Of a stretch of 64,000 nucleotides of DNA, positions 1 to 64,000 are shown one piece after another (within the stretch, counting starts at the first letter, position 1; each line of letters opens with the position of its first letter). The position numbers and the translations under genes are program-made. Below the pieces are notes generated by a model. The model saw only the letters and a list, made by a program, of their open reading frames with translations, had not been told where the DNA came from and did not search any database. Source of the DNA: Candidatus Omnitrophota bacterium (GTDB lineage Bacteria; Omnitrophota; Gorgyraeia; JABMRN01; RBG-13-46-9); NCBI GenBank assembly GCA_013203315.1, contig JABMQJ010000029.1, positions 635 through 64,634 of the forward strand, given 5' to 3'.

Positions 1-153
1 AGATGGCAGTCTCTCATTAACAGAAGGAAAATAATAAGACGAGGAATAGAAAACAGAGAAGGATTTTTTCAAAATACCCACCTTGCTATTCGCATAGTGA
101 AATATCTTGAGGATTAAAGGCTAGTATGCTATATTATGCCAGAAGAGGATATT

Positions 154-2625
154 ATGACGAAAGCAGAGAAAGCATACCCGTTTGATAAAATAGAACCAAA
201 ATGGCAGAAGCACTGGGTTAATAATAAATTCTTCGAAGTCGACGTAAAGAACTTCAAGAATAAGTACTATTGCCTTGTCATGTTTCCCTACCCGTCGGCA
301 GCGCTTCACGTCGGCCACGGCCGAAACTACATAATAGGCGACGTCGTAGCCCGTTATAAAATGATGAGAGGCTTTAATGTCCTCACCCCCATGGGCTGGG
401 ACGCGTTCGGCCTTCCCGCGGAAAACGCCGCCATAAAATACAAAACTCACCCCAAAAAGTATACGTTCCAGAATATTGACACGATGAAACGGCAACTCAA
501 ATCCTGGGGCGCGTGCTATGACTGGCCCAGGGAAGTTGCATCATGCAATCCGGATTATTATAAATGGACGCAGTGGATCTTCTTAAAGCTCCTCGAAAAA
601 GGGCTCGCTTATAGAAAAAAAGCATTTGTCAACTGGTGCCCATCCTGTAATACAGTTTTGGCAAACGAGCAAGTTATAGAAGGAAAATGCGAACGTTGCG
701 ACAGTGTTGTCTCACAAAAAGACCTCGAACAATGGTTCTTTAAAATAACAGATTATGCCCAGAGGCTTTTGGATGACCTGGCCAAGCTCAATAACTGGCC
801 CGAAAGAGTAAAAATAATGCAAAGGAACTGGATAGGTCGCTCGGTGGGCGTAAACATACGTTTCCCCGTAGCCGATAGTGACAAAGTATTAGCGTGTTTT
901 ACGACAAGAGTCGACACTATATTCGGCGCGACATACATGGTGCTCGCCCCGGAACACCCCTATATCGGAGAACTCATAAAGGACGCAGCGGATAACAAAG
1001 AGATCCTAAAATCTATAAATAGCATGAGAAATGAATCCAAGATAAAACGCGTCCAGGCTGACGCCGAAAAACACGGCGTTTTTACGGGCCGTTATGTCAT
1101 AAACCCAATGAACAATCGAAAAATACCTATCTGGATAGCCAACTATGTTCTTATGGAGTACGGAACAGGCGCTGTAATGGCTGTGCCTGCGCATGACCAG
1201 AGGGATTTTGAGTTTGCCAAGAAATACAATCTTCCTATAGAGACTGTGATCACTCCCGATATAACAAAAAAAGATGAGAAACTAACGTGTGCTTACGAAG
1301 ACGACGGTGTAATGGTAAGTTCCGGAGAATTTAATAGTCTATCCAACAAAGAAGCCGTTGAAAAGATATCCGATTTCATGGAGAAAAATAAAATAGGAAC
1401 CAGATGCGTTCAGTACAAGCTGAGAGACTGGCTGATTTCCCGGCAGAGATACTGGGGCGCGCCGATTCCGGTTATTTATTGCGATAAATGCGGCATGATG
1501 CCCGTGCCCGAGAAGGATTTGCCCGTTCTTTTGCCGACCGAGGTAAAATTTAAGTCTCATGGCAAAAACTCTCTTAAAGACGACAAGGGGTTTGCAAACG
1601 CAACTTGCCCGAAGTGTAAAGGCAAAGCCCGTCGGGAAATAGATACAATGGACACCTTCGTGGATTCTAGTTGGTATTTTTTAAGATACATATCAGCCGG
1701 CTTAAAGAATAAGGCGTTCAATAAAGAGGATGTTGACAAGTGGCTTCCTGTTGACCAGTACATAGGCGGCGTTGAACACGCGATACTGCACCTCTTATAT
1801 TCAAGGTTCATAGTAAAGGTGTTATCCGATTCTGATTTTATAAGCTTTGACGAACCGTTTAAGAATTTATTTACGCAGGGCATGATCATAAAAGACGGCG
1901 CAAAGATGTCCAAATCCAAAGGCAATGTCGTGAGCCCCGATGAGCTGATAAAAAAATACGGTGCAGATACGATAAGACTTTACACCCTGTTCATAGGGCC
2001 GCCCGAGAAGGACGCGGAGTGGTCTGACCGCGGCGTGGAAGGCGCTTATAGATTCCTGGGCCGCGTATGGAGAATGGCAACCGGCGATTGGAAGATGAAA
2101 AAAGATGCGGATAAAAATTCGGAAATAAATAAAAATTTAACAAGAAAAATACACCAGACAATAAAAAAAGTAACCGATAGCCTGGAGAAAGGGTTTCATT
2201 TTAACACGGCCATAAGCGCTGTAATGGAACTCGTAAACGAAATATATGCCTCTATAGATAAAAATGAAGTTACGGGAGAGGTTTTAAAAGAGGCTATAAA
2301 AAAAGTTATTATACTACTCTCGCCTTTTGTTCCGTATATGGTAGAAGAACTCTGGCAAAAATCCGGAGGAAAACAAAGTATTTTAAAAGAGGCCTGGCCG
2401 TCTTTTGATAAAAACCTGATTCAGGAGGAAGTTGTAGGTATTCCTGTCCAGATAAACGGGAAGATGCGCTCCAAGATAAGCGTGCCCTTTGGGATAACAG
2501 AAGAGGCATTAAAAGAAAAAGTCCTTGCGGACGAAAAAACGCAGAATTACCTAAAGGGCGCCAAAATCACGCGCTGGGTTATCATTCCGAATAAACTCGT
2601 CAATATTGTAGCCCCTAACAAGTAA
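154..2625 (+). CDS. leuS: Leucyl-tRNA synthetase (class I)
   Basis: ORF track 136..2625. HVGHGRNY (HIGH-type) and KMSKS motifs; editing-domain and anticodon-binding-like regions present. Start set at ATG 154, which has a GAGGA Shine-Dalgarno (SD) 8 nt upstream; ATG 136 is also possible. Confidence 0.95.
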   Translation: MTKAEKAYPFDKIEPKWQKHWVNNKFFEVDVKNFKNKYYCLVMFPYPSAALHVGHGRNYIIGDVVARYKMMRGFNVLTPMGWDAFGLPAENAAIKYKTHPKKYTFQNIDTMKRQLKSWGACYDWPREVASCNPDYYKWTQWIFLKLLEKGLAYRKKAFVNWCPSCNTVLANEQVIEGKCERCDSVVSQKDLEQWFFKITDYAQRLLDDLAKLNNWPERVKIMQRNWIGRSVGVNIRFPVADSDKVLACFTTRVDTIFGATYMVLAPEHPYIGELIKDAADNKEILKSINSMRNESKIKRVQADAEKHGVFTGRYVINPMNNRKIPIWIANYVLMEYGTGAVMAVPAHDQRDFEFAKKYNLPIETVITPDITKKDEKLTCAYEDDGVMVSSGEFNSLSNKEAVEKISDFMEKNKIGTRCVQYKLRDWLISRQRYWGAPIPVIYCDKCGMMPVPEKDLPVLLPTEVKFKSHGKNSLKDDKGFANATCPKCKGKARREIDTMDTFVDSSWYFLRYISAGLKNKAFNKEDVDKWLPVDQYIGGVEHAILHLLYSRFIVKVLSDSDFISFDEPFKNLFTQGMIIKDGAKMSKSKGNVVSPDELIKKYGADTIRLYTLFIGPPEKDAEWSDRGVEGAYRFLGRVWRMATGDWKMKKDADKNSEINKNLTRKIHQTIKKVTDSLEKGFHFNTAISAVMELVNEIYASIDKNEVTGEVLKEAIKKVIILLSPFVPYMVEELWQKSGGKQSILKEAWPSFDKNLIQEEVVGIPVQINGKMRSKISVPFGITEEALKEKVLADEKTQNYLKGAKITRWVIIPNKLVNIVAPNK

Positions 2626-2632
2626 TCAACAA

Positions 2633-2980
2633 GTGTCAAAATTCACGAAAGAAGAAAAAAGAGTCCTTATATTCCTCGTTGCATGCCTTTTTATAGGCAC
2701 AGGTATCCTGTATCATAAAAAACTACGTCCCAACTATTATACCCATATCGAATTTGATGAAAAAGAAATAAATAAATCCAAAATCACGAAGGTAAATATA
2801 AACACGGCCGGAGCCCTCGAACTTATCCAAATAAAAAATATAGGCCCTGTCACCGCCGGGCGCATTATAAACTACAGGGAAGAATACGGACCGTTCAGGG
2901 ACCCTGAGGATATTAAAAAAATAAAAGGCATAGGTGATAAAACTTACGAGCAGCTGAAGAAACAAATAGTAACAGAATGA
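2633..2980 (+). CDS. comEA: ComEA-like competence protein, helix-hairpin-helix DNA binding
   Basis: GTG start. N-terminal transmembrane (TM) segment, then a tandem HhH region (NINTAGALELIQIKNIGPVTAGRII...GPF...IKGIGDKTYEQL) typical of ComEA. Confidence 0.8.
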   Translation: MSKFTKEEKRVLIFLVACLFIGTGILYHKKLRPNYYTHIEFDEKEINKSKITKVNINTAGALELIQIKNIGPVTAGRIINYREEYGPFRDPEDIKKIKGIGDKTYEQLKKQIVTE

Positions 2981-4521
2981 AAAATTCCTACCTCTTATAT
3001 TTTTCTGTCGCTTTTATATGCGGGATACTTTTGGCGTCTTTCGGGATTTTCGAAAATTTATCACCGCTTACTTTTACCATTTCCATTATTATCCTATTTA
3101 CGCTCCTTAGTATTTTTATAAAAAAGGATCTTTTATTTTTTGCCCTCCTTTTTCTCCTAATGTCTCTTTTGGGTTTCGCGCGCTATAGTACCTTCAACAT
3201 AATAGACAATAATAACGTTAAGAATTACACCTACACTCCCCAAGAAACAGTTTTTATCCAGGGTAAAGTCGGCAGTGACCCGGAAGAAAAACCCGGCGGG
3301 AAAAAAGAAACTTTCACATTAGAAGCGCGTTCGATTAAGCTGCATGATAAATGGAGGAGCATAACCGGTTTAACGCTTGTAAACTTACGTGGTGAAAATA
3401 AAATCCCATTTCAATACGGCGACATAGTAATTTTGGAAGGGGCTTTAAAAGAGCCAAGCTATTATAAGATACGGTCAAGTTTTGATTACAGGCGATATCT
3501 CGCGAATAAAAGGATCTATTCGGTATTAAGCGTAAAAAGCGCATTTTTCCGAAAAAAAATAGGCGAGGACAGGGAATGCGCATCGCAATTTATACGAGCC
3601 ATCTATTCTATCCGGGCAAGCCTGGAAACTCGCATCGAAAAATATCTCCGGCCACCATATGACTCAATCCTTTCGGCCATTTTGCTGGGAAAGAGACAAA
3701 AAATGCCATCTGCCTTAAAAGACATTTTCGCCAAAACAGGAACACTTCACATCCTGGCGATAAGCGGATTGCATGTCGGCATTATATATTTTGCCGTAAT
3801 AATTATTTTAAAAATTCTAAGGATCCGGCATAATGCAGCTATTGTACTATCCGTTTTATTCTTAATATGTTTTGCGATTCTGACAGGCGCCAGGGCATCC
3901 ATATTGAGGGCAACTACAATGTTCTCGATACTGGCTCTGGGTGGGATTTTCAAGAGAAAAATCAGTATTTTTAACTTAATAGGGCTTTCATCTCTCGCCA
4001 TTCTCATGGTAAACCCCAATCAACTTTTTGATCTAGGCTTCATACTCTCGTATACTGCAGTTTTGTCGATTGTTACGATGGCGCCTCTATTTTATCGCGC
4101 ATTTTCCAAAAATCGCGTTCCGGGACGCTTTGACACCGCGGGGAAGAGGGCCAAACAGTACATGCTGGGGTCTGTTTCGGTTTCTTTGGCGGCGTGGCTG
4201 GGACTTTTGCCGTTAATAGCTTATTATTTTGGACTAGTGTCCCCGATAGTGGTAATTGCCAACTTGATTGTTGTGCCACTACTCTTTGCGGTAATGGGTT
4301 CAGGTATTTTATTTGTAACCCTCGGCTTTTTATCGCATTTTTTAGCCGCCATTCTTTCACAAAGCACATGGTTTTTACTTTTTATACTGATAAGTAGCGT
4401 AAAATTCTTAAAAAACATACCGTTTAGCTATTTTGATGTAAATCAACCGCACTTATTGGCTATAATAGCATACTATTTAATATTATTGGGCGCGCTAAAA
4501 GCCCGAAAAACAAAAAACTAA
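2977..4521 (+). CDS. comEC: ComEC/Rec2 DNA internalization channel; metallo-beta-lactamase C-terminal domain apparently absent
   Basis: Polytopic membrane protein with the ComEC competence-domain signature LHILAISGLHVGII. Start overlaps comEA by 4 nt. Only 514 aa. Confidence 0.8.
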   Translation: MKNSYLLYFSVAFICGILLASFGIFENLSPLTFTISIIILFTLLSIFIKKDLLFFALLFLLMSLLGFARYSTFNIIDNNNVKNYTYTPQETVFIQGKVGSDPEEKPGGKKETFTLEARSIKLHDKWRSITGLTLVNLRGENKIPFQYGDIVILEGALKEPSYYKIRSSFDYRRYLANKRIYSVLSVKSAFFRKKIGEDRECASQFIRAIYSIRASLETRIEKYLRPPYDSILSAILLGKRQKMPSALKDIFAKTGTLHILAISGLHVGIIYFAVIIILKILRIRHNAAIVLSVLFLICFAILTGARASILRATTMFSILALGGIFKRKISIFNLIGLSSLAILMVNPNQLFDLGFILSYTAVLSIVTMAPLFYRAFSKNRVPGRFDTAGKRAKQYMLGSVSVSLAAWLGLLPLIAYYFGLVSPIVVIANLIVVPLLFAVMGSGILFVTLGFLSHFLAAILSQSTWFLLFILISSVKFLKNIPFSYFDVNQPHLLAIIAYYLILLGALKARKTKN

Positions 4522-4537
4522 CTTTTTCATTTTTAAC

Positions 4538-4566
4538 TTGACATCTCGTCAAGGTTATGTTACAAT
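4538..4566 (+). promoter_or_regulatory. sigma70-like promoter TTGACA-N17-TACAAT upstream of the PilZ gene
   Basis: Exact -35 TTGACA (4538-4543), a 17-nt spacer, and TACAAT (4561-4566). The -35 lies in a small palindrome TTGACATCTCGTCAA. AAGGG SD precedes ATG 4612. Confidence 0.45.
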
Positions 4567-4611
4567 AAGCCCAGTATAAATAGGAATCAAGCAGTTTAGA
4601 AAGGGATAATC

Positions 4612-4971
4612 ATGTCCAGAATCAATGAAAAACGAAAATTCCCGAGGTTTGAAAGCCATTTCCCGTTGAAATATAGGGACTTAAAGATAGCAGACGCAGA
4701 ATACAGGGGAACAGTTTCAAAGAACGTATCAGAAGGCGGGATAAGATTTAGAAGCGATAGATTTATCTCTTTGGCCTGTCGATTGGTTGTTGAGGTCAAT
4801 CTGCCCACTACCTCCAAGCCCATAAGGGCTGTTTCCAAGATAGCATGGATAAAAAAGTTGCCCGCAGGAGATGACTACGAAATAGGGAACCAGTTCCTGG
4901 AGATAAGCAGGCAGGATAAAGGCGTTATCCGTAAGTTCATAGAAGAACAGCTAAAAAAATCCTCATTTTAA
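4612..4971 (+). CDS. PilZ domain protein (putative c-di-GMP receptor)
   Basis: RxxxR-like motif KRKFPRF near the N-terminus, and a D/NxSxGG motif (NVSEGGIRF) about 30 residues later. Size matches single-domain PilZ. Confidence 0.7.
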   Translation: MSRINEKRKFPRFESHFPLKYRDLKIADAEYRGTVSKNVSEGGIRFRSDRFISLACRLVVEVNLPTTSKPIRAVSKIAWIKKLPAGDDYEIGNQFLEISRQDKGVIRKFIEEQLKKSSF

Positions 4972-5020
4972 TACCGCATTTTACATTTTCCCAAACCCAT
5001 TCCCCTAGTAGCTAACAAGG

Positions 5021-5049
5021 TTGACAATACTAATTTCCTATGATATATT
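5021..5049 (+). promoter_or_regulatory. sigma70-like promoter TTGACA-N17-TGaTATATT (extended -10)
   Basis: TTGACA at 5021-5026, then TG-n-TATATT at 5041-5049. The ORF-track TTG start at 5021 is actually the -35 hexamer. Confidence 0.4.
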
Positions 5050-5071
5050 GAATCCAATTCGAACGGTTATT

Positions 5072-6103
5072 ATGAAAAAATCTCTTTTTATCCTAATTAT
5101 AGTATATACCTTTAGCATTTCCTATCAGGCAGAGGCTTTCTGGGTTTGGTCGCCAAAGACCAAAAAACTTATTAATCCAAAATACGCCGCCAAAGATAAC
5201 CCGGAAGAGCAGTACAAATGGGCTATGCGGTTTTTCAAGAAAAAAGAATACACCCGTGCAGCCGAAGAGTTCAGCCTTCTTACAACTCATTTCAAAGACT
5301 CTGACTTGGCTCCCGAAGCCCAGTACTATGCCGGCCGATCATACGAAGAAGCAGGTAAGCCTTATCCCGCCTTCGTAGCCTACCAGAAAACAATAGACGT
5401 TTACCCGTTTACAAAAAGAATTGACGAGATTATAGAAAGAGAATATAATCTTGGAAGAACCCTTTACAAGAAACATAGCGGCAAACTTATGGGCAAGGAG
5501 TTGATGACAGATCTCGATAGAGCCGCGGAGATATTCAAAATAGTAAGGGAAAATGCGCCTTTCGGGGTCTATGCGGATAAGGCTCAATTTATGTTGGGCC
5601 AGTGCCATAAGAAATCCGAACAATATAATGAGGCTATAACTGCCTTTCAACAGCTGGTAGACGAATACGCAAAAAGCAATCTTGCTGAGAAAGCAAGATA
5701 CGAAGTAGCGCAATGCACATATCTAGCCAGCCTAAAATCGGATTACGATCAGGAGCTCACCGATGAGGCGATTGAGGAATTCAAAAAAGTTGCCATGAGC
5801 CGGTCAGGCGGCGTTCTTACAGAAGAGGCGAAAGAAGCAGTCTCTTTGCTTGAAAACAAAAAAGCAGAAAGCCTTTTTAAAACAGCGCAATTTTACGAAA
5901 AACAGAAACATTATAAAAGCGCTGTTATCTATTACAAAGAAGTATTAAATAGATATCCAAGAAGTTCTTCTAGCAAATCCGCCATGGAGAATTTAGGGAA
6001 AATCGAGATGCGTTTTAAGCAAGAAGCAATGACGAAAGAATCTGAATTAGATGCCACTATGGGAGTGGGCAAAGCAAAGAAACCATGGATATCATTCGAA
6101 TAA
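5072..6103 (+). CDS. Secreted TPR-repeat protein, BamD/YfiO-like
   Basis: Real start is probably ATG 5072, giving MKKSLFILIIVYTFSISYQAEA, a signal peptide with no lipobox Cys. TPR-like repeats throughout. Sits directly upstream of the LptE-like gene. Family assignment is from memory only. Confidence 0.5.
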   Translation: MKKSLFILIIVYTFSISYQAEAFWVWSPKTKKLINPKYAAKDNPEEQYKWAMRFFKKKEYTRAAEEFSLLTTHFKDSDLAPEAQYYAGRSYEEAGKPYPAFVAYQKTIDVYPFTKRIDEIIEREYNLGRTLYKKHSGKLMGKELMTDLDRAAEIFKIVRENAPFGVYADKAQFMLGQCHKKSEQYNEAITAFQQLVDEYAKSNLAEKARYEVAQCTYLASLKSDYDQELTDEAIEEFKKVAMSRSGGVLTEEAKEAVSLLENKKAESLFKTAQFYEKQKHYKSAVIYYKEVLNRYPRSSSSKSAMENLGKIEMRFKQEAMTKESELDATMGVGKAKKPWISFE

Positions 6104-6114
6104 GGCAGGGTGTG

Positions 6115-6651
6115 ATGAAAAGAAACATATTTTTTACAATACTTTCGCTTGTGTTTTTATACGGTTGTGGCTATACCTCACATTCTGTGCTGCCGTCCGG
6201 CGAAGCCACTGTACATGTCGGTAATTTTGTTAACAAGATCGATACCACCAGAGAAATCTCGAATGATAGAGTATATTTTGCCTACAGGCCCGGCCTGGAG
6301 ACTGATATCACGCGCGCGGTCATTGATAAATTCATGATTGACGGGAATTACGAGATAAAGGACGAAAAAAGTGCGCATTTTCTACTAACTGGGGAACTTG
6401 TGAATTTCAGGAGAGAGCCGCTTCGTTACGACGCGAGCGAAAACGTTATAGAATACAGATTACACATAGCTGTCGATATCAAACTTTACGACCTCAAAAA
6501 GGAAAGCATCGTCTGGCGGGAAAATAACTTCGCAGGCGAGAGCACCTATCGCACAACAGGCCAGTTTGCCAAATCAGAAAGTGCCGCCATAACAGACGCC
6601 GTCAAAGATTTGGCGCGCCGCATTGTTGAGCGCACTGTTCTTAACTGGTGA
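6115..6651 (+). CDS. lptE: LptE-like LPS-assembly lipoprotein
   Basis: MKRNIFFTILSLVFLYGCGY carries a lipobox (L-Y-G-C). About 180 aa. Lies between leuS and holA, as in the enterobacterial leuS-lptE-holA arrangement. Size and context fit; the sequence match is weak. Confidence 0.5.
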   Translation: MKRNIFFTILSLVFLYGCGYTSHSVLPSGEATVHVGNFVNKIDTTREISNDRVYFAYRPGLETDITRAVIDKFMIDGNYEIKDEKSAHFLLTGELVNFRREPLRYDASENVIEYRLHIAVDIKLYDLKKESIVWRENNFAGESTYRTTGQFAKSESAAITDAVKDLARRIVERTVLNW

Positions 6652-6671
6652 GGCGAAACCTATAAACCCTC

Positions 6672-7610
6672 ATGAATTATCTCTGCAGAGGATCGGAGCA
6701 ATACCTAAAATACCAGTTCTTGGAGAAATTGAAAAAATCTCTTTCAGGCAAAAGTGAAAGCCATGATCTGGATTTCGAAGTTTTCACGGCCACTGACAAA
6801 GAATTTAAAAAAGTTTTTCTGGATTCCTTTAACACCCTACCGTTTATCTCAAAGCAAAAACTTACGGTCATAAAAGATATCGAAAAATTATCCTCCAAGG
6901 AAGAGGATCTAATTTTAAAAATATTAAAATCCCCCAAAGATTCGACAACCCTCGTACTTTTTAGCCAGGCGCGCGAATCTGACAAAGCCTTGCAAAAAAT
7001 ATCCAAATTTACAAAAGTTATAAAATGCGACAGATTGAAAGCAAACGATATTAATCTGTGGATAAAAAAAGATTTCGACACGCACAAAAAAATAATTTCA
7101 CCGCCTGTGATAAACCTCGTGAGAGAAATTGCCGGAACGGATTTATTTCGGCTTAAAAATGAGATAGAAAAAATATGCTCATTTCTTGGAAACGCGAACG
7201 TTGTTACGCGGGAGCATGTAGAAATGCTACTCGGAGAGCCTTCGTATAAAACGGCATTTCAGCTCGTAGATTTGACGCTGGAGAAAAAAATAGACAAGGC
7301 TTTATCGTTCTTAGATACATTGTTAACAAAGGAAAAGCCGCATCAGATCTTGAATTTACTTGCATGGCAATTCAGGAATTTTTTGAAGATAAAAAATTTA
7401 CCGAAAAGCGCATCTATAGAAGAAGTTTCCCGCGCATTAGGCATAAGCTGGCACTTTGCTAAGAGTGTACAAGAAAAAGCCGGGCGCTTTACCCAAGCAG
7501 CCCTGAAGAAGAATTTAGAAATTATCCTCGAAGCGGATTTGTTTATGAAAAGAGGAAAAATGGACGCGCGCGGTAGCTTAGAATATGCTTTAGTGAGCCT
7601 CTGCAAATAA
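6672..7610 (+). CDS. holA: DNA polymerase III delta subunit
   Basis: About 310 aa. Conserved position after the lptE-like gene. The delta-subunit pattern is only weakly recognisable by eye. Confidence 0.65.
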   Translation: MNYLCRGSEQYLKYQFLEKLKKSLSGKSESHDLDFEVFTATDKEFKKVFLDSFNTLPFISKQKLTVIKDIEKLSSKEEDLILKILKSPKDSTTLVLFSQARESDKALQKISKFTKVIKCDRLKANDINLWIKKDFDTHKKIISPPVINLVREIAGTDLFRLKNEIEKICSFLGNANVVTREHVEMLLGEPSYKTAFQLVDLTLEKKIDKALSFLDTLLTKEKPHQILNLLAWQFRNFLKIKNLPKSASIEEVSRALGISWHFAKSVQEKAGRFTQAALKKNLEIILEADLFMKRGKMDARGSLEYALVSLCK

Positions 7611-7889
7611 TTATTTTTTTGTACTTAAACAGGCTCTGTGTAGGTTCCTTGAAAGGCGCGAAATTTTTCGGGAGGCGGTAATTTTGCGGATAACACCTTT
7701 TGCTGCTGCTTTACCCATTTTGGAAGTTACTTTTTTCAAGGTATCTTTTGCTTGATCGAATTTTTTCTCTGACAGAAGAAGGTTAAACTTCCTTATCAGC
7801 GTTTTTACCTCGGAGGTAATACCGATATTCTTTTGGTGCCTTTTTTTAGATTTTCTTATTTCTTTGTAAGCTGCTCTTTTTTGTGGCAT
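7611..7889 (-). CDS. rpsT: 30S ribosomal protein bS20
   Basis: 92 aa and highly basic. N-terminus MPQKRAAYKEIRKSKKRHQKN is typical of S20. Confidence 0.85.
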   Translation of the reverse strand: MPQKRAAYKEIRKSKKRHQKNIGITSEVKTLIRKFNLLLSEKKFDQAKDTLKKVTSKMGKAAAKGVIRKITASRKISRLSRNLHRACLSTKK

Positions 7890-7935
7890 ATTAAATCCTC
7901 TTTAAGTTAGCATAATCTATCACAAGGGACGTGTT

Positions 7936-9534
7936 TTGTCAAATAAAAGATTAATTAAATCTACGGGACTAATCAGCATTGCGACCATGACTAGCAGGGT
8001 CTTTGGCTTTGCAAGGGACATGCTGATAGCAAATTTTTTCGGCACTACTATGTTCGCCGAAGCTTTTGTAATATCTTTCCGAATACCTAATCTCCTGAGG
8101 GACCTTATCGGCGAGGGGGCCGCAAACGCGGCATTCGTGCCGGTTTTAACCGAATACCACGCCACGCGCTCAAATGAGGAATTCTGGCGCCTGGCAAAAA
8201 ACCTTCTATTCGTACTTACTTCCGCGCTTTTTGTTATTTCATTATGCGGGGTTTTGTTTGCGCCCGCCATAGTGAGAATAATCGCACCCGGCTTTGTCGG
8301 AGATCCCGGGAAATTTGCCATAACCGTTAAGCTTACACGCATCATGTTCCCCTTTATCCTCTTAATCGGTCTTGTGGCTTACGGTATGGGGGTTCTGAAT
8401 TCACTTAACCATTTCGCTGCCCCCGCGTTCGGGCCCGTTCTCCTTAATATTTCAATGATAAGCTTCCTTGTGTATGTATGCCCTAAATTGGGCATCACGG
8501 GCCTTGCTTTGGCAGTTTTAGTCGGTGGCATGCTCCAGGTTACCCTCATAGGCTTCGTTCTTTATAAAAAGGGATTAAGGCCAACTCAACCCCCGGGGCT
8601 ACATATCCGGCCCCCGGGGCTCGGGCGGCTTACAAATCCTTTTACCAGCCCGGCTATAAAAAGGATATGGAAACTCCTTATACCGCGTTTCTTCGGTTCG
8701 GCAGTATATCAACTAAGCGTTGTCGTGGATAATATCTTTTCCACGTTTTATTGGATCGTGGGTGTAGGCGGTCCGGCTGCTCTTTGGTACTCCTATAGAC
8801 TTTTTCATCTTCCGCTTGCGATATTTGGTATTGCGCTTGCTACCGTAGCCCTTCCTAAGATGAGCAGGGAAGTAGCCAGGAAGGATATCACTTCTTTTAA
8901 GGAGACAATTAGCTTTTCCATGAGAAGCGTTTTTCTTGCGCTGATTCCTGCGGGTATAGGCCTTGCGACTTTAGGAAGGCCTATTATAAAAATACTTTTT
9001 GAAAGAGGCGCATTTACTGCGTATTCGACTGCCATCACTGATAGCGCGCTTTTTTTCTATTCTTTCGGGCTTTTCGCCTGTGGAGGCATAAAAATACTGG
9101 TAAACGCCTTCTTTTCCATGGGGGACACAAAAACACCCGTAAAAGTGGCGAGCGTATCATTTTTCATAAACCTCATATTAAACTTTGCGCTCATGTGGCC
9201 GCTTAAAATAGGAGGGCTTGCGCTTGCGACCTCTATTGCGGCAACGTCGAATTTTATAATGCTCTACATTATGCTTACGAGAAAGATCGGAGACATTGGC
9301 ACGCAGAAGATACTGAATTCACTGGGCCGCATAGTGATAGCTGCTGCTATAATGGGCGTTTTTTCTTATGCAGCGGGTAATTTCCTGGAAAAGATGAACG
9401 GTGGAATTTTAATAAATGTGTCGGGTATTTTAATCATCATACTGGTGAGCGTCGCAATTTATATTACAGCAAGCGTAATTTTGGGCGTTAATGAAATAAA
9501 GAGATTTCCCGGATGGATATCAAAAAGAGGATAA
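7936..9534 (+). CDS. murJ: Lipid II flippase MurJ (MviN)
   Basis: N-terminal region TSRVFGFARDMLIANFFG...AFVISFRIPNLLRDLIGEGA matches MurJ. About 14 TM segments. TTG start. Confidence 0.9.
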   Translation: MSNKRLIKSTGLISIATMTSRVFGFARDMLIANFFGTTMFAEAFVISFRIPNLLRDLIGEGAANAAFVPVLTEYHATRSNEEFWRLAKNLLFVLTSALFVISLCGVLFAPAIVRIIAPGFVGDPGKFAITVKLTRIMFPFILLIGLVAYGMGVLNSLNHFAAPAFGPVLLNISMISFLVYVCPKLGITGLALAVLVGGMLQVTLIGFVLYKKGLRPTQPPGLHIRPPGLGRLTNPFTSPAIKRIWKLLIPRFFGSAVYQLSVVVDNIFSTFYWIVGVGGPAALWYSYRLFHLPLAIFGIALATVALPKMSREVARKDITSFKETISFSMRSVFLALIPAGIGLATLGRPIIKILFERGAFTAYSTAITDSALFFYSFGLFACGGIKILVNAFFSMGDTKTPVKVASVSFFINLILNFALMWPLKIGGLALATSIAATSNFIMLYIMLTRKIGDIGTQKILNSLGRIVIAAAIMGVFSYAAGNFLEKMNGGILINVSGILIIILVSVAIYITASVILGVNEIKRFPGWISKRG

Positions 9535-10922
9535 AGAAACTTCCCGCCTCACCCGGTGTTTACCTATTTTTCGGAGAAGGTAAAAAACCGCTTTACATAG
9601 GAAAAGCAACTAACTTACGAAAAAGAGTCTCAAGTTATTTTCAAAGTAAATACAAGCCGCCGAGAACGCGCGCCTTGGTCTCGCAGATAAAGGACCTGGA
9701 TTACATTACAACAGCCTCTAGCGCTGAGGCCCTCATATACGAAGCGAATCTAATAAAGGAAAAGAAGCCGAAGTATAACGTAGACTTAAAAGACGACAAG
9801 TCCTACCCTTTTCTTAAGCTGACGGTAAAAGAGAAATTCCCGCGGCTTTTCATAACAAGAAAAAAGATTCCCGACGGCTCCGTATATTACGGCCCCTACA
9901 CGAATGTCAAGCTTTTGAGAAAAGCGCTTTCTGTTATAAGGGGTATTTTTCTTTTGCGCCCGTGCACGAATTTACCGAAAAAAGCCTGCCTCAAGGCGCA
10001 TATAAAACAGTGTCTTGCTCCTTGCGACGGCACGATAGGCGAGGCAGAATATAGAAAGATAGTAAGCGAGGTAAGGCTTTTTCTGGAAGGCAGGAAAGAT
10101 AATTTAATGAAAAAACTTTCAGAAAGTATGCAAAAGACATCCAAAAGCCTGGATTACGAAAAGGCGCTTGCCTTAAGAGATAAAATCGAAGCACTAAGCG
10201 CGATGTGGAAGGGTCGAAAGGCGCCTCCCCCGTTAAATAAAGAAATAAATAACTTACGTGATGTTTTAGGCCTTCGCGTCGTACCCGCGCGTATCGAGGC
10301 GTTTGACATATCTAACATACACGGCTTGCTTGCGGTAGGTTCTATGGTGAGTTTTTTTAGCGGGAAACCTCAGAGGGATGAATACAGGAGGTTCAGGATA
10401 AAAAATGTAAGCGGTATAAACGACTATGACATGATGAAAGAAGTGATAAGGAGAAGATATTCCCGTCTATGGTCAGAAAAAGAACGCTTTCCGGATCTTA
10501 TATTAATAGACGGCGGCAAGGGGCATCTAAATGCGGTAAAAAGCGAACTAAATAAAATAATGAAGCATTCCAGGGTGCCTGTTATAAGCATTGCAAAAGC
10601 TGAAGAGCTCATATATACGGAAAACAAATCCGCCCCGCTAAAACTTGCTCGCAGTTCACCGGCGCTTAAGCTGATCATGAGAATAAGAGACGAGACGCAT
10701 AGGTTTGCCATTTCTTATCATAAACTTTTAAGGGGAAAGGACCTTTTACGTTCGGCCCTTGATGAGGTTGAAGGGGTGGGAGAGAAAAGAAAGAAGGCCC
10801 TCATAAACCATTTCGGCTCGGCGGGGGATGTGAAAAAGGCGAACCTCGTCCAGCTAAAGAGCGTAAAGGGGATGGATGAGAAAACAGCAGAAAAAATTTT
10901 ACAACATTTTAAAAAAGAATAA
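9513..10922 (+). CDS. uvrC: Excinuclease ABC subunit C (short form)
   Basis: N-terminal GIY-YIG (PGVYLFFG...LYIGKATNLRKR), Cys-rich region, UVR domain (YEKALALRDKIEAL), endonuclease region and C-terminal HhH (EVEGVGEKRKKALINHFGS). Confidence 0.85.
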   Translation: MDIKKRIKKLPASPGVYLFFGEGKKPLYIGKATNLRKRVSSYFQSKYKPPRTRALVSQIKDLDYITTASSAEALIYEANLIKEKKPKYNVDLKDDKSYPFLKLTVKEKFPRLFITRKKIPDGSVYYGPYTNVKLLRKALSVIRGIFLLRPCTNLPKKACLKAHIKQCLAPCDGTIGEAEYRKIVSEVRLFLEGRKDNLMKKLSESMQKTSKSLDYEKALALRDKIEALSAMWKGRKAPPPLNKEINNLRDVLGLRVVPARIEAFDISNIHGLLAVGSMVSFFSGKPQRDEYRRFRIKNVSGINDYDMMKEVIRRRYSRLWSEKERFPDLILIDGGKGHLNAVKSELNKIMKHSRVPVISIAKAEELIYTENKSAPLKLARSSPALKLIMRIRDETHRFAISYHKLLRGKDLLRSALDEVEGVGEKRKKALINHFGSAGDVKKANLVQLKSVKGMDEKTAEKILQHFKKE

Positions 10923-11187
10923 AGCATTAACTTCGTTTCAGAGACGTGTTTACAAAGCCGTTCTTGCGATTCCATCCGGCCAAACGCGTTCGTATAAATG
11001 GGTCGCGAAAAAAATAGGTACCCCGTGCTCATACCGCGCCGTAGGACAGGCGCTTAATAAAAATCCATACATGGGGACCATACCCTGCCACCGTGTTATA
11101 AAAACTGACGGTTCCTTGGGCGGATTTTCAAAAGGTAAAAAAACCAAAATGAGACTCCTAAAAAGAGAAAGCCTTGACGTTATATAG
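10876..11187 (+). CDS. ogt: Methylated-DNA-protein-cysteine methyltransferase, DNA-binding/active-site domain only
   Basis: PCHRV active-site motif and an HTH-like region (SYKWVAKKIGTPCSYRAVGQA). The predicted start overlaps uvrC by ~46 nt, so the true start is uncertain. Confidence 0.65.
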   Translation: MRKQQKKFYNILKKNKALTSFQRRVYKAVLAIPSGQTRSYKWVAKKIGTPCSYRAVGQALNKNPYMGTIPCHRVIKTDGSLGGFSKGKKTKMRLLKRESLDVI

Positions 11188-11202
11188 CCTATTTAGTATA
11201 AT
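11174..11202 (+). promoter_or_regulatory. sigma70-like promoter TTGACG-N17-TATAAT upstream of prfB
   Basis: TTGACG at 11174-11179, a 17-nt spacer, TATAAT at 11197-11202, then GAGAGGAA SD and ATG 11245. Confidence 0.45.
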
Positions 11203-11244
11203 TACCGTATTGCATAAAAGATTTTAGAGAGGAATTTAAGAAAA

Positions 11245-12355
11245 ATGATTGAAGACCTGAAAACAAAATTAGAAAACCTGAAAAAGAGGCTCGACACCTT
11301 AGGAGGTTATCTTTGACTTGGAGAAGAGCCGTAAAAGAATAAAAGAATTAGAATCCGAGATTTCAAAAGAAGATTTCTGGAAAGACAAGGAAAGAAAAAA
11401 TACCACTCTTAAAGAGTTGAAGCGCCTGAAGCAGTCTGTCGAACCCTTCATCGGAGTCTCTTCCGAGATCGACGATACAAAAGAACTCCTCTCTATTACG
11501 GATTCGGATGACAGTGCCTCTTTATCCCACCTCGAGGAAGTACTAAAAAAAGCAAAAAAAGAAATAGACCGCCTTGAATTCAAATGCCTTTTAAATAACG
11601 AAGGCGATACGCTTAATGCTATAATAAGCATTAACGCAGGTGCCGGCGGGACGGAATCATGCGATTGGGTCGAAATGCTTTACCGCATGTATACTAAATG
11701 GGCCGATAAGAAAAAATTTACAATAGAGAGATTCGATTATCTGCCGGGTGAAGAAGCCGGCGTAAAAAACGTAACGTTCATTATAAAGGGTGAACACGCA
11801 TACGGTTATTTGAAATCCGAAAGCGGGGTACATAGACTTGTGAGGATATCGCCCTTTGACTCCAATAAAAGAAGGCATACATCCTTTGCATCCGTGGCCG
11901 TTATCCCGGAGGTAGACGAAAACATAAAAATAGACATAAAGGAAACTGATCTGAGAATTGATACCTATCGGGCAGGCGGCAAGGGCGGACAGCACGTAAA
12001 CGTAACCGATTCGGCAGTTAGAATAACGCATCTTCCTACAGGAATAGTTACCCAGTGCCAGAACGAACGCTCCCAGCATAAAAATAAACGAACCGCGATG
12101 AAGGTTCTCAAATCCCGGATTTATGAAAAAGAGCTGGAAAAGAAAAAAGCCGACCTTGTAAAACAACATGAAGAAAAAAAGCTCATTGAATGGGGAAGCC
12201 AAATACGTTCGTATGTACTTCACCCCTATTCTATGGTCAAGGATCACAGGACGGGCTGCGAAACTTCTGCGGCGCAAAATATTTTAGACGGAGACCTGGA
12301 CATTTTTATAGACGCTTATCTTAGAATGTCAGCCGGGGGCGGAAAGAAAAAATGA
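11245..12355 (+). CDS. prfB: Peptide chain release factor 2; CDS is join(11245..11313,11315..12355) with a +1 programmed frameshift
   Basis: Frame 1 reads MIEDLKTKLENLKKRLDTLGGYL and ends at an in-frame TGA within CTT-TGA-C. After the +1 shift the protein continues DLEKSRKRIKE... It carries the SPF and GGQ motifs (RISPFDSN, GGKGGQHVN). The ORF track only reports the downstream frame, 11318..12355. Confidence 0.9.
11299..11317 (+). promoter_or_regulatory. RF2 autoregulatory +1 frameshift site (internal SD AGGAGG + TAT CTT TGA C)
   Basis: AGGAGG lies 3 nt upstream of the slippery CTT codon, which is followed by TGA C. This is the textbook prfB recoding cassette. Confidence 0.85.
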
Positions 12356-15300
12356 AATTCATTCTAAACAAAATCTTTGGTTCACAAAATAAAAAAGAAC
12401 TGGCTAAAGTCGAACCTGTAGTTGAAAAGATAAATAAGCTTGAGAGCGAAGTATCCAAACTCTCCGATAGCCAGCTTCGCCAAAAAACAGATAAATTCCG
12501 AGAACATATAAAAACCGAAAAAGAAAAACTTGCCCAAGCGATAGAAGGGCTTGAATCTCGCATGGAGACGGCGGCTTTTGCCCAGGAAAAAGACAAGCTG
12601 AAGCTTCAGCTCAGGGCCTTAAAGAATAGGATCTTTGACGGTATCTTGCCGGAGGCATTTGCCGTCGTAAGGGAAACAGCTCGTCGCAATGTCGGCATGA
12701 GACACTTTGATGTACAACTTGTAGGCGGGGTTGTTATGCACGAGGGAAAGATTGCGGAGATGGCAACCGGAGAAGGCAAAACCCTTGTTGCCACGCTTCC
12801 CGCTTATCTAAATGCTCTTACCGGGGAAGGGGTACATATTGTTACGGTAAACGATTATTTAGCCAAACGTGACAGCGAATGGATGGGCCCTATTTATAAA
12901 TTTCTCGGACTTTCAGTGGGTGTAATACAGCACGATATGTCACCGGAAGCCAGGCAAAAAGCATATGCCTGCGACATCGTCTACGGAACAAATAACGAAT
13001 TCGGGTTCGATTACCTGCGCGATAACATGATTATCCGCAAAGAAGATATTGTCCAAAGAAAATTCAATTTTGCAATTGTTGACGAAGTAGACAGTATTTT
13101 GATAGACGAATCAAGAACACCGCTTATCATATCCGGCCCTACCAATACGACGAATACCGCTTATGTGGAAATGAAGCCCGTCGTTGACCATATTTCCAGA
13201 TTACAACGCCGCCTCGTTGAAGAACTCCTGTTGAAGCTTAAAAGCATAGTAAATGACAAGGAAAAAGAAGAGGAAACAAAAAAACTTCTTTATCTTTTGC
13301 ATAAGGGTTCACCAAAAGAGAGGCAATTCCTTGATCTTGTTTTAAAGAACACCAAGATCAAGGTTCTTTTTGACAAGGCAACGAGTACTTACGACAGCAA
13401 AATGATGGAAGGGGACAGGGTTACGCTTCTGGAGGGGTTATATTTCGTATTCGACGAAAAAACAAGAGAGGTTACTTTTACCTCCAAGGGCGAAGATGTC
13501 ATGCGCCAAAAATTCAACGTGGAATTTATAATCGAAGACCTGGAGACAAAACTTTCAAAAATCACCGGTGACAAAGACCTTACCGAGGAGCAGAAGCTCG
13601 TAAAAGAGAGCGAGATTACCGCGCAGTATGTGGCGCAGCAAAAGCGCGTTGACAGCATAAAGCAACTTTTAAAGGCTTATATCTTATTCAGAAAAGACGT
13701 CGATTATGTTATCCATGAAAACAAGATCATAATCGTCGATGAATTTACCGGACGCATGATGCCGGGCAGAAGATTTTCAGATGGTATACACGAATCTATA
13801 GAGGCAAAAGAAGGGGTAGAAGTTCAGAGGGAGTCGCAGACCCTGGCTACCGTTACGCTTCAGAATTTTTTCAGGATGTACGGAAAGCTTGCCGGCATGA
13901 CAGGAACAGCGGCCACAGAGGCCGACGAATTTGAAAAAATATACGGCCTACATGTCGTTGTAATACCTACAAATAAGCCGTTAAAAAGAACAAACCTTTC
14001 CGATGTAATTTACAAAACCGAAAAAGAAAAGTTCGGCGCCATATGCGACAAGATTACAGATTTATACGAAAAAGGAAGACCAGTTCTCGTGGGCACGATT
14101 TCTATCGAAAAATCCGAAATCTTAGGCGAAATGCTTAAAAGGAGAAATGTTCCGCATTTTGTACTTAATGCGAAATATCATGAAATGGAAGCGCATATAG
14201 TAGCGCAGGCAGGAAGGTTCAAGGCTATCACGATTGCGACAAACATGGCCGGGAGAGGAACAGACATTCTCCTGGGAGGCAATCCGGAATATCTCGCAGA
14301 AGACGCCTTAAGCAATCTTTCAATCGAATCAGCCGAAGAGCGCGCCTCCGTTAAAAACAAATATCTGGAAGAATACAGAGCAAAAACACGACAGGAACAC
14401 GATAAGGTTGTGGAGCTTGACGGGCTCCACGTAATAGGAACAGAGCGTCATGAATCAAGAAGGGTAGATAATCAGTTAAGGGGAAGAGCCGGCAGGCAAG
14501 GGGACCCGGGTTCTTCAAGGTTTTACCTTTCGCTCGAGGATACCCTGATGAGAATTTTCGGTTCAGACAGGATAAAAATGATTATGGAACGTCTCGGCAT
14601 GGAAGAAGGCCAGGAGATAGAGCACCCGCTTGTTACCCGTGCCATACGGACAGCGCAAAAAAGAGTTGAGACGCAGAACTTCGAAATAAGAAAGCAGCTT
14701 CTTAAATACGATAATGTCATGAACCAGCAGAGGGAGCTTATATATTCCAGAAGGCGGCACGCGATCCTTGAAGACAGTTTAAAAGAAGACATTTTTGAAA
14801 CACTCGAAGGAATTCTGGAGGGATGGCTTGTCAATCCTTCGGAAAACGAAGAGTATCTAAAAAATTTCTGCAAGAATTTAAGATTTAAATTTTTATTAAA
14901 CTTTCATCCGGAGAATTTTTCCGGACTTTCAAAAGACGAAATAATCAAAAAAATTATTGAAATTTCAAGGTTACATTACGCAAAAAAGGAAAAGATACTG
15001 GGTGAAGAAAAAACGCAAACCCTTGAAAAAATGATTACGCTCGGCGTAATCGACTCAAACTGGAAAGACTATCTTTTCAGCATGGACCAACTGCGCGAAG
15101 GCATAATGTGGCGCTCTTACGGCCAGAAAGATCCGCTGGTGGAATATCAGCACGAAGCATTTGCGATGTTTGGCAACCTTATAAACACAATCGATGAGGA
15201 CATCGTAGAAAGGCTTTTCAAGACATTTGCCATAGAGGAAAAATTCACGCAAAGAGTGTTCAAAAGAGAAGAAGAAACATTCATACACGAGGAGTATTCC

Positions 15301-15483
15301 GCTTTAGAAAGGCCGCCGCAGCCGCCCGGCAAAGACACGCTTAAATCACCCATGCCCGATGCGATGCCGGATACAAGGCCCGGCCGGGATACCACGCATA
15401 GAAGAAAAACCCCTAAAGTCGGAAGAAATGACCCCTGTCCCTGCGGAAGCGGGCGTAAGCATAAGAAATGTTGCGGAAAATAA
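12352..15483 (+). CDS. secA: Preprotein translocase ATPase SecA
   Basis: DEAD-like motor motifs, an extended preprotein cross-linking domain (PPXD) and variable region, and a C-terminal SEC-C zinc motif DPCPCGSGRKHKKCCGK. 1043 aa. Confidence 0.95.
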   Translation: MKFILNKIFGSQNKKELAKVEPVVEKINKLESEVSKLSDSQLRQKTDKFREHIKTEKEKLAQAIEGLESRMETAAFAQEKDKLKLQLRALKNRIFDGILPEAFAVVRETARRNVGMRHFDVQLVGGVVMHEGKIAEMATGEGKTLVATLPAYLNALTGEGVHIVTVNDYLAKRDSEWMGPIYKFLGLSVGVIQHDMSPEARQKAYACDIVYGTNNEFGFDYLRDNMIIRKEDIVQRKFNFAIVDEVDSILIDESRTPLIISGPTNTTNTAYVEMKPVVDHISRLQRRLVEELLLKLKSIVNDKEKEEETKKLLYLLHKGSPKERQFLDLVLKNTKIKVLFDKATSTYDSKMMEGDRVTLLEGLYFVFDEKTREVTFTSKGEDVMRQKFNVEFIIEDLETKLSKITGDKDLTEEQKLVKESEITAQYVAQQKRVDSIKQLLKAYILFRKDVDYVIHENKIIIVDEFTGRMMPGRRFSDGIHESIEAKEGVEVQRESQTLATVTLQNFFRMYGKLAGMTGTAATEADEFEKIYGLHVVVIPTNKPLKRTNLSDVIYKTEKEKFGAICDKITDLYEKGRPVLVGTISIEKSEILGEMLKRRNVPHFVLNAKYHEMEAHIVAQAGRFKAITIATNMAGRGTDILLGGNPEYLAEDALSNLSIESAEERASVKNKYLEEYRAKTRQEHDKVVELDGLHVIGTERHESRRVDNQLRGRAGRQGDPGSSRFYLSLEDTLMRIFGSDRIKMIMERLGMEEGQEIEHPLVTRAIRTAQKRVETQNFEIRKQLLKYDNVMNQQRELIYSRRRHAILEDSLKEDIFETLEGILEGWLVNPSENEEYLKNFCKNLRFKFLLNFHPENFSGLSKDEIIKKIIEISRLHYAKKEKILGEEKTQTLEKMITLGVIDSNWKDYLFSMDQLREGIMWRSYGQKDPLVEYQHEAFAMFGNLINTIDEDIVERLFKTFAIEEKFTQRVFKREEETFIHEEYSALERPPQPPGKDTLKSPMPDAMPDTRPGRDTTHRRKTPKVGRNDPCPCGSGRKHKKCCGK

Positions 15484-17006
15484 CACCTTCTTTAAAAACA
15501 AATCTCATATCTCAGCTCGTACTAGCTTTTGTATCCGCTTTTCTTTTAGTTTTGTGCTATCCGAACTTTAACCTCGGATTTTTAGCCTGGATTGCACTCA
15601 TCCCGTTATTTTTTGCCATTGAAAATAAAAAATCAAAAACCCGATTTTTTACGGGTTATCTTTTCGGTATTATATTTTTTGCAGGTATTTTATACTGGCT
15701 TGCTAACGTAACCGTGCCGGGAACAATTGCTACGGTGCTTATACTCGCCTTCCTACCCGCTATATTTTGTTTACTCGCCTCTCCGTCCATTGCATCACGC
15801 CCGGGATCGGTTGTATTTTTACCGTGCGCGTGGGTTCTTACCGAATACCTGCGCACGTATATTTTTAGCGGTTTTCCATGGGCACTTTTGGGATATTCCC
15901 AAAGCCCTAATCTCCCGGTGATACAAATAGCAGACATAACAGGCCCATACGGCGTTTCATTTTTAATTGTTCTTGTAAATGTCGGAATATACTTGGCGTT
16001 ACGAAGAAAACCGAAAAGATTTTACATTTTATTTTTTATAACTGTTTTATTTGCTTTAGTTTTAGTCTACGGCGACAATAGAATCAAACGCGCTTATCCT
16101 GCTAAGCTCCTAAAGGTTGCCGTCATACAGGGAAATATCCCGCAAGAGATGAAGTGGGACCCGCGGTATAGAGAATTTATCCTGAATAAATATAAAATGC
16201 TTACGCAGGTGGCATTAAAAGAATCTCCGGGCCTTGTGGTTTGGCCCGAGACGGCCGTGCCCGGTTATTTGGACGAACCGGATTTGGAAAAGCAAATAAC
16301 AAACCTTGCAAAATCCGGTAATGCATATCTTCTGGTAGGTACGCTTAAAGAGGTAGGGTCGAAAGTCTTTAATAGCGCCACACTTATTTCCAATAAAGGC
16401 GAAATTCTAAAAAGCTATAACAAGATTCATCTTGTTCCGTTCGGCGAATTTATTCCGTTTGAGAAAGCATTCTTGTGGATGCGCGGGGTTATCGATAAAC
16501 CCATCGGAAATTTCGCGCGCGGAAATGAATTTACCGTATTTAAATTTAATTTAGAAAAAGTTACGCGCACAACGAGCAAAATTCAAAAGAGCATGGAGTT
16601 TCATAGCTTTTCGACCCTTGTATGTTTTGAAGACATTTTTCCCGACCTTTGCAGAAAATTCGTTAAAAAAGGAGCCAGATTCTTGGTGAACATAACAAAT
16701 GATGCCTGGTTCGGGAAAAGCCCCGCACTTTATCAACATGCGCAGGGCTCTGTTTTTAGGGCAGTTGAAAACCGTGTCCCGGTTATCCGCGCCGCAAATA
16801 CCGGTTTTTCATGCATCATAGACCATAGGGGGAAAATTTTAAAGTCTGTCAAAGTCGGAGAAGACGAAATATCCGTAGACGGTTACGCCGTAGAGGTAAT
16901 AATGCCTACTTTTATAAAAACAATTTATACGCGCTTCGGGGACGTGTTTAGCTGGTTATGCATAGCTTATGTGCTTCTTGGGCTTTGGCGTCGCAGGAGG
17001 CCCTGA
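15468..17006 (+). CDS. lnt: Apolipoprotein N-acyltransferase
   Basis: N-terminal multi-TM region followed by a CN-hydrolase domain (VAVIQGNIPQEMKWD...; ...WPETAVP...) and a C-terminal TM segment. Confidence 0.85.
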   Translation: MLRKITPSLKTNLISQLVLAFVSAFLLVLCYPNFNLGFLAWIALIPLFFAIENKKSKTRFFTGYLFGIIFFAGILYWLANVTVPGTIATVLILAFLPAIFCLLASPSIASRPGSVVFLPCAWVLTEYLRTYIFSGFPWALLGYSQSPNLPVIQIADITGPYGVSFLIVLVNVGIYLALRRKPKRFYILFFITVLFALVLVYGDNRIKRAYPAKLLKVAVIQGNIPQEMKWDPRYREFILNKYKMLTQVALKESPGLVVWPETAVPGYLDEPDLEKQITNLAKSGNAYLLVGTLKEVGSKVFNSATLISNKGEILKSYNKIHLVPFGEFIPFEKAFLWMRGVIDKPIGNFARGNEFTVFKFNLEKVTRTTSKIQKSMEFHSFSTLVCFEDIFPDLCRKFVKKGARFLVNITNDAWFGKSPALYQHAQGSVFRAVENRVPVIRAANTGFSCIIDHRGKILKSVKVGEDEISVDGYAVEVIMPTFIKTIYTRFGDVFSWLCIAYVLLGLWRRRRP

Positions 17007-17007
17007 A

Positions 17008-17667
17008 ATGCCGAGGGAAAAAATTACAAGGAGACAAAAAAACGTGTCAAGATTAATGCGGGAGAGGAAACAGGGCCGCAAGGATAAATTGAAAGCGTTA
17101 AAGAAAAAAGGCAAACAGTTGTTTCCCGTAATTTTAGCGTTAATTCTTATTTCTTTATCTTTTGCCGCTAACGGCCAGGGCAAAACGTATTCTATGGGAA
17201 AATTCCGATTTACCCTCCCGTTCGGTAAAAAATACAATTATGACGACATACTTGTAACAAGAGTTATTGACGGCGACACTGTAGAGCTTGCAAACAGGGA
17301 AAGGGTGCGTTTTATAGGCATAGACACCCCGGAATCGCGGTATAATTCAAAACTCAAACGGGACGCGAAGCGCACAAAAAAAGATTACAATACCATAATC
17401 GCAATGGGCAAGAAAGCCACAGTCTTTACAAGGTCTCTTGTGGGCGGTAAAAGGGTAAGGCTTGAGTTTGATATCGAGAAAAAAGATAGGTACGGAAGGC
17501 TTCTTGCTTACGTGTATCTTCCGGACGGAAGAATGCTTAATGCCGAGCTCCTAAAAGAAGGCTACGCCCAGGTTTATACTTTCCCGCCCAACGTAAAGTA
17601 CGTCGCCAAATTTTTAAAACTACAAAAAGAAGCCAGAGAAAATAATAGGGGCCTCTGGAAGGAGTAA
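17008..17667 (+). CDS. Membrane-anchored thermonuclease (SNase-like) family protein
   Basis: ORF track 16969..17667. ATG 17008 has an AGGAGG SD and sits right after the lnt stop. Highly basic N-terminal tail, one TM segment, then an SNase fold with motifs VIDGDTVEL, FIGIDTPES and YGRLLAYVY. Confidence 0.75.
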   Translation: MPREKITRRQKNVSRLMRERKQGRKDKLKALKKKGKQLFPVILALILISLSFAANGQGKTYSMGKFRFTLPFGKKYNYDDILVTRVIDGDTVELANRERVRFIGIDTPESRYNSKLKRDAKRTKKDYNTIIAMGKKATVFTRSLVGGKRVRLEFDIEKKDRYGRLLAYVYLPDGRMLNAELLKEGYAQVYTFPPNVKYVAKFLKLQKEARENNRGLWKE

Positions 17668-17816
17668 TAGGAAAATCAAAAGTTAAGAAAGACATTGCGA
17701 ACACAATGCGACCTTCCGGTTTGAATGAGCGGCTAATTTTAGGTAAGTTCCTACGTTACCGCCAGTTGTGAAAATACTTTACCTTTAAAGAATTAAATGG
17801 TAGACTAATCAAAAAT

Positions 17817-19166
17817 ATGGGACACAAGGCCAGATTAAAAAAAATAAAGAAGCTATTACCCCATCAAAACAAGCCCCCCGCACTTCCGATTGAAAGCAAA
17901 TTCCCAAATTCTCTTAAAACAACAGTAGTATTTCTTTTGTTATTTTCGTTGCTTTTCACCGGGGCAATCTTACGTCTCCAAAATCTTTCAAATGTGCAAA
18001 GAAGGACCCCTGACGAGCTTGTATATACACGTCAAGCCGGCATAATAACACAACAGGGCACCGAAGGCATACGGCGTTTGATACGCGAATATAACGCCGA
18101 CGAAAAACAATGGATATATCCGCCTCCAACGAGGGTGGGCTATCTTTGGACCCTTGCCGTTTTCATGAAAATGGTTAGCAAGAACACTTTGGAAGTAGGC
18201 GCGTATCTTTCTTGTTTTTTTAGCATAATCTCTTTAATACTTTTGGTGGTACTGGGGTTAAGATTTTTTAACAGATGGATTACCTTATACGCCCTTCTCT
18301 TTATGAACGTTTCTCCTGTTGCCCTGGCGATCGCGCGGAGAACATGGCAGGATGCTATGCTGGGTGCCGTTGGACTTTCGCTTATCTGGCTTTCCTGCGA
18401 GATAATTCGCGCTACTAACAAAATCAAATGGATTATTGTTTTTATATTAATCGGAAGCTACGCTACATTAATTAAGGAATCAGGAATGCTTATTTATGGT
18501 TTATGCGCTGCGTGGCTCCTTTTTACTTTCCTGATAAATGAAAAGTCATTTAAAAAAGCGATTCTTTTAATGACTTTAGGCGGTCTGGGCATAGTAATTA
18601 GCGTTGTTTATCTATCGCATGCTGCCGGAGGATTCTCGAATATTCTGGAAGTCTGGCAACACGTTAAAGAAGCGATGCCTACCAATAGATATGCGATTGA
18701 ATATCAATCAGGGCCATGGTATCAATTTGTTGGAAGCGCATGGATAGTAAGCCCTGTAAACACAATTCTATTCCTCATAGGAATGTTGGGTACTTTTTTC
18801 TCCCGTTCATCAGATTCTCGCAGCCCTGCTTCAGCAATCGATAAAAATCGGAATATAATTTTTGGAATTATAATTTTTATTATAACATTTATGAGCATAA
18901 CCGTTTTAACGCCTTACTGCCAAAATGTAAGATATGTAAGCGTATTATTTGCGCCGTTCTATCTGGTAGGCGGCGTGGGGTTGTGGCATATTATGACATA
19001 TATCAGGAGCAAACTCGATAATTTCTATTTTTCTATTGTTGTTGCGTGTGTTGTTGTGTCGCTTATTATCAGTGCGGCGATGGATTATCAGAATTTCATC
19101 AAAATATTTGTCAAAAAAAGTGCTATAGATACGTCGATCCGAACATTGAGGGAATGTTCTAACTAA
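17817..19166 (+). CDS. Polytopic membrane glycosyltransferase of the ArnT/PMT (GT83/GT39, GT-C) type
   Basis: First extracytoplasmic loop carries RTPDELVYTRQAG, resembling the ArnT/PMT DE-x-RYA motif. About 11 TM segments. Family assignment is from memory. Confidence 0.5.
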   Translation: MGHKARLKKIKKLLPHQNKPPALPIESKFPNSLKTTVVFLLLFSLLFTGAILRLQNLSNVQRRTPDELVYTRQAGIITQQGTEGIRRLIREYNADEKQWIYPPPTRVGYLWTLAVFMKMVSKNTLEVGAYLSCFFSIISLILLVVLGLRFFNRWITLYALLFMNVSPVALAIARRTWQDAMLGAVGLSLIWLSCEIIRATNKIKWIIVFILIGSYATLIKESGMLIYGLCAAWLLFTFLINEKSFKKAILLMTLGGLGIVISVVYLSHAAGGFSNILEVWQHVKEAMPTNRYAIEYQSGPWYQFVGSAWIVSPVNTILFLIGMLGTFFSRSSDSRSPASAIDKNRNIIFGIIIFIITFMSITVLTPYCQNVRYVSVLFAPFYLVGGVGLWHIMTYIRSKLDNFYFSIVVACVVVSLIISAAMDYQNFIKIFVKKSAIDTSIRTLRECSN

Positions 19167-19197
19167 ATTTATAACAAATCTTAAAGCGGAGATAAAA

Positions 19198-20895
19198 ATG
19201 GTAACCAAGCAAATAAAATGCAATTTATGCAACTCTACTAATTACGAAATACTTTATAGTGGAAAAACGAAAGATCCCAAAAATCCATCCGGCGAAAAGA
19301 AGGCCTATTCGATATCAGAATGGAATATTCAGCAACCGGAGAAACTTGTTAAATGCAATAATTGTGGTCTGGTTTTTGCCTTGCAGGACAGGAACCTGAG
19401 GTATTATGTCGACGCATATTCCAAGATGGTTGATAAGGAATATAGAGAGGAAGAGCAAGGAAGACGCAGGGCGAGCGTAGAAATTTTGAAGCGCATTAAA
19501 AAATATAAAAATAACGGAAAACTATTAGACATAGGATGCGCAACCGGATTTTTACTCGATGAGGCAAGAAGGAGAAATTGGGAAGTATACGGCGTTGAAA
19601 TTTCAAAATGGGCCTCGAACTATGCTAGGGAAAAACTAGACCTAAATGTAGTAAGAGGGCCTCTCAAGAAAACCGATTTTCCAGATAAATACTTCGATGC
19701 CATAGTTATGCTGGACGTTTTGGAGCATTTAACCAATCCGAAATACGCCCTGTTAGAGATACGAAGGATTTTAAAAAGCGATGGTATTCTATACATAAGC
19801 ACACCGAACATAAATAGTCTCTTAAGCAGGATCCTGAAAGCAAAATGGTGGGGAATAAACAAGTTTCATCTTTTTTACTTTTCAAAACGTACATTAGAAA
19901 AAATGCTGGACGCTTGCGGCTTCAAGGTGAAGAAATATAAGCCTCATATAAGAATATTTTCGATCAAGTACTGGGCTAAAAGATTAAAGGCTTATAGCGT
20001 GACATTGTACCGGATTTTAGACTTTATTTCCAGAATTGATCATTTTGGAAGGATACTTTTGGGCGTAAATCTTCATGACCAGATAGAGACTGTAGCGGTG
20101 AAAGCCAGAAAATTAGATTATTTAGCTAATTCAGTTACTACAAAAAATAAAAAAGTGATCAAAAAAAATATGAAGGTTATCGTTGTTTTACCGGCATATA
20201 ATGCCGAGAAAACGTTAAAAAGAACTTTTGACGATATACCCAAGGATATAGTTGACGAAATTATTTTAGTTGACGATAAGAGCAAAGATAAAACTGTAAA
20301 AGTCGCTAAAGCCTTAGGATTGGAAATTGTACAACATAAAAAGAATATTGGTTATGGCGGCAATCAAAAGACGTGTTATAAAAAAGCGCTTGAACAGGGT
20401 GCTGATATAGTGGTAATGGTGCATCCGGATTATCAATATGATCCAACCATAATACCTAAGCTTATAGAACCTATACGGGCTGGGAGGGCGGATGCTGTTT
20501 TTGGCTCGCGCATGATGAAAGGCGGAGCGCTCGAAGGTGGTATGCCACTTTGGAAACACAATACAAATATTTTGTTAACCGCTTTTGAAAATGTTGTATT
20601 AGGAACATATCTGACAGAATATCACTCAGGGTTTCGAGCTTATAGCGCAGATTTATTAAGGACAGTAAATTTTGAACTGAACAGCAATAACTTTGTTTTT
20701 GATGCAGAAATAATAGTCCAGACCCTGATCTACCATTTTAAAATCGAAGAAATTCCGATACAGACAAGGTATTTTGACGAAGCATCTAAAATAAAGTTTT
20801 TGCCAAGCATAGGTTATGGGTTGGGTATAATCTGGACTATGACCAAATATCTTCTACACATAAAAGGTATTTATAAATTCCGGCAATTTGAATAA
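19198..20895 (+). CDS. Bifunctional protein: Zn-ribbon + class I SAM methyltransferase fused to a GT2 polyprenyl-phosphate glycosyltransferase (DPM1/ArnC/GtrB-like)
   Basis: N-terminal CxxC...CxxC, then LLDIGCATGF...VEIS...MLDVLEHL (SAM methyltransferase motifs I and post-I). C-terminal half has VIVVLPAYNAE...LVDDKSKD...DAVFGSR, typical of GT2 enzymes that build lipid-phosphate-sugar donors. Confidence 0.75.
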   Translation: MVTKQIKCNLCNSTNYEILYSGKTKDPKNPSGEKKAYSISEWNIQQPEKLVKCNNCGLVFALQDRNLRYYVDAYSKMVDKEYREEEQGRRRASVEILKRIKKYKNNGKLLDIGCATGFLLDEARRRNWEVYGVEISKWASNYAREKLDLNVVRGPLKKTDFPDKYFDAIVMLDVLEHLTNPKYALLEIRRILKSDGILYISTPNINSLLSRILKAKWWGINKFHLFYFSKRTLEKMLDACGFKVKKYKPHIRIFSIKYWAKRLKAYSVTLYRILDFISRIDHFGRILLGVNLHDQIETVAVKARKLDYLANSVTTKNKKVIKKNMKVIVVLPAYNAEKTLKRTFDDIPKDIVDEIILVDDKSKDKTVKVAKALGLEIVQHKKNIGYGGNQKTCYKKALEQGADIVVMVHPDYQYDPTIIPKLIEPIRAGRADAVFGSRMMKGGALEGGMPLWKHNTNILLTAFENVVLGTYLTEYHSGFRAYSADLLRTVNFELNSNNFVFDAEIIVQTLIYHFKIEEIPIQTRYFDEASKIKFLPSIGYGLGIIWTMTKYLLHIKGIYKFRQFE

Positions 20896-20910
20896 TTTAA
20901 ATTTCACATC

Positions 20911-20985
20911 ATCCAAAAAGCCCTGCCCAAGCTCCTGTATGTATTGCCTCTGAGATATGCCCTGCTTCGACGGTTTCTTTTAAAA
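20911..20985. repeat. Degraded copy of the last ~75 nt of yifB/comM; direct repeat of 32194..32268
   Basis: About 88% identity with one 1-nt indel. Reverse-complement translation gives KETVEAGHISEAI... versus the authentic KETIEAGHISEAISYRSLDRDFWIG*. It sits in a 350-nt intergenic gap. Confidence 0.7.
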
Positions 20986-21244
20986 TCCGGAAGCTCGTCT
21001 AAAAATAGCACCCCGTTATTCTAGATAGTAAATATTCATAACGGTATATAAACAAATAAGTTGTAACAGAAAATGGATAAGAGATAAGAACTAGCTTTTA
21101 TCATTATTGCCTTGCCGATATATCTTAGTACTTCTCAAGTTGTTTATTTCCCAAGGAAATGATATACTTACCACATTAGACATAATAAAGGCATATCGGT
21201 ATGGGTTTTGCTTGAAATTTACTCGATCACAAGGACAATAAGTC

Positions 21245-22456
21245 ATGAATATTAAATTAATGCGAAATCTGGATGAACTTCTAGGTCCGTCAATCTGTTT
21301 TATATTTCACATTTATAATTGCGTAAGGAAACTATTTATTAAACCGAAGTTATTGCCGGTCAATAAAATACTTTTACTCAAGTTTTTTGGAATGGGAAGT
21401 ATTGTATTAACAGGACCGATGGTAAGAGCCCTAAGAAGCAAATTTACCGATGCTAAAATTACAATATTTACTTTTTCTGCTAATAAAGAAATATGCGAAC
21501 TTACACAACTATTTGATGAAGTGGTGCTCATAAATACTAATTCTTTTGCAGCTCTATTATCTAGCGTTTTGAATGGCATGTTATATTTAAGAAAACAAAG
21601 ATTTGATATATGTATTGATTTAGAATTCTTTACAAAATTTTCTACAATTCTTTGTTATCTGTCAGGAAGCCGGATACGAGTCGGTTATTTCTTGATACAA
21701 ATTGGCATTCTTCTCAAAATGATGTGGCGTGGCAATCTGCTTACGCATCAGGTTTATTTTAATCAACACAAACACGCAACTGAAGTGTTTGTGGCTCTCG
21801 CAAATTCCATAGGTGCTGATACAAAAGATTATAGTTATGCGCAATTACACCTACCCTTAGCCGCCTCCAATTCGATCAACCAGATTTTAAGTCCTTATTT
21901 AAAACAGAAAGAAAAATTAATCGCTGTAAATGTAAACGCAAGCCCTTTATGCTTAGAAAGAAGATGGCCGAAAGAAAATTTTGCACAAATAATAATCAAA
22001 CTTCTTTCAGATGCGAAAGAAGTCAAGGTCGCTTTAGTTGGCGGGAAAGATGATGTGCCATATGTAAATTCGTTTCTTGATATTTTGCAAAAGGAGATAA
22101 ATAAAGATAGAATAATAAATTTAACTGGAAGGCTGTCAATAGCGGAACTGACAGCCCTGTTGATGAAAGCACAATTGTTTATAACAAATGATAGCGGCCC
22201 ACTTCACATCGCCGTGTCATTAGGAAAGCCGACCGTTTCATTTTTTGGTCCGGAAAGCCCCAGACGCTTTGGTCCCAAAGATGATATGCACTTAGTATTG
22301 TATTGTGAGAAAGTATATTGTACCCCTTGCCTTAATGTTTACAGTCAGAAAATCTCCTTTTGCAACGGCAATAATATTTGCCTTAAGTCAATACAGCCAG
22401 ACGATGCTTATAGATTGTTAAGACAGAAGTATAAATTTTTGTTTCAAAATGAATAA
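21245..22456 (+). CDS. Glycosyltransferase family 9 (LPS heptosyltransferase-like)
   Basis: GMGSIVLTGPMVRAL near the N-terminus; C-terminal ITNDSGPLHIAVSLGKPTVSFFGP, typical of RfaC/RfaF/RfaQ-type GT9 enzymes. Confidence 0.8.
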   Translation: MNIKLMRNLDELLGPSICFIFHIYNCVRKLFIKPKLLPVNKILLLKFFGMGSIVLTGPMVRALRSKFTDAKITIFTFSANKEICELTQLFDEVVLINTNSFAALLSSVLNGMLYLRKQRFDICIDLEFFTKFSTILCYLSGSRIRVGYFLIQIGILLKMMWRGNLLTHQVYFNQHKHATEVFVALANSIGADTKDYSYAQLHLPLAASNSINQILSPYLKQKEKLIAVNVNASPLCLERRWPKENFAQIIIKLLSDAKEVKVALVGGKDDVPYVNSFLDILQKEINKDRIINLTGRLSIAELTALLMKAQLFITNDSGPLHIAVSLGKPTVSFFGPESPRRFGPKDDMHLVLYCEKVYCTPCLNVYSQKISFCNGNNICLKSIQPDDAYRLLRQKYKFLFQNE

Positions 22457-23342
22457 AAATTTTACAGAAACCCCGATTACATGTGATATTTGTAAGAACA
22501 AAAACTTTTCCATTCGTTATAAGAATGTGATAGCTGATAAGTCAATATTAAAGTGCAAAAATTGCGGTACATGGGTTCTTTATCCCTTTCCATCCGAAAA
22601 GAGTCAAGAGAAAATCTATCAAAACGGTTACTATACTCGATGGGGATACGGCCAGGATAATCAAGAGACAATTAAACTTATAAAGAAACGCCTATATCTA
22701 AACGTTTTAAAAAAAATTGAATTGTACACCAAGCCAACTAAAATCCTCGACATCGGATGCGCAATGGGATTCTCTTTAGAGGTTGCCAAGGAGAGGGGGT
22801 TGCAACCTTACGGGGTTGAGGTTTCCGTGTTTGCCGGAAAGATAGCAAGGAAAAAATTCAGAGATAATGTCAAAATAGGCGATATAAAAGATGTGGATTT
22901 CAAAAACGATTATTTTGATGCGATAACCATGGTCGACCTTCTTGAACATCTTATGCATCCCCTGACAATTTTAAGAAAGGCCAGATCGATTCTTAAAGAA
23001 AAAGGAATACTGGCAATAGTCATACCAAATACACTAAGTTTCTCTTCAAAAGTTATGAAACACAAATGGCCCCACATAAACGAAGAACACCTCTATTACT
23101 ATTCCCCATATTCAATTATGTCCGTACTATCCAGAATAGGGTTTAAAATCGAAAGCGTTAAAGCCTTTCCAAAGCCGATCACACTTTCATATGCTAAAAG
23201 CGTATTGAAATACGGCAGACACAGAGCCATGTATTATCTTTTGAATTTTATTTGCAAAATAGGTCCCACCAAATTGACAACAATTGATTTTCAGCTACCC
23301 ACGGGAGAAATGCTTATTATGGCAAGAAAATTACATGATTAA
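22449..23342 (+). CDS. Zn-ribbon + class I SAM-dependent methyltransferase
   Basis: CDICKNK...CKNCGT, then ILDIGCAMGF...VEVS...MVDLLEHL. Paralogous to the N-terminal half of the 19198..20895 protein. Confidence 0.75.
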   Translation: MNKNFTETPITCDICKNKNFSIRYKNVIADKSILKCKNCGTWVLYPFPSEKSQEKIYQNGYYTRWGYGQDNQETIKLIKKRLYLNVLKKIELYTKPTKILDIGCAMGFSLEVAKERGLQPYGVEVSVFAGKIARKKFRDNVKIGDIKDVDFKNDYFDAITMVDLLEHLMHPLTILRKARSILKEKGILAIVIPNTLSFSSKVMKHKWPHINEEHLYYYSPYSIMSVLSRIGFKIESVKAFPKPITLSYAKSVLKYGRHRAMYYLLNFICKIGPTKLTTIDFQLPTGEMLIMARKLHD

Positions 23343-25176
23343 AAAAATATCTAGAAATACTTCTTGTCCTTGCGGGAGTGGCAAAAAGTATAAAAATTGC
23401 TGCAGGGGCAAGTCTACAATTTTTAACACAGCCAAAAACCTCGGCAGTCGTACCGCGACCCCTGCATGGATTAGCCCTTTAGTGTCGACGGTTTTTAAGA
23501 TTTTCGGCTATGTAATAATACCTCTTTTAATAATCATGTTGCTAAGGGAGCCGAATTTTCTAAATGGATTTATAGATCATCTTGAGATGGGACAGTATCT
23601 TTCGTCGGTAAATGGTATTTTTGAGGGTAAGACACCGTATAAAGATTTTTTTACTCTTTTTGGTGCATTCCAACTTTATGCTATTACGTTTTTCATGTTT
23701 TTGTTCGGAAAGACAATAGCTGTTCTGAAAACATTTTTTTACATTGGTTACATTTTAAGCTTTCTGGCTATTTATATTTTGGCAAGAAATGTATACAAAA
23801 ATAGATTTTTTATGTATTTTATACCACTTATATGTTTGGTGGAAGTAAGCCATCCATTCTGGGCAACCTCTTGGGATTATGGAAGGATGGGGCTGGGGCT
23901 TTTAATAATAACATTTTTAATTAAGTTTTTAGCAAAAGAAAATGTGAAATTCCTGTTAATTGCAGGAACCGTTTCTTGCTTTGCCCTGTTTTACAGTATT
24001 GATGTAGGCGCTTTTTCAATGATTTCAGCCACTTTTTTTATTTTGATTTGGTCCATAAGTCAAAAGATAAAAAATCCCATAGCTTTCATTAAACATCTCT
24101 TCCGAAATATTACTTACTATGGTCTAGGGGTGTTATTGATAATGCTTCCCTTTTTTGCATTTTTGTACTACAGAGGCGCCCTAAGTCCTTATTTGAAAAC
24201 AACCTTCTATATAATACCCAAATACCACATGGAGGTATGGGGGCAATCAATAGTGCAATTCCCATGGGAATCTATTAATAGTTTACCTCAGTTCTTTTTG
24301 TTGGCAAAATCAATGATTTTTAAGATGTATCTCCCTGTACTTTTATACACACTTATTTTTATTTATTTAATCTTGTCTTTCTTTATGAAGAAATGGGGCA
24401 AGGATAAGATGGTTATGTTGATCCTGCTTGTCTATGGAGTGCTTGTATACAAGGCATCTTTTCGCGCAATATCAGGGCCACAGTTTCAAGTGGCATTGCC
24501 GCCTTTAATTATTTTGATTGGTCTATTTTTAGAAAGGATGGCCAACTCTCTCGCTGCAATTTATAAACAGAAAGAAATAACTTGGACTCTAAGCAAAGGA
24601 ATCCCATTAAAGGCTATTTCTTCCGTTTTGCTTATTTTATTATGTTTTTTCTACTTTCTAGTTTCAGAAAAAAGATATTATGGCACGCTTCACGGCTGGA
24701 TACAGCATCAGACTTTGAAAAAATATATTTCATCGGGCTATACGAAACCTTTACTGATTAGCAGTCTGAATCTTGTAAGACCACGTATTGAGAGATCGGG
24801 GAATATCATGATTCTTCCACAGCAGGCAGGCAAAATGGAAAAGGTAGTAAGCTATTTAGAAGAAAATACAGAAGAGAATGAAGAAGTATTTACCTTTCCG
24901 GAACATGGTTTGTATAATTTTTTAGCGGACAGACCGGCATTCAGCAGGTTTTACATTGCGGGTTTTGCGTGGACTACTCCAGAATGGAGGTCAGAACTTT
25001 TAAATGAGTTGGCTAGAAAAAAACCAAAAGTCGTAGTGTATTGTACTAGACTTTCTAACATGGCAAAAAGTATTAATAGGTCAAAAGAACTTCTGCCTGA
25101 AGTAAGCGAATTTATTGTCAATAATTATCATGTGTCCAGGAAATTCTACGATATTATTATCTATGAAAGAAATTAA
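23335..25176 (+). CDS. Polytopic membrane protein with an N-terminal SEC-C zinc-binding motif and a C-terminal soluble domain (GT-C-like architecture, family unassigned)
   Basis: ORF track 23284..25176. ATG 23335 gives MIKKISRNTSCPCGSGKKYKNCC, a SEC-C motif like the SecA C-terminus. About 12 TM segments follow, then a ~170-aa hydrophilic C-terminal domain. Confidence 0.6.
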   Translation: MIKKISRNTSCPCGSGKKYKNCCRGKSTIFNTAKNLGSRTATPAWISPLVSTVFKIFGYVIIPLLIIMLLREPNFLNGFIDHLEMGQYLSSVNGIFEGKTPYKDFFTLFGAFQLYAITFFMFLFGKTIAVLKTFFYIGYILSFLAIYILARNVYKNRFFMYFIPLICLVEVSHPFWATSWDYGRMGLGLLIITFLIKFLAKENVKFLLIAGTVSCFALFYSIDVGAFSMISATFFILIWSISQKIKNPIAFIKHLFRNITYYGLGVLLIMLPFFAFLYYRGALSPYLKTTFYIIPKYHMEVWGQSIVQFPWESINSLPQFFLLAKSMIFKMYLPVLLYTLIFIYLILSFFMKKWGKDKMVMLILLVYGVLVYKASFRAISGPQFQVALPPLIILIGLFLERMANSLAAIYKQKEITWTLSKGIPLKAISSVLLILLCFFYFLVSEKRYYGTLHGWIQHQTLKKYISSGYTKPLLISSLNLVRPRIERSGNIMILPQQAGKMEKVVSYLEENTEENEEVFTFPEHGLYNFLADRPAFSRFYIAGFAWTTPEWRSELLNELARKKPKVVVYCTRLSNMAKSINRSKELLPEVSEFIVNNYHVSRKFYDIIIYERN

Positions 25177-25224
25177 TGAATCTTTTTATTCCAACTTGTT
25201 CAAATTTGTAGCCTCATCAAGCTA

Positions 25225-25256
25225 ATAGTAGGGCACTCTTAAGAGTGCCCTACTAT
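25225..25256. repeat. Perfect 32-bp palindrome ATAGTAGGGCACTCTT|AAGAGTGCCCTACTAT
   Basis: 16-nt perfect inverted arms with no loop, about 50 nt after the stop of the 630-aa gene. Not followed by a T-run. Confidence 0.8.
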
Positions 25257-25363
25257 GTGGATAAGTATACTGCCGGGAAAGGCGAAATTGGCGCGAGTTT
25301 TTGAACGCGCTTAAAAAAGGGATCGGCGCAGTTTAAAGTTTATTAAAGAAGATCCTTAAAAAC

Positions 25364-26524
25364 ATGCATGATAAAAATTGCTTAAAATTAGCCGTTGTTA
25401 GCATCTTTGACACTAATAATGCGCAAGATTGGTCCGGCATTCCTTTTTATATGACGAAAGGTTTAAGGAAGTATTTTCCCGCTCTTGATACCGTAGGCCC
25501 TTTGCGCTATAAAGATTCATGGATCTTAAAGAAGAAAAATTTGATTTATCAGCGCTTCTTCCAAAGTAAGTTTTTCCCGCAATATGATATCTCCTCTTTA
25601 AAATATTTTTCCAAACAAGTATCTGAAAAAATTCAGGGAAAAAAAATAGATGTTATTTTTAGTATTCACCCGGATCCAATCGCGTTTTTTCAAACAGACA
25701 AGCCCGTAATTTTTACTAGTGATGCAACTTTTGCAAGCTTACTGAGGCTTTACCCTGCACTACGCAATTTAAGCCGTGAAAGCGTCAGAAACGGGCACCT
25801 TTTATTCCAACGAGCTATAGATAAATGCGCACTGGCGATTTTTCCTTCCGAGTGGGCAGCAGAAAGCGCCAGGCAGGATTATGGCACTGACCCCCGGAAG
25901 GTTCACGTGATTCCTTATGGAGCGAACATTGATAATGATCGGAACCGGGACGATATAATGAAACTTATAGAATCTCGCTCTAAAAATGTTTGTAAATTAC
26001 TTTTTATCGGCGTAGATTGGAAGCGCAAAAGAGGGGACGCAGCGGTAAGGATAGCCGTAGAGTTGAATCGACGGGGTTTAAAAACAGAGCTATATATTGT
26101 CGGATGCCATCCACCTTCCGGGGAGAAACTTCCCGATTTTGTGAAAAAGCTTGGGTATATTGACAAGAAATCCAAGGCCGGAGGAGAGCAGCTTCGCAAG
26201 CTTTTTGAGGAATCTCATTTTTTTGTTCTTCCATCTCAAGCCGAATGTTTCGGGATTGTTTTTTGTGAAGCCAATTCTTTCGGAATGCCGTGTATAGCAA
26301 CAAACATCGGAGGAATACCCACGATATTTAAGGATAACCTAAACGGCAAACTCTTTCCCGTTGAAAACATGGTAGAAGGGGCGACGCAGTACATTCTTCA
26401 AATATTTCCGCGATTCGATCATTATCAAGAGCTTTGTCTCTCTTCCTTCGAAGAGTATAAAAACCGTTTAAACTGGGATACTTTTTCTGAGAAGACCAGG
26501 GAACTTATTACAACAGTGCTTTAA
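25364..26524 (+). CDS. Glycosyltransferase family 4 (GT-B, RfaB/WcaL-like)
   Basis: C-terminal EsHFFVLPSQAECFGIVFCEANSFGMPCIATNIGGIP matches the GT4 EX7E region. Confidence 0.8.
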   Translation: MHDKNCLKLAVVSIFDTNNAQDWSGIPFYMTKGLRKYFPALDTVGPLRYKDSWILKKKNLIYQRFFQSKFFPQYDISSLKYFSKQVSEKIQGKKIDVIFSIHPDPIAFFQTDKPVIFTSDATFASLLRLYPALRNLSRESVRNGHLLFQRAIDKCALAIFPSEWAAESARQDYGTDPRKVHVIPYGANIDNDRNRDDIMKLIESRSKNVCKLLFIGVDWKRKRGDAAVRIAVELNRRGLKTELYIVGCHPPSGEKLPDFVKKLGYIDKKSKAGGEQLRKLFEESHFFVLPSQAECFGIVFCEANSFGMPCIATNIGGIPTIFKDNLNGKLFPVENMVEGATQYILQIFPRFDHYQELCLSSFEEYKNRLNWDTFSEKTRELITTVL

Positions 26525-26573
26525 AAGGTAAGGCATTAAAATGATATTATACTAAAAGGAGCTATCAGCAAAA

Positions 26574-28148
26574 ATGAAGCCGGAACAGAAAAAATATATC
26601 GCAGGATTCAATCAACGCAAAACCCACATCATTCTTGTTATATTATTGATTGGTGTGGTCGCTATTATATATGCGAATTCATTCGGAGGCCCATTTTTGT
26701 TCGACGACAATGCTTTAGTAAAAAACAATACTTTAATCAGGACTTTATCAAATATACCAAAATTTTTTAAAACAGATATTTGGGCATATAATGTCGATGC
26801 AAAACCCATCAGCAATTCATATAGACCTATACAAGTTGTTACATATGCCATTGATTTTTTCTTATATGGAAATGACCCTAAAGGATTCCATTTTACCAAT
26901 ATCTTGGTACATCTTTTTAATGTTCTATTAGTCTTTTTGCTCGTCAAAGAAATTTTTAATAATAGGTTCATGCCATTTTTTGTCTCTCTATTGTTTGGGA
27001 TACACCCTGCAAATACAGCATGCGTGTCTTATATTTCAGGTAGAGCAGATGTCTTAGTCACGGCATTTATGCTTTTGTCTATCATATCTTACATTAAGTA
27101 TGTCAAAAATGAGCGATTATATTTTTTACTATTTTCTGTTTTGTCATATTCATTTGCCGTATATTCCAAAGAATACGCGATATTGGTTGTGCCATGTATT
27201 TTATTTTTGTATAATATTATTTCCGATAGAAAAATTATTTTCAAGATTAAGCCTTATATTTTTTATATTTTACCACTGGCACTTTACTTACCAATGAGAA
27301 TGCATGCTTTAACAGGCTTAACTTCACGAACTTTGGAACTTTCAACAATAAACTTACTTCCCAGATTACTGACTTCTTTAAAAACATTATTCATTGATAT
27401 TAGAATACTGTTTTTACCTTACGACCTTCACTTCGGAAGAAGTACCAAGGTTGAATATTCAATTTTTGGTAGCCCCTATTCTATTCTTACTATTCTGGGA
27501 CTCGTGCTCGTTACATGCGCTTTAAGACGTATGTATAAAAAATGGAAAATAGAGAAAAATACGGAAAGCGGAATTATATTTTTCGGTATTTCATGGTTTT
27601 TTGCTTCCATGATACCACTGCTTAACGTCTTTCCCCTCCAGGTTTTTCATGCCGATAGCTGGCTCTATTTTTCGTCTATTGGGGTATACATAGCTTTTGC
27701 CGCAGCAATAAATTATATTTGGCAATTACTTAGCAAGAAAAGTGCATTATTTAGGAACGTTCTTTGTATATTAATTTGCTTTATGTTTTTATATTATGGA
27801 TATACTACGGTAAGGCGGAATGAAGACTACCAAAGTGAAATAAAATTTTATCTTTCTAGCGTAAAATGGAGACCAAGTGTGAAATTCTATAGAGTTATAG
27901 GAGGGTTGTATGGCAAAAAGGGGGACTATAATAACGCTGTGAAATATTTGCAGAAAGCAATTGAAGTTAACAAAACCTACCCTTCACCAGAAGTAACAGC
28001 CGCATACTATAATTTAGGAATTACGTATATGAGGTTATCCGAATATAAAAAAGCAGAAGAAACTTTTGAGAAAGTAATGATGTCAAACGATGAATCCCTA
28101 AAAAAAGAAACCGCAAAATACTTATTATATATTAAGCGGCATAGATAA
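26574..28148 (+). CDS. TMTC/PMT-like polytopic membrane protein with C-terminal TPR repeats (DUF1736-type putative protein O-glycosyltransferase)
   Basis: About 10 TM segments and a conserved YRPIQVVTYAIDFFLYG...FHFTNILVHLFNVLLVF block. C-terminal TPRs (...YNLGITYMRLSEYKKAEETFEKV...). Confidence 0.6.
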   Translation: MKPEQKKYIAGFNQRKTHIILVILLIGVVAIIYANSFGGPFLFDDNALVKNNTLIRTLSNIPKFFKTDIWAYNVDAKPISNSYRPIQVVTYAIDFFLYGNDPKGFHFTNILVHLFNVLLVFLLVKEIFNNRFMPFFVSLLFGIHPANTACVSYISGRADVLVTAFMLLSIISYIKYVKNERLYFLLFSVLSYSFAVYSKEYAILVVPCILFLYNIISDRKIIFKIKPYIFYILPLALYLPMRMHALTGLTSRTLELSTINLLPRLLTSLKTLFIDIRILFLPYDLHFGRSTKVEYSIFGSPYSILTILGLVLVTCALRRMYKKWKIEKNTESGIIFFGISWFFASMIPLLNVFPLQVFHADSWLYFSSIGVYIAFAAAINYIWQLLSKKSALFRNVLCILICFMFLYYGYTTVRRNEDYQSEIKFYLSSVKWRPSVKFYRVIGGLYGKKGDYNNAVKYLQKAIEVNKTYPSPEVTAAYYNLGITYMRLSEYKKAEETFEKVMMSNDESLKKETAKYLLYIKRHR

Positions 28149-28321
28149 ACGCATGTTGCGCATAAATTTTATTAATCCCAACACAGCCAAAAAACCCTAT
28201 CCAAGCCCATTATATATTTATTTATAATTCGATTTCCCCGCCGCTACAACTTTTTAGAAAGTCATGTCCTTGCAAAGATTAATAGATAATGGTATATTTG
28301 AAGTAAAATAAGGAGGTTTTT

Positions 28322-28624
28322 ATGAATAAGGCATTGTTAGTGGCCGCACTTTTCATCTGTATACCTGTTGTGCTCGTTTGTGAAATGGCGGAAAGCCAAC
28401 AAGAGCAAGTTAAGCCCAAAAAAGTGGAAGTGGATTCCAATTATGATGGCGTGGTTGACCGTATCGAATTTTATGATAATAACGGACAAATAGTAAAAAT
28501 AGAATTTGATAGGACAGGCGATGGTAAAATAGACGAGTGGGTAACCTACAAAAACGGACAACCGTCTGATGTTGAAAGAGATACGAACGCAGACGGTAAG
28601 CCGGATGTCTGGATGGAATATTAG
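28322..28624 (+). CDS. Small secreted protein with three DxDxDG calcium-binding-like loops
   Basis: Signal peptide MNKALLVAALFICIPVVLVC. Loops DSNYDGVVDRIEF, DRTGDGKIDEWV and DTNADGKPDVWMEY. Good AAGGAGG SD. Confidence 0.6.
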   Translation: MNKALLVAALFICIPVVLVCEMAESQQEQVKPKKVEVDSNYDGVVDRIEFYDNNGQIVKIEFDRTGDGKIDEWVTYKNGQPSDVERDTNADGKPDVWMEY

Positions 28625-28740
28625 AATCTAAACTATATATTGTGGAAGGGATCCTTATATCAGTCGTAGTGACCCGATTTGATAAAAGTGGCAAGAAACT
28701 CCGGTATTAGACCGGGAATATTAACCACGGAGAGACCTTG

Positions 28741-28930
28741 AAAAAGCCCGATAAATACAATGCCCTTGCAGTAACCCTTTTAATTATACTGGCAATAGTT
28801 TCGCACCTGCCGAGCTTCAGCTTATATAATGTTGGGCGATAAAGAGAATGCGCTTAAATACTGGAAAAAGTCTTTGGCAATCAATCCAAATCAGCCGGAT
28901 TTGAAAAAATATATTTTACGTAATAAATAA
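28741..28930 (+). pseudogene. Frameshifted remnant of the C-terminal TM/TPR end of a TMTC-like protein
   Basis: Frame a reads ...NALAVTLLIILAIVSHLPSFSLYNVGR*. One nucleotide out of frame it continues AYIMLGDKENALKYWKKSLAINPNQPDLKKYILRNK*, a TPR consensus. No start codon and no SD. Confidence 0.45.
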
Positions 28931-29026
28931 TTTTCCAGTCAATCAAAACAAAAAGATAGATAATATAGTAATATACGCAAAGCAAACAAGTAAAAGAAAT
29001 TGCTATAACAACAGTTAAGGAAAATT

Positions 29027-30262
29027 TTGTCAAAAAAGGAAAATTTAACCAATTTTGCTAAGGCTGGGTACCAGAAACAGGGAACAAGGCAAACGGTAAA
29101 TAACTTTCTAGTCATTATAACCGTCGCATTTATTGTCCATATGATACCTGTTTTGCTAGGTGCCGATTCCGCGGATATTTTGCTTTATAAAATACAAGCC
29201 TATCCCATACTTAAAGGGCTAAATATATATAGCGTTACTCACAAAATATTTCCCTATTCGCCTGTATCAATGTTTATTCCGGCTTTATGTGCCAAGATAT
29301 CTTTCTGGCTAAATATCCCGTTTTACATAATTATGAAAATTCCTGCTGTGTTGGGAGATGTTTTCACAGCTGGAGCACTCTATTTGATATTCTCAAAGCT
29401 AGATCCAAAAAATAGCTATTTTTTGGGATTATTTTATGCTTTAAATCCGCTTTCTCTATTGATAGGTTCTTTTCATGGGAATATGATGTCAGTTCCTACG
29501 CTATTTATGTTCCTTTCTTATGTGGTTTTACTTTATGGCGTAGAGAGTAATTACAGATTGTCGGCCTTATTGCTGGGACTGGCGATCGGTTTTAGAGGAT
29601 TCCCTGTTCTACTATTGCCGCTATTTTTGATCAAGTTGCCATTACCCCTAAAAAAGCGGGTGGAGTATTTAATATATGCAACAATTCCCACCGCTTTATC
29701 TTTTGTGCCGTTTCTTTTATTAGATTATAGATCTGTTCTTAAAGAAGTCTTCGCTTACAGCGGTTGGGCAGATTATGGTTTTCTAGCTATATTAAGGGGG
29801 ATATTGTCTATTAAAGTAGGAATTTTGGCATATGGTTTGCCTGGCAACCTTCAGGTCATCCTTACAAGTATCACAAAAAAGTTTTTCTTTATAATGTACT
29901 TTATAATCATTTTAGGATTTAGAAAAAAGAGATTAATAGACTTAATTGTTGCTGTTTTTCTCATTTTTTATTTTATATATGCGAGTGTAGCTTCTCAATA
30001 TTTTCTCTGGATCTTGCCATTTATTTTCTTGACCAAGGATCGTTTACTTAAATTTTATCTGATTATATGTTCGCTGGCTCTTATAGGTTTTTATTATCTA
30101 TATCATCCACAGATACTTTTTGGTAGATTTGATGTTGTTAAACTGCCATTAAAAACTCTTCTCTTTAATGAAGTTGTGTGGATGACTGCCCTGTGGCTGT
30201 TATGTGGTTTTTGGATTTTATGTTTGATATTTAGAAAAAGGGAAAATGAAATCTTTATTTAA
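29027..30262 (+). CDS. Polytopic membrane protein, GT-C/DUF2029-like putative glycosyltransferase
   Basis: TTG start. Eleven or more TM segments with loop residues resembling PIG-M/GT87-type mannosyltransferases. Assignment is weak. Confidence 0.4.
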   Translation: MSKKENLTNFAKAGYQKQGTRQTVNNFLVIITVAFIVHMIPVLLGADSADILLYKIQAYPILKGLNIYSVTHKIFPYSPVSMFIPALCAKISFWLNIPFYIIMKIPAVLGDVFTAGALYLIFSKLDPKNSYFLGLFYALNPLSLLIGSFHGNMMSVPTLFMFLSYVVLLYGVESNYRLSALLLGLAIGFRGFPVLLLPLFLIKLPLPLKKRVEYLIYATIPTALSFVPFLLLDYRSVLKEVFAYSGWADYGFLAILRGILSIKVGILAYGLPGNLQVILTSITKKFFFIMYFIIILGFRKKRLIDLIVAVFLIFYFIYASVASQYFLWILPFIFLTKDRLLKFYLIICSLALIGFYYLYHPQILFGRFDVVKLPLKTLLFNEVVWMTALWLLCGFWILCLIFRKRENEIFI

Positions 30263-30389
30263 ACTAAGGCTATCAGAAAAGATTGTAATAGGCTATTTTA
30301 TCCTGTTATATATTTGGGAAATTATTTATATCTTGAATATGAAAAAGTAATAATGCTAAACTGCAAGTCATTAGAAAAAAGAGCTGAAG

Positions 30390-30491
30390 ATGGAATTGTT
30401 TACTGATTCCACTGTTTCCGAGAAGCGTGACATGTTCCACTTTGTTGTCTTTCCGTGCAACGCGGGCAGCTCTGCGGCACAGAATGACTAA
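30390..30491 (+). CDS. Hypothetical 33-aa peptide (MELFTDSTVSEKRDMFHFVVFPCNAGSSAAQND) upstream of the radical SAM gene
   Basis: Short ORF in a locally GC-richer patch, with a weak SD. Speculative. Confidence 0.2.
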   Translation: MELFTDSTVSEKRDMFHFVVFPCNAGSSAAQND

Positions 30492-30580
30492 TACCCACCA
30501 CTCTATTATTCCAAAACCATTTATGCTATACTATAAATAATATTATTATACAAATAGCTGTAAAAAGGCTAGGTGGAGCA

Positions 30581-31999
30581 ATGCGAATTGCATTCGTGCA
30601 GAACTTGGCAGTTGAATATATGGGGGTTATGTATCTTTCCGCGGCACTGAAAGAAAACTCCCACAAAACTGAAATATTTATAGACAACGGAAACAGAAAG
30701 ATGTTCCGTGAAATCAAAGATTACAACCCGCATTTAATTGCTTTTTCCTGCACAACGGGATTGCATGAGTGGTGTTTGAATGTGGCAAGAGAGCTAAAAA
30801 AAATAGTCCCGGCAAAGGTTATTCTCGGTGGTTCCCACCCGACTTTTTTTCCAGAAGTAATAGAATCAGAGTTTGTAGACATAATATGCAGGGGGGAAGG
30901 GGATGGCGCTATTTTAGATTTAGCCAACAAAATGGAGGGTAAGAGTGATTATACGAAAACGCCGAATCTCTGGGTTTCGGTATCCGGAAAGATTATAAAA
31001 AACGACGTTCGCCCGTTGATAAAGAATCTCGACCTGTTACCTTTTCCAGATAGACAACTATACGAAGGTAAGTATCCTTACCTGAAAACCAGTCAGAAAG
31101 GAATCTTTACGGGCAGGGGATGCCCATTTAGCTGCTCCTACTGCTTTAATGATACCCTGAGGAATATCTATCGAGGAAAGGGGCAATACGTTAGAAAAAG
31201 GAGCGTTGACAATGTTATCGAGGAAATAGAACTATTGAGAAAAGAAGGCAAGGTAGAAACGGTCTATTTCGAGGATGACGTTTTTTTGATTGGCAGGGAA
31301 TGGTTTGAAGAATTCGCGGTGAAATACAGGCATAAAGTTAATATTCCGTATATTTGCCTTTTGAGGGTAGAAAGCATCAACGAACAAATTGTAAAAATGC
31401 TGAAAGAATCAAATTGCAGAAACGTATTTTTTGGCGTAGAAACCGGGTCCGAAGAGATAAGATTTAGATTGCTCAAGAGACGTATGACCGACAGGCAGAT
31501 TGTGGCCGCCGCCGCCCTTCTTAAGAAATACAATATAGGTTTTCGCACATACAATATTTTGGGGTTGCCCGAAGAGACAATAGAGGACGCGTTCAAAACA
31601 GTCCATCTCAACACTAGTATAGGGACGGATTATCCCTGGTGTTCGCTGCTTTATCCGTACCCCGGAACGGAAATTAATACGTATGCCCTTAAGCGTAACC
31701 TTATTTCAGATAAGGCCGACGACAGGAGTCATATATCTTTCTTCAAAAGCAGCGTGATAAAATTGGATAATAAAAATGAATTGGAGAACCTACAGAAATT
31801 ATTTTTTTATGCCGTAAAATTTCCAAGACTCGAGGGCATAATAAGAAAGCTTATAAAGATAAAACCAAACTTTATATTTAGTATCCTGTTTCTGCTAAGT
31901 TACGGGTGGTGTTCCTGGAAGAGCGAAAACCATAAAATCTCCGAAATAATTGTTCGGGGAATTAAGAATATATTTAAGTTATATTTTAAATCTAGTTGA
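30581..31999 (+). CDS. B12-binding domain radical SAM protein
   Basis: N-terminal cobalamin-binding region (HLIAFSCTT...ILGGSHPTFFP) followed by a radical SAM CxxxCxxC motif (GRGCPFSCSYCFN). Confidence 0.8.
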   Translation: MRIAFVQNLAVEYMGVMYLSAALKENSHKTEIFIDNGNRKMFREIKDYNPHLIAFSCTTGLHEWCLNVARELKKIVPAKVILGGSHPTFFPEVIESEFVDIICRGEGDGAILDLANKMEGKSDYTKTPNLWVSVSGKIIKNDVRPLIKNLDLLPFPDRQLYEGKYPYLKTSQKGIFTGRGCPFSCSYCFNDTLRNIYRGKGQYVRKRSVDNVIEEIELLRKEGKVETVYFEDDVFLIGREWFEEFAVKYRHKVNIPYICLLRVESINEQIVKMLKESNCRNVFFGVETGSEEIRFRLLKRRMTDRQIVAAAALLKKYNIGFRTYNILGLPEETIEDAFKTVHLNTSIGTDYPWCSLLYPYPGTEINTYALKRNLISDKADDRSHISFFKSSVIKLDNKNELENLQKLFFYAVKFPRLEGIIRKLIKIKPNFIFSILFLLSYGWCSWKSENHKISEIIVRGIKNIFKLYFKSS

Positions 32000-32026
32000 T
32001 TACTGAGAAACGGTTATGAAGCTAAA

Positions 32027-32149
32027 ATGATGAGAAATATTTTTAGGTTTTTTGAACCATCGCTTTGTCCCGCTCTCTATATAGATGATAATATAGAAAA
32101 GAAGATGCTTATCAAGCCGAAGCTATTATCGGTCAACCGGAATTCATAA
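32027..32149 (+). pseudogene. Remnant of the 5' end of a GT9 heptosyltransferase gene
   Basis: MMRNIFRFFEPSLCPALYIDDNIEKKMLIKPKLLSVNRNS* aligns with residues 6-45 of the intact GT9 (LMRNLDELLGPSICFIFHIYNCVRKLFIKPKLLPVNK). IKPKLLxVN is identical and the matching nucleotide stretch is ~80% identical. Confidence 0.5.
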
Positions 32150-32186
32150 TGTTATTCTAGTCTGGTTGGCTTTGTCAGGTTACAAG

Positions 32187-33722
32187 TTACCCAATCCAAA
32201 AATCCCTGTCCAAACTCCTGTATGATATTGCCTCCGAGATATGGCCTGCCTCGATGGTTTCTTTTTCATCGAGATCCGCGATGGTTCGGGCTACTTTCAG
32301 TATCTTATCGTATGCCCTCGCTGATATGCCGAGTTCCAGGATCGCCATCTTAAGCAGTTCTTCGCCTTCTTTATCGAGTACGCAGTATTTCTCAAGGTGC
32401 CTTGACTCGAGGTGCGCGTTAAAAAGGACCGAATTGGCCCTGTAGCGCTTCATCTGAATTTTTCGCGTTTTATTGACGCGCTTGCGTATTGCTTCGGATG
32501 TGTCGCCTTTTCTTCTCTGCGAGAGTTCTTCATAGTTTAGCCGGGGAACATTAAGATGTATATCAATTCTGTCGAGCAACGGCCCGGAAATTTTACCTAA
32601 ATAACGCTGTATCTGATACGGTGTGCAGTGACACTCCCGCTTTGGGTCGGTAAAGTTCCCACACGGGCAGGGATTCATGGCTGCTACGAGCATGAAGCGT
32701 GAGGGGTATTCACTATTTCCCTGGATTCTTGAGATCCGTATCGTGCCGTTTTCGATTGGCTGGCGGAGGAGTTCGAGGACGTTTCGTTTGAATTCCGGTA
32801 ACTCGTCAAGGAAAAGGACCCCGTTGTGTGCGAGGCTTATCTCGCCTGGCACAGGGGTTGTGCCGCCTCCTACCAGCGCTGCGTCGGAAATTGAATGATG
32901 GGGGTCCCTGAAGGGCCTGTGCAAGATAAGGCCTTTGTGCGGTGAAAGAAATCCTGCTACACTGTGGATTTTTGATGTTTCAAGGATTTCGTCGATAGAC
33001 ATTTCGGAAAGTATAGTAGGAACTCTTTTGGCTAACATGCTTTTACCGGAACCCGGAGGGCCTATAAGCAGTATGTTGTGCCCGCCTGACGAGGCGACTT
33101 CCAAACCTCTTTTTACATGCTCTTGGCCTTTGACATCGGTGAAGTCTCTTTTATGTTTATGCTTAAATCCCACTCTTAAAATGGGATGTCCATTTTGAGG
33201 ATCCATTTCCAGCTTGCCGTTTAAGAAATTTACGACGTCATTAAGAATTCCGAAGGTATAGATCTCCATGGTGTTCACGTTTTGCACTTCTAGTAAATTC
33301 TTTTTTGGTAGAATAAGTTTTTTAATACCTTCTTTCTTTAGCCCGAGAGATATCGGCAAAGCCCCTCTTATCTCCTTAAGATAGCCTTCCAATGACAATT
33401 CCCCGCAAAATGCAAATTCCAGAAGCCTCTCCTGATCTATAATTCCAAGAGCACAAAGTATGGCAAGGGCTATGGGCAAATCGAAGGCCGATCCTGTTTT
33501 TTTAATGTTAGCAGGAGCAAGATTTACGGTTATCTTTCCTTTGGGGAAGAGATGCCCCGAATTTTTTATGGCAAACTTTATCCGATCCCTGGACTCTCTT
33601 ATCGCGGTATCCGGTAGCCCTATTATGTTGAATACACGTAGCCCATCAGCTATGTCAGCTTCTACCTCAACCTTGTAAGCATCTAATCCTATTATTGTGC
33701 ATGATATACATTTCCCGATCAT
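32187..33722 (-). CDS. comM: Mg-chelatase-like AAA+ ATPase YifB/ComM
   Basis: N-terminal Lon-like domain (GLPDTAIRESRDRIKFAI), Walker A LLIGPPGSGKSMLA, C-terminal Mg-chelatase-type domain. Confidence 0.85.
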   Translation of the reverse strand: MIGKCISCTIIGLDAYKVEVEADIADGLRVFNIIGLPDTAIRESRDRIKFAIKNSGHLFPKGKITVNLAPANIKKTGSAFDLPIALAILCALGIIDQERLLEFAFCGELSLEGYLKEIRGALPISLGLKKEGIKKLILPKKNLLEVQNVNTMEIYTFGILNDVVNFLNGKLEMDPQNGHPILRVGFKHKHKRDFTDVKGQEHVKRGLEVASSGGHNILLIGPPGSGKSMLAKRVPTILSEMSIDEILETSKIHSVAGFLSPHKGLILHRPFRDPHHSISDAALVGGGTTPVPGEISLAHNGVLFLDELPEFKRNVLELLRQPIENGTIRISRIQGNSEYPSRFMLVAAMNPCPCGNFTDPKRECHCTPYQIQRYLGKISGPLLDRIDIHLNVPRLNYEELSQRRKGDTSEAIRKRVNKTRKIQMKRYRANSVLFNAHLESRHLEKYCVLDKEGEELLKMAILELGISARAYDKILKVARTIADLDEKETIEAGHISEAISYRSLDRDFWIG

Positions 33723-33725
33723 TTT

Positions 33726-34112
33726 TCACCTCTGGTATTCTTCAATTGCATCTTCAAAATGCTCTATTCTCACTTTTTTGATGAACCAAAAGATGCGTTT
33801 CATCTCTATCGAAACAACATCAATCTGCCATTTGACGCTTGAAATATTTTTCATTTTTAAATAACACGAAGCACATTGTATAAGTTTTCTTTTCTTTTTC
33901 TCCGTTATGGATTGATGCGGCGGCCCAAATGAAGAAGAGCGTCTTGTTTTCACTTCTACAAAAATAAAAGAACCATCTTTTTTTGCTATAAGGTCAAGTT
34001 CTCCAACAAACGTTTTGATGTTTTTACCTATTATCTTATATCCTTTACGGGAGAGAAACCGCGCCGCGATATCTTCGCCTACTTTACCTAAAGCACGGTT
34101 TCTCATACCCAT
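33726..34112 (-). CDS. YraN family (UPF0102) endonuclease
   Basis: GEDIAARFLSRKGYKII...GELDLIAKKDGSFIFVEVKTR is a PD-(D/E)xK-like motif typical of the YraN family. Confidence 0.75.
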   Translation of the reverse strand: MGMRNRALGKVGEDIAARFLSRKGYKIIGKNIKTFVGELDLIAKKDGSFIFVEVKTRRSSSFGPPHQSITEKKKRKLIQCASCYLKMKNISSVKWQIDVVSIEMKRIFWFIKKVRIEHFEDAIEEYQR

Positions 34113-34124
34113 TTTTTACACCGC

Positions 34125-34412
34125 CTACTCGCTTTCCCCCCGGGCCTCGTAAGCCTGGAGCACGGTTTCAGATATGTATTCCTTGATTTCGTTTGTCGCA
34201 GGCAGGAACACATTAAACCACTTACCTTGTTTGCTTTGCTGCTGCGGCATGCCGACAAACATGCCCTTCTCGCCTTCAACGATCCTGAATCCTTTAACCA
34301 GAAAAAGATCCCCGAAAGCGAGGTCACAGAAAGCCTTTAACTTGCTTTCACCTTCGAGCTTGGTCATTCGGTCAACTTTCAAATTTAGAACTTCGCTAAC
34401 CATTTTTTTCAC
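34125..34412 (-). CDS. spoVG: SpoVG family protein
   Basis: Conserved ...FGDLFLVKGFRIVEGEKGMFVGMPQQQSKQGKWFNVFLPATNEIKEYISETVLQAY. The true start is probably the ATG 9 nt downstream of the GTG (MVSEVLN...), given the adjacent GGAGG. Confidence 0.8.
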   Translation of the reverse strand: MKKMVSEVLNLKVDRMTKLEGESKLKAFCDLAFGDLFLVKGFRIVEGEKGMFVGMPQQQSKQGKWFNVFLPATNEIKEYISETVLQAYEARGESE

Positions 34413-34419
34413 CTCCCTT

Positions 34420-34458
34420 CATATATATAGACAATCGAAAGACGGATTTTACTGCATG
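34420..34458 (-). promoter_or_regulatory. Conserved upstream motif, copy A, directly 5' of the spoVG SD (minus-strand reading ATGCAGTAAAATCCGTCTTTCGATTGTCTATATATATGA)
   Basis: Shares ATGCAGnAAAATC-N11-TTGTCTATATATATG-AGGG with copy B at 35556-35594. Confidence 0.45.
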
Positions 34459-34559
34459 TATTTTCGAATTTTTTTTAAATAAAAGAATTGTAATAGTTCT
34501 GTATCAGGGGTTTACACGGGGAATACGGAGTGCTATAATATACTTATTCGGGAGGAAGT

Positions 34560-34826
34560 ATGACGCAGAAAATCGCGCTTATAGCAGCAATTGTATTACC
34601 GTTCTGGAATATACCGCTTATCGTCAGGATCATTAAAAGGAAATCCTCCGACGACATAAGTATATTATGGGTGCTGGGCGTATGGACGTGTTTTTTACTC
34701 ATGGCACCGGAAGGATTCCGTTCTCCTGACCCGGTTTGGCGGACATTTAATATAGTTAATATGGTGCTTTTCAGCGCTGTTGTCATTACGGTATTAGCGT
34801 ATAAAAGAAAAGGCAAAAAGAAGTAG
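34560..34826 (+). CDS. Small 3-TM membrane protein, possibly lipid-A-disaccharide synthase N-terminal (LAB_N)-like
   Basis: Strong GGGAGGAAG SD. Has RIIKRKSSDDISILW...SPDPVW pattern. LAB_N assignment is tentative and from memory. Confidence 0.4.
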   Translation: MTQKIALIAAIVLPFWNIPLIVRIIKRKSSDDISILWVLGVWTCFLLMAPEGFRSPDPVWRTFNIVNMVLFSAVVITVLAYKRKGKKK

Positions 34827-34852
34827 ATACAAAAAGAGGAGCTTGTTTTTAA

Positions 34853-35116
34853 GTGAAGCTATCTAAGCAGCTTATAGTGTTTTGGGTTACGCTTGGCCTT
34901 ATCGTGGTATTTTTGGGGCTGGAAAGGGAAGGCTCCGTCTCATCGGATATTAACAAAACCCCGACACTTTTCCCGCTTACTTTTTACGGATTAAGTCTTT
35001 ATAGCCCGGGCACGGATAAAACTATGCCAATCGAGCCCTGGGAAGAAAACGAAGAAGAACCAAAAGACCTTTTAAATTTTCCCGATGTCCGCATAGAGGA
35101 GAGCTGGGGCATTTAG
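34853..35116 (+). CDS. Small membrane/secreted hypothetical protein
   Basis: GTG start with AGAGGAG SD. N-terminal hydrophobic segment and an acidic C-terminus. Confidence 0.35.
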   Translation: MKLSKQLIVFWVTLGLIVVFLGLEREGSVSSDINKTPTLFPLTFYGLSLYSPGTDKTMPIEPWEENEEEPKDLLNFPDVRIEESWGI

Positions 35117-35544
35117 CGGCTGAAACGGTCGTCCAAGCCTCCTAAAACCTTAGAAGCTTCTTTTTCCCCGCCTTGTTTCCACGCATCATAAATCATTATA
35201 AGGATACGCGCGTTTACGCTGTCAAATATCCACTTCGTCCCCATAAGGATTGTGGCAACGAGGAGTTGTATAAAATAACGTGGCACTAAGAACGAAAGAG
35301 TAAAGGTTAGTATGCTTGCGAATAACCAGAGATTTTTCTTCCACATAGATTTCATGGATTTTTCTCCTTTATATTTTTTCCCGGAAAATTCTTCGACTGT
35401 TTTATAGGCAAACGCCAATTTTTCCAGACAATCACCGCAGTCTTTCAGGTGATTTTCTATCCCCGCTTTTTTTTCTTCCGAAACTGCCCCATTTAAGTAG
35501 TCATTTATTTCAACATCACGCAGGCATGTACCGAGATTTTTCAT
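35113..35544 (-). CDS. Anti-sigma factor, zinc-binding (ZAS-like HxxxCxxC) with one TM segment
   Basis: ORF track 35113..35571. ATG at 35544 has a GGAGGGG SD. Contains HLKDCGDCLEK and a TM segment LWLFASILTFTLSFLV. Lies immediately downstream of the ECF sigma gene. Confidence 0.6.
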   Translation of the reverse strand: MKNLGTCLRDVEINDYLNGAVSEEKKAGIENHLKDCGDCLEKLAFAYKTVEEFSGKKYKGEKSMKSMWKKNLWLFASILTFTLSFLVPRYFIQLLVATILMGTKWIFDSVNARILIMIYDAWKQGGEKEASKVLGGLDDRFSR

Positions 35545-35555
35545 GTTAGGCCCCT

Positions 35556-35594
35556 CCATATATATAGACAACGGAAAATGCGATTTTGCTGCAT
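35556..35594 (-). promoter_or_regulatory. Conserved upstream motif, copy B, between the sigma stop and the anti-sigma SD
   Basis: Minus-strand reading ATGCAGCAAAATCGCATTTTCCGTTGTCTATATATATGG. It abuts the sigma TGA stop codon. Confidence 0.45.
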
Positions 35595-36166
35595 CATTTT
35601 TTAAAATATTTTATTTTTGCCCTCATTCGTGTAACTGCCGATGACACGGTACCGACGGGGACGCGTATGATTTTAGCGATACCTTCTAAACCAACACCTT
35701 TCTTAAAAAAAAGATCGAAAATAATTTTTTCTTTCGAGGAAAGACGATTACAAAACTGTTCTATTTCTTTACGGGCATCCAGGGTACTGCCAATATTTTG
35801 CGCGGAACCCGGGGCCTGTAACTTCTCAAAAAACAACTCGTCAGTAACAAGGACCTCTTTTTGAAAGGCCTTTAAATGATTAATGGTCGCGTTTCTGGCG
35901 GTAACCACAAGCCAGTAGTCTATGCTATCCCGATTTGTTACCTCAGCCAGCTTGTTTTTACCCCAAAGAGTGGTCATTATGCTTTGGTATATGTCCTTGG
36001 TGTCTTCTTGGGCCCTGCGAAAATCAACGGAATATTTTGACAACGCTTTTTTTATCGAAAATGTAATAATGGGTGAAAATCTTTTGATAAATTCTGCCCA
36101 CGCCAGGCCGTCCTGCCCAACGCATTTTTCGATTAATGAAGAAGTTGCGAGATCCTTATATTTCAT
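35594..36166 (-). CDS. ECF-type RNA polymerase sigma-70 family factor
   Basis: Region 2 (LVVTARNATINHLKA) and region 4 HTH (GLEGIAKIIRVPVGTVSSAVTRMRAKIK). About 190 aa. Confidence 0.8.
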   Translation of the reverse strand: MKYKDLATSSLIEKCVGQDGLAWAEFIKRFSPIITFSIKKALSKYSVDFRRAQEDTKDIYQSIMTTLWGKNKLAEVTNRDSIDYWLVVTARNATINHLKAFQKEVLVTDELFFEKLQAPGSAQNIGSTLDARKEIEQFCNRLSSKEKIIFDLFFKKGVGLEGIAKIIRVPVGTVSSAVTRMRAKIKYFKK

Positions 36167-36174
36167 GATAAGCG

Positions 36175-36897
36175 CTAGGTTAACTTTTTTACGGCGTCTT
36201 TTTGCGTTAAAACCGTTATGCCTTTTGACATGATATAATCGATATGTTTTTTGAAATCATCTATGTGCGTGAAGAATCTGTAAGGCTTTGGCCTATGCGC
36301 GCTTCGGGTATTTTTTTTACCTACCAGATGAAACACTTCTATTAACCAGAGATTTTCTTTCCGAGCGTAATCAACTAATTTTTCCAGAAACGGGAGAGAA
36401 TGTTTTTTCATGATGGCGAAGCCCCCGACGGCGTAAGGATCTTTTAAAGGGATTTTGTTGAAACTTGGCGTATTAGAAGTTATCCGCGCAGATTTATAGT
36501 AAAGACTTGTTTTTAATCGGAGCGACTTTGTTTGATTTTTATTTATGTACGGAAACACAAAAGAATCCACGCGGTAGTTTAAAAGACGCCCAAGTTTTGT
36601 TTTGGAACCACCAAGCTCCGTGGCCACCGCTTTTTTATCTTTTGCGGCCAGGCGAAAAAGGTTGGGATGGCCGAGGGTATGGGAAGCGACTTCGTGGCCC
36701 GACTTGATAATGTTTTTAAGTTCCTTTACCCCGGCAACGGGACGATTTTCAAATCTTTTTCCCACGTATAATGCCGGCACCGCGATAGTAGATTTAATTT
36801 TTAACTTATCAAGATACTTTATCGCATACCTATATGTATCCAGATACGCATCATCGAAGGCAATGGTAATAACGCCTTTTCCGGTTGGCTTTCGCAT
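36175..36897 (-). CDS. Polysaccharide deacetylase (NodB homology domain)
   Basis: TIAFDDAYLDTY...HEVASHTLGHPNL motifs. First gene of the sigma/anti-sigma operon. Confidence 0.75.
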   Translation of the reverse strand: MRKPTGKGVITIAFDDAYLDTYRYAIKYLDKLKIKSTIAVPALYVGKRFENRPVAGVKELKNIIKSGHEVASHTLGHPNLFRLAAKDKKAVATELGGSKTKLGRLLNYRVDSFVFPYINKNQTKSLRLKTSLYYKSARITSNTPSFNKIPLKDPYAVGGFAIMKKHSLPFLEKLVDYARKENLWLIEVFHLVGKKNTRSAHRPKPYRFFTHIDDFKKHIDYIMSKGITVLTQKDAVKKLT

Positions 36898-36903
36898 GTC
36901 ATA

Positions 36904-36932
36904 AGTGTAATAAAAACATGAGGTTGTGTCAA
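36904..36932 (-). promoter_or_regulatory. sigma70-like promoter TTGACA-N17-TACACT on the minus strand; -10 is only 6 nt from the deacetylase ATG (possible leaderless mRNA)
   Basis: Reverse complement of 36904-36932 is TTGACACAACCTCATGTTTTTATTACACT, followed by TATGAC and then ATG. Confidence 0.4.
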
Positions 36933-36977
36933 TACAATTTTAATGTGACAAAAAGACTTTCCAATAGATTAATACAT

Positions 36978-37006
36978 TTGACATTATAGTCCCCATTATA
37001 TATAAT
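36978..37006 (+). promoter_or_regulatory. Consensus sigma70 promoter TTGACA-N17-TATAAT for lysS
   Basis: Perfect hexamers with a 17-nt spacer. AAGGAG SD at ~37031 and ATG at 37045. Confidence 0.5.
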
Positions 37007-37044
37007 TATATAGCTGTAATAGCAGTATAAAGGAGACTTACGCT

Positions 37045-38463
37045 ATGAGCAATATAAGCGATATAGAAAAACAAAAAAGAGAAAAGCTAAAAGAAATAGA
37101 AGCGCTCGGCATATATCCCTTTGGCGAAAAGTACGACGTGGATTGCGCGATAGGAAGCCTGAAAAAAGATTTCAAGGAGGGTAAACCCGTCTCAGTAGCC
37201 GGCCGTATCATGGCCGCGAGGGAACACGGAAAGACCGCATTTTTGGACCTTAGGGATTCCACGGGCAAAATCCAGCTTTACGCCGGGCAAAAAGTACTCG
37301 GCGAGGAAAAATTTTCATTCCTGAAAAAACTGGACGTGGGAGATATTGTCGGCGTAAAGGGAGAGTTATTTAAGACGCGGACCGGCGAAGAGACAATAAA
37401 GCTCGCGGAAATTAAAATCCTATCCAAGTCCCTGCGCCCGCTTCCCGAGAAATGGCACGGGCTAAAAGACGTGGAGACGCGTTACAGGCAGCGATACGTT
37501 GATTTAATCATAAATGAGGATGTGAAGAAAATATTTAAAACAAGAAGCGCGGTTATAAGCAAGATAAGAGAAGTCTTGGAAAAGAAAGGATTCATGGAAG
37601 TTGAGACGCCCATGATGCATCCTATTCCAGGGGGCGCGGCGGGTAAGCCTTTTAAAACACATCACGAAGCGTTGCACAGGGATTTATATCTGCGCATAGC
37701 GCCTGAGCTTTATCTAAAAAAATTGCTCGTAGGGGGATTTGAAAAAATATACGAAGTGAACCGTTCTTTCAGGAACGAGGGGATTTCCCCCAGGCATAAC
37801 CCCGAATTTACGATGCTGGAAGTTTACGAGGCCTTTTCTGATTGCGAGGGCATGATGAAACTTGTCGAGGAAATTATCCGAAAGGCGGCGAAAGACATCT
37901 TGGGTAAGGAAAAAATAGAATACCAGGGAAAAACAATCGACCTTACGAAGTGGGAAAAGGTTTCGTTCGCGAAATTGATGGAAGAGAGCTTCGGGATAAA
38001 GGCTACCGACGATGAGAAAACCTGGGTCAAGAAATTGAAGCAAAAAGGCATCAAGTTCGAGAAGGAGCAGGTTTCGCGCACGCAGATCATTAACATTGTC
38101 GGCGAGCTTGTTGAGCCAAAGGCGGCGGACCATCCGGTGTTTGTGGTGGACATATTCAAAGAGCTTTGCCCTCTTGCGAAGGCAAAAAAAGATAACCCGA
38201 ATCTTACCGATAGATTCGAATTATATATGGGCGGGATTGAAATTGCCAACGCGTATTCGGAGCTTAACGATCCGATCGAACAAAAGAAAAGATTCGAGGA
38301 TGCCGGGGGCCAGATAGACGAAGACTTCGTGCGCGCGCTCGAATACGGCATGCCGCCCGCAGGCGGGCTTGGCGTAGGCATAGACAGGCTTGTCATGATA
38401 TTGACGAATTCGGCTAATATCCGTGAAGTAATATTTTTTCCGCAACTTAAAGAGGAAAAATAG
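37045..38463 (+). CDS. lysS: Lysyl-tRNA synthetase (class II)
   Basis: OB-fold anticodon-binding N-terminus, then class II motifs (FRNEG, ...GGIEIANAYSELNDP..., GLGVGIDRLVM). Confidence 0.9.
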   Translation: MSNISDIEKQKREKLKEIEALGIYPFGEKYDVDCAIGSLKKDFKEGKPVSVAGRIMAAREHGKTAFLDLRDSTGKIQLYAGQKVLGEEKFSFLKKLDVGDIVGVKGELFKTRTGEETIKLAEIKILSKSLRPLPEKWHGLKDVETRYRQRYVDLIINEDVKKIFKTRSAVISKIREVLEKKGFMEVETPMMHPIPGGAAGKPFKTHHEALHRDLYLRIAPELYLKKLLVGGFEKIYEVNRSFRNEGISPRHNPEFTMLEVYEAFSDCEGMMKLVEEIIRKAAKDILGKEKIEYQGKTIDLTKWEKVSFAKLMEESFGIKATDDEKTWVKKLKQKGIKFEKEQVSRTQIINIVGELVEPKAADHPVFVVDIFKELCPLAKAKKDNPNLTDRFELYMGGIEIANAYSELNDPIEQKKRFEDAGGQIDEDFVRALEYGMPPAGGLGVGIDRLVMILTNSANIREVIFFPQLKEEK

Positions 38464-39686
38464 TGAACTGGAAATTATTTATAAGCTTACGATATTTAAC
38501 ACAGACGAGCAAAGAGCGGTTTATCTCCATGATAAGCGTTATCTCTGTTTTCGGCGTTATCGTAGGAGTGGCAGCGCTCATCGTCGTCATATCGATAATG
38601 ACGGGATTTGACATAGAGATCAAGGAAAAGATTATCGGCACATATTCGCATATAGTCCTCTTGAGGGAAGGCGGCATAGAAAACGAAGAAGATACGATGC
38701 GTGTTTTGGGTAAAAATAAACACGTCGTAGCAAGCGCGCCTTTTATTGACGAACCGGCCTTTATTAAATATGAAACCGGGGTTGTTGGGATTCTTTTGCG
38801 TGGCCTGGATGAAAAGCGTGAGAGCACTGTAAGCAATGTAAAAGAATATGTCGATGGCGGTGCGCTTAATTTCGGAGAAAACGGGATCATTCTCGGAAGT
38901 GAGCTCGCCAAGGCCCTGAGGCTTAAAAAGGGCGATGAGGTTACGGTCTTTTCCCCTTATCCGAATAAAGAGTTCCCGTATGACCGGAACCGGGGCAAGT
39001 TTACAATGGTCGGCACATTTGTTTCGGGAAGATATGACTATGATGCGAACCTCGCTTTCGTAAGCCTGGAATCGGCAAAAGCGCTCTTTGGCAAAAATTC
39101 TGTTTCCGGCATCGGCATAAGGGTTGATGACGAATTTAACGTGAAAAAAATAAAACATTCACTGCAGAGTACGTTCGGATACCCGTTCACCATAAAAAGC
39201 TGGATGGATTTGGATAAAAATCTCATGAGGGCTCTGGCGATAGAGAAAAAGATGATGTTTATTATTTTAGCCCTTATAATTTTAGTTGCGTGTTTTAACA
39301 TAGCAAGCTCTCTCATAATGCAGGTGCTGGAGAAGACAAAAGATATAGGTATTCTCCGGGCTATAGGCGCAACAGCCGGCAGCATAAGAATGATATTTAT
39401 CTTTCTCGGATTTATGACCGGCCTCCTGGGCGCTTTCCTGGGCTCATGTTGCGGAATTTTTATAGCGGGAAACATAAACGTTATCGCGGATCAGATAGAA
39501 AAAATAACGGGCTTTTCACTTTTTCCAAGCGACATTTATTATTTAAGCGAAATTCCCTCAAAGATTGTACCGGGTGATATTGCCTTCATAGCGGTTTTTG
39601 CGCTTTTCCTGGCGGTTTTAGCGTCACTTTATCCGGCGTGGAAGGCCTCGCGCCTTAATCCGGTCGAAGCAATCAGGTACGAATAA
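38463..39686 (+). CDS. Lipoprotein-release ABC permease LolC/E family (FtsX-like)
   Basis: Four TM segments with a large periplasmic loop between TM1 and TM2. N-terminus MNWKLFISLRYL is typical of LolC/LolE. Followed by lolD. Confidence 0.8.
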   Translation: MNWKLFISLRYLTQTSKERFISMISVISVFGVIVGVAALIVVISIMTGFDIEIKEKIIGTYSHIVLLREGGIENEEDTMRVLGKNKHVVASAPFIDEPAFIKYETGVVGILLRGLDEKRESTVSNVKEYVDGGALNFGENGIILGSELAKALRLKKGDEVTVFSPYPNKEFPYDRNRGKFTMVGTFVSGRYDYDANLAFVSLESAKALFGKNSVSGIGIRVDDEFNVKKIKHSLQSTFGYPFTIKSWMDLDKNLMRALAIEKKMMFIILALIILVACFNIASSLIMQVLEKTKDIGILRAIGATAGSIRMIFIFLGFMTGLLGAFLGSCCGIFIAGNINVIADQIEKITGFSLFPSDIYYLSEIPSKIVPGDIAFIAVFALFLAVLASLYPAWKASRLNPVEAIRYE

Positions 39687-39688
39687 AG

Positions 39689-40408
39689 ATGATAAAAGCA
39701 GTAAGTTTAAACAAAACGTATTTTCAAGGGAAGGCAAAGATAGAAGCGGTTAAAACTGCGAGCCTGGAGATATTTGAGAAAGAGTCCGTGCTTATTGCGG
39801 GCCCTTCGGGTGCCGGTAAGTCAACCCTTTTGCATTTGCTGGGCGGCCTCGATCAACCTTCGGGCGGAACACTTTTTTTTGACGGAGCGAATTTTTACAA
39901 GTTATCCGATAAAGCCCGCTCTGAAATAAGAAACGAAAAAATAGGGTTTGTATTTCAATTTTATCATCTATTGCCGGAATTTACGATTTTGGAAAACGTA
40001 ATGCTGCCGGCACTCATGAAAAAAAGGCCCAGGCGGAGTAATCACGATATTAAAAAAAGGGCCGAAAAACTATTGAATCTGGTTGGTTTAGGCCGTAGAA
40101 TAGGGCACAGGCCCAGAGAACTCTCGGGCGGGGAATCGCAGCGGGCCGCAATCGCAAGGGCTCTTATAAATTTCCCGGCAGTTCTTTTATGCGACGAACC
40201 CACGGGTAATCTCGATTCAAAAATAGGCCACGGAATAATAGATTGTCTTTGGGAGATGAAGGAAAAAGAAAACATGGCTTTAATTATTGTCACGCACGAT
40301 GAGCGCATGCATGAGGATTTTGATAAGAGATTCATGATGCGTGACGGAATTATAGAGGAGCAAAAGCATGGGACTCAAAGTTTATCTGAACGGCAAATTT
40401 GTAGATAG
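39689..40408 (+). CDS. lolD: Lipoprotein-release ABC ATPase LolD
   Basis: Walker A GPSGAGKST, ABC signature LSGGESQR, Walker B LLCDEPTGNLD. Confidence 0.8.
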   Translation: MIKAVSLNKTYFQGKAKIEAVKTASLEIFEKESVLIAGPSGAGKSTLLHLLGGLDQPSGGTLFFDGANFYKLSDKARSEIRNEKIGFVFQFYHLLPEFTILENVMLPALMKKRPRRSNHDIKKRAEKLLNLVGLGRRIGHRPRELSGGESQRAAIARALINFPAVLLCDEPTGNLDSKIGHGIIDCLWEMKEKENMALIIVTHDERMHEDFDKRFMMRDGIIEEQKHGTQSLSERQICR

Positions 40409-41240
40409 GGATAAGGCGAAGATTTCTGTTTTTGACCACGGCCTTCTTTACGGCGACGGCGTTTTCGAAGGAATACGTTCCTATAGCAGGCTCGTGTTTA
40501 AACTACGCGAACATATGGATAGGCTGTATAGTTCAGCCGCCGCCATAAAGCTTAAGGTTCACATGAGCAAGGCCGCGTTGACTCAAGCGGTTTTGGATAC
40601 GCTTAATAAAAATGATCTGGACAACGCGTACATAAGGCTTGTTGTTACTCGCGGGCCCGGAGACTTAGGGCTTGATCCGCGTAAATGTAGGAGGGGCGGT
40701 CGCGTTTTCATCATAACGGACAAGATAGCGCTATACCCGAAGAAGTACTATGAAAAAGGACTTCACATTGTTACGGCGAAAACGAGAAAGAATTACGTAG
40801 GCGCCATCGACCCGAATATAAAATCGCTGAATTACCTGAATAACATTCTGGCTAAACTCGACGGCATAAAGAAAAAAGCGCCCGAAGCGATAATGCTGAC
40901 GGATAATAACTACGTCGCGGAATGCACAGGGGATAACATATTTATCGTGAAAAGGGGCGCGCTTTTTACGCCTCCGAGAAACATCTCATTAAAAGGTATA
41001 ACGCAACAAGCGGTCATAGAAATCGCCAGGAGAAAAAAGATAAAAGGTAGAGAGAAAAACATACGGATGGGCAAAGTCTATGACGCAGACGAGTGTTTTC
41101 TAACGGGCACTGCCGCTGAAATCGTGCCCGTCACAAAGGTTGACGGCCGGATTATCGGCAACGGAAAGCCCGGACGCATGACATGCGAACTTCATACGGC
41201 GTTTCACAAGCTAACAAAAACAGACGGCGTACGATATTGA
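40368..41240 (+). CDS. Class IV PLP aminotransferase (branched-chain amino acid or D-amino acid aminotransferase)
   Basis: FDHGLLYGDGVFEGIRSY and the fold-type IV pattern. Cannot tell IlvE from Dat by eye. Confidence 0.75.
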   Translation: MGLKVYLNGKFVDRDKAKISVFDHGLLYGDGVFEGIRSYSRLVFKLREHMDRLYSSAAAIKLKVHMSKAALTQAVLDTLNKNDLDNAYIRLVVTRGPGDLGLDPRKCRRGGRVFIITDKIALYPKKYYEKGLHIVTAKTRKNYVGAIDPNIKSLNYLNNILAKLDGIKKKAPEAIMLTDNNYVAECTGDNIFIVKRGALFTPPRNISLKGITQQAVIEIARRKKIKGREKNIRMGKVYDADECFLTGTAAEIVPVTKVDGRIIGNGKPGRMTCELHTAFHKLTKTDGVRY

Positions 41241-41258
41241 TTAGAAAGGAAGAAAGAA

Positions 41259-41831
41259 ATGCAATGCGATATATGCCATAAAGAGGCCGCCACTGTGCAC
41301 CTTACCGAGATTATCAATAACAAGGTGACGAAGCTTCATCTGTGCGAAAATTGCGCCAGAGAAAAAAGCGCTGAAATGGAAGAGCATTTCGGACTGGCGG
41401 ATTTATTATCGGGGCTGGCAGATCTCGTGCCGGTTACTACAAAAAAAGGAAAATCCCCCTCTCTTAATACCGGAGCGGACATAGATGTCGGCATTAAATG
41501 CCCTAGTTGTAGTTTTACATTTCAGAAGTTCAGAAAAATAGGGCGTCTTGGTTGCCCCAACTGTTATGATGCATTCAGAAGCCAGCTTAGCCCGCTCCTC
41601 CGAAAAATACACGGCTATGATAGGCATACAGGCAAGATTCCGAACAAAAAAGAAGTTGTGAAGGACGCAACTGTGTTACTTGGAGATTTGAAAGCAAGGC
41701 TTACAAAAGCGATAGAGCATGAAGAATTCGAAGAGGCCGCGCGTCTACGCGACCAAATAAGGTCGATTGAAAAGAAAACTAAGCCCGAAAAGAACGAAGT
41801 GAAAAGCAATAATAAGAAGGGCAAAAAATGA
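41259..41831 (+). CDS. mcsA: McsA-like activator of protein arginine kinase (zinc fingers + UVR domain)
   Basis: N-terminal C-x2-C...C-x2-C pairs (CDICHK...CENCAREK; CPSC...CPNCY) and a C-terminal UVR motif EEFEEAARLRDQIRSIE. Precedes mcsB and clpC. Confidence 0.7.
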   Translation: MQCDICHKEAATVHLTEIINNKVTKLHLCENCAREKSAEMEEHFGLADLLSGLADLVPVTTKKGKSPSLNTGADIDVGIKCPSCSFTFQKFRKIGRLGCPNCYDAFRSQLSPLLRKIHGYDRHTGKIPNKKEVVKDATVLLGDLKARLTKAIEHEEFEEAARLRDQIRSIEKKTKPEKNEVKSNNKKGKK

Positions 41832-42877
41832 ACCTGGAAGAACTGCTACACAAAAGAAGTGAATGGCTAAAAGGGACAGGTCCGAAGTCCGATATAGTAG
41901 TTTCAAGCAGAGTCAGGCTTGCCCGGAATATCGATAAATTTCCGTTTTTCAATTGGGCCCAGCCAAAACAAAAAGAAGGGATCCTGGCACTCGTAAAGGA
42001 TGCTGCCTTAAAAAGTAAATTTTTGAAGAAAACCATGTTTTTGCAAATGAAGGATTTATCGGAAATCGACAGGCAATTTCTTGTCGAAAGGCATCTTACC
42101 AGCCCGGAACACGTAATTGATCCGCAATATAAAGCGGTTCTGATAGACGACCAGGAAATTGCCAGTATCATGATTAATGAGGAAGACCATGTGAGGCTTC
42201 AGATATTGCAATCCGGTTTTAACATAATAGAAGCATGGCGTATGGCTGACGAAATCGACACCGACCTCGGGACAAGGCTTCCTTACGCGTTTTCTGACAG
42301 GTGGGGATATCTTACAGCGTGCCCTACAAACACGGGCACAGGGCTCAGGGCGTCCATAATGCTGCACCTGCCGGCTCTTGTCATGACAAACCAGATTGGT
42401 AAAGTTTTTCAGGCGATATCAAAGCTGGGGCTTACAATGCGCGGTTTTTACGGAGAAGGCACAGAGGCCGTAGGTAATTTTTTTCAGGTTTCAAACCAGG
42501 TTACGTTGGGTCGCAGCGAAAACGATTTAATCGAGAAAATCGGTAGTATAGTAGATAAGCTTGTACAGCGCGAAGAATCGACGCGCAATATTCTCATGAC
42601 AAAAAATAAAGATGAAATATCCGACAAAATATGGCGCGCATACGGTACGTTAAAAAGCGCCCGCATCATTACAAGCTCCGAAACAATAAAACTACTTTCA
42701 GTTATTCGGTTGGGAGTAAATTTAGGCGTAGTGACCGGTATTAATGGAACTCAAATAAATGAACTTTTCATGCTAACACAACCGGCGCACCTGCAGAAAA
42801 TAGAAGGTAAAATTCTTAACCCGAACCAGAGGGACTACAAAAGAGCTGACATTATAAGAGAAAAATTAAAAGGATAG
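41828..42877 (+). CDS. mcsB: Protein arginine kinase McsB (phosphagen kinase family)
   Basis: Guanidino-kinase signature CPTNTGTGLRASIMLHLP. Context with mcsA and clpC. Confidence 0.85.
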   Translation: MNLEELLHKRSEWLKGTGPKSDIVVSSRVRLARNIDKFPFFNWAQPKQKEGILALVKDAALKSKFLKKTMFLQMKDLSEIDRQFLVERHLTSPEHVIDPQYKAVLIDDQEIASIMINEEDHVRLQILQSGFNIIEAWRMADEIDTDLGTRLPYAFSDRWGYLTACPTNTGTGLRASIMLHLPALVMTNQIGKVFQAISKLGLTMRGFYGEGTEAVGNFFQVSNQVTLGRSENDLIEKIGSIVDKLVQREESTRNILMTKNKDEISDKIWRAYGTLKSARIITSSETIKLLSVIRLGVNLGVVTGINGTQINELFMLTQPAHLQKIEGKILNPNQRDYKRADIIREKLKG

Positions 42878-42890
42878 AAAGGGACAAAAC

Positions 42891-45374
42891 ATGGCAATGT
42901 TCAATAGGTTTACAGAAAGAGCACGCAAAGTCATTCTCCTGGCTAAAGAGGAAGCCAAGCGTTTTAACCACGATTATATAGGTACCGAGCACATTCTCCT
43001 GGGCCTTGTTCGTGAGGGTGAAGGTGTTGCTGCCGCGGTTTTAGCAAGCCTTGGCTTAAGCGCGGATAAAATAAGATTTGAAGTGGAAAAACTTGTTCAA
43101 CCCGGGCCGGCTACCATTGTATCCGGCGATATACCTTTTACACCGAAAGCGAAAAAGGTTATAGAGCTTGCGATGGAAGAAGCCAGGAGCCTGGGGCACA
43201 ACTATATTGGCACAGAACACCTGCTTCTTGGCCTTATACGCGAAGGCGAAGGAGTTGCCTCCCAGGTTCTCATGAATCTAGGTTTGGAGCTGGATAAAGT
43301 CAGGATGGAGGTCATGAACCTTCTCGGGTCTTCTATCCCCGGTTATGGCCCAACGCCAAAAACTAAAAAAGGAAAAACACCGGCACTTGATGCTTTCGGA
43401 AGGGACCTTACCAAGTCTGCTAAGGAAAATAAACTTGATCCCGTTATAGGAAGACAGAAAGAGATAGAGAGGGTTATACAGATTTTATCGCGCCGCACAA
43501 AAAATAATCCTGTTTTACTGGGAGAAGCGGGCGTAGGAAAAACAGCTATCGTAGAAGGCCTCGCCCAGAAAATCATTTCAAATGACATACCGGAGTTGCT
43601 CAAAAACAAGAGGCTCATAATACTTGATCTGGCCCTCATGGTGGCCGGCACAAAATACAGAGGCCAGTTTGAGGAACGCATCAAGGCCGTAATGGACGAG
43701 ATAAAAAATTCTCCGGATGTAATCGTTTTTATAGATGAGCTCCACACTTTAGTCGGAGCCGGCGGAGCCGAAGGCGCAATCGACGCTGCAAACATACTTA
43801 AGCCGTCACTTTCGCGTGGCGACATTCAATGCATAGGCGCGACGACTTTAAATGAATACAGGAAACACATAGAAAAAGACGCTGCCCTCGAAAGAAGATT
43901 TCAGACTATTGTTGTAGAGCCAAACAGCGTGGAAGAAACATTCGAAATTCTTAAAGGCTTGAGAGACAGATACGAAGCCCATCATAAAGTAAAGTTTTCA
44001 GATGAGTCATTGGAGGCAGCGGCAAAACTTTCTGACAGGTATGTAAGCGGCCGTTTCTTGCCCGATAAAGCCATTGACTTGATAGACGAAGCCGGCGCGC
44101 GTGTGCGGCTCTCCACGATGACTGTACCGCCCGACATAAAGGATATGGAAAACAAGATAAAAGACTTGAGAAACCAGAAAGAAGACGCTGTAAGGGATCA
44201 GGATTTCGAAAAAGCGGCAAAATTCAGAGACGAAGAAAGAAAGGCGAAAGAATCCCTGGCGAAAACAAAAAAACACTGGAAAGAAGCCCAGGGAAAGAAA
44301 ATTCTTACTGTTAGCGAAGAAGATATAGCTACTATCGTATCCAATTGGACAGGGGTACCTCTTTTTAAGCTTGAAGAAAAAGAGTCTACGAAGTTTCTCA
44401 AGATGCAGGAAGATCTAAATGCGCGAGTTATAGGACAGCCCGAAGGCATATCTGCCATTGCAAGTGCCGTAAAGCGCTCACGCGCAGGCATAAAAGACCC
44501 AAAAAGGCCCATAGGCTCTTTTATCTTCATGGGCCCTACCGGTGTCGGCAAAACACTACTCGGCAGAAAGCTCGCCGAATTTATGTTCGGCGATGAAGAC
44601 GCTGTTATCCAGCTCGATATGTCCGAGTACATGGAAAAATTCAATGTTTCCAGACTCGTAGGGGCGCCTCCCGGCTATGTGGGTTATGAAGAGGGCGGGC
44701 AGCTGACCGAGAAGGTAAGGCGAAAGCCCTACTCGGTTGTGCTTCTGGATGAAATAGAAAAAGCCCACCCGGATGTTTTTAACATACTTTTACAGGTTCT
44801 GGAAGAAGGGCGTCTCACGGATTCGTTCGGAAGAAAGGTTGATTTTAAAAATACAATTCTTATCATGACATCGAATATCGGTGCAGAGATGCTGAAAAAA
44901 CAGGGCTCCATAGGATTCCGTTCCGAAGAGAAAGAAGAAGAAACCTATAAGGACATGAAAGCAAGGCTTCTTGAAGCGGTTAAAAAGGTTTTTAAGCCCG
45001 AATTCTTAAACAGGGTTGATGACATAATTGTATTCAGGAGCCTTACCAAGAATGATCTGCAAAAAATCGTGAATATTGAAATCCAAGAAGAGCAATCGCG
45101 GCTTAAGGAACAGGATGTAGAATTAGAACTCACAAGCCAGGCCAAGGATTTTCTTATCGAAAAGGGCTTTGATAAAATGTTCGGCGCGCGGCCGCTGAAA
45201 AGAACTATTCAGCGATTTCTCGAAGATCCCCTGGCCGAAGAAATTATTGCCGGAAGATTCAAAGGCGGCGCAAGTATAAAAGTTATCGTAAAAGGCGATC
45301 ACCTCGAATTTACGCGTGTCGCGAAGCCTGTAAAAAAAGATAAAGAAAACGCTAAGCAAGAAAAGGTAAAATAA
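42891..45374 (+). CDS. clpC: ATP-dependent Clp protease ATP-binding subunit ClpC
   Basis: Duplicated Clp_N repeats (GTEHILLGLVREGEGVAA / GTEHLLLGLIREGEGVAS), two AAA+ modules, a UVR-containing middle domain and a ClpP-docking loop region. Confidence 0.9.
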   Translation: MAMFNRFTERARKVILLAKEEAKRFNHDYIGTEHILLGLVREGEGVAAAVLASLGLSADKIRFEVEKLVQPGPATIVSGDIPFTPKAKKVIELAMEEARSLGHNYIGTEHLLLGLIREGEGVASQVLMNLGLELDKVRMEVMNLLGSSIPGYGPTPKTKKGKTPALDAFGRDLTKSAKENKLDPVIGRQKEIERVIQILSRRTKNNPVLLGEAGVGKTAIVEGLAQKIISNDIPELLKNKRLIILDLALMVAGTKYRGQFEERIKAVMDEIKNSPDVIVFIDELHTLVGAGGAEGAIDAANILKPSLSRGDIQCIGATTLNEYRKHIEKDAALERRFQTIVVEPNSVEETFEILKGLRDRYEAHHKVKFSDESLEAAAKLSDRYVSGRFLPDKAIDLIDEAGARVRLSTMTVPPDIKDMENKIKDLRNQKEDAVRDQDFEKAAKFRDEERKAKESLAKTKKHWKEAQGKKILTVSEEDIATIVSNWTGVPLFKLEEKESTKFLKMQEDLNARVIGQPEGISAIASAVKRSRAGIKDPKRPIGSFIFMGPTGVGKTLLGRKLAEFMFGDEDAVIQLDMSEYMEKFNVSRLVGAPPGYVGYEEGGQLTEKVRRKPYSVVLLDEIEKAHPDVFNILLQVLEEGRLTDSFGRKVDFKNTILIMTSNIGAEMLKKQGSIGFRSEEKEEETYKDMKARLLEAVKKVFKPEFLNRVDDIIVFRSLTKNDLQKIVNIEIQEEQSRLKEQDVELELTSQAKDFLIEKGFDKMFGARPLKRTIQRFLEDPLAEEIIAGRFKGGASIKVIVKGDHLEFTRVAKPVKKDKENAKQEKVK

Positions 45375-45377
45375 TAG

Positions 45378-46475
45378 ATGAAACGGTCCAGGTCCGCAAA
45401 GTTAAAAAAGATTTACCTTTTCAATATTCTTCTTCTCACTTCTATATTCTTTTTTCAGGAAGTGCGGACAAACTTTTTTGTTAGGGAACTAAGCCAGTGG
45501 CAGCTTCAAAGGCTCTTTCCCAGGGGCACCGTGGTTAAAATAGGAAATATAGAAGGAGGCATTTTTAGTAATCTCGTTTCGGAAAATATAAGCATCTTAC
45601 CCCCCGAAGAGATCTGGCAGGATGCGCCCGGTTTTAACATAGAACGAGTAGAGGTGGATTACAGGTTATGGTATCCGCTTTTCGGTAAAATGCCGACCTT
45701 ACCCGATAGCGAAAAGGCGCATTTACATATTGCTCAGGGGAAAGGCTCGATAATCGCGGAAATAGAAAGAGAAAATGATAAATTTACGATAAACGGCCAA
45801 ATCAATCACCTTAAAATTGACGGGATGGATTTTATAGGCGAATACAGCGCTACCGTAGATACCGGCGACAAGGGTTCTCTTAATACACGAGTTGCATTTA
45901 AAAACATAATCATAAATTACGCCCCGTTCAGTAAGGACATAGAAGTCACTACGAGCTATAATAGGATCAAAGGCGTTTTAGGCATAGATGATTTTAAAAT
46001 AGGAAAAGAAATTAAAGGGCATGGACATGTGGGGTTAACCAGCCCATACGCCATGCTTCTAAAATGGACAATTACGGATCTAAGTTTGGAAGATTATTTT
46101 ACAGCCGAAAACAACAACGATAATATTTCCGGAAAAATAAACGGAAATTTTGTTCTAGAAGGCCCCGCCAGGGAAGCAGCGCTTCTCGCGCACATGGATG
46201 TCCAAAACGGAGATTTTAACGGTTTCACTTTTGATTCCGCCATGGGCGACCTAAAAGGAAAAGGCCCTTTAATATCGATATTCGACTCGAGGATTCGTAC
46301 GGAAGACACCCGTTTCATATTCGGCGGCGAAATCGACCTTACAAAGCTTAAAGACAACAAAGCCTTTGACGGGCTTTTTCTTGAAGTAGATGAAAGCGCC
46401 TATGGCCAAAACGAATCCAGCGCTATCGGCGAACACTCGGATTCGACGCGAAAAATTTTAATAGAAAAACTATAA
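45378..46475 (+). CDS. Hypothetical secreted or membrane-anchored protein
   Basis: N-terminal signal/anchor (KIYLFNILLLTSIFFF). No recognisable motif. Sits between clpC and the mla genes. Confidence 0.4.
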   Translation: MKRSRSAKLKKIYLFNILLLTSIFFFQEVRTNFFVRELSQWQLQRLFPRGTVVKIGNIEGGIFSNLVSENISILPPEEIWQDAPGFNIERVEVDYRLWYPLFGKMPTLPDSEKAHLHIAQGKGSIIAEIERENDKFTINGQINHLKIDGMDFIGEYSATVDTGDKGSLNTRVAFKNIIINYAPFSKDIEVTTSYNRIKGVLGIDDFKIGKEIKGHGHVGLTSPYAMLLKWTITDLSLEDYFTAENNNDNISGKINGNFVLEGPAREAALLAHMDVQNGDFNGFTFDSAMGDLKGKGPLISIFDSRIRTEDTRFIFGGEIDLTKLKDNKAFDGLFLEVDESAYGQNESSAIGEHSDSTRKILIEKL

Positions 46476-46488
46476 CCGGAAAAACATT

Positions 46489-47280
46489 ATGCTAAACATT
46501 AAAAAAGGAATCACAGCTGTAGGCACTAAGGCTGTGGAATTTATACAATATGTCGGTGCCCTTACGATATTTTTGGGAGAAATAGGTTTCTGGCTTTTTC
46601 ATCCGCCTTTCAGGTTTAAACAAGTTATGAAGCAAACTGCGAGAATCGGCGCCAGCAGCCTTCCTATAATAACGTTGATAAGCCTTTTTATCGGTATGGT
46701 TCTTGCCCTGCAGAGTGCCTATCAGATGCAAAAAATACAGGCGGAAATGTACATAGCTTCTCTTGTTGCCCTTTCCGTGATAAGAGAAATAGGGCCGGTT
46801 TTGACGGCGCTAATTGTTGCCGGGAGGTGCGGCGCGGCCATAACCGCGGAAATCGGAACGATGAAAGTAACCGAACAGATAGACGCGCTGGAGACACTGG
46901 CGACTAACCCGATAAACTATCTTGTTGTTCCGAGATTTTGGGCACTTTTAATTTCACTTATAATACTAACTATTTATGCAAACTTTATCGGAATGGTAGG
47001 CGGATATATTGTAGGGGTGACAAAGCTTCGCATACCGCATCACATGTATGTAAAAATGACTTTTGAACCATTAAGACAGAGCGATATGCGAAACGGATTG
47101 TACAAAAGTTTTGTTTTTGCCATTGTAATATGTGTCATAGCCTGTTTTGAAGGAATGCGTGCCAAAGAAGGGGCAGAGGGCGTCGGAAAGGCCACCACAT
47201 CGAGCGTCGTAAGAAGCTTTGTACTTATAATTGCCTGCGACTGCTTACTGACGGCATTTATGTACTTTATCGGGAGATAG
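46489..47280 (+). CDS. mlaE: MlaE-type ABC permease (phospholipid transport)
   Basis: Five or six TM segments. Conserved block resembling MlaE/TtgB (...ALVVAGRCGAAITAEIGTMKVTEQIDALE...). Confidence 0.8.
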   Translation: MLNIKKGITAVGTKAVEFIQYVGALTIFLGEIGFWLFHPPFRFKQVMKQTARIGASSLPIITLISLFIGMVLALQSAYQMQKIQAEMYIASLVALSVIREIGPVLTALIVAGRCGAAITAEIGTMKVTEQIDALETLATNPINYLVVPRFWALLISLIILTIYANFIGMVGGYIVGVTKLRIPHHMYVKMTFEPLRQSDMRNGLYKSFVFAIVICVIACFEGMRAKEGAEGVGKATTSSVVRSFVLIIACDCLLTAFMYFIGR

Positions 47281-47284
47281 TTTT

Positions 47285-48046
47285 ATGATAGAAATAATTA
47301 ATTTATGTAAAAATTTCAATGGACGAAAAGTGCTAAGTAACCTGAACCTCACTATAAATACAGGTGAGACAACTGTTATAATCGGAAGAAGCGGATGCGG
47401 CAAAAGCGTTCTTTTAAAGCACATAATAGGCATATTAAAACCGGACAAAGGCCAGGTTTTTATAGATGGAAAAGACATAACGAAGTTAAGTAATAAAGCG
47501 CTAAACCAGATAAGAATGAAATTCGGAATGCTCTTTCAAGGCGCCGCTTTATTTGATTCGCTTTCTGTATGGGAAAACGTGGCTTTTGGAATGTTGGAAC
47601 ACAGTAATAAAAAGAAAAGCGATGTTATTGATAGAGTGAGAGAGTGCCTTAGTATCGTGGATTTAAAACGCGTGGAAGAATTTAAGCCGGCAGAACTTTC
47701 AGGGGGGATGCGCAAAAGAGTGGGGCTTGCCAGGGCCATATGCATGAAGCCCGAAATCATTCTTTACGATGAGCCAACTACGGGCGTGGATCCGATAACA
47801 GGAGACGCTGTGAATGGCCTCATAAGAAGCCTTCACGATAAGTTGAAAGTTACCGCTGTCGCTGTCACGCATGACATGACAAGCGCTTATAAAATAGCCG
47901 ATAAAATAGCGATGCTTTACGACGGAAAAATCATTGCAGTCGGAACGCCGGACGAAATAAAAAATACAAACGACCCCGTGGTAAAACAATTTATTAGCGG
48001 AGAAGCAAAGGGGCCGATTACGAAAGGGAGGGAAGATCATGGCTGA
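47285..48046 (+). CDS. mlaF: MlaF-type ABC ATPase
   Basis: Walker A GRSGCGKS, signature LSGGMRKRV, Walker B ILYDEPTTGVD. Confidence 0.8.
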   Translation: MIEIINLCKNFNGRKVLSNLNLTINTGETTVIIGRSGCGKSVLLKHIIGILKPDKGQVFIDGKDITKLSNKALNQIRMKFGMLFQGAALFDSLSVWENVAFGMLEHSNKKKSDVIDRVRECLSIVDLKRVEEFKPAELSGGMRKRVGLARAICMKPEIILYDEPTTGVDPITGDAVNGLIRSLHDKLKVTAVAVTHDMTSAYKIADKIAMLYDGKIIAVGTPDEIKNTNDPVVKQFISGEAKGPITKGREDHG

Positions 48047-48659
48047 ATCAGAGAGCAGGGCGCTTGAGTTAAAGGTTGGGATCTTTATAACGGTAGGAAT
48101 ACTCATTTTCTTCATAGTAGCCTTTTCCATAGGAGACGTGTATCTGGTGAGGAAGGGGTACAATATAAACGTTATTTTTAATTTTGCAAACGGTATCTCA
48201 GAAAGCGCTCCTGTGAGGGTGGCAGGCGTTAACGTGGGCCAAATTAATAAGATTGATATATTTTTCGATGAAGAAGAAAAAAGAACAAAGGTGAGACTGC
48301 AGGCCTGGATAGAGGACGAAAAAATAAAGATTACAAAAGATTCCGTTGCGTTTATTAATACACTCGGTCTTTTGGGAGAAAAATACCTTGAACTTTTCCC
48401 CGGCAAGGATACTGAACAGTTTCTTGTTTCCGGAGACCAGATAATAGGCCACGATCCTATCCCAACCGAGCTTATTACGGAAAAAGTAGATAATCTCGCT
48501 GATTCCGCCAACGTTATCATGACACGCCTTAAGGACGGCGAGGGTACCATTGGAAAATTATTAGTAGAAGAAAAAGTTTATGATGACCTGGAGGCATTTG
48601 TGGAAGATATCAAAAAGCACCCGTGGAAACTTCTGCACAAGTCAAGGGACAGTAAGTAA
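48039..48659 (+). CDS. mlaD: MlaD-type MCE domain protein
   Basis: N-terminal TM segment, then an MCE domain ([17 protein letters not shown]...). Confidence 0.75.
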
Positions 48660-48670
48660 GGAGTGAGAAA

Positions 48671-49690
48671 ATGACTGTTATTTTTATAAGATTATTTTTT
48701 GTATTTTTAAGTTCTATCGTAGGATACTATGTCGGATCTCTTTTGGGCAATTTTAGCGTTACGCAGGGCCTGATAGGCATGGCTATAGCCTTTTTTGGGT
48801 CACTGCTTGTAATTTTACTGGAAGTAAGGCTCAAAAAATTATCTGTCAGGAATTTATCGGCAGCCGTATTCGGGCTCATATTCGGATTTTTCATGGCATG
48901 GATCTTGACGCTTGTAATAAAGCTCATTCCCATGGATGAGAGAATATATTCTTCTCTGAACATTATACTGATTCTTGTCTTCTGTTATTTAGGCATGGTC
49001 ATAGCAATGAGAGGGAAGGACGAGTTTAACTTGATAATACCGTACGTCAGATTTACGCGTCAGGCAGAAAGTGATGAAATTGTTGTCCTGGATACGAGCG
49101 TCATTATAGACGGCCGGATTGCCGACATAGCCCAGACATACTTTGTCCAGGGTAGATTACTTGTTCCGCGTTTTGTTTTAAGGGAGCTACAGCAAATAGC
49201 CGATTCCCAGGATGCGCTCAAGCGAAATCGCGGAAGGCGCGGGCTCGATGTGTTAAACCGCCTTCAAAAGAATTCGCGCCTTAGCGTTAAAGTCCACGAG
49301 GAAGATTTTCCGGACATAAAAGATGTCGATAGTAAAATTATCAAACTCGCGAAAGTCCTAGACGCGAAAGTATTCACGAATGATTTTAATCTAAATAAAA
49401 TTGCTGAACTTCAAGGGGTAAAGGTCTTAAACATGAATGACCTTGCCAACGCATTAAAGCCCGTAGTTTTGCCCGGAGAAGAAATGGTTGTAAGGGTTAC
49501 CAGAGAGGGAAAAGAATACAACCAGGGCGTGGCGTATCTGGACGACGGGACGATGATCGTAATTGATAACGCCAGACGCATGATAGGCCAGACCGCGAAA
49601 GTTATTGTCACGAGTGTATTGCAAACCTCCGCGGGAAGAATGATTTTTGCAAACAAAGTTGAAGAAAATGACAGGCGAAGATCTAGATAG
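48671..49690 (+). CDS. Membrane-anchored PIN + TRAM domain protein (YacL family)
   Basis: Three or four N-terminal TM segments, a PIN domain ([14 protein letters not shown]...) and a C-terminal TRAM-like beta domain. Precedes ispD-ispF as yacL does in Bacillus. Confidence 0.7.
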
Positions 49691-50368
49691 ATGAAAGTCG
49701 TGTGCATTGTTCCCTCGGCCGGCAAAGGTAAGAGACTCGGCTCGGGCCAGGATAAACCCTTCGTAACGCTAGGCGGGAAACCTATATTAGCTAATACGCT
49801 GGAGGCGCTTGAGAGTTGTAAATTTATAGACGACATCATTATCGTAGTTTCGGGCAATAAGCTTAAGGCGTGTTCCGAGCTTGTTAAAAAATACAAATTC
49901 AGGAAGGTTTATGCCATCGTGCGCGGCGGGAAAAAGCGCTTTGATTCCGTAAAAAATGGACTTTCTAAAGTACAAAACGCAAATTTCATTTTAATACATG
50001 ACGGAGCCCGCCCTTTTATAGACCGAGAATTGATGAAAAAGGTTTTCGTCGCGGCAAAAAAGTACGGGGCGGCACTATGCGCTACGGCATCCAAACAAAC
50101 CCTTAAGTCTGTAAGTGGGAATTTGTTTATAAAAGAAACGCCGGAACGAAAGTTTATATGGGAAGCGCAAACGCCGCAGGCTTTCAAAAAGGATTTAATT
50201 ACAAAAGCGTATAAAAAATCAAAAAACAGAAATGCTACCGATGACTCGTATCTCGTTGAAAAATTAGGGCATAAAGTAAAAATTGTTAAGGGATCATACA
50301 GGAATATAAAAATTACGACACCCGAAGACCTGATTCTGGCAAGGGCGCTCATTAAGAAAGGTAAGTAA
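49691..50368 (+). CDS. ispD: 2-C-methyl-D-erythritol 4-phosphate cytidylyltransferase
   Basis: VPSAGKGKRLG...DKPF N-terminal nucleotide-binding motif. Size and context fit. Confidence 0.85.
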   Translation: MKVVCIVPSAGKGKRLGSGQDKPFVTLGGKPILANTLEALESCKFIDDIIIVVSGNKLKACSELVKKYKFRKVYAIVRGGKKRFDSVKNGLSKVQNANFILIHDGARPFIDRELMKKVFVAAKKYGAALCATASKQTLKSVSGNLFIKETPERKFIWEAQTPQAFKKDLITKAYKKSKNRNATDDSYLVEKLGHKVKIVKGSYRNIKITTPEDLILARALIKKGK

Positions 50369-50371
50369 AAG

Positions 50372-50845
50372 ATGAGAGTGGGTATAGGATACGACATTCA
50401 TAGATTAATGGAAGGTAAAAAGCTCGTGTTAGGCGGAATAGAGATCCCTTTCGTAAAGGGGTTAGTAGGCTATTCCGATGCCGACGTATTATTGCATGCA
50501 ATATCCGACGCCATGTTGGGGGCCGCAAGCTTAGGGGATATCGGCTTGCATTTTCCGGATACAGATCCGGACTATAAAGGCGCCTCGAGCGCAGATCTTT
50601 TGAAAAAAGTAAATAATTTAGTCAATAAAAATGGGTATCGACTTAACAATACGGATGTTGTTTTAGTAGCCGAAGAGCCCAAAATAAGCCCATTTGTTGC
50701 CGGTATGAGAAAGAAAATTTCAGATATTTTAAATGTTGACGAGTCGCAAGTAAGCATAAAAGCTACTACGAACGAAGGCGTAGGTTCAATTGGAAGAGGT
50801 GAGGCGATTGCGAGCTATGCTGTCGCGACACTGGAAAAGCTTTAG
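50372..50845 (+). CDS. ispF: 2-C-methyl-D-erythritol 2,4-cyclodiphosphate synthase
   Basis: RVGIGYDIHRL...SDADVLLHAISDAMLGA...GDIGLHFPDTDP is a diagnostic pattern. Confidence 0.9.
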   Translation: MRVGIGYDIHRLMEGKKLVLGGIEIPFVKGLVGYSDADVLLHAISDAMLGAASLGDIGLHFPDTDPDYKGASSADLLKKVNNLVNKNGYRLNNTDVVLVAEEPKISPFVAGMRKKISDILNVDESQVSIKATTNEGVGSIGRGEAIASYAVATLEKL

Positions 50846-50866
50846 AATGATAGGGGGAAAGGAAAA

Positions 50867-51592
50867 ATGCCTTTTTTAATGTTTATACTTTTTGTTTTAA
50901 TCGTTGTTCTCGCGTATTTCGTGTTCATAAGCCTTGTGTTTAGAGGGGAGATAAAAGCGACTTTTGAACGTGACCCGGCCGCCACAAGCTTTCTCGAAGT
51001 TTTGCTGACGTATTCGGGGCTTCACGCAATCATTGCTTATAGAATTACGCATAAACTCCGGGAAATAAAAATACCGTTCTTCCCGCGGTTTATTTCGCAA
51101 ATTGCGAAATGGTTTACCGGAATAGAAATTCACCCCGGCGCATCGATAAACCGAGGACTTTTCATAGACCACGGCATGGGTGTTGTAATAGGTGAAACAT
51201 CTATTATAGGAGAGAATGTGACGCTCTTCCAGGGGGTGACATTAGGTGGAACCGGTAAGGAACGCGGTAAAAGACACCCGACGCTTGGAAGCAATATTGT
51301 TGTCGGCGCCGGAGCGAAAATTCTAGGAGATGTCAAAATAGGTGATAACGTTCAGATAGGCGCCAATGCCGTAGTTATAAAGGATGTCCCTCCAAACTCC
51401 ACTGTCGTAGGCGTTCCGGGAAGAATCGTAAAAAAAGAAGGAAAAAAGATTCCCGGGGTAAGTCTTGACCACACCTCTTTACCTGACCCCATAGCGCAAA
51501 GACTTGACAGGCTTCAGAAAGAAATAGACCATATAGAAGCCGAAATCAAGGACCATAGCGAGCAAAAACGCCAAGAGAATGAAAATATATAA
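50867..51592 (+). CDS. cysE: Serine O-acetyltransferase
   Basis: N-terminal SAT helical region and left-handed beta-helix hexapeptide repeats ([11 protein letters not shown]...[21 protein letters not shown]). Confidence 0.8.
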
Positions 51593-52961
51593 TACCCTTA
51601 CAAAATCTAAAGACGAGATTAAAGAGAAAAAGCTCGGCATGTATGTCTGCGGCCCGACCGTTTATGACGATCCGCATATCGGGCACGCAAGAAGCGCATA
51701 TGTATTTGACGTGATTGTAAAATATTTGAGATACAGAGGATTTCGCGTTACATTTATAAGGAACATAACGGATATAGATGATAAGATTATTGATAAAGCA
51801 TCAAAAGAGCCCGGCGAGGGCGACCTTATAGGCAGGGTTAAGCAGGTTGCCGAGAAATATCTCAAAAGATACGAAGAGGACATGGAGCTTTTAGGGCTTT
51901 CAAGGCCCGACAAAGAGCCCAGGGCCACGGATGTGATTCCGGATATGATTAAGTTCGTAGAAAGTTTAATCAAAAAAGGCTTTGCATATGAGGTGGCCGG
52001 CAATGTTTACTTCAATGTAAGAAAATTCAAAGACTACGGAAAGCTATCCGGCCAGAGCACTGACCAGATGCAGGAAGGCGCGCGCGTAGCGCTCGACAAA
52101 AACAAAAAAGACCCGCTTGATTTTGCGCTCTGGAAGGCCTCAAAAGAAGGAGAGCCTTTCTGGAAAAGCCCCTGGGGCAACGGCAGGCCGGGATGGCATA
52201 TCGAGTGCTCTGTTATGAGCACAAAATTCTTAAAAAATAATTTTTCAATTCACGGCGGCGGCCTGGATTTAGTTTTTCCGCACCACGAAAATGAAATCGC
52301 GCAGACCGTTTGTGCCGGAAAAAAAAGCGCCAAGTATTGGATCCATAACGGGCTTCTTACGATTAACGGCGAAAAAATGTCAAAGTCTTTGGGTAATTTT
52401 ATTTCGATAAGCAATTTTCCTAAAAGCAAAGACTTGCTAAAACTCTTTTTTCTCTCCAGTCATTATCGGCACCCTGTTGATTATACAGAAGAGAAACTTA
52501 CGCAAATGTCTGATGCCAGAGATAGGATACTCGCATTTTTACAAAAAGTCGATAATGTTTTACAAAAGTATAATAAAACGATTACAGAAAACGACACATA
52601 CAGAACGCCTTTTCTCGCAGCTATGGACGATGACTTTAATACGCCGCTTGCGTTGGGCGTAATCTTCAAATCCGTCGCAGACGGAAATAAAATAGTGGAC
52701 AAAAATAATCTGAACGAAAAAGACAAAGAAATATTAGCGAATATCAGACTTTTTATTCGAGACGTTGCGAAAAATATTTTTACCCTCAGCCTTGACTATC
52801 AAGCAAAGAATGCCGCCATAGATTCTATGGTTTCCAACCGTGAACAGGCGCGAAAAAATAAGGATTTCAAAAAAGCCGACAGAATAAGAGACGACCTTTT
52901 GGAAAAAGGTATTATCGTAGAGGATACGAAAGAAGGCTCGGTGTGGCGAAAAAAACTTTAA
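51579..52961 (+). CDS. cysS: Cysteinyl-tRNA synthetase
   Basis: HIGH-type motif HIGHARS and KMSKS motif KMSKSLGN. Follows cysE as in Bacillus. Confidence 0.9.
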
Positions 52962-53596
52962 AAAAAGGAATATTTATTACTTTCGAGGGGCCAGAGGGTT
53001 GCGGCAAGAGCACGCATTCTAAATTAGCGGCTAACCTCTTGAAAAAAGAGGGATATGACGTTGTCTATACAAGGGAGCCCGGTGGGACCAGGCTCGGGGA
53101 TAGAATAAGAGAAACCCTCTTAAATTTGAAAAAGATTGATATTCCGCCTCTTGTTGAGATGCTGCTTTTTGAAGCAAGCCGCGCGGCGCTTGTAAAGAAA
53201 GTCATAAAACCCGCTCTTCTTAAAAAGAAAATTGTCATAAGCGATAGATTCAATGACGCGACCCATGTATATCAGGGCTACGCCGGCAATATACCGCTGA
53301 AAGATATATATAAGGTGGAGACAGCATGTCTCGGAGGCATCAAGCCCGATCTTACGATTATTTTAGATATAGACGCAAAAACAGGCCTAAATAAGACGCG
53401 CAGGAGTAAAAGAGACAGGATGGAATCTAAGAAGCTTTCTTTCCATAAAAAGGTAAGAAAGGGTTATTTGGGCATAGCTAGGCGTGATAAGAAAAGAGTA
53501 AAAGTAGTAAGGACGAAAAAAACGAAACACGAAACGTTTGAAAAAGTTAAGCATGAGGTTCTGAATGTCATTCGAAGATATAAAAGGACAGGATAG
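52943..53596 (+). CDS. tmk: Thymidylate kinase
   Basis: P-loop FITFEGPEGCGKST, DRF-like motif and lid region. Confidence 0.85.
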   Translation: MAKKTLKKGIFITFEGPEGCGKSTHSKLAANLLKKEGYDVVYTREPGGTRLGDRIRETLLNLKKIDIPPLVEMLLFEASRAALVKKVIKPALLKKKIVISDRFNDATHVYQGYAGNIPLKDIYKVETACLGGIKPDLTIILDIDAKTGLNKTRRSKRDRMESKKLSFHKKVRKGYLGIARRDKKRVKVVRTKKTKHETFEKVKHEVLNVIRRYKRTG

Positions 53597-54587
53597 GGCT
53601 ATTCGGATACTACGCGCCAGCCTCCGGAATAACCGAATTTTTTCAAGTTACCTGTTTGTGGGGCCGGACGGTATAGGTAAATTTGAAACCGCGAAAAATT
53701 TCGCAAAAGCCATAAATTGCTCAAGTGAAAAAAATCCACCGGATGCCTGCGAAACATGCTCATCGTGTAAAAGGATAAATTCAAGGACCCATCCCGACAT
53801 CTTCTTCGTAGCGCCTAAGGGTGTATCATCCACAATCGGCGTTGACGAGATAAGAGGCGTTATATCAAAAGCGAACCTAAAACCCTATGAAGCGAAGAAA
53901 AAAGTATTTATTATAGACAATGCCCATTCCATGAATAACGCATCGTCAAACGCTTTTTTGAAAACCCTGGAAGAAGCGCCTAAAGACACGATATTTATAC
54001 TCATAAGCCGATCAAAAGAACTTTTACTTTCCACTATCGTATCGCGATGCCACGCTATAAAGTTTTTTACAGCGCCTCCCCAAGAACTCTTGAATGTCCT
54101 TACGGAAAAATTTAACCTTAAAAAAAATGAGGCAAAAATTTTAAACAATTTCTCAAGCTCCAGGATCGGGGAAGCCATAAGGATGAAAGACAAAGATTTA
54201 ATCAAAAGGAAAAATCGGGTAATAGATAGCTTATTAAGCATAGACGGGCATGCGTCCGATTTTTCGGAGGAAATTGCAAATTATAATACGAGAAATGAGT
54301 TTAAAGAGAATCTGGAGTTTATCCTTTCGTTTTTTAGAGACGTATTCCTGTATAAAACAATAAGTGACGAAAATGCACTTTTTCACGCAGACAAAATCGC
54401 AGAAATAAAAAGCGAATGTGAAAAATTTACATTAGAAGATCTCGATTATCTTATGAAAAAAGTGATCACCCTATCTTCGTATATAGACTATAATGTAAAT
54501 CCGAAAATTATCGTCGATGTTTTAACCAATGAACTAAGGAGTTATTATGCACGAGGTAGTACAGGTAAGGCTGCGCGAAGCCGGTAA
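53565..54587 (+). CDS. holB: DNA polymerase III delta-prime subunit
   Basis: AAA+ clamp-loader-like protein with a degenerate Walker A (GPDGIGKFETAKNFAKAINCS) and a zinc-module CxxC (CETCSSCK). Follows tmk as in many genomes. Confidence 0.75.
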   Translation: MSFEDIKGQDRAIRILRASLRNNRIFSSYLFVGPDGIGKFETAKNFAKAINCSSEKNPPDACETCSSCKRINSRTHPDIFFVAPKGVSSTIGVDEIRGVISKANLKPYEAKKKVFIIDNAHSMNNASSNAFLKTLEEAPKDTIFILISRSKELLLSTIVSRCHAIKFFTAPPQELLNVLTEKFNLKKNEAKILNNFSSSRIGEAIRMKDKDLIKRKNRVIDSLLSIDGHASDFSEEIANYNTRNEFKENLEFILSFFRDVFLYKTISDENALFHADKIAEIKSECEKFTLEDLDYLMKKVITLSSYIDYNVNPKIIVDVLTNELRSYYARGSTGKAARSR

Positions 54588-55341
54588 AATTTCGTATTTT
54601 TTAACAGGCGGCTTGAAATTTAACGTAAGCGAATACGTAATTGTCGAACAGGGCAGGGGCCTGGAATACGGGCAGATTGTGTCCGAGTCGGAAACGGTTC
54701 TCGATACCGAAATCGAACGGCCCCTCCGCAAAATCATACGAAAAACAAATCCGTGGGATCATCGCCAGATAGAAAAGAATAAGAAAAAAACAAAAGAGCT
54801 TATTCAAATTTGCGGCAAAAAAATATCCGAACGTAAGCTTCCCATGAAACTGGTAGAGGCGGAATATTCTTTTGACCGTTCCAAGATCATATTTTATTTT
54901 ACCGCGGAAGAACGTGTTGATTTCAGGAGTCTCGTAAGAGACCTGGCCAATATTTTTAAGGCAAGAATTGAGCTCAAGCAGATCGGTGTGCGGGATGAAG
55001 CGAAACTTATGGGCGGATACGGTCCTTGCGGAAAAGAGTTATGCTGCGTGAAATTTTTGAAAGATTTTGAACCGGTAACTATAAGAATGGCAAAGGACCA
55101 GAACCTGCCTTTAAACCCTACGAAGATATCGGGCCTATGCGGAAGGCTTATGTGCTGCCTGAGTTACGAAAACCAGACCTATAAGGAATTCATGAAAGGG
55201 CTGCCTAAAATAGGCCAGGAAATAAAAACGGAAAAAGGTAAAGGCAAAGTCGTGGCCCTAAACCCGCTTAAAAAAAGCGCCATGGTGGAGATAGGAGACG
55301 GTAAGCGCATAGAGGTTAAATTCGATAAAAATAAGCCGTAA
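54547..55341 (+). CDS. PSP1 C-terminal domain protein (YaaT/RicT-like)
   Basis: Conserved ...YFLTGGLKFNVSEYVIVEQGRGLEYGQIV... and Cys-rich C-terminal region (CGKELCC...CGRLMCCLSYE). Follows holB as in Bacillus. Confidence 0.75.
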   Translation: MHEVVQVRLREAGKISYFLTGGLKFNVSEYVIVEQGRGLEYGQIVSESETVLDTEIERPLRKIIRKTNPWDHRQIEKNKKKTKELIQICGKKISERKLPMKLVEAEYSFDRSKIIFYFTAEERVDFRSLVRDLANIFKARIELKQIGVRDEAKLMGGYGPCGKELCCVKFLKDFEPVTIRMAKDQNLPLNPTKISGLCGRLMCCLSYENQTYKEFMKGLPKIGQEIKTEKGKGKVVALNPLKKSAMVEIGDGKRIEVKFDKNKP

Positions 55342-55346
55342 GTAAA

Positions 55347-56906
55347 ATGGAAAAAAGAAAGACATATATAACAACACCGCTATATTATGTAAACGCAAAA
55401 CCGCATATAGGGCACTCCTATACCCAGATAATATGCGATACGGCCGCTCGCTTTCGCAAACAATGCGGCGAGGAAGTTTTTTTCATGACGGGTACTGATG
55501 AGCACGGCGAAAAGATAGAAAAGGCCACTTTGGAAGCGGGTTTTGAAAAGGGCCAAGAAAAAAAGTTTGTAGACACTATCGTGCCGCATTTTAAGGAGCT
55601 ATGGAAAAAACTTGATATAAAATACGACCACTTTATACGCACCACAGATATGGTGCATGAAGAGACCGTAAAAAGGGTGCTATCGATATTATATGAGAAA
55701 GGGAAGATATATAAGAAGCTCTATAAGGGGTGGTTTTGCACTCCATGTGAAATGTTTTGGTCGCATATACATGCCCCGGACGGCATATGCCCGGACTGTA
55801 AAAGAAAATTAGATAAACTTAACGAAGAAAACTACTTTTTTAAAACTTCCGAATATCAAAACGCATTAATCAAGCATATAAAAGAAACCAATGCCTTTAT
55901 CCTCCCCGATATGCGAAAAAATGAAGTACTAAGCTTTCTCGAAAATAACGAACTTCAGGATCTTTGCATATCCCGGCCAAAAACGCGACTTTCGTGGGGC
56001 ATCGAGCTTCCTTTTGACAAAAATTTCGTGACTTACGTATGGTTTGACGCCCTTTTAAACTACATATCCGGGATCGGATACCTGGATGACAGAAAGCGCT
56101 TTGATTCGCTCTGGCCGGACGCTATCCACGTAATAGGAAAAGATATATTACGTCATCATGCGATTTATTGGCCAATTATGCTTTTGGCCATTGATGAAAA
56201 ACCTCCCAAGTGTATTTGCACGCATGGCTGGTGGATGACCGAAGGTGAGAAAATGTCCAAGTCTAAAGGAAATATAATCGACCCCCTGAAGATTATAGCT
56301 AAATACGGCGTGGATGCATTCAGGTATTATCTTTTGGCTGCGGTTCCTTTTGGCTACGACGGAACTTTCTCGGAGAAACTCTTCATAGAGCGGTACAACA
56401 ATGACCTCGCAAACGATTTGGGGAACCTTCTAAACAGAACTCTTACAATGGTAGAGAAGTATTTTGATGGAATTGTTCCGGAGGTTAAGCTTTCTTGCGA
56501 CGAAGGCATGAAAAGCGCTATAGAGAATCTTCCGGGAAAATTTGGAGCTACTTTTATGCAATTCGATTCATCCTTCGCGCTTAAAGAGATATGGAAGCTA
56601 GTAAAACAGGCCAATAAGCATATAGAAGATAAGGCGCCATGGAAACTCGCGAAAAAAAATAAAGAAGAATTATCCGCGGTCATGTACGAATTGATACAGG
56701 CGATAGGGATTATAGCGGTATTGCTATATTCCTCTATGCCGGATAGCGCCCGTAAAATGTGGAAGCAGCTTGGCATGAAGCCGGATATAGCCTCTAAAAA
56801 CATATGTACACCCGAAACAGAAAAAGAAAAATTTTGGGGTATTATACCTTCGGGAACAAAAACCGCTAAGGGCAAGCCCCTCTTTCCACGAATTGTTTTA
56901 GAATGA
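55347..56906 (+). CDS. metG: Methionyl-tRNA synthetase (short form)
   Basis: HIGH-type PHIGHSYT, zinc knuckle CTPCEMF...CPDCK, and KMSKS motif KMSKSKGN. Confidence 0.9.
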   Translation: MEKRKTYITTPLYYVNAKPHIGHSYTQIICDTAARFRKQCGEEVFFMTGTDEHGEKIEKATLEAGFEKGQEKKFVDTIVPHFKELWKKLDIKYDHFIRTTDMVHEETVKRVLSILYEKGKIYKKLYKGWFCTPCEMFWSHIHAPDGICPDCKRKLDKLNEENYFFKTSEYQNALIKHIKETNAFILPDMRKNEVLSFLENNELQDLCISRPKTRLSWGIELPFDKNFVTYVWFDALLNYISGIGYLDDRKRFDSLWPDAIHVIGKDILRHHAIYWPIMLLAIDEKPPKCICTHGWWMTEGEKMSKSKGNIIDPLKIIAKYGVDAFRYYLLAAVPFGYDGTFSEKLFIERYNNDLANDLGNLLNRTLTMVEKYFDGIVPEVKLSCDEGMKSAIENLPGKFGATFMQFDSSFALKEIWKLVKQANKHIEDKAPWKLAKKNKEELSAVMYELIQAIGIIAVLLYSSMPDSARKMWKQLGMKPDIASKNICTPETEKEKFWGIIPSGTKTAKGKPLFPRIVLE

Positions 56907-57673
56907 TTATAGATACACACTGCCATCTCGATTTTGACCAGTTCCACGCTGACAGAGACTCTGTCATAGAGCGGGCGGAAAAAGCAGGCGTCAAATATTT
57001 TATAAACGTAGGCTCAAGCCTTGAAGGTTCGCGGAAAAGCGTAGAACTTGCTTCCCGGCATGATAGCGTTTTTGCATCAGTGGGCATTCATCCGCATGAG
57101 GCTGACCACATAACCGAAGATACCTTTACCGAAATCGAGGGCCTTCTAAGAGATAAAAAAATTGTTGCTATCGGTGAAATCGGGCTAGATTATTTTAAAA
57201 AACGTTCTGCGCCAGATAAGCAAAAAACGCTATTTACCAGATTCATAGAGATCTCTAAAAAGCGCAACCTTCCTTTGATTATCCACAACCGCGATGCCGC
57301 GCGCGATACGTTAGATATTTTGAAAAAAAACGGCACTCACCCGGTTTCGGGTGTCATGCATTGCTTTTCCGGGGATGAGAAGTTTCTCGGCGAAGTCTTG
57401 GAGATGGGCTTACATGTTTCATTTACGTGCAACCTGACCTTTAAAAATGCCAAGCGCTTAAGAGAGGTTGCCAAAGGCGTCCCACTTGACCGGCTTCTTC
57501 TGGAAACAGACGCGCCGTTTTTGGCGCCCCAAGCATATAGGGGGAAAAGAAACGAACCCGCGTATATAATCGAACTTCGTGACGTACTATCGGAGATTTT
57601 AAACGTTTCAAAAGAGGAAATAGAAAAAGTAACTACGGATAACGCTAAAAAACTATTTAAAATACCGGGATAG
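56903..57673 (+). CDS. tatD: TatD family metal-dependent deoxyribonuclease
   Basis: MIIDTHCHLDFDQF and TatD motifs. Follows metG as yabD does in Bacillus. Confidence 0.85.
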   Translation: MIIDTHCHLDFDQFHADRDSVIERAEKAGVKYFINVGSSLEGSRKSVELASRHDSVFASVGIHPHEADHITEDTFTEIEGLLRDKKIVAIGEIGLDYFKKRSAPDKQKTLFTRFIEISKKRNLPLIIHNRDAARDTLDILKKNGTHPVSGVMHCFSGDEKFLGEVLEMGLHVSFTCNLTFKNAKRLREVAKGVPLDRLLLETDAPFLAPQAYRGKRNEPAYIIELRDVLSEILNVSKEEIEKVTTDNAKKLFKIPG

Positions 57674-57681
57674 GAACGTTA

Positions 57682-58800
57682 GTGATAAAAAATTTCGTTA
57701 AGAAAAATTGGATATATATAACACTTTTTTTACTCATCGTAACCATAAACGTTACGCCTATGTTTACGAAGAAAGAAAAAGTCCAAGATAAAGTCAAAGC
57801 TGAAATCGGATTAGAAGAGGGAAAGGCTGAAAGCCCCACCCTATTTTTGGGGTTTGACGAAGCGCAGGACCGCAGCAAAAAAATAGAAAATACATTAAAA
57901 ACCAATCTCCCACTTTATCTTTTTTACCTATGCTGTAATCTCCTCATCGTATTCATGTTTTTCTCAGGCCTTGCGCTCGACGGGTATTTCCTCTTTAGCA
58001 AATTCAAGAAAAAAGACGTTTTACAAAAAACCGGCGATATAGATCCTCCGGGATGGAAGATAGGCGACATTTTCAAGATAGTTATTTTAGCATTTGCGTT
58101 CGGCTATCTATTTTTTATGGTACTCAGTTTCTGTCTTGGCTCTGTGCAGAGCGTAATGAAAACGAAATTTACGTTTCTTAAAAATAATAATTTTAGAATG
58201 ATTTTTGATACAGTCATACTGGACGTTATTGTGCTCTTGATTATCCTAAGATTCATGCATAAAGTTTACAAAAAGAAATTCGCAAGCCTCGGTTTTGTGA
58301 AGAAAAACATCAGGAAAAATATACTATACGGTATTTGCGGTTACGTGGCGATCGTACCGGTGATACTTATTCTCGGTATTTTAGTGTATATTCTTCTTAA
58401 CATCTTAAAAATCAAACCCCCTCCGCAGCCAATAGTCGGACTTTTTCTCGCTGAGACAAATGTCGCGCTTATATTCACTTCCAGCATAATCGCAGCTATC
58501 TTCGGCCCGGTGATAGAGGAAATATTCTTTAGAGGGGTCATGTATAACGCCGTAAAAAGGAAGTTCGGTGTTTTTGCGGGTATTTTTATAACAAGCGTGC
58601 TTTTCTCATTTCTGCATACCCATGCAATGACCTACTTTTTGGTAGGCTTTGTACCAATCTTGATATTGGGTATGGCGCTTGCCTATTTATATGAAAAAAC
58701 AGGTAGCCTTATCCCGTCGATAACGCTTCACATAATGAATAACGTAGGAAGCGTTTTTATGGTGTTTTTGTTCAGATATTTCAGCAACCTGGTTAAGTAA
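57682..58800 (+). CDS. CPBP family intramembrane metalloprotease (CAAX protease/Abi domain)
   Basis: GTG start. Motifs EEIFFRGVMYNAV and FSFLHT (EExxxR, FxxxH). Polytopic. Confidence 0.7.
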   Translation: MIKNFVKKNWIYITLFLLIVTINVTPMFTKKEKVQDKVKAEIGLEEGKAESPTLFLGFDEAQDRSKKIENTLKTNLPLYLFYLCCNLLIVFMFFSGLALDGYFLFSKFKKKDVLQKTGDIDPPGWKIGDIFKIVILAFAFGYLFFMVLSFCLGSVQSVMKTKFTFLKNNNFRMIFDTVILDVIVLLIILRFMHKVYKKKFASLGFVKKNIRKNILYGICGYVAIVPVILILGILVYILLNILKIKPPPQPIVGLFLAETNVALIFTSSIIAAIFGPVIEEIFFRGVMYNAVKRKFGVFAGIFITSVLFSFLHTHAMTYFLVGFVPILILGMALAYLYEKTGSLIPSITLHIMNNVGSVFMVFLFRYFSNLVK

Positions 58801-58816
58801 AGGATGGTTTAATAAA

Positions 58817-59848
58817 ATGCCGGTACCCACGATAGAATGGAAACAAAATAAGGTAAAAATAATCGATCAAAGCGTTCTTCCCGGTAAAATGCGATTTATC
58901 TATTGCACCTCGACGCGATCGATCTGGAGTATCATAAAATACATGAAAATACGCGGGGCACCGGCCATAGGTATCGCGGCTGCCTTCGGAGTATATCTAG
59001 GCGTTAGAAATTCAACCAACAAAAATTTTGCCAAAGATTTAAACAAAACCATAAACTATTTAGCAACCTCAAGGCCAACGGCGGTAAATCTTTTTTGGGC
59101 GCTTGAAAGAATGGGTAAAATTGCGCGCAAACATAAGGATGAGCCCATTGCAAAGATAAAGAAAACCTTGTTAAAAGAAGCGAAAAGCGTTCTTATCGAG
59201 GATAAAACAATCTGCAGAAAGATGGGTAAGTTCGGAAGCGCGCTTATAAAAAGTAAGGATAATATCCTTACGCATTGTAACGCAGGCGGGCTTGCTACTG
59301 CTGATTATGGTACGGCGCTTGGTGTAATTTTTGCGGCCCACAGCCAGAAAAAGAAAATAAGGGTTTATGCTGATGAGACGCGGCCTGTTTTACAGGGCGC
59401 GCGCCTTACGGCGTGGGAACTTATGCGCGAAGGCGTAGATGGGACTCTTATCTGTGATAATGCCGCAGCAAGTTTAATGGCAGGCGGCAAGATTGACAAG
59501 GTAATCGTTGGCGCCGATAGAATAGCCGGAAACGGCGACGCGGCGAATAAAATCGGGACATACAGCTTAGCTGTTTTAGCGCATCATCACAAAGTGCCTT
59601 TTTATGTCGTTGCGCCAATCTCAACCATTGACACAAATATCAAGTCAGGTAGAAGCATACCCATTGAACAGCGTAATCCCGACGAGGTAAGAAAGATAAA
59701 AAACATTTATATAGCCCCTAAAAAGGTAAAAGTTTTTAACCCTGCTTTTGACGTGACACCGAATCGTTTCATAACAGCGATTATTACCGAAAAAGGAATT
59801 TTACGAAAACCTTTTTTACGCAGCATAAGGAAAGCATGCGCGAACTAG
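58817..59848 (+). CDS. mtnA: S-methyl-5-thioribose-1-phosphate isomerase (eIF-2B alpha/beta/delta family)
   Basis: ...IRGAPAIGIAAAFGVYLG... and C-terminal ...CNAGGLATADYGTALGVI... are typical of MtnA. Confidence 0.8.
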   Translation: MPVPTIEWKQNKVKIIDQSVLPGKMRFIYCTSTRSIWSIIKYMKIRGAPAIGIAAAFGVYLGVRNSTNKNFAKDLNKTINYLATSRPTAVNLFWALERMGKIARKHKDEPIAKIKKTLLKEAKSVLIEDKTICRKMGKFGSALIKSKDNILTHCNAGGLATADYGTALGVIFAAHSQKKKIRVYADETRPVLQGARLTAWELMREGVDGTLICDNAAASLMAGGKIDKVIVGADRIAGNGDAANKIGTYSLAVLAHHHKVPFYVVAPISTIDTNIKSGRSIPIEQRNPDEVRKIKNIYIAPKKVKVFNPAFDVTPNRFITAIITEKGILRKPFLRSIRKACAN

Positions 59849-60726
59849 AATTTATTCGATATATTACCCGTAAGTTCAAGACCAAAAGCCCGGTTGTTTT
59901 CGGCATAGGCGATGATTGCGCCGTTATCAAGCATACAAAGGACAAATTTTTACTTTTAACATGTGACATGATTGTAGAACGCACGCATTTTACGAGTAAA
60001 ACGCGTGCGTTCGAAATCGGGTGGAAGGCCATGGCAGTCAATATAAGCGACATAGCTTCAATGGGCGGCATTCCGAAGTACGCATTAGTGGCAGCCGCAG
60101 TTCCCCGGGGAAAAAATGTAAGATTCCTGAAGGAAATCATCCGGGGAGTAGAAAAAATTTCAAAAAAATTTAACATATCCATTATAGGCGGCGATACAAA
60201 TAGTTCCGAAAGAATAGTTTTGAGCGTTACATTGATAGGCGAGGCCGAGAAAAAGTACCTTACAAAAAGAGACGGGGCTAAACCCGGAGATTTAATATTT
60301 GTAACCGGCGCGCTAGGCGAAGGAAAGTCCAAACACCTTAATTTTTTACCACGCCTTTCGGAATCAAGAAAACTAGTTAAAAACTTTAAGATAAACTCTA
60401 TGATAGATTTATCAGATGGTTTAGCCATGGATTTAAATAGGCTAGCCGTGGCAAGTAATGTCGGAGCGTGCGTTTACAAGAGCTTAATACCGCTTTCAAA
60501 AAAATCAGAACCACTCGAAAAAAGTATTTTTGCAGGTGAAGACTTCGAACTTCTTTTCACAGCCTCTATCGCGGAATCAAGAAAGATAATAAAGCGCATG
60601 GGCGAGAAAGATAGCCTCCCCATAACGCTTATAGGCGAAATTGTTAAAAAACCCCTGGGCGTTGGGCTCATCGGGGATAACGGGAAACTAACGCCGCTTA
60701 AGCCGAAAGGATACGCGCATTTTTGA
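59836..60726 (+). CDS. thiL: Thiamine-monophosphate kinase
   Basis: AIR synthase-related fold with GDDCAVIK...LLLTCDMIVERTHF. Confidence 0.8.
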   Translation: MRELEFIRYITRKFKTKSPVVFGIGDDCAVIKHTKDKFLLLTCDMIVERTHFTSKTRAFEIGWKAMAVNISDIASMGGIPKYALVAAAVPRGKNVRFLKEIIRGVEKISKKFNISIIGGDTNSSERIVLSVTLIGEAEKKYLTKRDGAKPGDLIFVTGALGEGKSKHLNFLPRLSESRKLVKNFKINSMIDLSDGLAMDLNRLAVASNVGACVYKSLIPLSKKSEPLEKSIFAGEDFELLFTASIAESRKIIKRMGEKDSLPITLIGEIVKKPLGVGLIGDNGKLTPLKPKGYAHF

Positions 60727-61148
60727 AGACGCAATATATAACAAAGAACCCTAAAGAGACCTTTGATTTAGGGGTTAAATTCGGAAAGGGCTTAAAGCCC
60801 GGGGCAGTCGTAGCACTTATAGGAGAACTTGGCACCGGGAAAACACTTTTTACAAAAGGAATTGCCAAGGCACTGGGCGTTAAAGAGTATGAAGACGTGA
60901 ATAGCCCTTCCTTTGTTATCGTGAAAGAGTATAAGTCAAAAAAAGCGCCCCTTTATCATTTCGATTTTTACAGATTGAAACCCTCAAGCGGCTTAGATAC
61001 AATAGGTTATGAAGAATATTTTTACTCCGGAGGCGTAAGCGTTGTAGAATGGGCGGATAGAGCGGTGGATCTTCTGCCGGATAAGTATATTTGCCTGAAA
61101 TTCAGGCATCTCGGAAAAGATAAGAGAAAAATAACGGTAAAAAAATGA
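60723..61148 (+). CDS. tsaE: tRNA t6A biosynthesis ATPase TsaE (YjeE)
   Basis: P-loop ALIGELGTGKTLFTKGIAKALG. About 140 aa. Confidence 0.85.
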   Translation: MKTQYITKNPKETFDLGVKFGKGLKPGAVVALIGELGTGKTLFTKGIAKALGVKEYEDVNSPSFVIVKEYKSKKAPLYHFDFYRLKPSSGLDTIGYEEYFYSGGVSVVEWADRAVDLLPDKYICLKFRHLGKDKRKITVKK

Positions 61149-61813
61149 AAATCTTGGGGATAGATACATCCACGAAGTTTTTGGGCGCGGCAATCATAGA
61201 TGAAAGAGGTGTTTTAGCCGGCTACCAGGACGAGGGCGACTTAAAGCATTACGCGACACTAGTGCCTACGATAGACCGCCTCCTCAAGAAATGCCACCTG
61301 AAATTAAAAAACATCGATGCCATAGCTTTAAGTATAGGCCCGGGGTCCTTTACGGGTTTACGGATAGGGGTCGCAACGTGCAAGGGAATAAATATGGCTC
61401 TGGGGATACCCATAGTAGCCATACCTACGCTTGACGTTATAGCCGAGAATTTCTCGGATGAAAAAAATTACATGCTTTGCCCGCTTTTGGACGCAAAAAA
61501 GAAGAAGGTTTACGCCTGTTTATTCGATGGCAAGAGAGGCCTAAAGAGGCTTACTGATTACATGTTGCTTGACGTGGCGAGCCTCCTTAAAAAAATAAAA
61601 AATCCGACACTTATTTTCGGGGACGCTGTCGGGCTCTATAAGGATTCATTAGAAAAAAATTCTTATGTTAATGTTTCGACGAAAAGCTGGTATCCGCGTG
61701 CCGAAATCGTAGCAAGGCTTGGTCTTGCGAAAGCCAGAAAAAGAAAATTCACGAATCCCGATAGGCTGGCGCCGATGTATCTGCATTCAAAATACTGCCA
61801 GGTAAAAAAATGA
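61145..61813 (+). CDS. tsaB: tRNA t6A biosynthesis protein TsaB (YeaZ)
   Basis: MKILGIDTSTKFLGAAI... is an inactive Kae1/TsaD-like fold. Confidence 0.8.
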   Translation: MKILGIDTSTKFLGAAIIDERGVLAGYQDEGDLKHYATLVPTIDRLLKKCHLKLKNIDAIALSIGPGSFTGLRIGVATCKGINMALGIPIVAIPTLDVIAENFSDEKNYMLCPLLDAKKKKVYACLFDGKRGLKRLTDYMLLDVASLLKKIKNPTLIFGDAVGLYKDSLEKNSYVNVSTKSWYPRAEIVARLGLAKARKRKFTNPDRLAPMYLHSKYCQVKK

Positions 61814-62946
61814 AGAATAATATATCATACCGCCCCACATGGGCCGAGATCGATTTAGACGCCATAAAATATAATTGTCGAAGGATACAGAATGTTGTTG
61901 GCAGGAATACCGAAATAATGGCGGTCGTTAAAGCCAACGCATATGGGCATGGCATCGTCGAGGTATCCAGGATCCTCAATAAGATAAAAATCAGATATTT
62001 GGGCGTTGCCACATTGGATGAGGCGCTTGTATTGCGCAAAGCGAGGGTGAAGCTACCGATACTCATCCTGGGGTCAATCCTGCCGGAAGAGGCGGAAATC
62101 GCGATTAGAAACAACATTACAATAACCTTGTGCAACAGGGAACTACTGAAGGCCCTTAAAGATCTCGCCAAGAAAAAAATCGAATCAAAGGTGCACATAA
62201 AAGTAGATACAGGAATGGGAAGAATAGGCGTCTGGCACGAAGACGCGATAAAATTCGTAAAAGATGTAAAAAGAAATAAAGGCATAAAAATTGAAGGGAT
62301 TTATACGCATTTTTCTATTGCCGCCCGAGATAAATTTTTTACCCAATACCAAATCAATTCTTTTGAAAAAGTATTATCCGATCTAAAAAATTTAAAAATA
62401 GAAATTCCGATTCGACATGCGGCCAATTCCATAGCTTGCGTGGATTGGAAAAAATCCCGTCTCAACATGATAAGGCCGGGGATTATCATCTATGGAATTT
62501 ATCCAAAAAGGAATTTTCCCAAAATTTTAAAATTAAAACCGGCGTTTTCCCTTAAAACAAAAATAGTTTTCATGAAAGATGCCCCGCCCGGCCGCTCAAT
62601 AAGCTATGGCCGGACCTACATAACACAAGTTCAGACGAAAATCGCGACCCTTCCGATAGGATACGCTGACGGCTACGGGCGAATCCTATCAAACAAGGCC
62701 GAGGTTCTCGTTGGGGGCCACCGCGCGCCTGTTGTCGGGAAGGTCACCATGGACCAGACAATGGCAGATGTCGGACATCTCAAGAACGCAAAAGTCGGCG
62801 ACGAAGTCGTTCTCATAGGAAAGCAGAAAACCGAGGAGATAAGAATAGAGAGGCTCGCCCGACTTGCCGGAACCATTCCCTACGAAATAGTAACCGGCGT
62901 AACAAACCGCGTCCCGCGAGTGTATAAATATTCCGCCAAGCGCTAA
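61810..62946 (+). CDS. alr: Alanine racemase
   Basis: PLP-lysine motif AVVKANAYGHG and a C-terminal beta domain. Confidence 0.85.
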   Translation: MKNNISYRPTWAEIDLDAIKYNCRRIQNVVGRNTEIMAVVKANAYGHGIVEVSRILNKIKIRYLGVATLDEALVLRKARVKLPILILGSILPEEAEIAIRNNITITLCNRELLKALKDLAKKKIESKVHIKVDTGMGRIGVWHEDAIKFVKDVKRNKGIKIEGIYTHFSIAARDKFFTQYQINSFEKVLSDLKNLKIEIPIRHAANSIACVDWKKSRLNMIRPGIIIYGIYPKRNFPKILKLKPAFSLKTKIVFMKDAPPGRSISYGRTYITQVQTKIATLPIGYADGYGRILSNKAEVLVGGHRAPVVGKVTMDQTMADVGHLKNAKVGDEVVLIGKQKTEEIRIERLARLAGTIPYEIVTGVTNRVPRVYKYSAKR

Positions 62947-63171
62947 AAAGTGTACAGCGTCTACTTATAACTCATTGATTTTTAAAGGGTTCTGTCAAAG
63001 TGAAACGTCCCCATGAAAAAAATGAAATATTTAGGATTATAAAGGATTTTATATAGTAGGACATAGTGTAACAAAGACATAATAAAAAACCTAAAGCTTG
63101 GCGTTTAGACTTGGCAGAAAGTAAAAGTTTAAGCGCTATTTTTTTGTCAACTTGTTACGGAGGATAAAAAA

Positions 63172-63447
63172 GTGAGTTACGCGAAAAAAATAATTCTTAT
63201 TATAATTTGTATTATGTTGGCCTTCTCTAATGCTGCATGGGCTAAGGAGGAGAGTATTTTTTGCGTAAACGGATACATTTCCCGCAAGAGCGAAAAAATA
63301 ATAAACGAGTCCTCAACGGATTTTGCGAAAATGTGCAGGCAAAAAGTGGCAATGCTAAACGCGGCAGAAAATTTCGAAATTCCAGATCAAGGAGAAAGAC
63401 CGGACATTACCACGCGAACATTTTCCAAAGAAGAAGGTAGCAAATAA
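63172..63447 (+). CDS. Small secreted hypothetical protein
   Basis: GTG start with GGAGGA SD. Signal peptide KKIILIIICIMLAFSNAAWA. Confidence 0.4.
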   Translation: MSYAKKIILIIICIMLAFSNAAWAKEESIFCVNGYISRKSEKIINESSTDFAKMCRQKVAMLNAAENFEIPDQGERPDITTRTFSKEEGSK

Positions 63448-64000
63448 TGTTTACAGTAATTCAATACGTTAACTTTGGCTGCATTTTACTTGCCACAGTT
63501 TTTCTGGTCTGGATTGTAAACAGAACCTGCAGAAAAATTCTTTTACTTATTTTTAACGTTAAAGGCGCGCGTTGGAACATAGAGAAATTGCTCTTGGACA
63601 TAAGGGACGGCACAAAGAGATTCTACAAAGAAAAGCGAAAATTTCCCCGGGCAAGAGTAAAGAGCGGGATAACCGTAGAGATTGCCGGCAGTAACGCAAA
63701 CAAATATAACAAGGCCCTGGACATAAGCCGGGGAGGAGCGCTTTTAAGGACTCGCGCGCGTTTTAAGCTCGGAGAACGAATAAACATGAGTATATACCTT
63801 CCGCTATTTCCCCAACCGGTTAATATTGAAGCGAGAATAACTAGGGTCGCTGCTGCTCTTGGCACTCACAGTTTATTTCCCCTGTTCAATGTGGGGGTAG
63901 AATTTTTAAACATAATCCGCATGGACAATGACAAATTAGCTGAGACAGTGAATATGTTATTGAAATCCAAAGGGAACGGGAAGATGCAATCAATGACTGC
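63447..64000 (+). CDS. Membrane-anchored PilZ domain protein (3' partial; runs off the window end)
   Basis: Absent from the ORF track because there is no stop in the window. ATG at 63447 overlaps the upstream TAA. One TM segment (FGCILLATVFLVWIV), then PilZ motifs KEKRKFPRARV and DISRGGALLRT. Paralogous to the PilZ at 4612. Confidence 0.6.
   Translation, partial: MFTVIQYVNFGCILLATVFLVWIVNRTCRKILLLIFNVKGARWNIEKLLLDIRDGTKRFYKEKRKFPRARVKSGITVEIAGSNANKYNKALDISRGGALLRTRARFKLGERINMSIYLPLFPQPVNIEARITRVAAALGTHSLFPLFNVGVEFLNIIRMDNDKLAETVNMLLKSKGNGKMQSMT

Follow-up and report, generated by a model that had tools for sequence, protein, structure and literature searches.

A conserved GT-C, GT2 and methyltransferase module of Omnitrophota and Acidobacteriota as a candidate extracytoplasmic glycosylation system

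LPS decoration is modelled on ArnC/ArnD/ArnT, LgmA/B/C and FlmF2/NaxD/FlmK, systems that consist of a GT2 synthase, a donor modifier (a deformylase or deacetylase) and a GT-C. The LM/LAM and arabinogalactan of mycobacteria are products of PimE, MptA/B and the Aft/Emb enzymes, and the donor of the PIG-M and GT87 (PimE) families is polyprenyl-phosphate-mannose. Actinobacterial Ppm1 (with Lnt/Ppm2), a synthase that is DPM1-like, soluble and free of TM helices, supplies the PMT- and GT87-type GT-Cs PMT and PimE. The Agl pathway of Haloferax comprises the Dol-P-hexose synthases AglJ and AglD, the lipid-linked-glycan methyltransferase AglP and AglS, which transfers from Dol-P-Man outside the cell. 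In the GtrA/GtrB/Gtr* systems and in the Citrobacter system of PPPRS, MATE and GT136, a polyprenyl-phosphate monosaccharide is synthesized in the cytoplasm and the sugar is transferred outside by a GT-C; auxiliary cytoplasmic enzymes that edit the lipid-linked monosaccharide donor before flipping also have a precedent (PMC11127046). Eukaryotic TMTC1-4 are protein O-mannosyltransferases with an N-terminal GT-C domain, C-terminal TPRs and the motifs DD, SYRP and KE in EL1 and EL3; the Lys-Glu motif of TMTC/ArnT-type enzymes contacts the donor phosphate (PMC7801869).

We analyzed a window of 64,000 nucleotides from a Candidatus Omnitrophota bacterium. Between 17.8 and 32.0 kb it holds four GT-C proteins, a methyltransferase-GT2 fusion (MT-GT2), a paralogous methyltransferase (MT), a GT9, a GT4 and a B12-radical-SAM enzyme. 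According to ORF calls all these genes lie on the + strand, and ORF calls and Pfam placed every component listed in an earlier, sequence-only reading where that reading had put it. The organism is diderm, as Lnt and Mla genes were found within the window. The cluster was said to start right after lnt (15468-17006, +; LNT_N and CN_hydrolase in Pfam). However, a gene resembling staphylococcal nuclease (about 17008-17667) separates lnt from the first GT-C gene, so the start is not directly after lnt. Since the intergenic gaps are large (about 350, 190, 170, 400 and 320 bp) and the GC content, elsewhere approximately 0.43, decreases to 0.32-0.37 between 20 and 30 kb, the 15 kb may comprise more than one operon. 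No GtrA/SMR/MATE-type flippase gene was found in the cluster. We consider it rather probable that these genes specify a 'lipid-phosphate-sugar synthase plus GT-C' system for glycosylation outside the cytoplasm, which would use one polyprenyl-phosphate sugar, probably methylated.

We compared the window with approximately 40 related regions (up to 44 loci besides the window, numbered here with L). The 449-aa GT-C (GT-C449), GT2 and MT were adjacent in more than 20 loci, and in at least 15 Omnitrophota loci GT-C449 was followed directly by MT-GT2. Among the best 150 representatives there were 8 MT-GT2 and 22 GT2-MT fusions, so both orders exist. In other loci GT2 and MT were split around the GT-C, in the order MT, GT-C, GT2 in L010 and GT2, GT-C, MT in L006/7. 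This adjacency, together with the fusions and splits, supports functional coupling of GT2, MT and GT-C, and GT-C449 is a conserved partner of the GT2/MT genes. Six Acidobacteriota loci with unrelated flanks carried a compact, minimal four-gene module (TMTC-like, GT-C449, GT87-TPR, GT2-MT), in which the GT87-TPR gene is homologous to the 411-aa GT-C of the window; all four families are present in the window. Linkage of the core genes recurs in two phyla and in dozens of independent loci, so the core is a conserved module and not a chance neighbourhood.

Co-occurrence of the cluster genes was observed for the core families, but GT9 and GT4 accompanied the module in this window only, among the loci compared. 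Similarly, among approximately 40 regions, lnt adjoined the module nowhere but in this window and L007. For these reasons the analogy with mycobacterial Lnt-Ppm1 and the LPS-core interpretation, both proposed in the sequence-only reading, are unsupported.

It is very improbable that there is no unified system at all and that the 15 kb is a variable surface-glycan island of accumulated unrelated glycosylation genes. The GC dip fits such an island, and Omnitrophota are reported to have hypervariable regions rich in LPS/capsule GTs (bioRxiv 10.64898/2026.06.07.730766). Further, the GT9-MT-SEC-C-GT4 block is inserted relative to L044, which lacks the whole block while its GT-C449 is 88% identical, and there is a gene remnant at 28835..28921 (+). 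In this remnant, 29 codons from the 3' end of a second TPR-GT-C paralogue survive; its frame reads GDKENALKYWKKSLAINPNQPDLKKYILRNK, then stop, and matches residues 461-489 of the 494-aa TPR-GT-C of L044 (48% identity, E 1e-4, tblastn). However, both phyla combine the four core families, with GT2/MT fusions and fissions, and other GT-C449 loci also contain the SEC-C GT-C (4 loci) and the B12-radical-SAM enzyme (6 loci). Accumulation of this kind could explain no more than GT9, GT4 and perhaps a 100-aa protein, and for the core it is largely refuted.

The core MT-GT2 protein (565 aa, 19198..20895, +) is a candidate fusion of a polyprenyl-phosphate-sugar synthase with a sugar methyltransferase. 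The methyltransferase is N-terminal (residues about 1-300, a 4-Cys Zn ribbon followed by a class I SAM methyltransferase; Methyltransf_23 at 89-244, 97 bits) and GT2 is C-terminal (about 316-565; Glycos_transf_2 at 329-488, 79 bits; both Pfam). We identified the motifs CxxC at 8 and 53, DIGC at 111, DDxSxD at 359-364 and HPDYQY at 409-414. The top NCBIfam matches of the GT2 domain were AglJ (4.7e-25), Dol-P-hexose transferase and PpgS, none of which reached its cut-off (for AglJ 88.6 against 325). The best PDB match was PfDPMS 5mlz (1.2e-14), and GtrB was also among the best matches, all of which are polyprenyl- or dolichyl-phosphate sugar synthases. Neither a TM helix nor a QxxRW motif is present, which argues against a processive synthase. 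The synthase type assigned in the sequence-only reading thus agrees with our results, and the GT2 appears to be of the soluble polyprenyl-phosphate-hexose synthase kind. The motifs DDxSxD and xxD-x-Q are kept in 99 relatives, and a conserved His stands in place of the first Asp in the 'DAD' motif of DPMS (HxD). Because of this replacement, and since the scores are far under the NCBIfam cut-offs, the GT2 belongs to a subfamily of its own, possibly with another acceptor.

The methyltransferase profile reached the Zn-ribbon sugar C-methyltransferases TcaB9, KijD1 and mycarose C3-MT (E 2e-12 to 5e-11). These NDP-sugar C3-methyltransferases were the only solved homologues aligned across the N-terminal Zn ribbon, although generic class I methyltransferases scored better (3cc8, 6e-26). 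The methyl acceptor is probably a sugar.

All four polytopic proteins are supported as GT-C enzymes by Pfam, by AlphaFold models matched with Foldseek to ArnT, STT3, PglB and ALG9 and by a PIG-M profile match, in agreement with what had been claimed for them; they are mutually non-paralogous. The core GT-C449 (17817..19166, +) is of PMT_2 type (Pfam, 31.8 bits against a cut-off of 26.1) and consists of the membrane domain only, with approximately 10 predicted hydrophobic helices. The loop-1 motif RTPDELVYTRQAG occupies residues 63-75. Residues invariant in 33 homologues are D66-E67 of loop 1, P102/P104/R106, K220-E221 and R372. Its AlphaFold model (pLDDT 88.7) matched STT3 (7e-6, TMq 0.62) and further ALG9, ArnT, AglB, Pmt4 and PglB. 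GT-C449 has no MIR domain and no match to Pfam PMT (PF02366).

The TMTC-like GT-C (524 aa, 26574..28148, +), also core, has a PMT_2 membrane domain (39.9 bits) and C-terminal TPRs (TPR_1/2/8 at residues 442-502, Pfam), of which only approximately 2 units were detected. A DUF1736 segment is the mark of the TMTC family, and no match to it was found in this protein or in eight relatives. Its earlier description as a TMTC/PMT-like TPR protein agrees with PMT_2, the TPRs and the TMTC signature motifs DD44-45, SYRP82-85 and KE199-200 (motif list from PMC7801869). The Lys-Glu motif is thus present both here (K199-E200) and in GT-C449 (K220-E221). In L044 the orthologue is 84.5% identical and lies directly after MT-GT2; homologues adjoin GT-C449 in 18 regions.

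The third core GT-C (411 aa, 29027..30262, +), with approximately 11 predicted hydrophobic helices, is PIG-M (GT50)/GT87 (PimE)-like. Its family profile matched GPI mannosyltransferase 1 structures (9wno_A, 1.1e-12; 23gx_B, 7e-8), and Pfam GT87 and PIG-M were matched by 7/34 and 3/34 homologues, respectively. Loop-1 D50 is invariant in the family. The loop-1 check of the GT-Cs thus gave acidic residues in GT-C449 (D66-E67), the TPR enzyme (DD44-45) and the 411-aa protein (D50).

These families also bear on a lipoglycan or periplasmic polysaccharide, in which a mannan-like chain would grow step by step on a lipid anchor as the GT-Cs draw on one polyprenyl-phosphate sugar, much as in mycobacteria, and methylation would cap or decorate the chain. 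We regard this as unlikely. Several non-paralogous GT-Cs per module with a single donor synthase would suit it, as would AftA, AftB and Emb among the Foldseek matches and the grouping of the 411-aa enzyme with PIG-M/GT87, families in which the characterised enzymes lengthen lipid-anchored glycans. However, the TMTC loop motifs, and the TPRs that two of the core GT-C families carry, suit recognition of protein better than that of glycan, no carbohydrate-binding module was detected, and a PimA/PimB-like GT4 for lipid-anchor priming is not conserved with the module in the compared loci.

The SEC-C GT-C (23335..25176, +) is a frequent accessory. Its '630 aa' ORF is annotated publicly as 613 aa from ATG 23335 and is extendable to TTG at 23284. 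It carries an N-terminal cytoplasmic SEC-C zinc motif (28.7 bits) and a C-terminal soluble alpha/beta domain. The AlphaFold model (pLDDT 87.7, pTM 0.86) matched ArnT best (5f15, 2.9e-7), then AglB, STT3, PglB, DPY19 and AftA, and PMT_2 was matched by 3/25 homologues. Homologues adjoin GT-C449 in L010, L011 and L014 and lie in the same cluster in L043. The stand-alone Zn-ribbon SAM methyltransferase (22449..23342, +; Methyltransf_23, 70 bits; CxxC at 12 and 36, DIGC at 101) is, as the sequence-only reading had noticed, a paralogue of the fused domain (34% identity over 285 aa, E 1e-47); such genes flank the GT-C in L006/7, L009, L010, L011, L024, L043 and L045. The class B (B12-binding) radical SAM enzyme (30581..31999, +; B12-binding 57.6 bits, Radical_SAM 81.3 bits) has CxxxCxxC at residues 181-188 and a hydrophobic C-terminal tail, with homologues near GT-C449 in L005, L009, L010, L011, L014 and L043. 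HpnJ was its best NCBIfam match and was rejected (132.8 bits against 577.6). The 100-aa protein (28322..28624, +), secreted or periplasmic by its signal-peptide-like N-terminus, its single hydrophobic segment, has Asp-rich repeats and weak matches to Lsa25.6 (25 bits) and DUF6802; it is absent from the other related loci compared.

GT9 (21245..22456, +; Glyco_transf_9, 95.5 bits; heptosyltransferase III/II approximately 90 bits, below their NCBIfam cut-offs) and GT4 (25364..26524, +; Glycos_transf_1 65 bits, Glyco_transf_4 40 bits) are Leloir glycosyltransferases, and neither had a homologue in the other 44 loci. In LPS decoration the sugar, methylated or not, would be placed on lipid A phosphates or LPS core, with GT9 and GT4 building the core acceptor. 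Their presence in the cluster of a diderm organism, ArnT as the top match of the SEC-C GT-C and the resemblance of the GT2/modifier/GT-C triad to ArnC-ArnD-ArnT all favour LPS decoration. We find it quite unlikely, as both genes are missing even from L044, NCBIfam gives no ArnT or ArnC equivalog call (ArnC 22.5 bits against 529), and four different GT-Cs with TPR paralogue arrays exceed the needs of lipid A modification. GT9 and GT4 are a locus-specific insertion and need not share the pathway.

In the glycosylation system that we prefer, the GT2 would load a sugar onto a membrane lipid as a polyprenyl-phosphate sugar; this role is suggested by family resemblance and by its being the sole cytoplasmic GT conserved with the GT-Cs. 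The fused methyltransferase would then methylate the sugar, most economically on the lipid-linked monosaccharide before flipping, like ArnD, DprE1/E2 or the Citrobacter ORF13 epimerase. The donor would be flipped by some further factor, and on the periplasmic side each of the four GT-Cs would have its own acceptor position for the sugar. Together they may begin and lengthen a short glycan, or they may glycosylate separate targets. We favour a periplasmic or surface protein as acceptor (O-glycosylation), given the TPR domains and the TMTC loop motifs, and regard this as the least certain step. The second MT and the B12-radical-SAM enzyme are recurrent accessories, probably for further glycan modification.

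The module shares the logic of the GtrA/GtrB/Gtr* and Citrobacter systems, but as auxiliary enzyme it has a SAM methyltransferase, in one protein with the synthase, whereas that of Citrobacter is an epimerase. Compared with both, the module lacks a recognisable flippase gene, lies outside any O-antigen locus and has three to four distinct GT-Cs instead of one, two families with TPR. The same synthase, modifier and GT-C logic is found in ArnC-ArnD-ArnT, LgmABC and FlmF2/NaxD/FlmK, yet the modifier here is a methyltransferase, and there are several GT-Cs. As with Ppm1, a soluble synthase would feed PMT- and GT87-type GT-Cs; the HxD motif, the methyltransferase domain, the features lacking in GT-C449 and the non-conserved lnt adjacency set the module apart. 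The TMTC-like enzyme has the architecture and motifs of TMTC1-4, differing in DUF1736 and the number of TPR units, and the GT2 resembles AglJ from afar, while the Agl pathway serves archaeal N-glycosylation with the AglB oligosaccharyltransferase. What is new is that the core, a gene set so far never studied, recurs as a conserved module, also in soil Acidobacteriota. In summary, the module belongs with the known systems that pair a synthase with a GT-C, as a variant so far uncharacterised.

We describe the gene layout of the cluster in the window, which belongs to an uncultured Candidatus Omnitrophota bacterium. The RF and SecA genes lie upstream of Lnt (15468-17006), on the forward strand like every gene of the cluster. 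The gene between lnt and the glycosylation cluster is a staphylococcal-nuclease (SNase)-like homologue (16969/17008-17667), which overlaps the end of lnt and encodes an N-terminal hydrophobic segment. It is followed by the gene of GT-C449, a 449-aa membrane glycosyltransferase (17817-19166), and by the gene of a 565-aa fusion of a Zn-ribbon, a methyltransferase and a GT2 domain (19198-20895). Further downstream we identified a GT9 (21245-22456), a second methyltransferase (22449-23342), a 613-aa membrane protein whose N-terminus bears a SEC-C motif (23335-25176), a GT4 (25364-26524), a 524-aa PMT_2 protein with TPRs (26574-28148), a 100-aa secreted protein (28322-28624), a 411-aa polytopic protein (29027-30262) and a B12-binding radical SAM protein (30581-31999). 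The housekeeping genes downstream of the cluster (YifB/ComM-like and YraN-like) are on the reverse strand. The GC content is approximately 0.43 in the flanking sequence and drops to 0.32-0.37 in most genes of the cluster, with the dip over 20000-30000. The domains assigned by eye in the sequence-only reading were all confirmed by Pfam and NCBIfam, and the loop motif quoted there corresponds to residues 63-75 of GT-C449. The window also carries housekeeping genes at 41828-48659, for a McsB-like arginine kinase, an AAA+ ATPase of the ClpC/ClpB type and the lipid-transport operon MlaE-MlaF-MlaD; the Mla operon and Lnt are consistent with a diderm envelope.

We compared 38 loci anchored on GT-C449 homologues and seven more found by exact protein look-up. 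All ORFs of these loci were scored with HMMs of three GT-C alignments, and phmmer was used for the remaining genes. In Omnitrophota, a fusion of the order methyltransferase-GT2 (MT-GT2) was located immediately 3' of GT-C449 in at least 15 loci. The two domains were also found as separate genes around the GT-C, in the order MT / GT-C / GT2 in locus L010 and GT2 / GT-C / MT in L006/7. Six loci of Acidobacteriota (Bryobacterales and Solibacteraceae MAGs) encoded a TMTC-like TPR-GT-C, GT-C449, a GT87-like GT-C with TPR and a fusion of the opposite domain order (GT2-MT). In L029 the four-gene set was flanked by unrelated genes (PhzF, solute symporter, anthranilate synthase). That the GT2, the methyltransferase and GT-C449 work jointly is strongly supported: the fusion exists in both orders, its two parts also occur split around the GT-C, and the association is conserved across phyla. 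The comparison shows that the TMTC-like and GT87-like GT-Cs are part of the same system. All four core families are present in the window, and the compact four-gene set recurs in two little-studied, environmentally abundant phyla, Omnitrophota and Acidobacteriota. We found no description of this module in the published literature.

In an exhaustive HMMER search of 1.8 billion representatives, the fusion had 1662 relatives (E up to 1e-30). The best 150 of these 1662 comprised 8 MT-GT2 and 22 GT2-MT fusions; the GT2 stood alone in 83 (mostly 220-300 aa) and the methyltransferase in 37. A split and a fused arrangement occur together in Omnitrophica RBG_13_46_9 (MHFD01000021.1, loci L006/L007), where approximately 35 kb contain three paralogues of GT-C449 and five or more of the TPR-GT-C, one copy being split (GT2 / GT-C / MT) and another fused (GT-C / MT-GT2).

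The GT2 domain matched PF00535 at 79 bits. Its top NCBIfam matches were AglJ, the haloarchaeal Dol-P-hexose transferase and mycobacterial PpgS, and its best solved relative was the Dol-P-Man synthase of Pyrococcus (PfDPMS, 1.2e-14); GtrB was matched as well. All scores were below the equivalog cut-offs (88.6 vs 325 for AglJ, 64.8 vs 375 for Dol-P-hexose transferase, 61.5 vs 370 for PpgS and 22.5 vs 529 for ArnC). The HPDYQY segment (residues 409-414, window 20422-20439) aligned with DADLQH of DPMS, so that His-x-Asp-x-Gln-Tyr replaces Asp-Ala-Asp-x-Gln-His. This unusual DXD variant was kept in 96 of 99 relatives (H409 97%, D411 100%, Q413 96%), and the upstream DDxSxD motif was conserved. Since the best matches are lipid-phosphate-sugar synthases, the scores are far below the cut-offs and the HxD variant is present, the GT2 appears to be a distinct branch of that group and an orthologue of no named enzyme.

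The sequence-only reading depended on the GT2 not being processive. We detected no hydrophobic segment past threshold and no [QR]xxRW motif in the 565-aa protein, which upholds that claim. A processive polysaccharide synthase, which would be expected to carry TM helices and Q(Q/R)xRW, was therefore rejected. The GT2 would be a peripheral membrane enzyme, judging by its C-terminal amphipathic stretch and its size, which corresponds to that of the TM-less DPM1/PpgS class.

In the methyltransferase domain of the fusion, the SAM motif (DIGC) is intact and a 4-Cys ribbon is present. The solved structures that aligned into the ribbon region were the NDP-sugar C3-methyltransferases TcaB9, KijD1 and mycarose C3-MT, and generic methyltransferases outscored these three as matches to the domain. 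The ribbon-region alignments point to a putative sugar substrate. The radical SAM protein carries an N-terminal B12-binding domain (PF02310, 57.6 bits), PF04055 (81.3 bits) and C181xxxC185xxC188; by these domains and the CxxxCxxC motif it belongs to the class B (cobalamin-dependent) radical SAM enzymes. NCBIfam gave no equivalog call (HpnJ 132.8 vs cut-off 577.6). We rejected the HpnJ/hopanoid reading of this enzyme, as the score was far under the cut-off and no HpnI-like glycosyltransferase was called.

Further, we analyzed the four membrane enzymes. Searching the PDB with the GT-C449 and SEC-C family profiles gave no useful match, and therefore structure prediction was needed for these two proteins. 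The GT-C449 model (pLDDT 88.7) matched STT3 (7e-6), ALG9, ArnT, Pmt4 and PglB. The model of the 613-aa SEC-C protein (pLDDT 87.7, pTM 0.86), for which 25 homologues were gathered, matched ArnT (2.9e-7), AglB, STT3, PglB, DPY19 and AftA in a Foldseek search of the PDB (probability 1.00 each). The 524-aa protein matched Pfam PMT_2 at 39.9 bits. The 411-aa protein by itself had no Pfam match at E up to 0.01; its family profile (34 homologues) reached the solved structure of PIG-M, GPI mannosyltransferase I, at 1.1e-12. Pfam GT87 (PimE family) was matched by 7 of these 34 homologues and PIG-M by 3, and the Acidobacteriota counterpart scored 32.8 bits on GT87 (cut-off 25). The two further polytopic proteins that the sequence-only reading called GT-C-like had no diagnostic Pfam match of their own; the 613-aa one was identified as a GT-C by structure search and the 411-aa one by family profile.

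An acidic first-loop residue is invariant in each of the four GT-Cs. D66-E67 of GT-C449, in the predicted first extracytoplasmic loop, was invariant across 33 homologues, first-loop D50 of the 411-aa protein across 34 and E84 throughout the SEC-C family; DD44-45 was present in the first loop of the TPR enzyme. BLASTP among the four proteins revealed no significant pairwise similarity, and profile-profile comparison between GT-C families was uninformative (probabilities 8.5% and 4.5%). The four GT-Cs therefore represent separate families and not recent paralogues or tandem duplicates. GT-C449 is publicly named "glycosyltransferase family 39 protein". We consider this name unsupported, as the protein matched PMT_2 (PF13231) only, Pfam PMT (PF02366) and the MIR domain in loop 5 are missing, and its 449 aa include no large soluble loop.

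The TMTC signature consists of DD and SYRP motifs in EL1 and KE in EL3 (PMC7801869). We observed all three in the 524-aa enzyme (DD44-45, SYRP82-85, KE199-200), together with C-terminal TPRs at 442-502. A search of the window protein and eight related TPR-GT-Cs for DUF1736, the TM7-TM8 loop segment, gave no match at E up to 1, and strict membership of the TPR enzymes in the TMTC family was rejected on this ground. The TPR-GT-Cs form tandem arrays: L002 and L044 have three paralogues each, and L006/7 has at least five. In the window, the last 29 codons of a further TPR-GT-C paralogue were found at 28835-28921 (forward strand), inside the 402-bp gap 28625-29026; they share 48% identity with the C-terminal end of the 494-aa TPR-GT-C of L044. 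This remnant indicates a deletion in a once-tandem array.

The cytoplasmic N-terminus of the 613-aa GT-C, encoded downstream of secA, contains a SecA-type SEC-C zinc motif (CPCGSGKKYKNCC; window 23335-23410, residues 11-23). It was rejected as a family hallmark, being carried by only 3 of 27 members. The motif might tether the GT-C to SecB, the ribosome or the translocon.

We assessed the remaining cluster genes in the same loci. SEC-C-type GT-Cs adjoin GT-C449 in L010, L011 and L014 and belong to the same cluster in L043. B12-radical-SAM genes are near GT-C449 in L005, L009, L010, L011, L014 and L043. The GT9 and the GT4 had no counterpart in any other compared locus. LPS decoration in the style of Arn is a possible role of the module, and it is weakened by this lack of conservation of GT9 and GT4. 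L044, with a GT-C449 of 88% identity, has the orthologue of the 524-aa TPR enzyme (84.5% identity) directly after MT-GT2. The block of GT9, second methyltransferase, SEC-C protein and GT4 (window 21245-26524) is therefore an insertion relative to L044, and the region 20000-30000 has the character of a variable glycan island added to a conserved core. Directly after the SEC-C GT-C gene, a perfect inverted repeat of 13 bp surrounds a 4-nt centre (25226-25255; TAGTAGGGCACTC TTAA GAGTGCCCTACTA). This repeat may be a terminator, or a scar left by recombination at the border of the inserted block.

A homologue of lnt within 10 kb of the module was found only in the window (and L001, which has the same sequence) and in L007. 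L007 retains the SecA-Lnt-nuclease (SNase) synteny, and upstream genes differ in other loci. An analogy with the mycobacterial Lnt-Ppm1 fusion had been drawn from the position of lnt; as the adjacency is confined to the window and L007, it found no support, and we regard it as local synteny and not as functional evidence.

No GtrA/SMR/MATE flippase gene was detected in the cluster ORFs or intergenic gaps. Unannotated proteins of 135-142 aa with approximately 3 TM helices and 40% mutual identity are encoded in L043 (2815-3222) and L044 (16488-16916), with no counterpart in the window by homology. L003 (13150-15032) and L045 (2250-4102) carry a pair absent from the window, a 141-143-aa single-TM and a 472-486-aa 12-TM protein. 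The 3-TM proteins and the single-TM/12-TM pairs are candidate flippases or transporters.

GT-C enzymes require a lipid-linked donor. Since the GT2 is the sole conserved cytoplasmic glycosyltransferase of the module, it is the probable donor synthase, and we infer that it would make the lipid-linked sugar. The methyltransferase, being fused to the synthase, may modify this lipid-linked sugar prior to flipping, and the GT-Cs would then use the methylated donor in the periplasm. Cytoplasmic editing of lipid-linked monosaccharide donors has precedents in the epimerase ORF13 and in DprE1/E2 (PMC11127046).

TPRs on two core families, the TMTC motifs and the tandem TPR-GT-C arrays lead us to favour proteins as acceptors, with separate TPR-GT-C paralogues for separate targets. 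A lipoglycan assembled stepwise, as in mycobacteria, is a possible alternative product. Returning to protein acceptors, we suggest a detailed scheme, speculative and on balance unlikely to be correct: TMTC/PMT-like protein O-glycosylation in diderms (Omnitrophota, Acidobacteriota), with a methylated polyprenyl-phosphate hexose donor from a single bifunctional synthase-methyltransferase and TPR-GT-C paralogues that are each specialised for other envelope proteins or giant surface proteins. If true, this would be the first instance of a monosaccharide donor being methylated on its lipid carrier, and bacteria would have an equivalent of eukaryotic TMTC O-mannosylation.

Omnitrophota are known for giant proteins. 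In L044 the module is flanked by two giant ORFs on the reverse strand (1-6564 and 18837-21350); one encodes at least 3062 aa, and the other, with faint EF-hand matches, no fewer than 1795 aa. These proteins would be candidate glycosylation targets. Omnitrophota are thought to be host-dependent; if the acceptors are proteins, the module would offer a handle on their surface biology and a tractable bacterial model of TMTC-type glycosylation. The four-gene version of Acidobacteriota is small enough for transfer to a heterologous host, which gives a practical experimental route.

Antibiotic resistance (Arn), serotype conversion (Gtr), synthesis of the mycobacterial wall, and O- and C-mannosylation in eukaryotes all depend on systems combining a lipid-phosphate sugar with an extracytoplasmic GT-C. 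The module described here appears to be orthologous to no named synthase and GT-C system. It shares the logic of periplasmic glycosylation by a synthase and a GT-C with the Gtr, Arn, Ppm1/PMT/PimE and GT136 systems. In contrast to them, it has no dedicated flippase that we could recognise, it contains three to four unrelated GT-Cs, some of which bear TPRs, and its methyltransferase is fused to the synthase, which, if the donor is methylated on the lipid, would represent a new kind of donor editing.

Follow-up and report, generated by a model that had tools for sequence, protein, structure and literature searches.

Decayed comM 3′ ends in a glycan-modification gene cluster of an Omnitrophota bacterium suggest growth by insertions at the comM tail

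Introduction

Growth of genomic islands by insertion into the tail of a conserved gene is already known. The elements e14 and phage 21 in icd and SGI1 at the 3′ end of trmE integrate inside the gene and supply an alternative 3′ end. The gene trmE is mentioned in PMC8409611. The tandem islands of Dehalococcoides are stacked downstream of ssrA and bounded by direct repeats of its 3′ end with a uniform 20-bp core; most retain a serine-recombinase integration module, 15 are without one, and fixation has been proposed for some arrays (PMC3146451). CIMEs are decayed elements in which att sites persist and which grow through accretion; examples lie next to streptococcal ICEs/IMEs, as at the 3′ end of fda (PMC7563491 and reference 17 therein). 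The gene comM is itself a known target: for the AbaR/Tn6022 Tn7-like transposons of Acinetobacter it is a dedicated attachment site at which cargo islands form (PMC11014353), and sr1WO of phage WO integrates into the Mg-chelatase gene of Wolbachia (PMC9203015).

Here we describe a locus in a 64,000-nt stretch of DNA from a Candidatus Omnitrophota bacterium (the window; contig JABMQJ010000029.1), in which two decayed copies of the comM (yifB) 3′ end, R2 and R3, lie among glycan-modification genes beside an intact comM. It would represent such island growth without a remaining integration enzyme. As at ssrA, segments are stacked downstream of one conserved gene, with either that gene or a direct repeat of its 3′ end at the border of each; the low-GC, strain-variable setting and the presumed fixation of some arrays are further likenesses. 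In contrast to ssrA, the target is protein-coding, the relics (37 nt and, originally, probably at least 640 nt) are 11–35% diverged, and a recombinase is absent from the whole locus. With CIMEs the locus shares flanking repeats of att type that derive from the 3′ end of a housekeeping gene, the absence of recombination and transfer genes and, apparently, a tandem arrangement by accretion, but CIMEs are defined by a cognate ICE/IME integrase that recognizes att, whereas the att sites here are putative and have no known partner of this kind. As with e14, phage 21 and SGI1, a replacement 3′ end would keep the gene functional and leave the displaced original end at the far side, although those elements keep a tyrosine integrase beside the att site and duplicate a stretch far shorter than the at least 640 nt estimated for R2. 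Insertion of Tn6022, which encodes TnsABC/TniQ/TnsF, duplicates 5 bp of target and abolishes comM function (PMC11014353); none of these features is seen here. The comM prophages share the target gene (PMC9203015 and IMG/VR loci, below), but they halve comM and carry phage genes and a recombinase, whereas here comM is intact, the cargo concerns glycosylation and the relic is a partial duplicate of comM and not one of its two halves.

Results

A variable block at an insertion hotspot

In five relatives with 77–80% identical ComM, lnt and the SNase-domain gene adjoin comM with 0.06–7.7 kb of unrelated cargo between them. The flanks are those of the window, where secA, prfB, uvrC and murJ lie upstream of lnt/SNase: murJ-uvrC-prfB-secA-lnt-SNase on one side, an order that also adjoins comM in relatives L084–L092, and comM-yraN-spoVG on the other, syntenic in all relatives compared. 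One relative (L087) has no cargo, with comM followed by SNase/lnt-secA after 64 nt. Elsewhere the site holds a gene for a Y1 transposase (L091), an ORF6N protein (L090) or a 413-aa protein (L089), or other cargo over 3.1 kb (L085) and 7.7 kb (L084). Both an empty site and alternative cargo (0.6–7.7 kb), which the initial annotation had suggested looking for, therefore exist, and the comM-lnt/SNase site is a real insertion hotspot.

Because lnt/SNase stands beside comM with unrelated cargo in the relatives, the variable low-GC block of the window is 17668–32186, or 14.5 kb (Table 1). Its left edge lies upstream of R2, 3.2 kb beyond the 21–32 kb to which the GC-poor, variable stretch had been confined. 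Island genes have a mean GC of 0.37 (range 0.32–0.41) and GC3 of 0.367, against 0.423 and 0.449 for the other 46 ORFs of the window (Mann-Whitney p = 4e-5); the low-GC zone begins at ~19 kb, left of the R2 repeat. The island is thus AT-rich as proposed, but by a smaller gap than had been estimated. Since the same gene block is also low-GC in a related contig (L094), amid different neighbours, low GC may simply characterise these membrane-protein genes and need not be a sign of recent import. Identity across the cluster is 99.99–100% among contigs of several samples, and the cluster is now fixed in its population; this bears out an old, fixed island, while the strain variability also suggested is absent within this population.

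Table 1 Features of the window around comM.
Feature	Position	Strand	Description and evidence
Left conserved flank	15468–17667	+	lnt 15468–17006, SNase-domain gene 16969–17667; Pfam
Segment A gene 1	17817–19166	+	449-aa PMT_2 (GT-C type) membrane glycosyltransferase; Pfam PF13231 E 2e-7
Segment A gene 2 (MT-GT2)	19198–20895	+	zinc ribbon + SAM methyltransferase + GT2 fusion; Pfam, NCBIfam
R2 C-terminal piece	20904–20981	−	comM codons 487–511 + TGA stop, 1-nt deletion; KETVEAGHISEAI / TYRSLGRAFWMM and stop
R2 Walker-B piece	20973–21020	−	comM codons 299/300–314; tblastn, nhmmer
Segment B1	21245–26524	+	four genes; Pfam, NCBIfam
GT9	21245–22456	+	segment B1; Pfam/NCBIfam
Methyltransferase	22449–23342	+	segment B1; Pfam/NCBIfam
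SEC-C-motif polytopic membrane protein	23284/23335–25176	+	segment B1; Pfam/NCBIfam
GT4	25364–26524	+	segment B1; Pfam/NCBIfam
PMT_2 + TPR (TMTC-like) glycosyltransferase	26574–28148	+	524 aa; Pfam
Relic R3	28172–28208	−	last ~10 codons + stop of comM, broken at J; possibly to 28218
Segment B2	28209–32186	+	unit closest to comM, 4.0 kb
Secreted Asp-rich protein	28322–28624	+	segment B2; 100 aa
Truncated TPR gene relic	28738–28930	+	segment B2
Polytopic membrane protein	29027–30262	+	segment B2; 411 aa
B12-binding radical SAM enzyme (rSAM)	30581–31999	+	segment B2
comM/yifB, intact	32187–33722	−	511 aa; Pfam PF13541, PF01078, PF13335
Right-hand repeat (comM 3′ end)	32194–32265		inside comM
Right conserved flank	33726–34412	−	yraN-like UPF0102 33726–34112, spoVG 34125–34412; Pfam

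Profile searches against Pfam and NCBIfam upheld the annotated GT9, methyltransferase, SEC-C membrane protein, GT4, PMT_2+TPR and B12-radical-SAM genes. The 411-aa protein, first read as GT-C-like, has no family match and no PDB sequence match, and the 100-aa 'Ca-repeat' protein has weak EF-hand/Lsa25.6 matches only. The 449-aa gene has a syntenic counterpart in L094 (88% aa identity). The GT2 domain of MT-GT2 is polyprenyl-phosphate sugar synthase-like, and homologues of the fusion number hundreds in Omnitrophota at 56–74% identity, with one (P0122) at 91%; the closest rSAM homologues are just 65% identical. None of the ORFs of 17.7–32.2 kb has a recombinase or transposase domain in these searches, in agreement with the stated loss of an integrase. 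No recombinase, transposase or relic of one was found in L094 either, and the window has no tRNA gene. We consider, with about even confidence, that 17668–32186, which occupies this insertion hotspot of one Omnitrophota clade, forms a composite cluster of glycan-modification genes.

Two relics of the comM 3′ end

The live comM is intact, as first annotated, with all three Mg-chelatase/ComM domains. Its 3′ end recurs in R2, where 20911–20981 aligns with 32194–32265 in the same orientation (63/71 identical, ~89%, one 1-nt indel; blastn-short E 2e-14; local score 102, against 27–29 for the best elsewhere in the window). The longest perfectly identical run is only 10 nt. This C-terminal piece matches the comM nucleotide profile (nhmmer E 1.7e-13), tblastn reproduced the frameshifted reverse-complement reading, and the R2 stop is 8 nt from the MT-GT2 gene stop. 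The proposed ~75-nt repeat with one indel is thus genuine and above chance, as is the co-orientation of displaced copies with intact comM.

This copy is longer than the 75 nt originally taken as the left footprint. The adjoining 21020..20973 encodes NNGVLFLDELPDFKRN, which matches comM residues 299–314 in the Walker B region (14/16 aa by tblastn, 36/48 nt identical; nhmmer E 1e-8). The two pieces are fused directly across a 9-nt microhomology, AAAAGAAAC, so ~172 codons between 300–314 and 487–511 appear deleted. The comM similarity ends at codon 300, and none was found in 21021–21244 to the right. Two separate significant pieces joined in this way are evidence of decay from a long fragment and not of a coincidental match; by this comparison R2 is most probably what is left of a comM stretch of at least 640 nt that began at codon 300 and reached the stop, an extent atypical for an integrase core site. 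L094 holds an orthologous ~36-nt relic of R2 at 11707–11741.

R3 is non-significant against the comM profile on its own (nhmmer E 25), but it shares the signature CCCTATCCAAGCCC with L094 13387–13528, which runs on into comM nt 1400–1529 (nhmmer E 4e-31 over 130 nt; tblastn to comM codons 467–509, 35/43 aa identical). Comparison with this contig shows that R3 is homologous to the comM 3′ end; no comM similarity is left to the right of R3 in the window. It is extremely improbable that the repeats are fortuitous similarity or a motif conserved for its function, for instance a terminator. The short third copy taken alone would allow this, but the R2 matches, with order, strand and frame all correct, and the L094 match to R3 effectively refute it. 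The live comM end has CCCTGTCCAAACTC in place of the substitutions common to both R3 copies, which would fit a present comM tail that arrived with an insert. The comparison of 5′ and 3′ comM identity and GC3, meant to reveal a chimeric comM, drew on six relatives, the nearest intact comM being only ~80% identical.

The right ends of R3 in the window and of R2 in L094 are two independent breakpoints that lie within ~5–10 nt of each other in comM coordinates (J), with no residual similarity beyond either; the last 31–36 nt of comM (32187–32222) are left of J. All copies are co-oriented in the order R2, R3, live end, as accretion predicts. No common att arms were found among the sequences adjoining the relics, and any identical core in the comM copies is limited to 10 nt. 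The 14.5-kb block seems to have been enlarged by at least two insertions into the comM tail, with a decayed tail copy after each.

The same relics could have formed with no site-specific system, as RecA-dependent by-products of uptake from related strains, either through homology-facilitated illegitimate recombination or through Campbell-type single crossovers of circularised fragments with comM as anchor, in what would be ordinary glycan-locus turnover between conserved flanks. A hotspot with unrelated cargo and, in most relatives, without mobility genes agrees with this, as do the missing core and arms. The R2 homology tract is more in keeping with homologous pairing than with an att core, and its internal deletion at microhomology indicates that illegitimate events do happen at this locus. 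Such by-products are nevertheless rare, since a comM duplicate occurs at none of the six relatives' loci and at 1 of 80 comM loci of other species, whereas this lineage has two or three. The agreement of two independent breakpoints at J also speaks against such an origin, which we therefore regard as unlikely.

Modular cargo in related contigs

Three related contigs (L094, L095 and L096) carry, in order, the 449-aa gene, MT-GT2, the first ~36 nt of R2, the 524-aa gene and 135 nt of comM 3′ end; the stretches shared with the window are 90.7%, 86.6% and 83.7% identical in nucleotides. All three are without window 20939–26537 and 28209–32186. In L094, window 20938 is joined to 26538, so that segment B1 and 20939–21244 are missing and the 524-aa gene directly follows MT-GT2 (L094 11746–13416 corresponds to window 26538–28208, 86.6% identity). 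The L094 block adjoins neither comM nor secA, and comM relics can move along with cargo genes. The layout common to the three contigs suggests that a close relative of the locus had the 524-aa gene abutting comM, which would correspond to a site that segment B2 had not yet entered or had left by excision. We infer insertion in the window rather than deletion in L094.

These findings bear on the initial view of 11.3 kb (21.0–32.2 kb) as one unit. In such a model a single circular element integrated once, by recombination between a comM-like sequence that it carried and chromosomal comM; the integrase was later lost, and R3 would be an older scar already on the element. R2 and the live comM end do bracket the segment in direct orientation. 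In addition, a distant locus (L100) has the best available homologues of the two terminal genes side by side, an rSAM gene (63% identical) followed 16 nt on by a co-oriented GT9 gene (54.5% identical), whereas the window genes sit at opposite ends of 21.2–32.0 kb; joining the segment ends recreates the L100 order, a circular-permutation signature more readily explained by one circular element than by two steps. However, this adjacency comes from one distant locus only. The internal relic R3 and the joined sides of 20939–26537 in L094 sit poorly with one unit, and because the L094 524-aa gene is contiguous with 135 nt of comM and without 28209–32186, the part nearest comM behaves as a separate unit. 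Moreover, the variable low-GC region goes on left of R2, and there is neither an integrase nor an identical core. A single integration is accordingly rather improbable.

Discussion

Our preferred reading, to which we give roughly even weight, is that at least two insertions at the comM 3′ region, with a replacement tail each time, built the cluster. Incoming DNA would each time have recombined within the comM coding sequence and brought its own comM 3′ end, so that comM stayed intact and the prior 3′ end was displaced outward and decayed. R2 would stem from an older event, joined at codon 300, and would subsequently have lost codons 315–486 through the microhomology deletion. R3 would mark either another event or a unit capable of excision, joined at J, ~31–36 nt before the stop; the unit with this junction would bound the 4.0-kb segment nearest comM. 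That comM is a recurrent recombinase target, with breaks in IMG/VR loci (below) close to the R2 end at codon 300, speaks for this reading. The insertions may have begun as circular intermediates on which a site-specific recombinase acted, one since lost or encoded elsewhere; if so, the units would be CIME-like, integrase-less and in tandem accretion. The mechanism could be such a recombinase, lost or acting in trans, or homology-driven recombination; with R2 originally of at least 640 nt and R3 of ~37 nt, the two events may have used different mechanisms. In the window, R2 (89% identical to live comM) has decayed less than R3, the presumed younger relic; this counts against the proposed order and would be expected if R3 were the older scar of a single element. 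The lack of a recombinase and of a shared core or common att arms likewise weighs against the preferred reading.

The R2 junction at codon 300 also raises the possibility that a large-serine-recombinase prophage or island split comM there, leaving R2 as an orphaned 3′ half, after which the element was mostly replaced and DNA of a relative restored intact comM and brought new downstream cargo. In IMG/VR, seven loci (L135, L144, L149, L156, L174, L175 and L178) have a comM piece that begins at codon 300/301; their large serine recombinases, which are homologous, lie 0.8–4.5 kb away, and sr1WO offers a precedent for the target (PMC9203015). The R2 end lies at most 3 nt from the crossover point of these prophage loci, which also argues against purely RecA-dependent by-products. 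This split is nonetheless very unlikely. R2 retains the AAC codon, which puts its end 3 nt away from the viral junctions. The junction-proximal motif (TTGAAC...CGT) common to the viral loci is missing from the R2 flank, and neither a recombinase nor a phage gene occurs in the window; two further rare events would be required, and R3 and J would be left unexplained. At least 14 further comM loci in IMG/VR break at codon ~350.

Conserved flanks and variable content next to comM

The ComM protein encoded in the window is identical to a protein of an NCBI metagenome-assembled genome named Candidatus Omnitrophota. Among GTDB representatives the best ComM match was 58% identical, too distant for synteny, and a protein search yielded relatives at 73–81% identity, the contigs of six of which were compared. 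The flanks of the window are kept in all six, with murJ-uvrC-prfB-secA-lnt-SNase on one side and comM-yraN-spoVG through deacetylase and aaRS genes on the other, and the identities of these flanking genes in the window are supported by Pfam. The initial annotation had proposed looking in related genomes for empty sites or alternative cargo, and both were found: only 64 nt separate comM from SNase/lnt in L087/L088, and the other relatives carry unrelated cargo (Table). None of this cargo, including the Y1 transposases and the 413-aa gene, has kin or remnants in the window. The 3′ flank of comM is an insertion hotspot. As each relative has something different between comM and SNase/lnt, the variable block is delimited as 17668–32186 (14.5 kb), with the left comM relic, R2, inside it; the single ~11-kb island at 20911–32275 that had been drawn between ~75-nt direct repeats of the yifB/comM 3′ end is therefore too small, and its repeats are not its bounds. 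No second comM fragment was found in the relatives' loci L084–L091, and an extra comM-like fragment occurs in just one of 80 comM loci of other species. This sole case (L021, 13488–13607) comprises residues 383–422 and lies 2 kb 3′ of comM.

Y1 (PF01797, IS200/RAYT-like) transposase genes adjoin comM in three relatives (L084, 11648–12100; L085, 11666–12142; L091, 11644–12225), which suggests that the comM 3′ flank also draws HUH-type elements. The three genes are mutually dissimilar and lie directly 3′ of comM in the same orientation. On the other side of comM, the spoVG-proximal intergenic zone varies among relatives, with a nitroreductase gene in L087. An 88-aa small membrane protein gene (34560–34826, plus strand) lies on the spoVG side of comM in the window, and its homolog, 77% identical, lies on the lnt side in L085.

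Coordinates of the comM locus, of the segments shared with L094 (a related glycan-gene contig) and of the gaps next to comM in relatives. Families of island genes were assigned with Pfam and NCBIfam; positions are those of the window unless a contig is named.
Feature	Coordinates	Strand	Description
449-aa gene	17817–19166		PMT_2 GT-C glycosyltransferase
MT-GT2	19198–20895		methyltransferase-GT2 fusion, polyprenyl-phosphate sugar synthase-like
R2	20904–21020		left relic of comM 3′ end
Unit B1	21245–26524		GT9 to GT4
GT9	21245–22456		GT9
Methyltransferase	22449–23342		methyltransferase
SEC-C	23284–25176		SEC-C-motif polytopic membrane protein
GT4	25364–26524		GT4
524-aa gene	26574–28148		PMT_2+TPR protein
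R3	28172–28208		second relic, just 3′ of 524-aa gene
Unit B2	28209–32186		unit closest to comM
100-aa gene	28322–28624		Asp-rich protein
411-aa gene	29027–30262		membrane protein, family-less
rSAM	30581–31999		B12-binding radical SAM enzyme
comM/yifB	32187–33722	minus	511 aa, intact; ChlI, Mg_chelatase, Mg_chelatase_C domains
L094 segment 1	L094 8561–11741 = window 17760–20938		90.7% nt (blastn); 449-aa gene, MT-GT2, first ~36 nt of R2
L094 segment 2	L094 11746–13416 = window 26538–28208		86.6% nt (blastn); 524-aa PMT_2-TPR gene and 3′ sequence
L094 segment 3	L094 13394–13516 = window 32195–32317		83.7% nt (blastn); comM 3′ coding sequence
comM to SNase/lnt gap, L087/L088			64 nt
comM to SNase/lnt gap, L091/L092			Y1 transposase gene
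comM to SNase/lnt gap, L090			ORF6N gene
comM to SNase/lnt gap, L089			413-aa gene
comM to SNase/lnt gap, L085/L086			3.1 kb; Y1 transposase, methyltransferase, YdjC, two small genes
comM to SNase/lnt gap, L084			7.7 kb

Two relics of comM inside the variable block

The previously noted repeat of the comM 3′ end is real. Positions 20911–20981 and 32194–32265 run the same way and align at 63 of 71 identical positions, with a single 1-nt indel (blastn-short E 2e-14; nhmmer E 1.7e-13 with a profile of the window comM and its six relatives), and the local alignment score of 102 compares with 27–29 for the runner-up anywhere in the window. The 75-nt footprint holds as a copy of the comM 3′ end, but R2 is longer and also contains Walker-B codons ~300–314: NNGVLFLDELPDFKRN, encoded by 21020..20973, corresponds to ComM residues 299–314 around Walker B (tblastn; nhmmer E 1e-8). 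This piece (36/48 nt and 14/16 aa identical to live comM) is joined straight to codons 487–511 (66/77 nt identical) across the common string AAAAGAAAC, a fusion that removed ~172 codons and shifted the frame. Upstream (5′) of codon 300, no comM similarity was detectable at R2. R2 is therefore what is left of a comM fragment, ~640 nt or longer, that began at codon 300 or before it and ended with the stop.

The second relic was recognised through L094. A homolog of MT-GT2 that is 91% identical (P0122) is encoded on L094 and independently on L095 and L096, where its neighbours are giant-protein and TPR genes, not secA or comM. L094 aligns with the window in three segments (Table) and carries a comM fragment at 13387–13528, placed on comM nt 1400–1529 (nhmmer E 4e-31), with codons 467–509 aligned and one in-frame stop (tblastn). 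R3 is the ortholog of this fragment: both have the variant CCCTATCCAAGCCC where live comM reads CCCTGTCCAAACTC. By itself R3 shows 65% identity over 31 nt (nhmmer E 25), and its interpretation as a chance match was dropped once the orthologous L094 site proved to run on into 130 nt of comM.

Two stretches of the window are missing from L094, namely 20939–26537 (the remainder of R2 with the genes for GT9, the methyltransferase, the SEC-C protein and GT4) and 28209–32186 (the 100-aa gene, a TPR relic, the 411-aa gene and the rSAM gene). The 449-aa gene, MT-GT2 and the 524-aa gene follow one another without a break in L094, whereas in the window the set is interrupted. In L094 the 524-aa gene abuts the comM piece with no B2 between them, and therefore a close relative of this locus once had this gene against comM; this arrangement is the empty or excised state of the 4.0-kb unit B2. 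The module order in the window is R2, B1 with the 524-aa gene, R3, B2 and the comM end, with no mobility genes, and R2 and R3 are co-oriented with the complete comM, giving direct repeats from the 3′ end of an intact target.

The L094 block is flanked by giant-protein genes (L094 1–8203 and 17454–21698), one encoding >3000 aa with a scaffold gap and the other EF-hand-like repeats over >1795 aa, and is likewise low in GC. Two short overlapping ORFs at 28738–28930 in the window encode a transmembrane stub and the C-terminal end of a TPR protein, and resemble the remains of a gene that was truncated or frameshifted. The TPR fragment at 28835–28921 was considered as an ortholog of the L094 protein TPR494 and rejected, since the two share only 48% aa identity over 29 C-terminal residues with no nucleotide signal, a family-level relation.

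Breakpoints near the comM stop codon

The comM-like sequence of R3 ends after ...CCAAGCCC, and that of the L094 copy of R2 ends after ...GGCTTCTGT(C). These two independent ends are ~5–10 nt apart in comM coordinates, both 31–36 nt before the end of the stop codon, and no residual comM similarity was found beyond the relic ends. The corresponding point, J, lies between CTCCTGT and ATGATATT; its recurrence, in two cases only, is suggestive of a preferred crossover. The repeat copies are 11% diverged and their longest identical run is 10 nt; the lack of a longer identical core could be due to age. Common att arms or inverted repeats among the island intergenic regions were not found at z > 3. 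Sliding identity and GC3 comparisons of comM with its six relatives gave no breakpoint indicative of a chimeric gene, but the nearest intact relatives, only ~80% identical, are too distant for such a comparison to be informative. An 8-mer ATGATATT at 26541–26548 was considered as an excision core at the right end of B1 and rejected, as it is not conserved in the joined site of L094.

comM as a recombinase target

A scan of IMG/VR with ComM returned 78 loci (L101–L178), many with only a partial gene; as its seeds were a few peptides, FLDELPEF among them, the search is biased toward that region of comM. The internal ends of the comM pieces cluster at codon ~350 (at least 14 loci), 298–301, 274–280 and 215–226. 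Seven loci (L135, L144, L149, L156, L174, L175 and L178) have pieces that start at codon 300/301, and in 7/7 a large serine recombinase is encoded 0.8–4.5 kb from the junction; these recombinases are homologous, with 49–62% mutual identity, and the junction-proximal sequence is common to the loci. On the basis of the recurrent fragment ends and the nearby large serine recombinases, comM appears to contain several distinct prophage attachment sites across phyla. The same gene is targeted by sr1WO of phage WO (PMC9203015) and by Tn6022/AbaR elements (PMC11014353). The upstream end of R2, at codon 300, lies ≤3 nt from the viral serine-recombinase junction; R2 keeps the AAC codon, and none of the viral junction-flank motif is present. 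This coincidence may be taken as a lead only.

Viral contigs carrying the comM C-terminus alone were also sought as candidate attP sites and rejected: the three matches are phage mini ComM-like proteins of ~212 aa (L179 7572–8210; L180; L181) with the Walker A region and residues ~313–509.

A composite island and its probable assembly

The locus is a composite genomic island with target-gene relics, in which no recombinase is left, and the initial interpretation is partly borne out. The most likely history is one of stepwise accretion with the 3′ part of comM as its anchor, which fits the relics with their order and orientation, the hotspot and the pattern of presence and absence taken together. 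Every insert would bring a replacement comM tail, so that the gene survives. The model of one element inserted once has some support of its own: R2 is better preserved than R3, and rSAM and GT9, at opposite ends of 21.2–32.0 kb and 8 kb apart, have their best homologs adjacent in L100, an arrangement that could reflect circular permutation or coincidence. In L100, a distant polysaccharide cluster, the orthologs of rSAM (63% identical) and GT9 (54.5%) occupy 10001–12619, in that order and 16 nt apart.

For stepwise accretion, a site-specific recombinase, lost or acting in trans, is favoured because breakpoints cluster at J, R2 ends close to the viral codon-300 junction and duplicates of comM are rare in other loci. 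A serious rival is homology-driven integration, either Campbell-type or by homology-facilitated illegitimate recombination, which suits especially the source fragment of R2 with its length of at least 640 nt. We regard as improbable two more specific proposals taken together. One is that the comM 3′ end is a reusable dock for integrase-less glycan-gene cassettes, which a recombinase encoded elsewhere would insert, excise and reshuffle at a defined crossover ~31–36 nt before the stop codon, each cassette carrying a spare gene tail, in an integron-like or CIME-like array anchored in a protein-coding gene. The other is that a cargo island derived from a comM-targeting serine-recombinase element has taken up the 3′ half of comM (codons 300–511) and would thereby integrate without inactivating its target.

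Integrase-type 3′-end islands share with the comM locus the gene-3′-end direct repeats (here R2 and R3), the intact target gene and the empty site in relatives (L087/L088; L094 without B2), but usually have an integrase beside one att site, and none is present at comM. Dehalococcoides tandem ssrA islands are bounded by gene 3′-end repeats, many without an integration module (PMC3146451), and streptococcal CIMEs are built by accretion (PMC7563491); these are the closest documented analogs. As in a CIME or accretion array, tandem units are parted by comM-end copies and recombination and transfer genes are absent; no cognate ICE, IME or integrase was found within the 64-kb window. An sr1WO-like prophage, in contrast, splits comM into non-overlapping halves on either side of the element, whereas here comM is intact (511 aa) and R2 is a partial duplicate. 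The junction of such a prophage would lie at codon 300/301 with a recombinase gene nearby; R2 ends at codon 300, 3 nt from the viral junctions, with neither a recombinase nor the common flank motif. Tn6022/AbaR (Tn7-like) elements have TnsA/B/C, TniQ, a 5-bp target duplication and an interrupted comM, whereas the comM locus has no such domains, repeats of at least 37 nt and an intact comM. The conserved flanks, unrelated cargo in relatives and absence of mobility genes resemble a glycan locus exchanged by homologous recombination in its flanks, but clean exchange leaves no duplicates, and the window has two comM relics inside where the six relatives have none.

To our knowledge, Omnitrophota is a metagenome-only phylum with essentially no described mobile-element biology, and the comM relics are a mechanism-bearing footprint of horizontal gene gain within it. 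Surface-glycan genes appear here to have been put together module by module at a single chromosomal hotspot, and comM, already a target of Tn7-like elements and serine-recombinase phages, is now also a site where cargo can collect without gene inactivation. If J is a true recombination site, it gives an uncultured lineage an att sequence open to testing; if it is not, the locus is an ordinary, old, fixed genomic island.

Gene content and composition

The island genes have a mean GC of 0.37, compared with 0.423 for the other 46 ORFs of the window, and a GC3 of 0.367 compared with 0.449 (Mann-Whitney p = 4e-5). The AT-richness estimated by hand is thus real, but the contrast is about half that estimate and the low-GC stretch begins near 19 kb, left of R2. 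The initial gene list holds at the family level for GT9, the methyltransferase, SEC-C, GT4, PMT_2+TPR and rSAM, but the 411-aa protein matches no family; a PDB sequence search with the 411-aa and 449-aa proteins gave zero matches. As first proposed, no integrase is left: every ORF of 17.7–32.2 kb is free of recombinase and transposase domains (Pfam/NCBIfam), and tblastn detected no large serine recombinase remnants in the window or L094. There are no tRNA genes within the window.

The pairing of a GT2 polyprenyl-phosphate sugar synthase and PMT_2/GT-C transferases is standard in periplasmic glycosylation, whether of proteins or of envelope lipids; one such transferase of the island bears TPR repeats. 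From their families, GT9, GT4, the two methyltransferases and the rSAM enzyme, probably a methylase, would serve sugar addition and decoration. The closest relatives of the rSAM protein are at best 65% identical, and a metagenome scan with it gave one match only, at 27% identity. MT-GT2 has hundreds of Omnitrophota homologs at 56–74% identity besides the one at 91%, and is better seen as a core glycan module than as island cargo. These homologs sit in large polysaccharide clusters (for example, L097 and L099), usually 3′ of a 437–475-aa membrane protein gene and often of a B12-radical-SAM gene.

A 61-nt direct repeat, 75% identical with the core ATATATATAGACAAYSGAAA, occurs at 34415–34475, 5′ of spoVG, and at 35552–35612, upstream of a sigma/anti-sigma-like gene pair, with a 20-nt version at 30674–30693 within the 5′ end of the rSAM gene; its role may be that of a common promoter or operator.

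Population status

Over 9–21.5 kb, contigs of two JGI samples and two SRA runs match the window at 99.99–100% identity, and the arrangement is therefore fixed in this population; the five assemblies of this population are all collinear. The suggestion that the island is strain-variable finds no counterpart among these contigs, which show no variation. Two independent Logan assemblies (L002 and L003) both stop at exactly 25227 in the spacer between the SEC-C gene and GT4; the population may have a structural variant there, or a repeat that breaks assemblies.

Follow-up and report, generated by a model that had tools for sequence, protein, structure and literature searches.

A conserved two-copy motif beside an ECF-type sigma/anti-sigma pair and spoVG in Omnitrophota as a predicted promoter pair

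In E. coli, sigma-E promoters read GGAACTT-N16-TCAAA or carry a GTC-type −10 element; in B. subtilis, promoters of sigma-W, sigma-M and sigma-X read TGAAAC or TGCAAC, then N16-17, then CGTC. An AAC triplet is typical of ECF −35 elements, which vary among ECF groups, the bases GTC are typical of ECF −10 elements, and transcription starts about 6-8 nt after the −10 block. Positive autoregulation by ECF sigma factors is common and not universal. The gene spoVG is under sigma-H in B. subtilis and belongs to a yabJ-spoVG operon in staphylococci. Omnitrophota are uncultured, and to our knowledge gene regulation there is almost wholly uncharted. S. aureus SpoVG is described as sigma-B-controlled (PMC3313859). 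Within E. coli rpoE lies rseA P3, a sigma-E-dependent promoter from which rseABC is transcribed (PMC8595263, citing Rhodius et al. 2006).

We analysed a 64,000-nt stretch of Omnitrophota DNA (the window) in which a motif occurs in front of spoVG (copy A) and between an ECF-type sigma gene and its anti-sigma gene (copy B). The features are as follows.

34415..34479, minus strand: copy A, predicted promoter of spoVG-yraN-comM (nhmmer match 34410-34470, E=8e-12; orthologous copies)
34458-34479, minus strand: A-tract of copy A
34448-34455, minus strand: −35-like block of copy A, GCAGTAAA, followed by the T-tract CTTTC
34427-34432, minus strand: −10-like GTCTAT of copy A, followed by a TA-rich stretch
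34420, minus strand: predicted +1 G of copy A, with GAAGGG at 34415-34420
35552..35606, minus strand: copy B, predicted promoter of the anti-sigma gene (nhmmer match 35546-35607, E=3e-16)
35597-35606, minus strand: A-tract of copy B, inside the last sigma codons (sigma stop TGA at 35594-35596)
35585-35592, minus strand: −35-like block of copy B, GCAGCAAA, followed by a T-tract
35564-35569, minus strand: −10-like GTCTAT of copy B
35557, minus strand: predicted +1 G of copy B, where GGAGGG doubles as SD
35594..36166, minus strand: ECF-type sigma factor gene, 190 aa, proposed trans-acting factor (TIGR02937 and structure profile matches)
35113..35544, minus strand: gene for a membrane anti-sigma factor of 143 aa carrying an HxxxCxxC zinc motif (Pfam zf-HC2, 25.2 bits against a cut-off of 22.2)
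32187..34403, minus strand: spoVG-yraN-comM operon, predicted target of copy A
34125-34403, minus strand: spoVG (Pfam SpoVG)
33726-34112, minus strand: yraN/UPF0102 (Pfam UPF0102)
32187-33722, minus strand: comM/Mg-chelatase-like gene, 511 aa (Mg_chelatase family matches)
36904..36932, minus strand: sigma-70-type promoter TTGACA-17-TACACT of the deacetylase-sigma operon (consensus scan)

The two copies (ATGCAGTAAAATCCGTCTTTCGATTGTCTATATATATGAAGGG for copy A, 34457 to 34415, and ATGCAGCAAAATCGCATTTTCCGTTGTCTATATATATGGAGGG for copy B, 35594 to 35552, both read on the minus strand) are identical at 35 of 43 bases (34415-34457 and 35552-35594). They are the sole occurrences in the 64 kb of the exact 15-mer TTGTCTATATATATG and of the exact 13-mer ATGCAGNAAAATC; they form the top direct-repeat family of the window in a repeat search (61 nt, 75% identity) and its best ungapped 43-nt repeat, which bears out the preliminary description, where the motif had been placed twice on the minus strand and chance had been called unlikely. 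In 60 first-order Markov random windows the best 43-nt match averaged 29.2 and reached a maximum of 32, and the observed match of 35 exceeds all 60. An exact 15-mer repeat by itself is without significance in 64 kb; the evidence that the motif is non-random is the extended match together with its conservation in other genomes. Two details of the preliminary description need correction. The motif, given as ~40 nt, is longer, since the A-tract 5' of ATGCAG (34458-34479 in copy A, 35597-35606 in copy B) is also common to both copies and brings each to ~60 nt; and the copies, said to end ~3-5 nt ahead of the SD, both reach into it with their 3' end, GRAGGG. As had been described, copy B takes up the space between the sigma stop codon and the anti-sigma start: it occupies the 49-nt gap from TGA (35596-35594) to ATG (35544), and the final base of the stop codon is also where copy B begins. 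Copy A lies within a divergent intergenic region of the window, with no upstream gene reading into it on the minus strand; the locus is rearranged here, with two opposite-strand genes inserted.

The sigma factor scores 58.9 bits against the TIGR02937 sigma70-ECF model (cut-off 42.9; residues 22-186), matches Pfam regions 2 and 4 weakly, and has as closest solved structures, by PDB profile, ECF sigma factors including SigW and sigma-E. Its size of ~190 aa, its possession of regions 2 and 4 only, and the ZAS-type anti-sigma gene downstream are those of ECF group 4. In almost all related loci the sigma gene is followed by the anti-sigma gene. (In L039 the anti-sigma gene was missed by the gene caller, yet its sequence is visible.) The genes of spoVG-yraN-comM are separated by gaps of 12 and 3 nt, and their order is kept in those related loci that extend that far. 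The TTGACA-17-TACACT promoter of the deacetylase-sigma operon is likewise kept in relatives and ends 6-7 nt ahead of the deacetylase ATG (36897).

A cassette of the same make-up (deacetylase, ECF-type sigma, zinc anti-sigma, spoVG-yraN-comM) is present in 16 related lineages, with sigma factors as low as 31% identical. Every fetched contig that spans both regions has the motif exactly twice: in front of the anti-sigma gene, at the 3' end of the sigma gene, and in front of spoVG. Searched with an nhmmer profile, each related locus gives exactly two significant matches (E 1e-8 to 1e-16), and loci with two copies (L008, L010, L012, L014, L015, L026, L028-L034, L037-L039) include sigma factors down to 42% identity. 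The similarity is thus kept in close relatives, and the orthologous sigma operons, to which the preliminary description had pointed as a check, carry the motif at both positions wherever both regions are present. Its statement that the motif is placed identically upstream of the two genes applies to this genome and its closest relatives; elsewhere the distance to the SD varies. In L031, where spoVG is displaced by 7 kb, the motif is still in front of spoVG. Of four spoVG loci fetched to serve as a negative control, three have both copies and the cassette; the fourth, L040, shows a weak partial motif ahead of spoVG and no sigma cassette within 5 kb. Beyond these, the profile gave no significant match in the 64-kb window or in flanks of 10-20 kb at related loci. 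One candidate third copy, antisense in a radical-SAM gene (30674-30694), agrees with the −10 half at 19 of 21 bases; its profile E-value is 1.8, it has no −35 half, and we rejected it as non-significant. A metagenome scan with an exact 20-mer returned nine matches, of which three are true motifs (L019, L021, L025), all of A or B type, and the remaining six are the 20-mer alone, as chance predicts.

The copies also change together. Parallel changes in both copies are seen in L033 (GACT), L012 (GCAAC with an identical spacer), the L010 clade (CCGC/CGTC), L039 (AGCAGTCT) and L035 (ATCA with AAATAAAA), the last with a sigma factor only 31% identical. Mean identity between A and B is 0.77 within a genome vs. 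0.56-0.61 between genomes, and both copies co-vary with the divergence of the sigma lineage. In L008, L010, L014, L015 and L028 the −35 block doubles as the final codons of the sigma gene (TGC AGC AAA, Cys-Ser-Lys, for instance); in A copies and in copy B of the window it is non-coding. Because the same block is sigma-coding in some copies and non-coding in others, we conclude from the alignments that selection on the motif is on DNA, not on protein. An ATG inside the motif was considered as a start codon or leaderless ORF and set aside: it lies in the anti-sigma frame in some genomes (the window, L007, L010 and L015), and in L008, L012, L014 and in copy A it is either out of frame or directly ahead of a stop codon.

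The conserved layout is an A-tract, GC(A/C)GCAAA, a gap, GTCT, a TA-rich stretch and a downstream G. The gap after the TGCAGC hexamer, which contains the T-tract, is 17 or 18 nt in 29 close-clade copies, and the spacing is unchanged in L035 though its blocks have diverged. In the −10 block of 29 distinct copies, G is found in 29/29, T in 27/29 and C in 29/29, preceded by C or T and followed by an invariant final T; L033 has GACT and L035 has ATC, each in both copies. A G, the conserved purine, stands 12 nt after the G of GTC in 25 of the 29. The −35 block in most copies is GCAGCAAA or CCGCAAAA. Two-block spacing and a CGT/GTC-type −10 are thus as in ECF promoters, and the AAC of the −35 is absent except in L012, which alone reads GCAAC (TGCAAC-N17-GTCT). 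The absence of AAC lowers the fit to ECF promoters and does not exclude it, because ECF groups differ in their −35 elements. The distance from the predicted +1 to the ATG is 13 nt (anti-sigma) and 17 nt (spoVG) in the window, 30-125 nt for spoVG in relatives, and ~140 nt and ~190 nt for the anti-sigma genes of L031 and L016.

The motif does not have the form of a housekeeping sigma-70 promoter (TTGACA and TATAAT 16-18 nt apart). Its −35 hexamer matches sigma-70 at best at 2 of 6 bases (our own alignment), and the motif is not listed in a sigma-70 scan in which neighbouring genes score 10-12 of 12; other promoters of the lineage are canonical TTGACA-17-TATAAT. No TTGACA/TATAAT promoter was found by consensus scan on the coding strand of the 147-nt region upstream of spoVG, and no coding-strand sigma-70 promoter in the corresponding stretches of L008 and L028. 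A reverse-strand candidate inside the motif, TAGACA-N17, is followed by no usable −10 hexamer.

We consider it probable that both copies are promoters of ECF (group 4) type read by the sigma factor encoded at 35594-36166, one for anti-sigma feedback and one for output through the spoVG operon; promoter identity, transcription starts and the sigma that reads the motif are all three predicted. That the motif is a promoter pair for the neighbouring sigma factor, as the preliminary description had proposed, is the most likely reading of the sequence evidence and one that we grade as well-supported, given the conservation of both positions, the bipartite form, the GTC-type −10 and the co-variation with sigma divergence. 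In the proposed mechanism, the A-tract at about −44 to −36 would be UP-element-like, the TA-rich stretch would be the expected easy-melting region, and transcription would start at G 34420 and G 35557. From this geometry, the upstream half of the motif would stay untranscribed. Copy B would drive the anti-sigma gene, such that active sigma induces its own inhibitor (negative feedback), and spoVG-yraN-comM, driven by copy A, would be the output operon. The sigma gene would be co-transcribed with the upstream polysaccharide deacetylase gene from the sigma-70 promoter; because it is on that promoter and has no motif copy, no positive autoregulation is predicted. Several observations count against the reading. 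The −35 block of most copies lacks AAC, conservation extends beyond the sites that a sigma factor alone normally constrains, and L040 has its weak motif in front of spoVG with no sigma cassette within 5 kb. Neither the profile search nor promoter inspection gave a motif copy upstream of the sigma gene or its deacetylase-sigma operon, and many ECF sigma factors autoregulate; and no third copy was found in the window, the flanks or the metagenome 20-mer scan that would corroborate the reading through a larger regulon.

Other readings of the motif must be weighed against a promoter pair. An operator, at which a sequence-specific protein, SpoVG itself or another regulator, would bind both sites and control promoters in or beside them, is unlikely. 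SpoVG homologues are described as site-specific DNA-binding proteins (PMC3688583), the motif always accompanies spoVG, and with SpoVG as binder the spoVG copy would be autoregulatory; moreover, conservation covers the whole ~60 nt, with the spacer and the region past the −10, and copies that evolve in concert within genomes would fit any co-evolving trans-acting factor. Yet the preliminary description's suggestion of an operator finds no support in the motif's symmetry or surroundings: there is no dyad symmetry except a TATATATA run and no inverted repeat reported for the motif, the two blocks are arranged asymmetrically and spaced as in a promoter, conservation is highest at GTC, which is typical of ECF −10 elements, and an operator would still require a separate promoter, yet scans of the coding strand upstream of spoVG gave no promoter of sigma-70 type. 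That a different sigma reads the motif (another alternative sigma, or the housekeeping sigma with an activator), with adjacency to this sigma gene mere synteny without regulatory link, we regard as distinctly unlikely. The −35 block without the AAC hallmark, the TATATAT stretch that could act as a −10 region, the weak motif before spoVG in L040 with no sigma cassette nearby, and the control of spoVG by non-ECF alternative sigmas in Firmicutes would all be at home in such a reading. It has to contend, however, with the poor sigma-70 match described above, with an invariant GTCT in place of conservation at the A/T positions of a TATAAT box, with one copy fused to the 3' end of this very sigma gene in every lineage, and with the joint change of both copies as the adjacent sigma diverges.

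Action of the motif as RNA, whether as a leader controlling translation, through pairing of TTTCC with GGAGGG, or as an SD-like 5'-end stabiliser, is very unlikely. Here the ribosome-binding site of the anti-sigma gene would be hidden in transcripts reading through from the sigma gene; T-tract and GRAGGG are paired in the minimum-free-energy fold of both window copies, GRAGGG is kept even where no start codon follows closely, and some lineages have matched changes (CCTCT with AGAGG, CCCC with GGGG). Such pairing is attractive in single sequences, but the duplex of a copy's own T-tract and purine tract is no better than that across copies (−5.6 vs. −5.4 kcal/mol, permutation p=0.25). RNAalifold finds 0 consensus pairs (14 copies), folding z-scores of +0.68 and +0.78 are no better than shuffles, and Rfam gives no match at gathering threshold (with E<=1, only spurious lncRNA). 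Nor is there a fixed start-codon or SD position, the distance to the start codon varying ~15-fold (13 to ~190 nt), and no upstream gene transcribes into the divergent copy A of the window on the minus strand. A 5' leader RNA controlling translation, which the preliminary description had also offered and for which it had named folding as a check, is not supported by these results. Finally, a dispersed repeat or mobile remnant (REP- or MITE-like) or a chance resemblance, in either case with no regulatory role, is extremely improbable. Y1-transposase genes near the cassette in L012, L014 and L039, a MITE-like insertion inside copy B of L016 and the insignificance of the exact 15-mer alone are in keeping with it; but every locus has just two copies, whose gene boundaries stay the same down to 31% sigma identity, the motif forms no hairpin, and the 35/43 match exceeds all random windows. 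The many dispersed, usually palindromic copies of a REP or MITE family were not found in the lineages examined, and we take syntenic conservation to have largely refuted this reading already.

One feature of the predicted promoters invites a further suggestion. Conservation reaches the spacer T-tract, the stretch between −10 and start, and the first transcribed bases, GRAGGG. This is more than a sigma factor alone normally constrains, and therefore a second function or gene conversion may contribute. Because the T-tract, the TA-rich stretch and GRAGGG are so unusually conserved, we raise, with little confidence, the idea that promoter and translational gate are joined in one ~60-nt module that would act as a two-transcript switch. 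The sigma-70 read-through mRNA would carry a pyrimidine tract masking the anti-sigma ribosome-binding site and so yield sigma without inhibitor, and the mRNA initiated at the internal ECF promoter would have the SD at its very 5' end and be freely translated, perhaps with stabilisation by that terminal SD. If true, this would be a purely negative, translationally gated ECF feedback tied to spoVG across an uncultured phylum.

If the promoter-pair reading is correct, the locus would provide a triplet of sigma, anti-sigma and promoter whose predicted regulon has two promoters (those of the anti-sigma gene and of spoVG-yraN-comM), a consensus, open to testing, for a divergent ECF family, and an ECF module with negative feedback only, whose promoter is partly embedded in the last sigma codons; it could also provide a new orthogonal sigma/promoter pair for synthetic biology. 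The motif would be a phylogenetic footprint of a known element type, with no new mechanism, and in that sense is of a fairly ordinary kind.

Like ECF promoters, the motif is bipartite, has a 17-18 nt gap and a −10 centred on GTC (CGTC or TGTC), and adjoins an ECF sigma/ZAS anti-sigma pair; unlike them, it has the −35 GC(A/C)GCAAA, with no AAC in most lineages, its conservation spans the A-tract, T-tract, TA-rich stretch and first transcribed bases, and it has no copy before the sigma gene. Copy B resembles rseA P3 in being a predicted ECF promoter at or inside the sigma gene that would drive the anti-sigma gene only, a sigma-induced negative feedback, and differs in that rseA P3 stands >230 nt ahead of rseA and has a leader that is long and structured, whereas the predicted leader of copy B is 13 nt. 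In E. coli there is a sigma-E-dependent promoter upstream of rpoE; none was found upstream of the sigma gene here, and therefore the feedback would be purely negative. As for spoVG in Firmicutes, control by an alternative sigma factor is predicted, instead of or besides the housekeeping one, but the sigma is of ECF type, the phylum is Omnitrophota, and the operon partners are yraN and comM rather than yabJ.

Two copies of the motif lie on the minus strand of the window, where the preliminary description had placed them, one before spoVG and one at the 3' end of the sigma gene before the anti-sigma gene:

34457 to 34415, minus strand, copy A, ATGCAGTAAAATCCGTCTTTCGATTGTCTATATATATGAAGGG
35594 to 35552, minus strand, copy B, ATGCAGCAAAATCGCATTTTCCGTTGTCTATATATATGGAGGG

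The exact 15-mer and the 13-mer ATGCAGNAAAATC have copies A and B as their sole sites in the 64-kb window. In a repeat search of the window the A/B pair ranks first among direct-repeat families (61 nt, 75% identity), and it also scores highest among ungapped 43-nt repeats, at 35 of 43 matches vs. a maximum of 32 of 43 in 60 Markov random windows, which bears out the earlier judgement that the likeness is unlikely by chance. Similarity continues 5' into an A-tract, and each copy is therefore ~60 nt long, not ~40 nt as first described; at the other end, the purine-rich GRAGGG overlaps the Shine-Dalgarno sequence (SD) instead of ending before it. The genes around the copies are:

36175-36897, minus strand, polysaccharide deacetylase gene, first in transcription order
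35594-36166, minus strand, sigma factor gene (190 aa), 3' of the deacetylase gene, with copy B next
35113-35544, minus strand, membrane protein (anti-sigma) gene (143 aa) with a zf-HC2 zinc motif, after copy B
34511-35116, plus strand, two small genes that separate copy A from the anti-sigma gene, with a TTTACA-17-TATAAT promoter of their own
34125-34403, minus strand, spoVG, after copy A
33726-34112, minus strand, yraN/UPF0102, after spoVG
32187-33722, minus strand, comM-like Mg-chelatase gene, after yraN

The sigma factor scores 58.9 bits vs. a cut-off of 42.9 for the NCBIfam sigma70-ECF superfamily, its nearest solved structures are distantly related ECF sigmas, such as SigW and sigma-E, and homologues carry the label Candidatus Omnitrophota. 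The small plus-strand genes, which encode a membrane protein of 88 aa, with a weak MtN3/SemiSWEET-like match, and an 87-aa protein without a family, are a lineage-specific insertion parting the anti-sigma gene and spoVG, neighbours in most relatives.

We fetched related loci (L handles) from metagenomes and MAGs, encoding homologues that are 31-90% identical for sigma and 69-76% identical for SpoVG, and built a motif profile on 14 copies (alignment A1). Gene order (deacetylase - sigma - anti-sigma - spoVG - yraN - comM) is conserved. The profile finds exactly two significant matches in every locus holding both regions (E 1e-8 to 1e-16), one where the sigma gene ends, ahead of the anti-sigma gene, and one before spoVG, and no further significant match in the 64-kb window or any 10-20 kb flank; orthologous sigma operons thus carry the motif, and the similarity persists in related genomes. 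The spoVG copy keeps company with spoVG through rearrangements: in L031 spoVG is displaced by 7 kb with the motif still in front, in L014 and L034 an ORF6N gene is inserted 3' of the motif, and in the window the anti-sigma gene and copy A are parted by two inserted opposite-strand genes. When the metagenome collection was scanned for an exact 20-mer, three additional true motifs came back, all of A or B type (spoVG or anti-sigma position), along with six matches confined to the 20-mer, about the chance expectation. We conclude that the feature is real and strongly conserved.

Two weaker resemblances were also observed. In locus L040 (4950-5000), GCCTCCTGCGTCTATTAAGGTTAGAGGAGG, similar to an L010-type copy A (profile E=0.038), lies upstream of a distant SpoVG gene (55% identity) in a different context, after chorismate synthase, where a sigma cassette is absent within 5 kb; the element linked to spoVG may predate its synteny with the sigma gene. 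At 30674-30694 of the window (minus strand), TTTCCGTTGTCTATAAATATT is a partial third copy, of the -10 half, that shares 19 of 21 bases with copy B; GGAAC precedes its GTC by 17 nt. Located inside a radical-SAM gene (30581-31999) in antisense orientation, this stretch has a profile E-value of 1.8 and probably reflects chance or coding constraint, but may be an antisense ECF-like promoter.

Alignment of 29 distinct copies on GTCT, with positions counted from the G of GTC as 0, gives the following anatomy:

-32 to -24, A-tract
-22 to -15, GC(A/C)GCAAA
-8 to -5, T-tract
0 to +3, GTCT (all 29 copies have its G, C and second T; 27 have the T of GTC)
after GTCT, alternating TATATAT
+12, G (25 of 29 copies, A in the rest), with RRGGG next

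If the G of GTC is placed at promoter position -12, its place in ECF -10 elements (sigma-E/-10 structures), the A-tract would span -44 to -36, the region of UP elements, the -35 block would span -34 to -27, and the conserved G would be +1; a gap of 17 or 18 nt follows the TGCAGC hexamer. In every A copy, and in copy B of the window, the -35 block is non-coding; in L008, L010, L014, L015 and L028 it makes up the last sigma codons (TGC-AGC-AAA, Cys-Ser-Lys, or CAC-CGC-AAA, His-Arg-Lys, for example). Because the same block is coding in some lineages and non-coding elsewhere, the comparison points to selection on DNA, not peptide.

Both copies within one genome share lineage-specific states, with a mean A-B identity of 0.77 within a genome vs. 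0.56-0.61 between genomes. GACT replaces GTCT in both copies of L033; the two L012 copies have GCAAC and GC-rich spacers that are almost the same, those of the L010/L014/L015/L030 clade CCGC...CGTC, those of L039 AGCAGTCT and those of L029 CGCGTGTCTTATATAT; and in L035, with a sigma only 31% identical, both read AAAATAAAAY-N9-CTGCATCATATATAGTRG with spacing unchanged. A single trans-acting factor of the same genome, tracked by both sites, would be expected to produce such paired change; gene conversion is an alternative account of it.

The 5' leader RNA element raised as an option in the preliminary description finds no support: RNAalifold predicts no pairs for the motif, shuffled sequences fold at least as stably as copies A and B (z = +0.7 to +0.8), no Rfam family matches, and T-tract/GRAGGG pairing is generic pyrimidine-purine complementarity (own-copy -5.6 vs. 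cross-copy -5.4 kcal/mol, p=0.25). Moreover, the start codons of the window follow the predicted +1 by 13 and 17 nt, those of spoVG in relatives by 30-125 nt, and those of the anti-sigma gene by ~140 nt in L031 and ~190 nt in L016; the motif is therefore untied from the ribosome-binding site. The motif may be an operator, but it lacks dyad symmetry, and upstream of spoVG no promoter apart from it can be seen. A repeat element is opposed by copy number and syntenic positions. As for a sigma-70 promoter, the motif is absent from the sigma-70 scan results and its invariant bases are wrong for a TATAAT box; the lineage has textbook sigma-70 promoters, TTGACA-17-TATAAT (lysS) and TTGACA-17-TACACT (deacetylase-sigma operon), and the motif therefore differs from the organism's ordinary promoter type. 

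The deacetylase(-sigma) promoter (36897-36932, minus strand) ends 6-7 nt upstream of the ATG in the window and four relatives (L008, L010, L012, L016), and the sigma gene of L035 has its own TTGACA-17-TATCAT promoter ending 7 nt upstream of the ATG, implying a conserved leaderless mRNA without SD.

Other features lie near the copies in relatives. A spoVG leader of 75-90 nt, absent from the window, occurs in L010 (7201-7300), L030 (11238-11336), L008 (7239-7330), L014, L015 and L037; in it, ACGCUCAU lies just 5' of the SD and is perfectly complementary to the start region, AUGAGCG(U). The predicted hairpin (z = -1.5 to -2.0) has the start codon in its stem and the SD in its loop. An Rfam search of the L008, L010 and L030 leaders gave no match. 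On these folds, the hairpin may exert translational control that was lost via leader deletion in the window lineage. Copy B of L016 is interrupted at 6602-6794, downstream of the predicted +1 and ahead of the anti-sigma gene, by a GC-rich insertion of 184 nt with inverted repeats of 33 nt. Bordered by a 9-nt direct duplication, ATATGGAGG, the insertion leaves the predicted promoter and the SD intact and looks like a MITE with its target-site duplication. Because Y1-transposase (IS200/IS605- or RAYT-like) genes recur just 3' of comM (L012 9475-10056, L014 10131-10604, L039 7324-7809) and ORF6N-domain genes vary in position within the cassette (L014 7172-7687, L038 4598-5119), the surroundings seem to be a hotspot for small insertions.

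The best explanation, and one we consider fairly probable, is that the copies are a promoter pair dependent on the adjacent ECF-type sigma. The sigma gene would be cotranscribed with the deacetylase gene from the sigma-70 promoter, and the membrane ZAS-type anti-sigma would presumably free sigma upon an envelope or redox signal. Free sigma would bring RNA polymerase to copy B, yielding a short-leader anti-sigma mRNA (predicted start ~35557) and thereby inducing its own inhibitor, a negative feedback, and to copy A, yielding a spoVG-yraN-comM mRNA (predicted start ~34420). No positive autoregulation is predicted, because a motif copy is absent upstream of the sigma operon. Conservation over the full motif length and promoter overlap with sigma's last codons are unusual, as is the predicted purely negative wiring, and for these reasons we allow a small probability of an added post-transcriptional layer.

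Among the papers listed by a full-text literature search, none joins Omnitrophota with a sigma factor or SpoVG. Of the adjacent-ECF promoter option raised earlier, the spacing, the GTC -10 and the neighbouring sigma/anti-sigma pair hold, as in known ECF promoters, but the AAC -35 hallmark is missing from most copies and the expected autoregulatory position has no copy, and for this reason the motif is labelled ECF-type only and placed in no described ECF group. Alternative-sigma control of spoVG is familiar in Firmicutes too, with B. subtilis spoVG under sigma-H. One report describes S. aureus SpoVG as under sigma-B control (PMC3313859). For copy B, the nearest precedent in function is E. coli rseA P3, a sigma-E-dependent promoter within rpoE that drives rseABC (PMC8595263).
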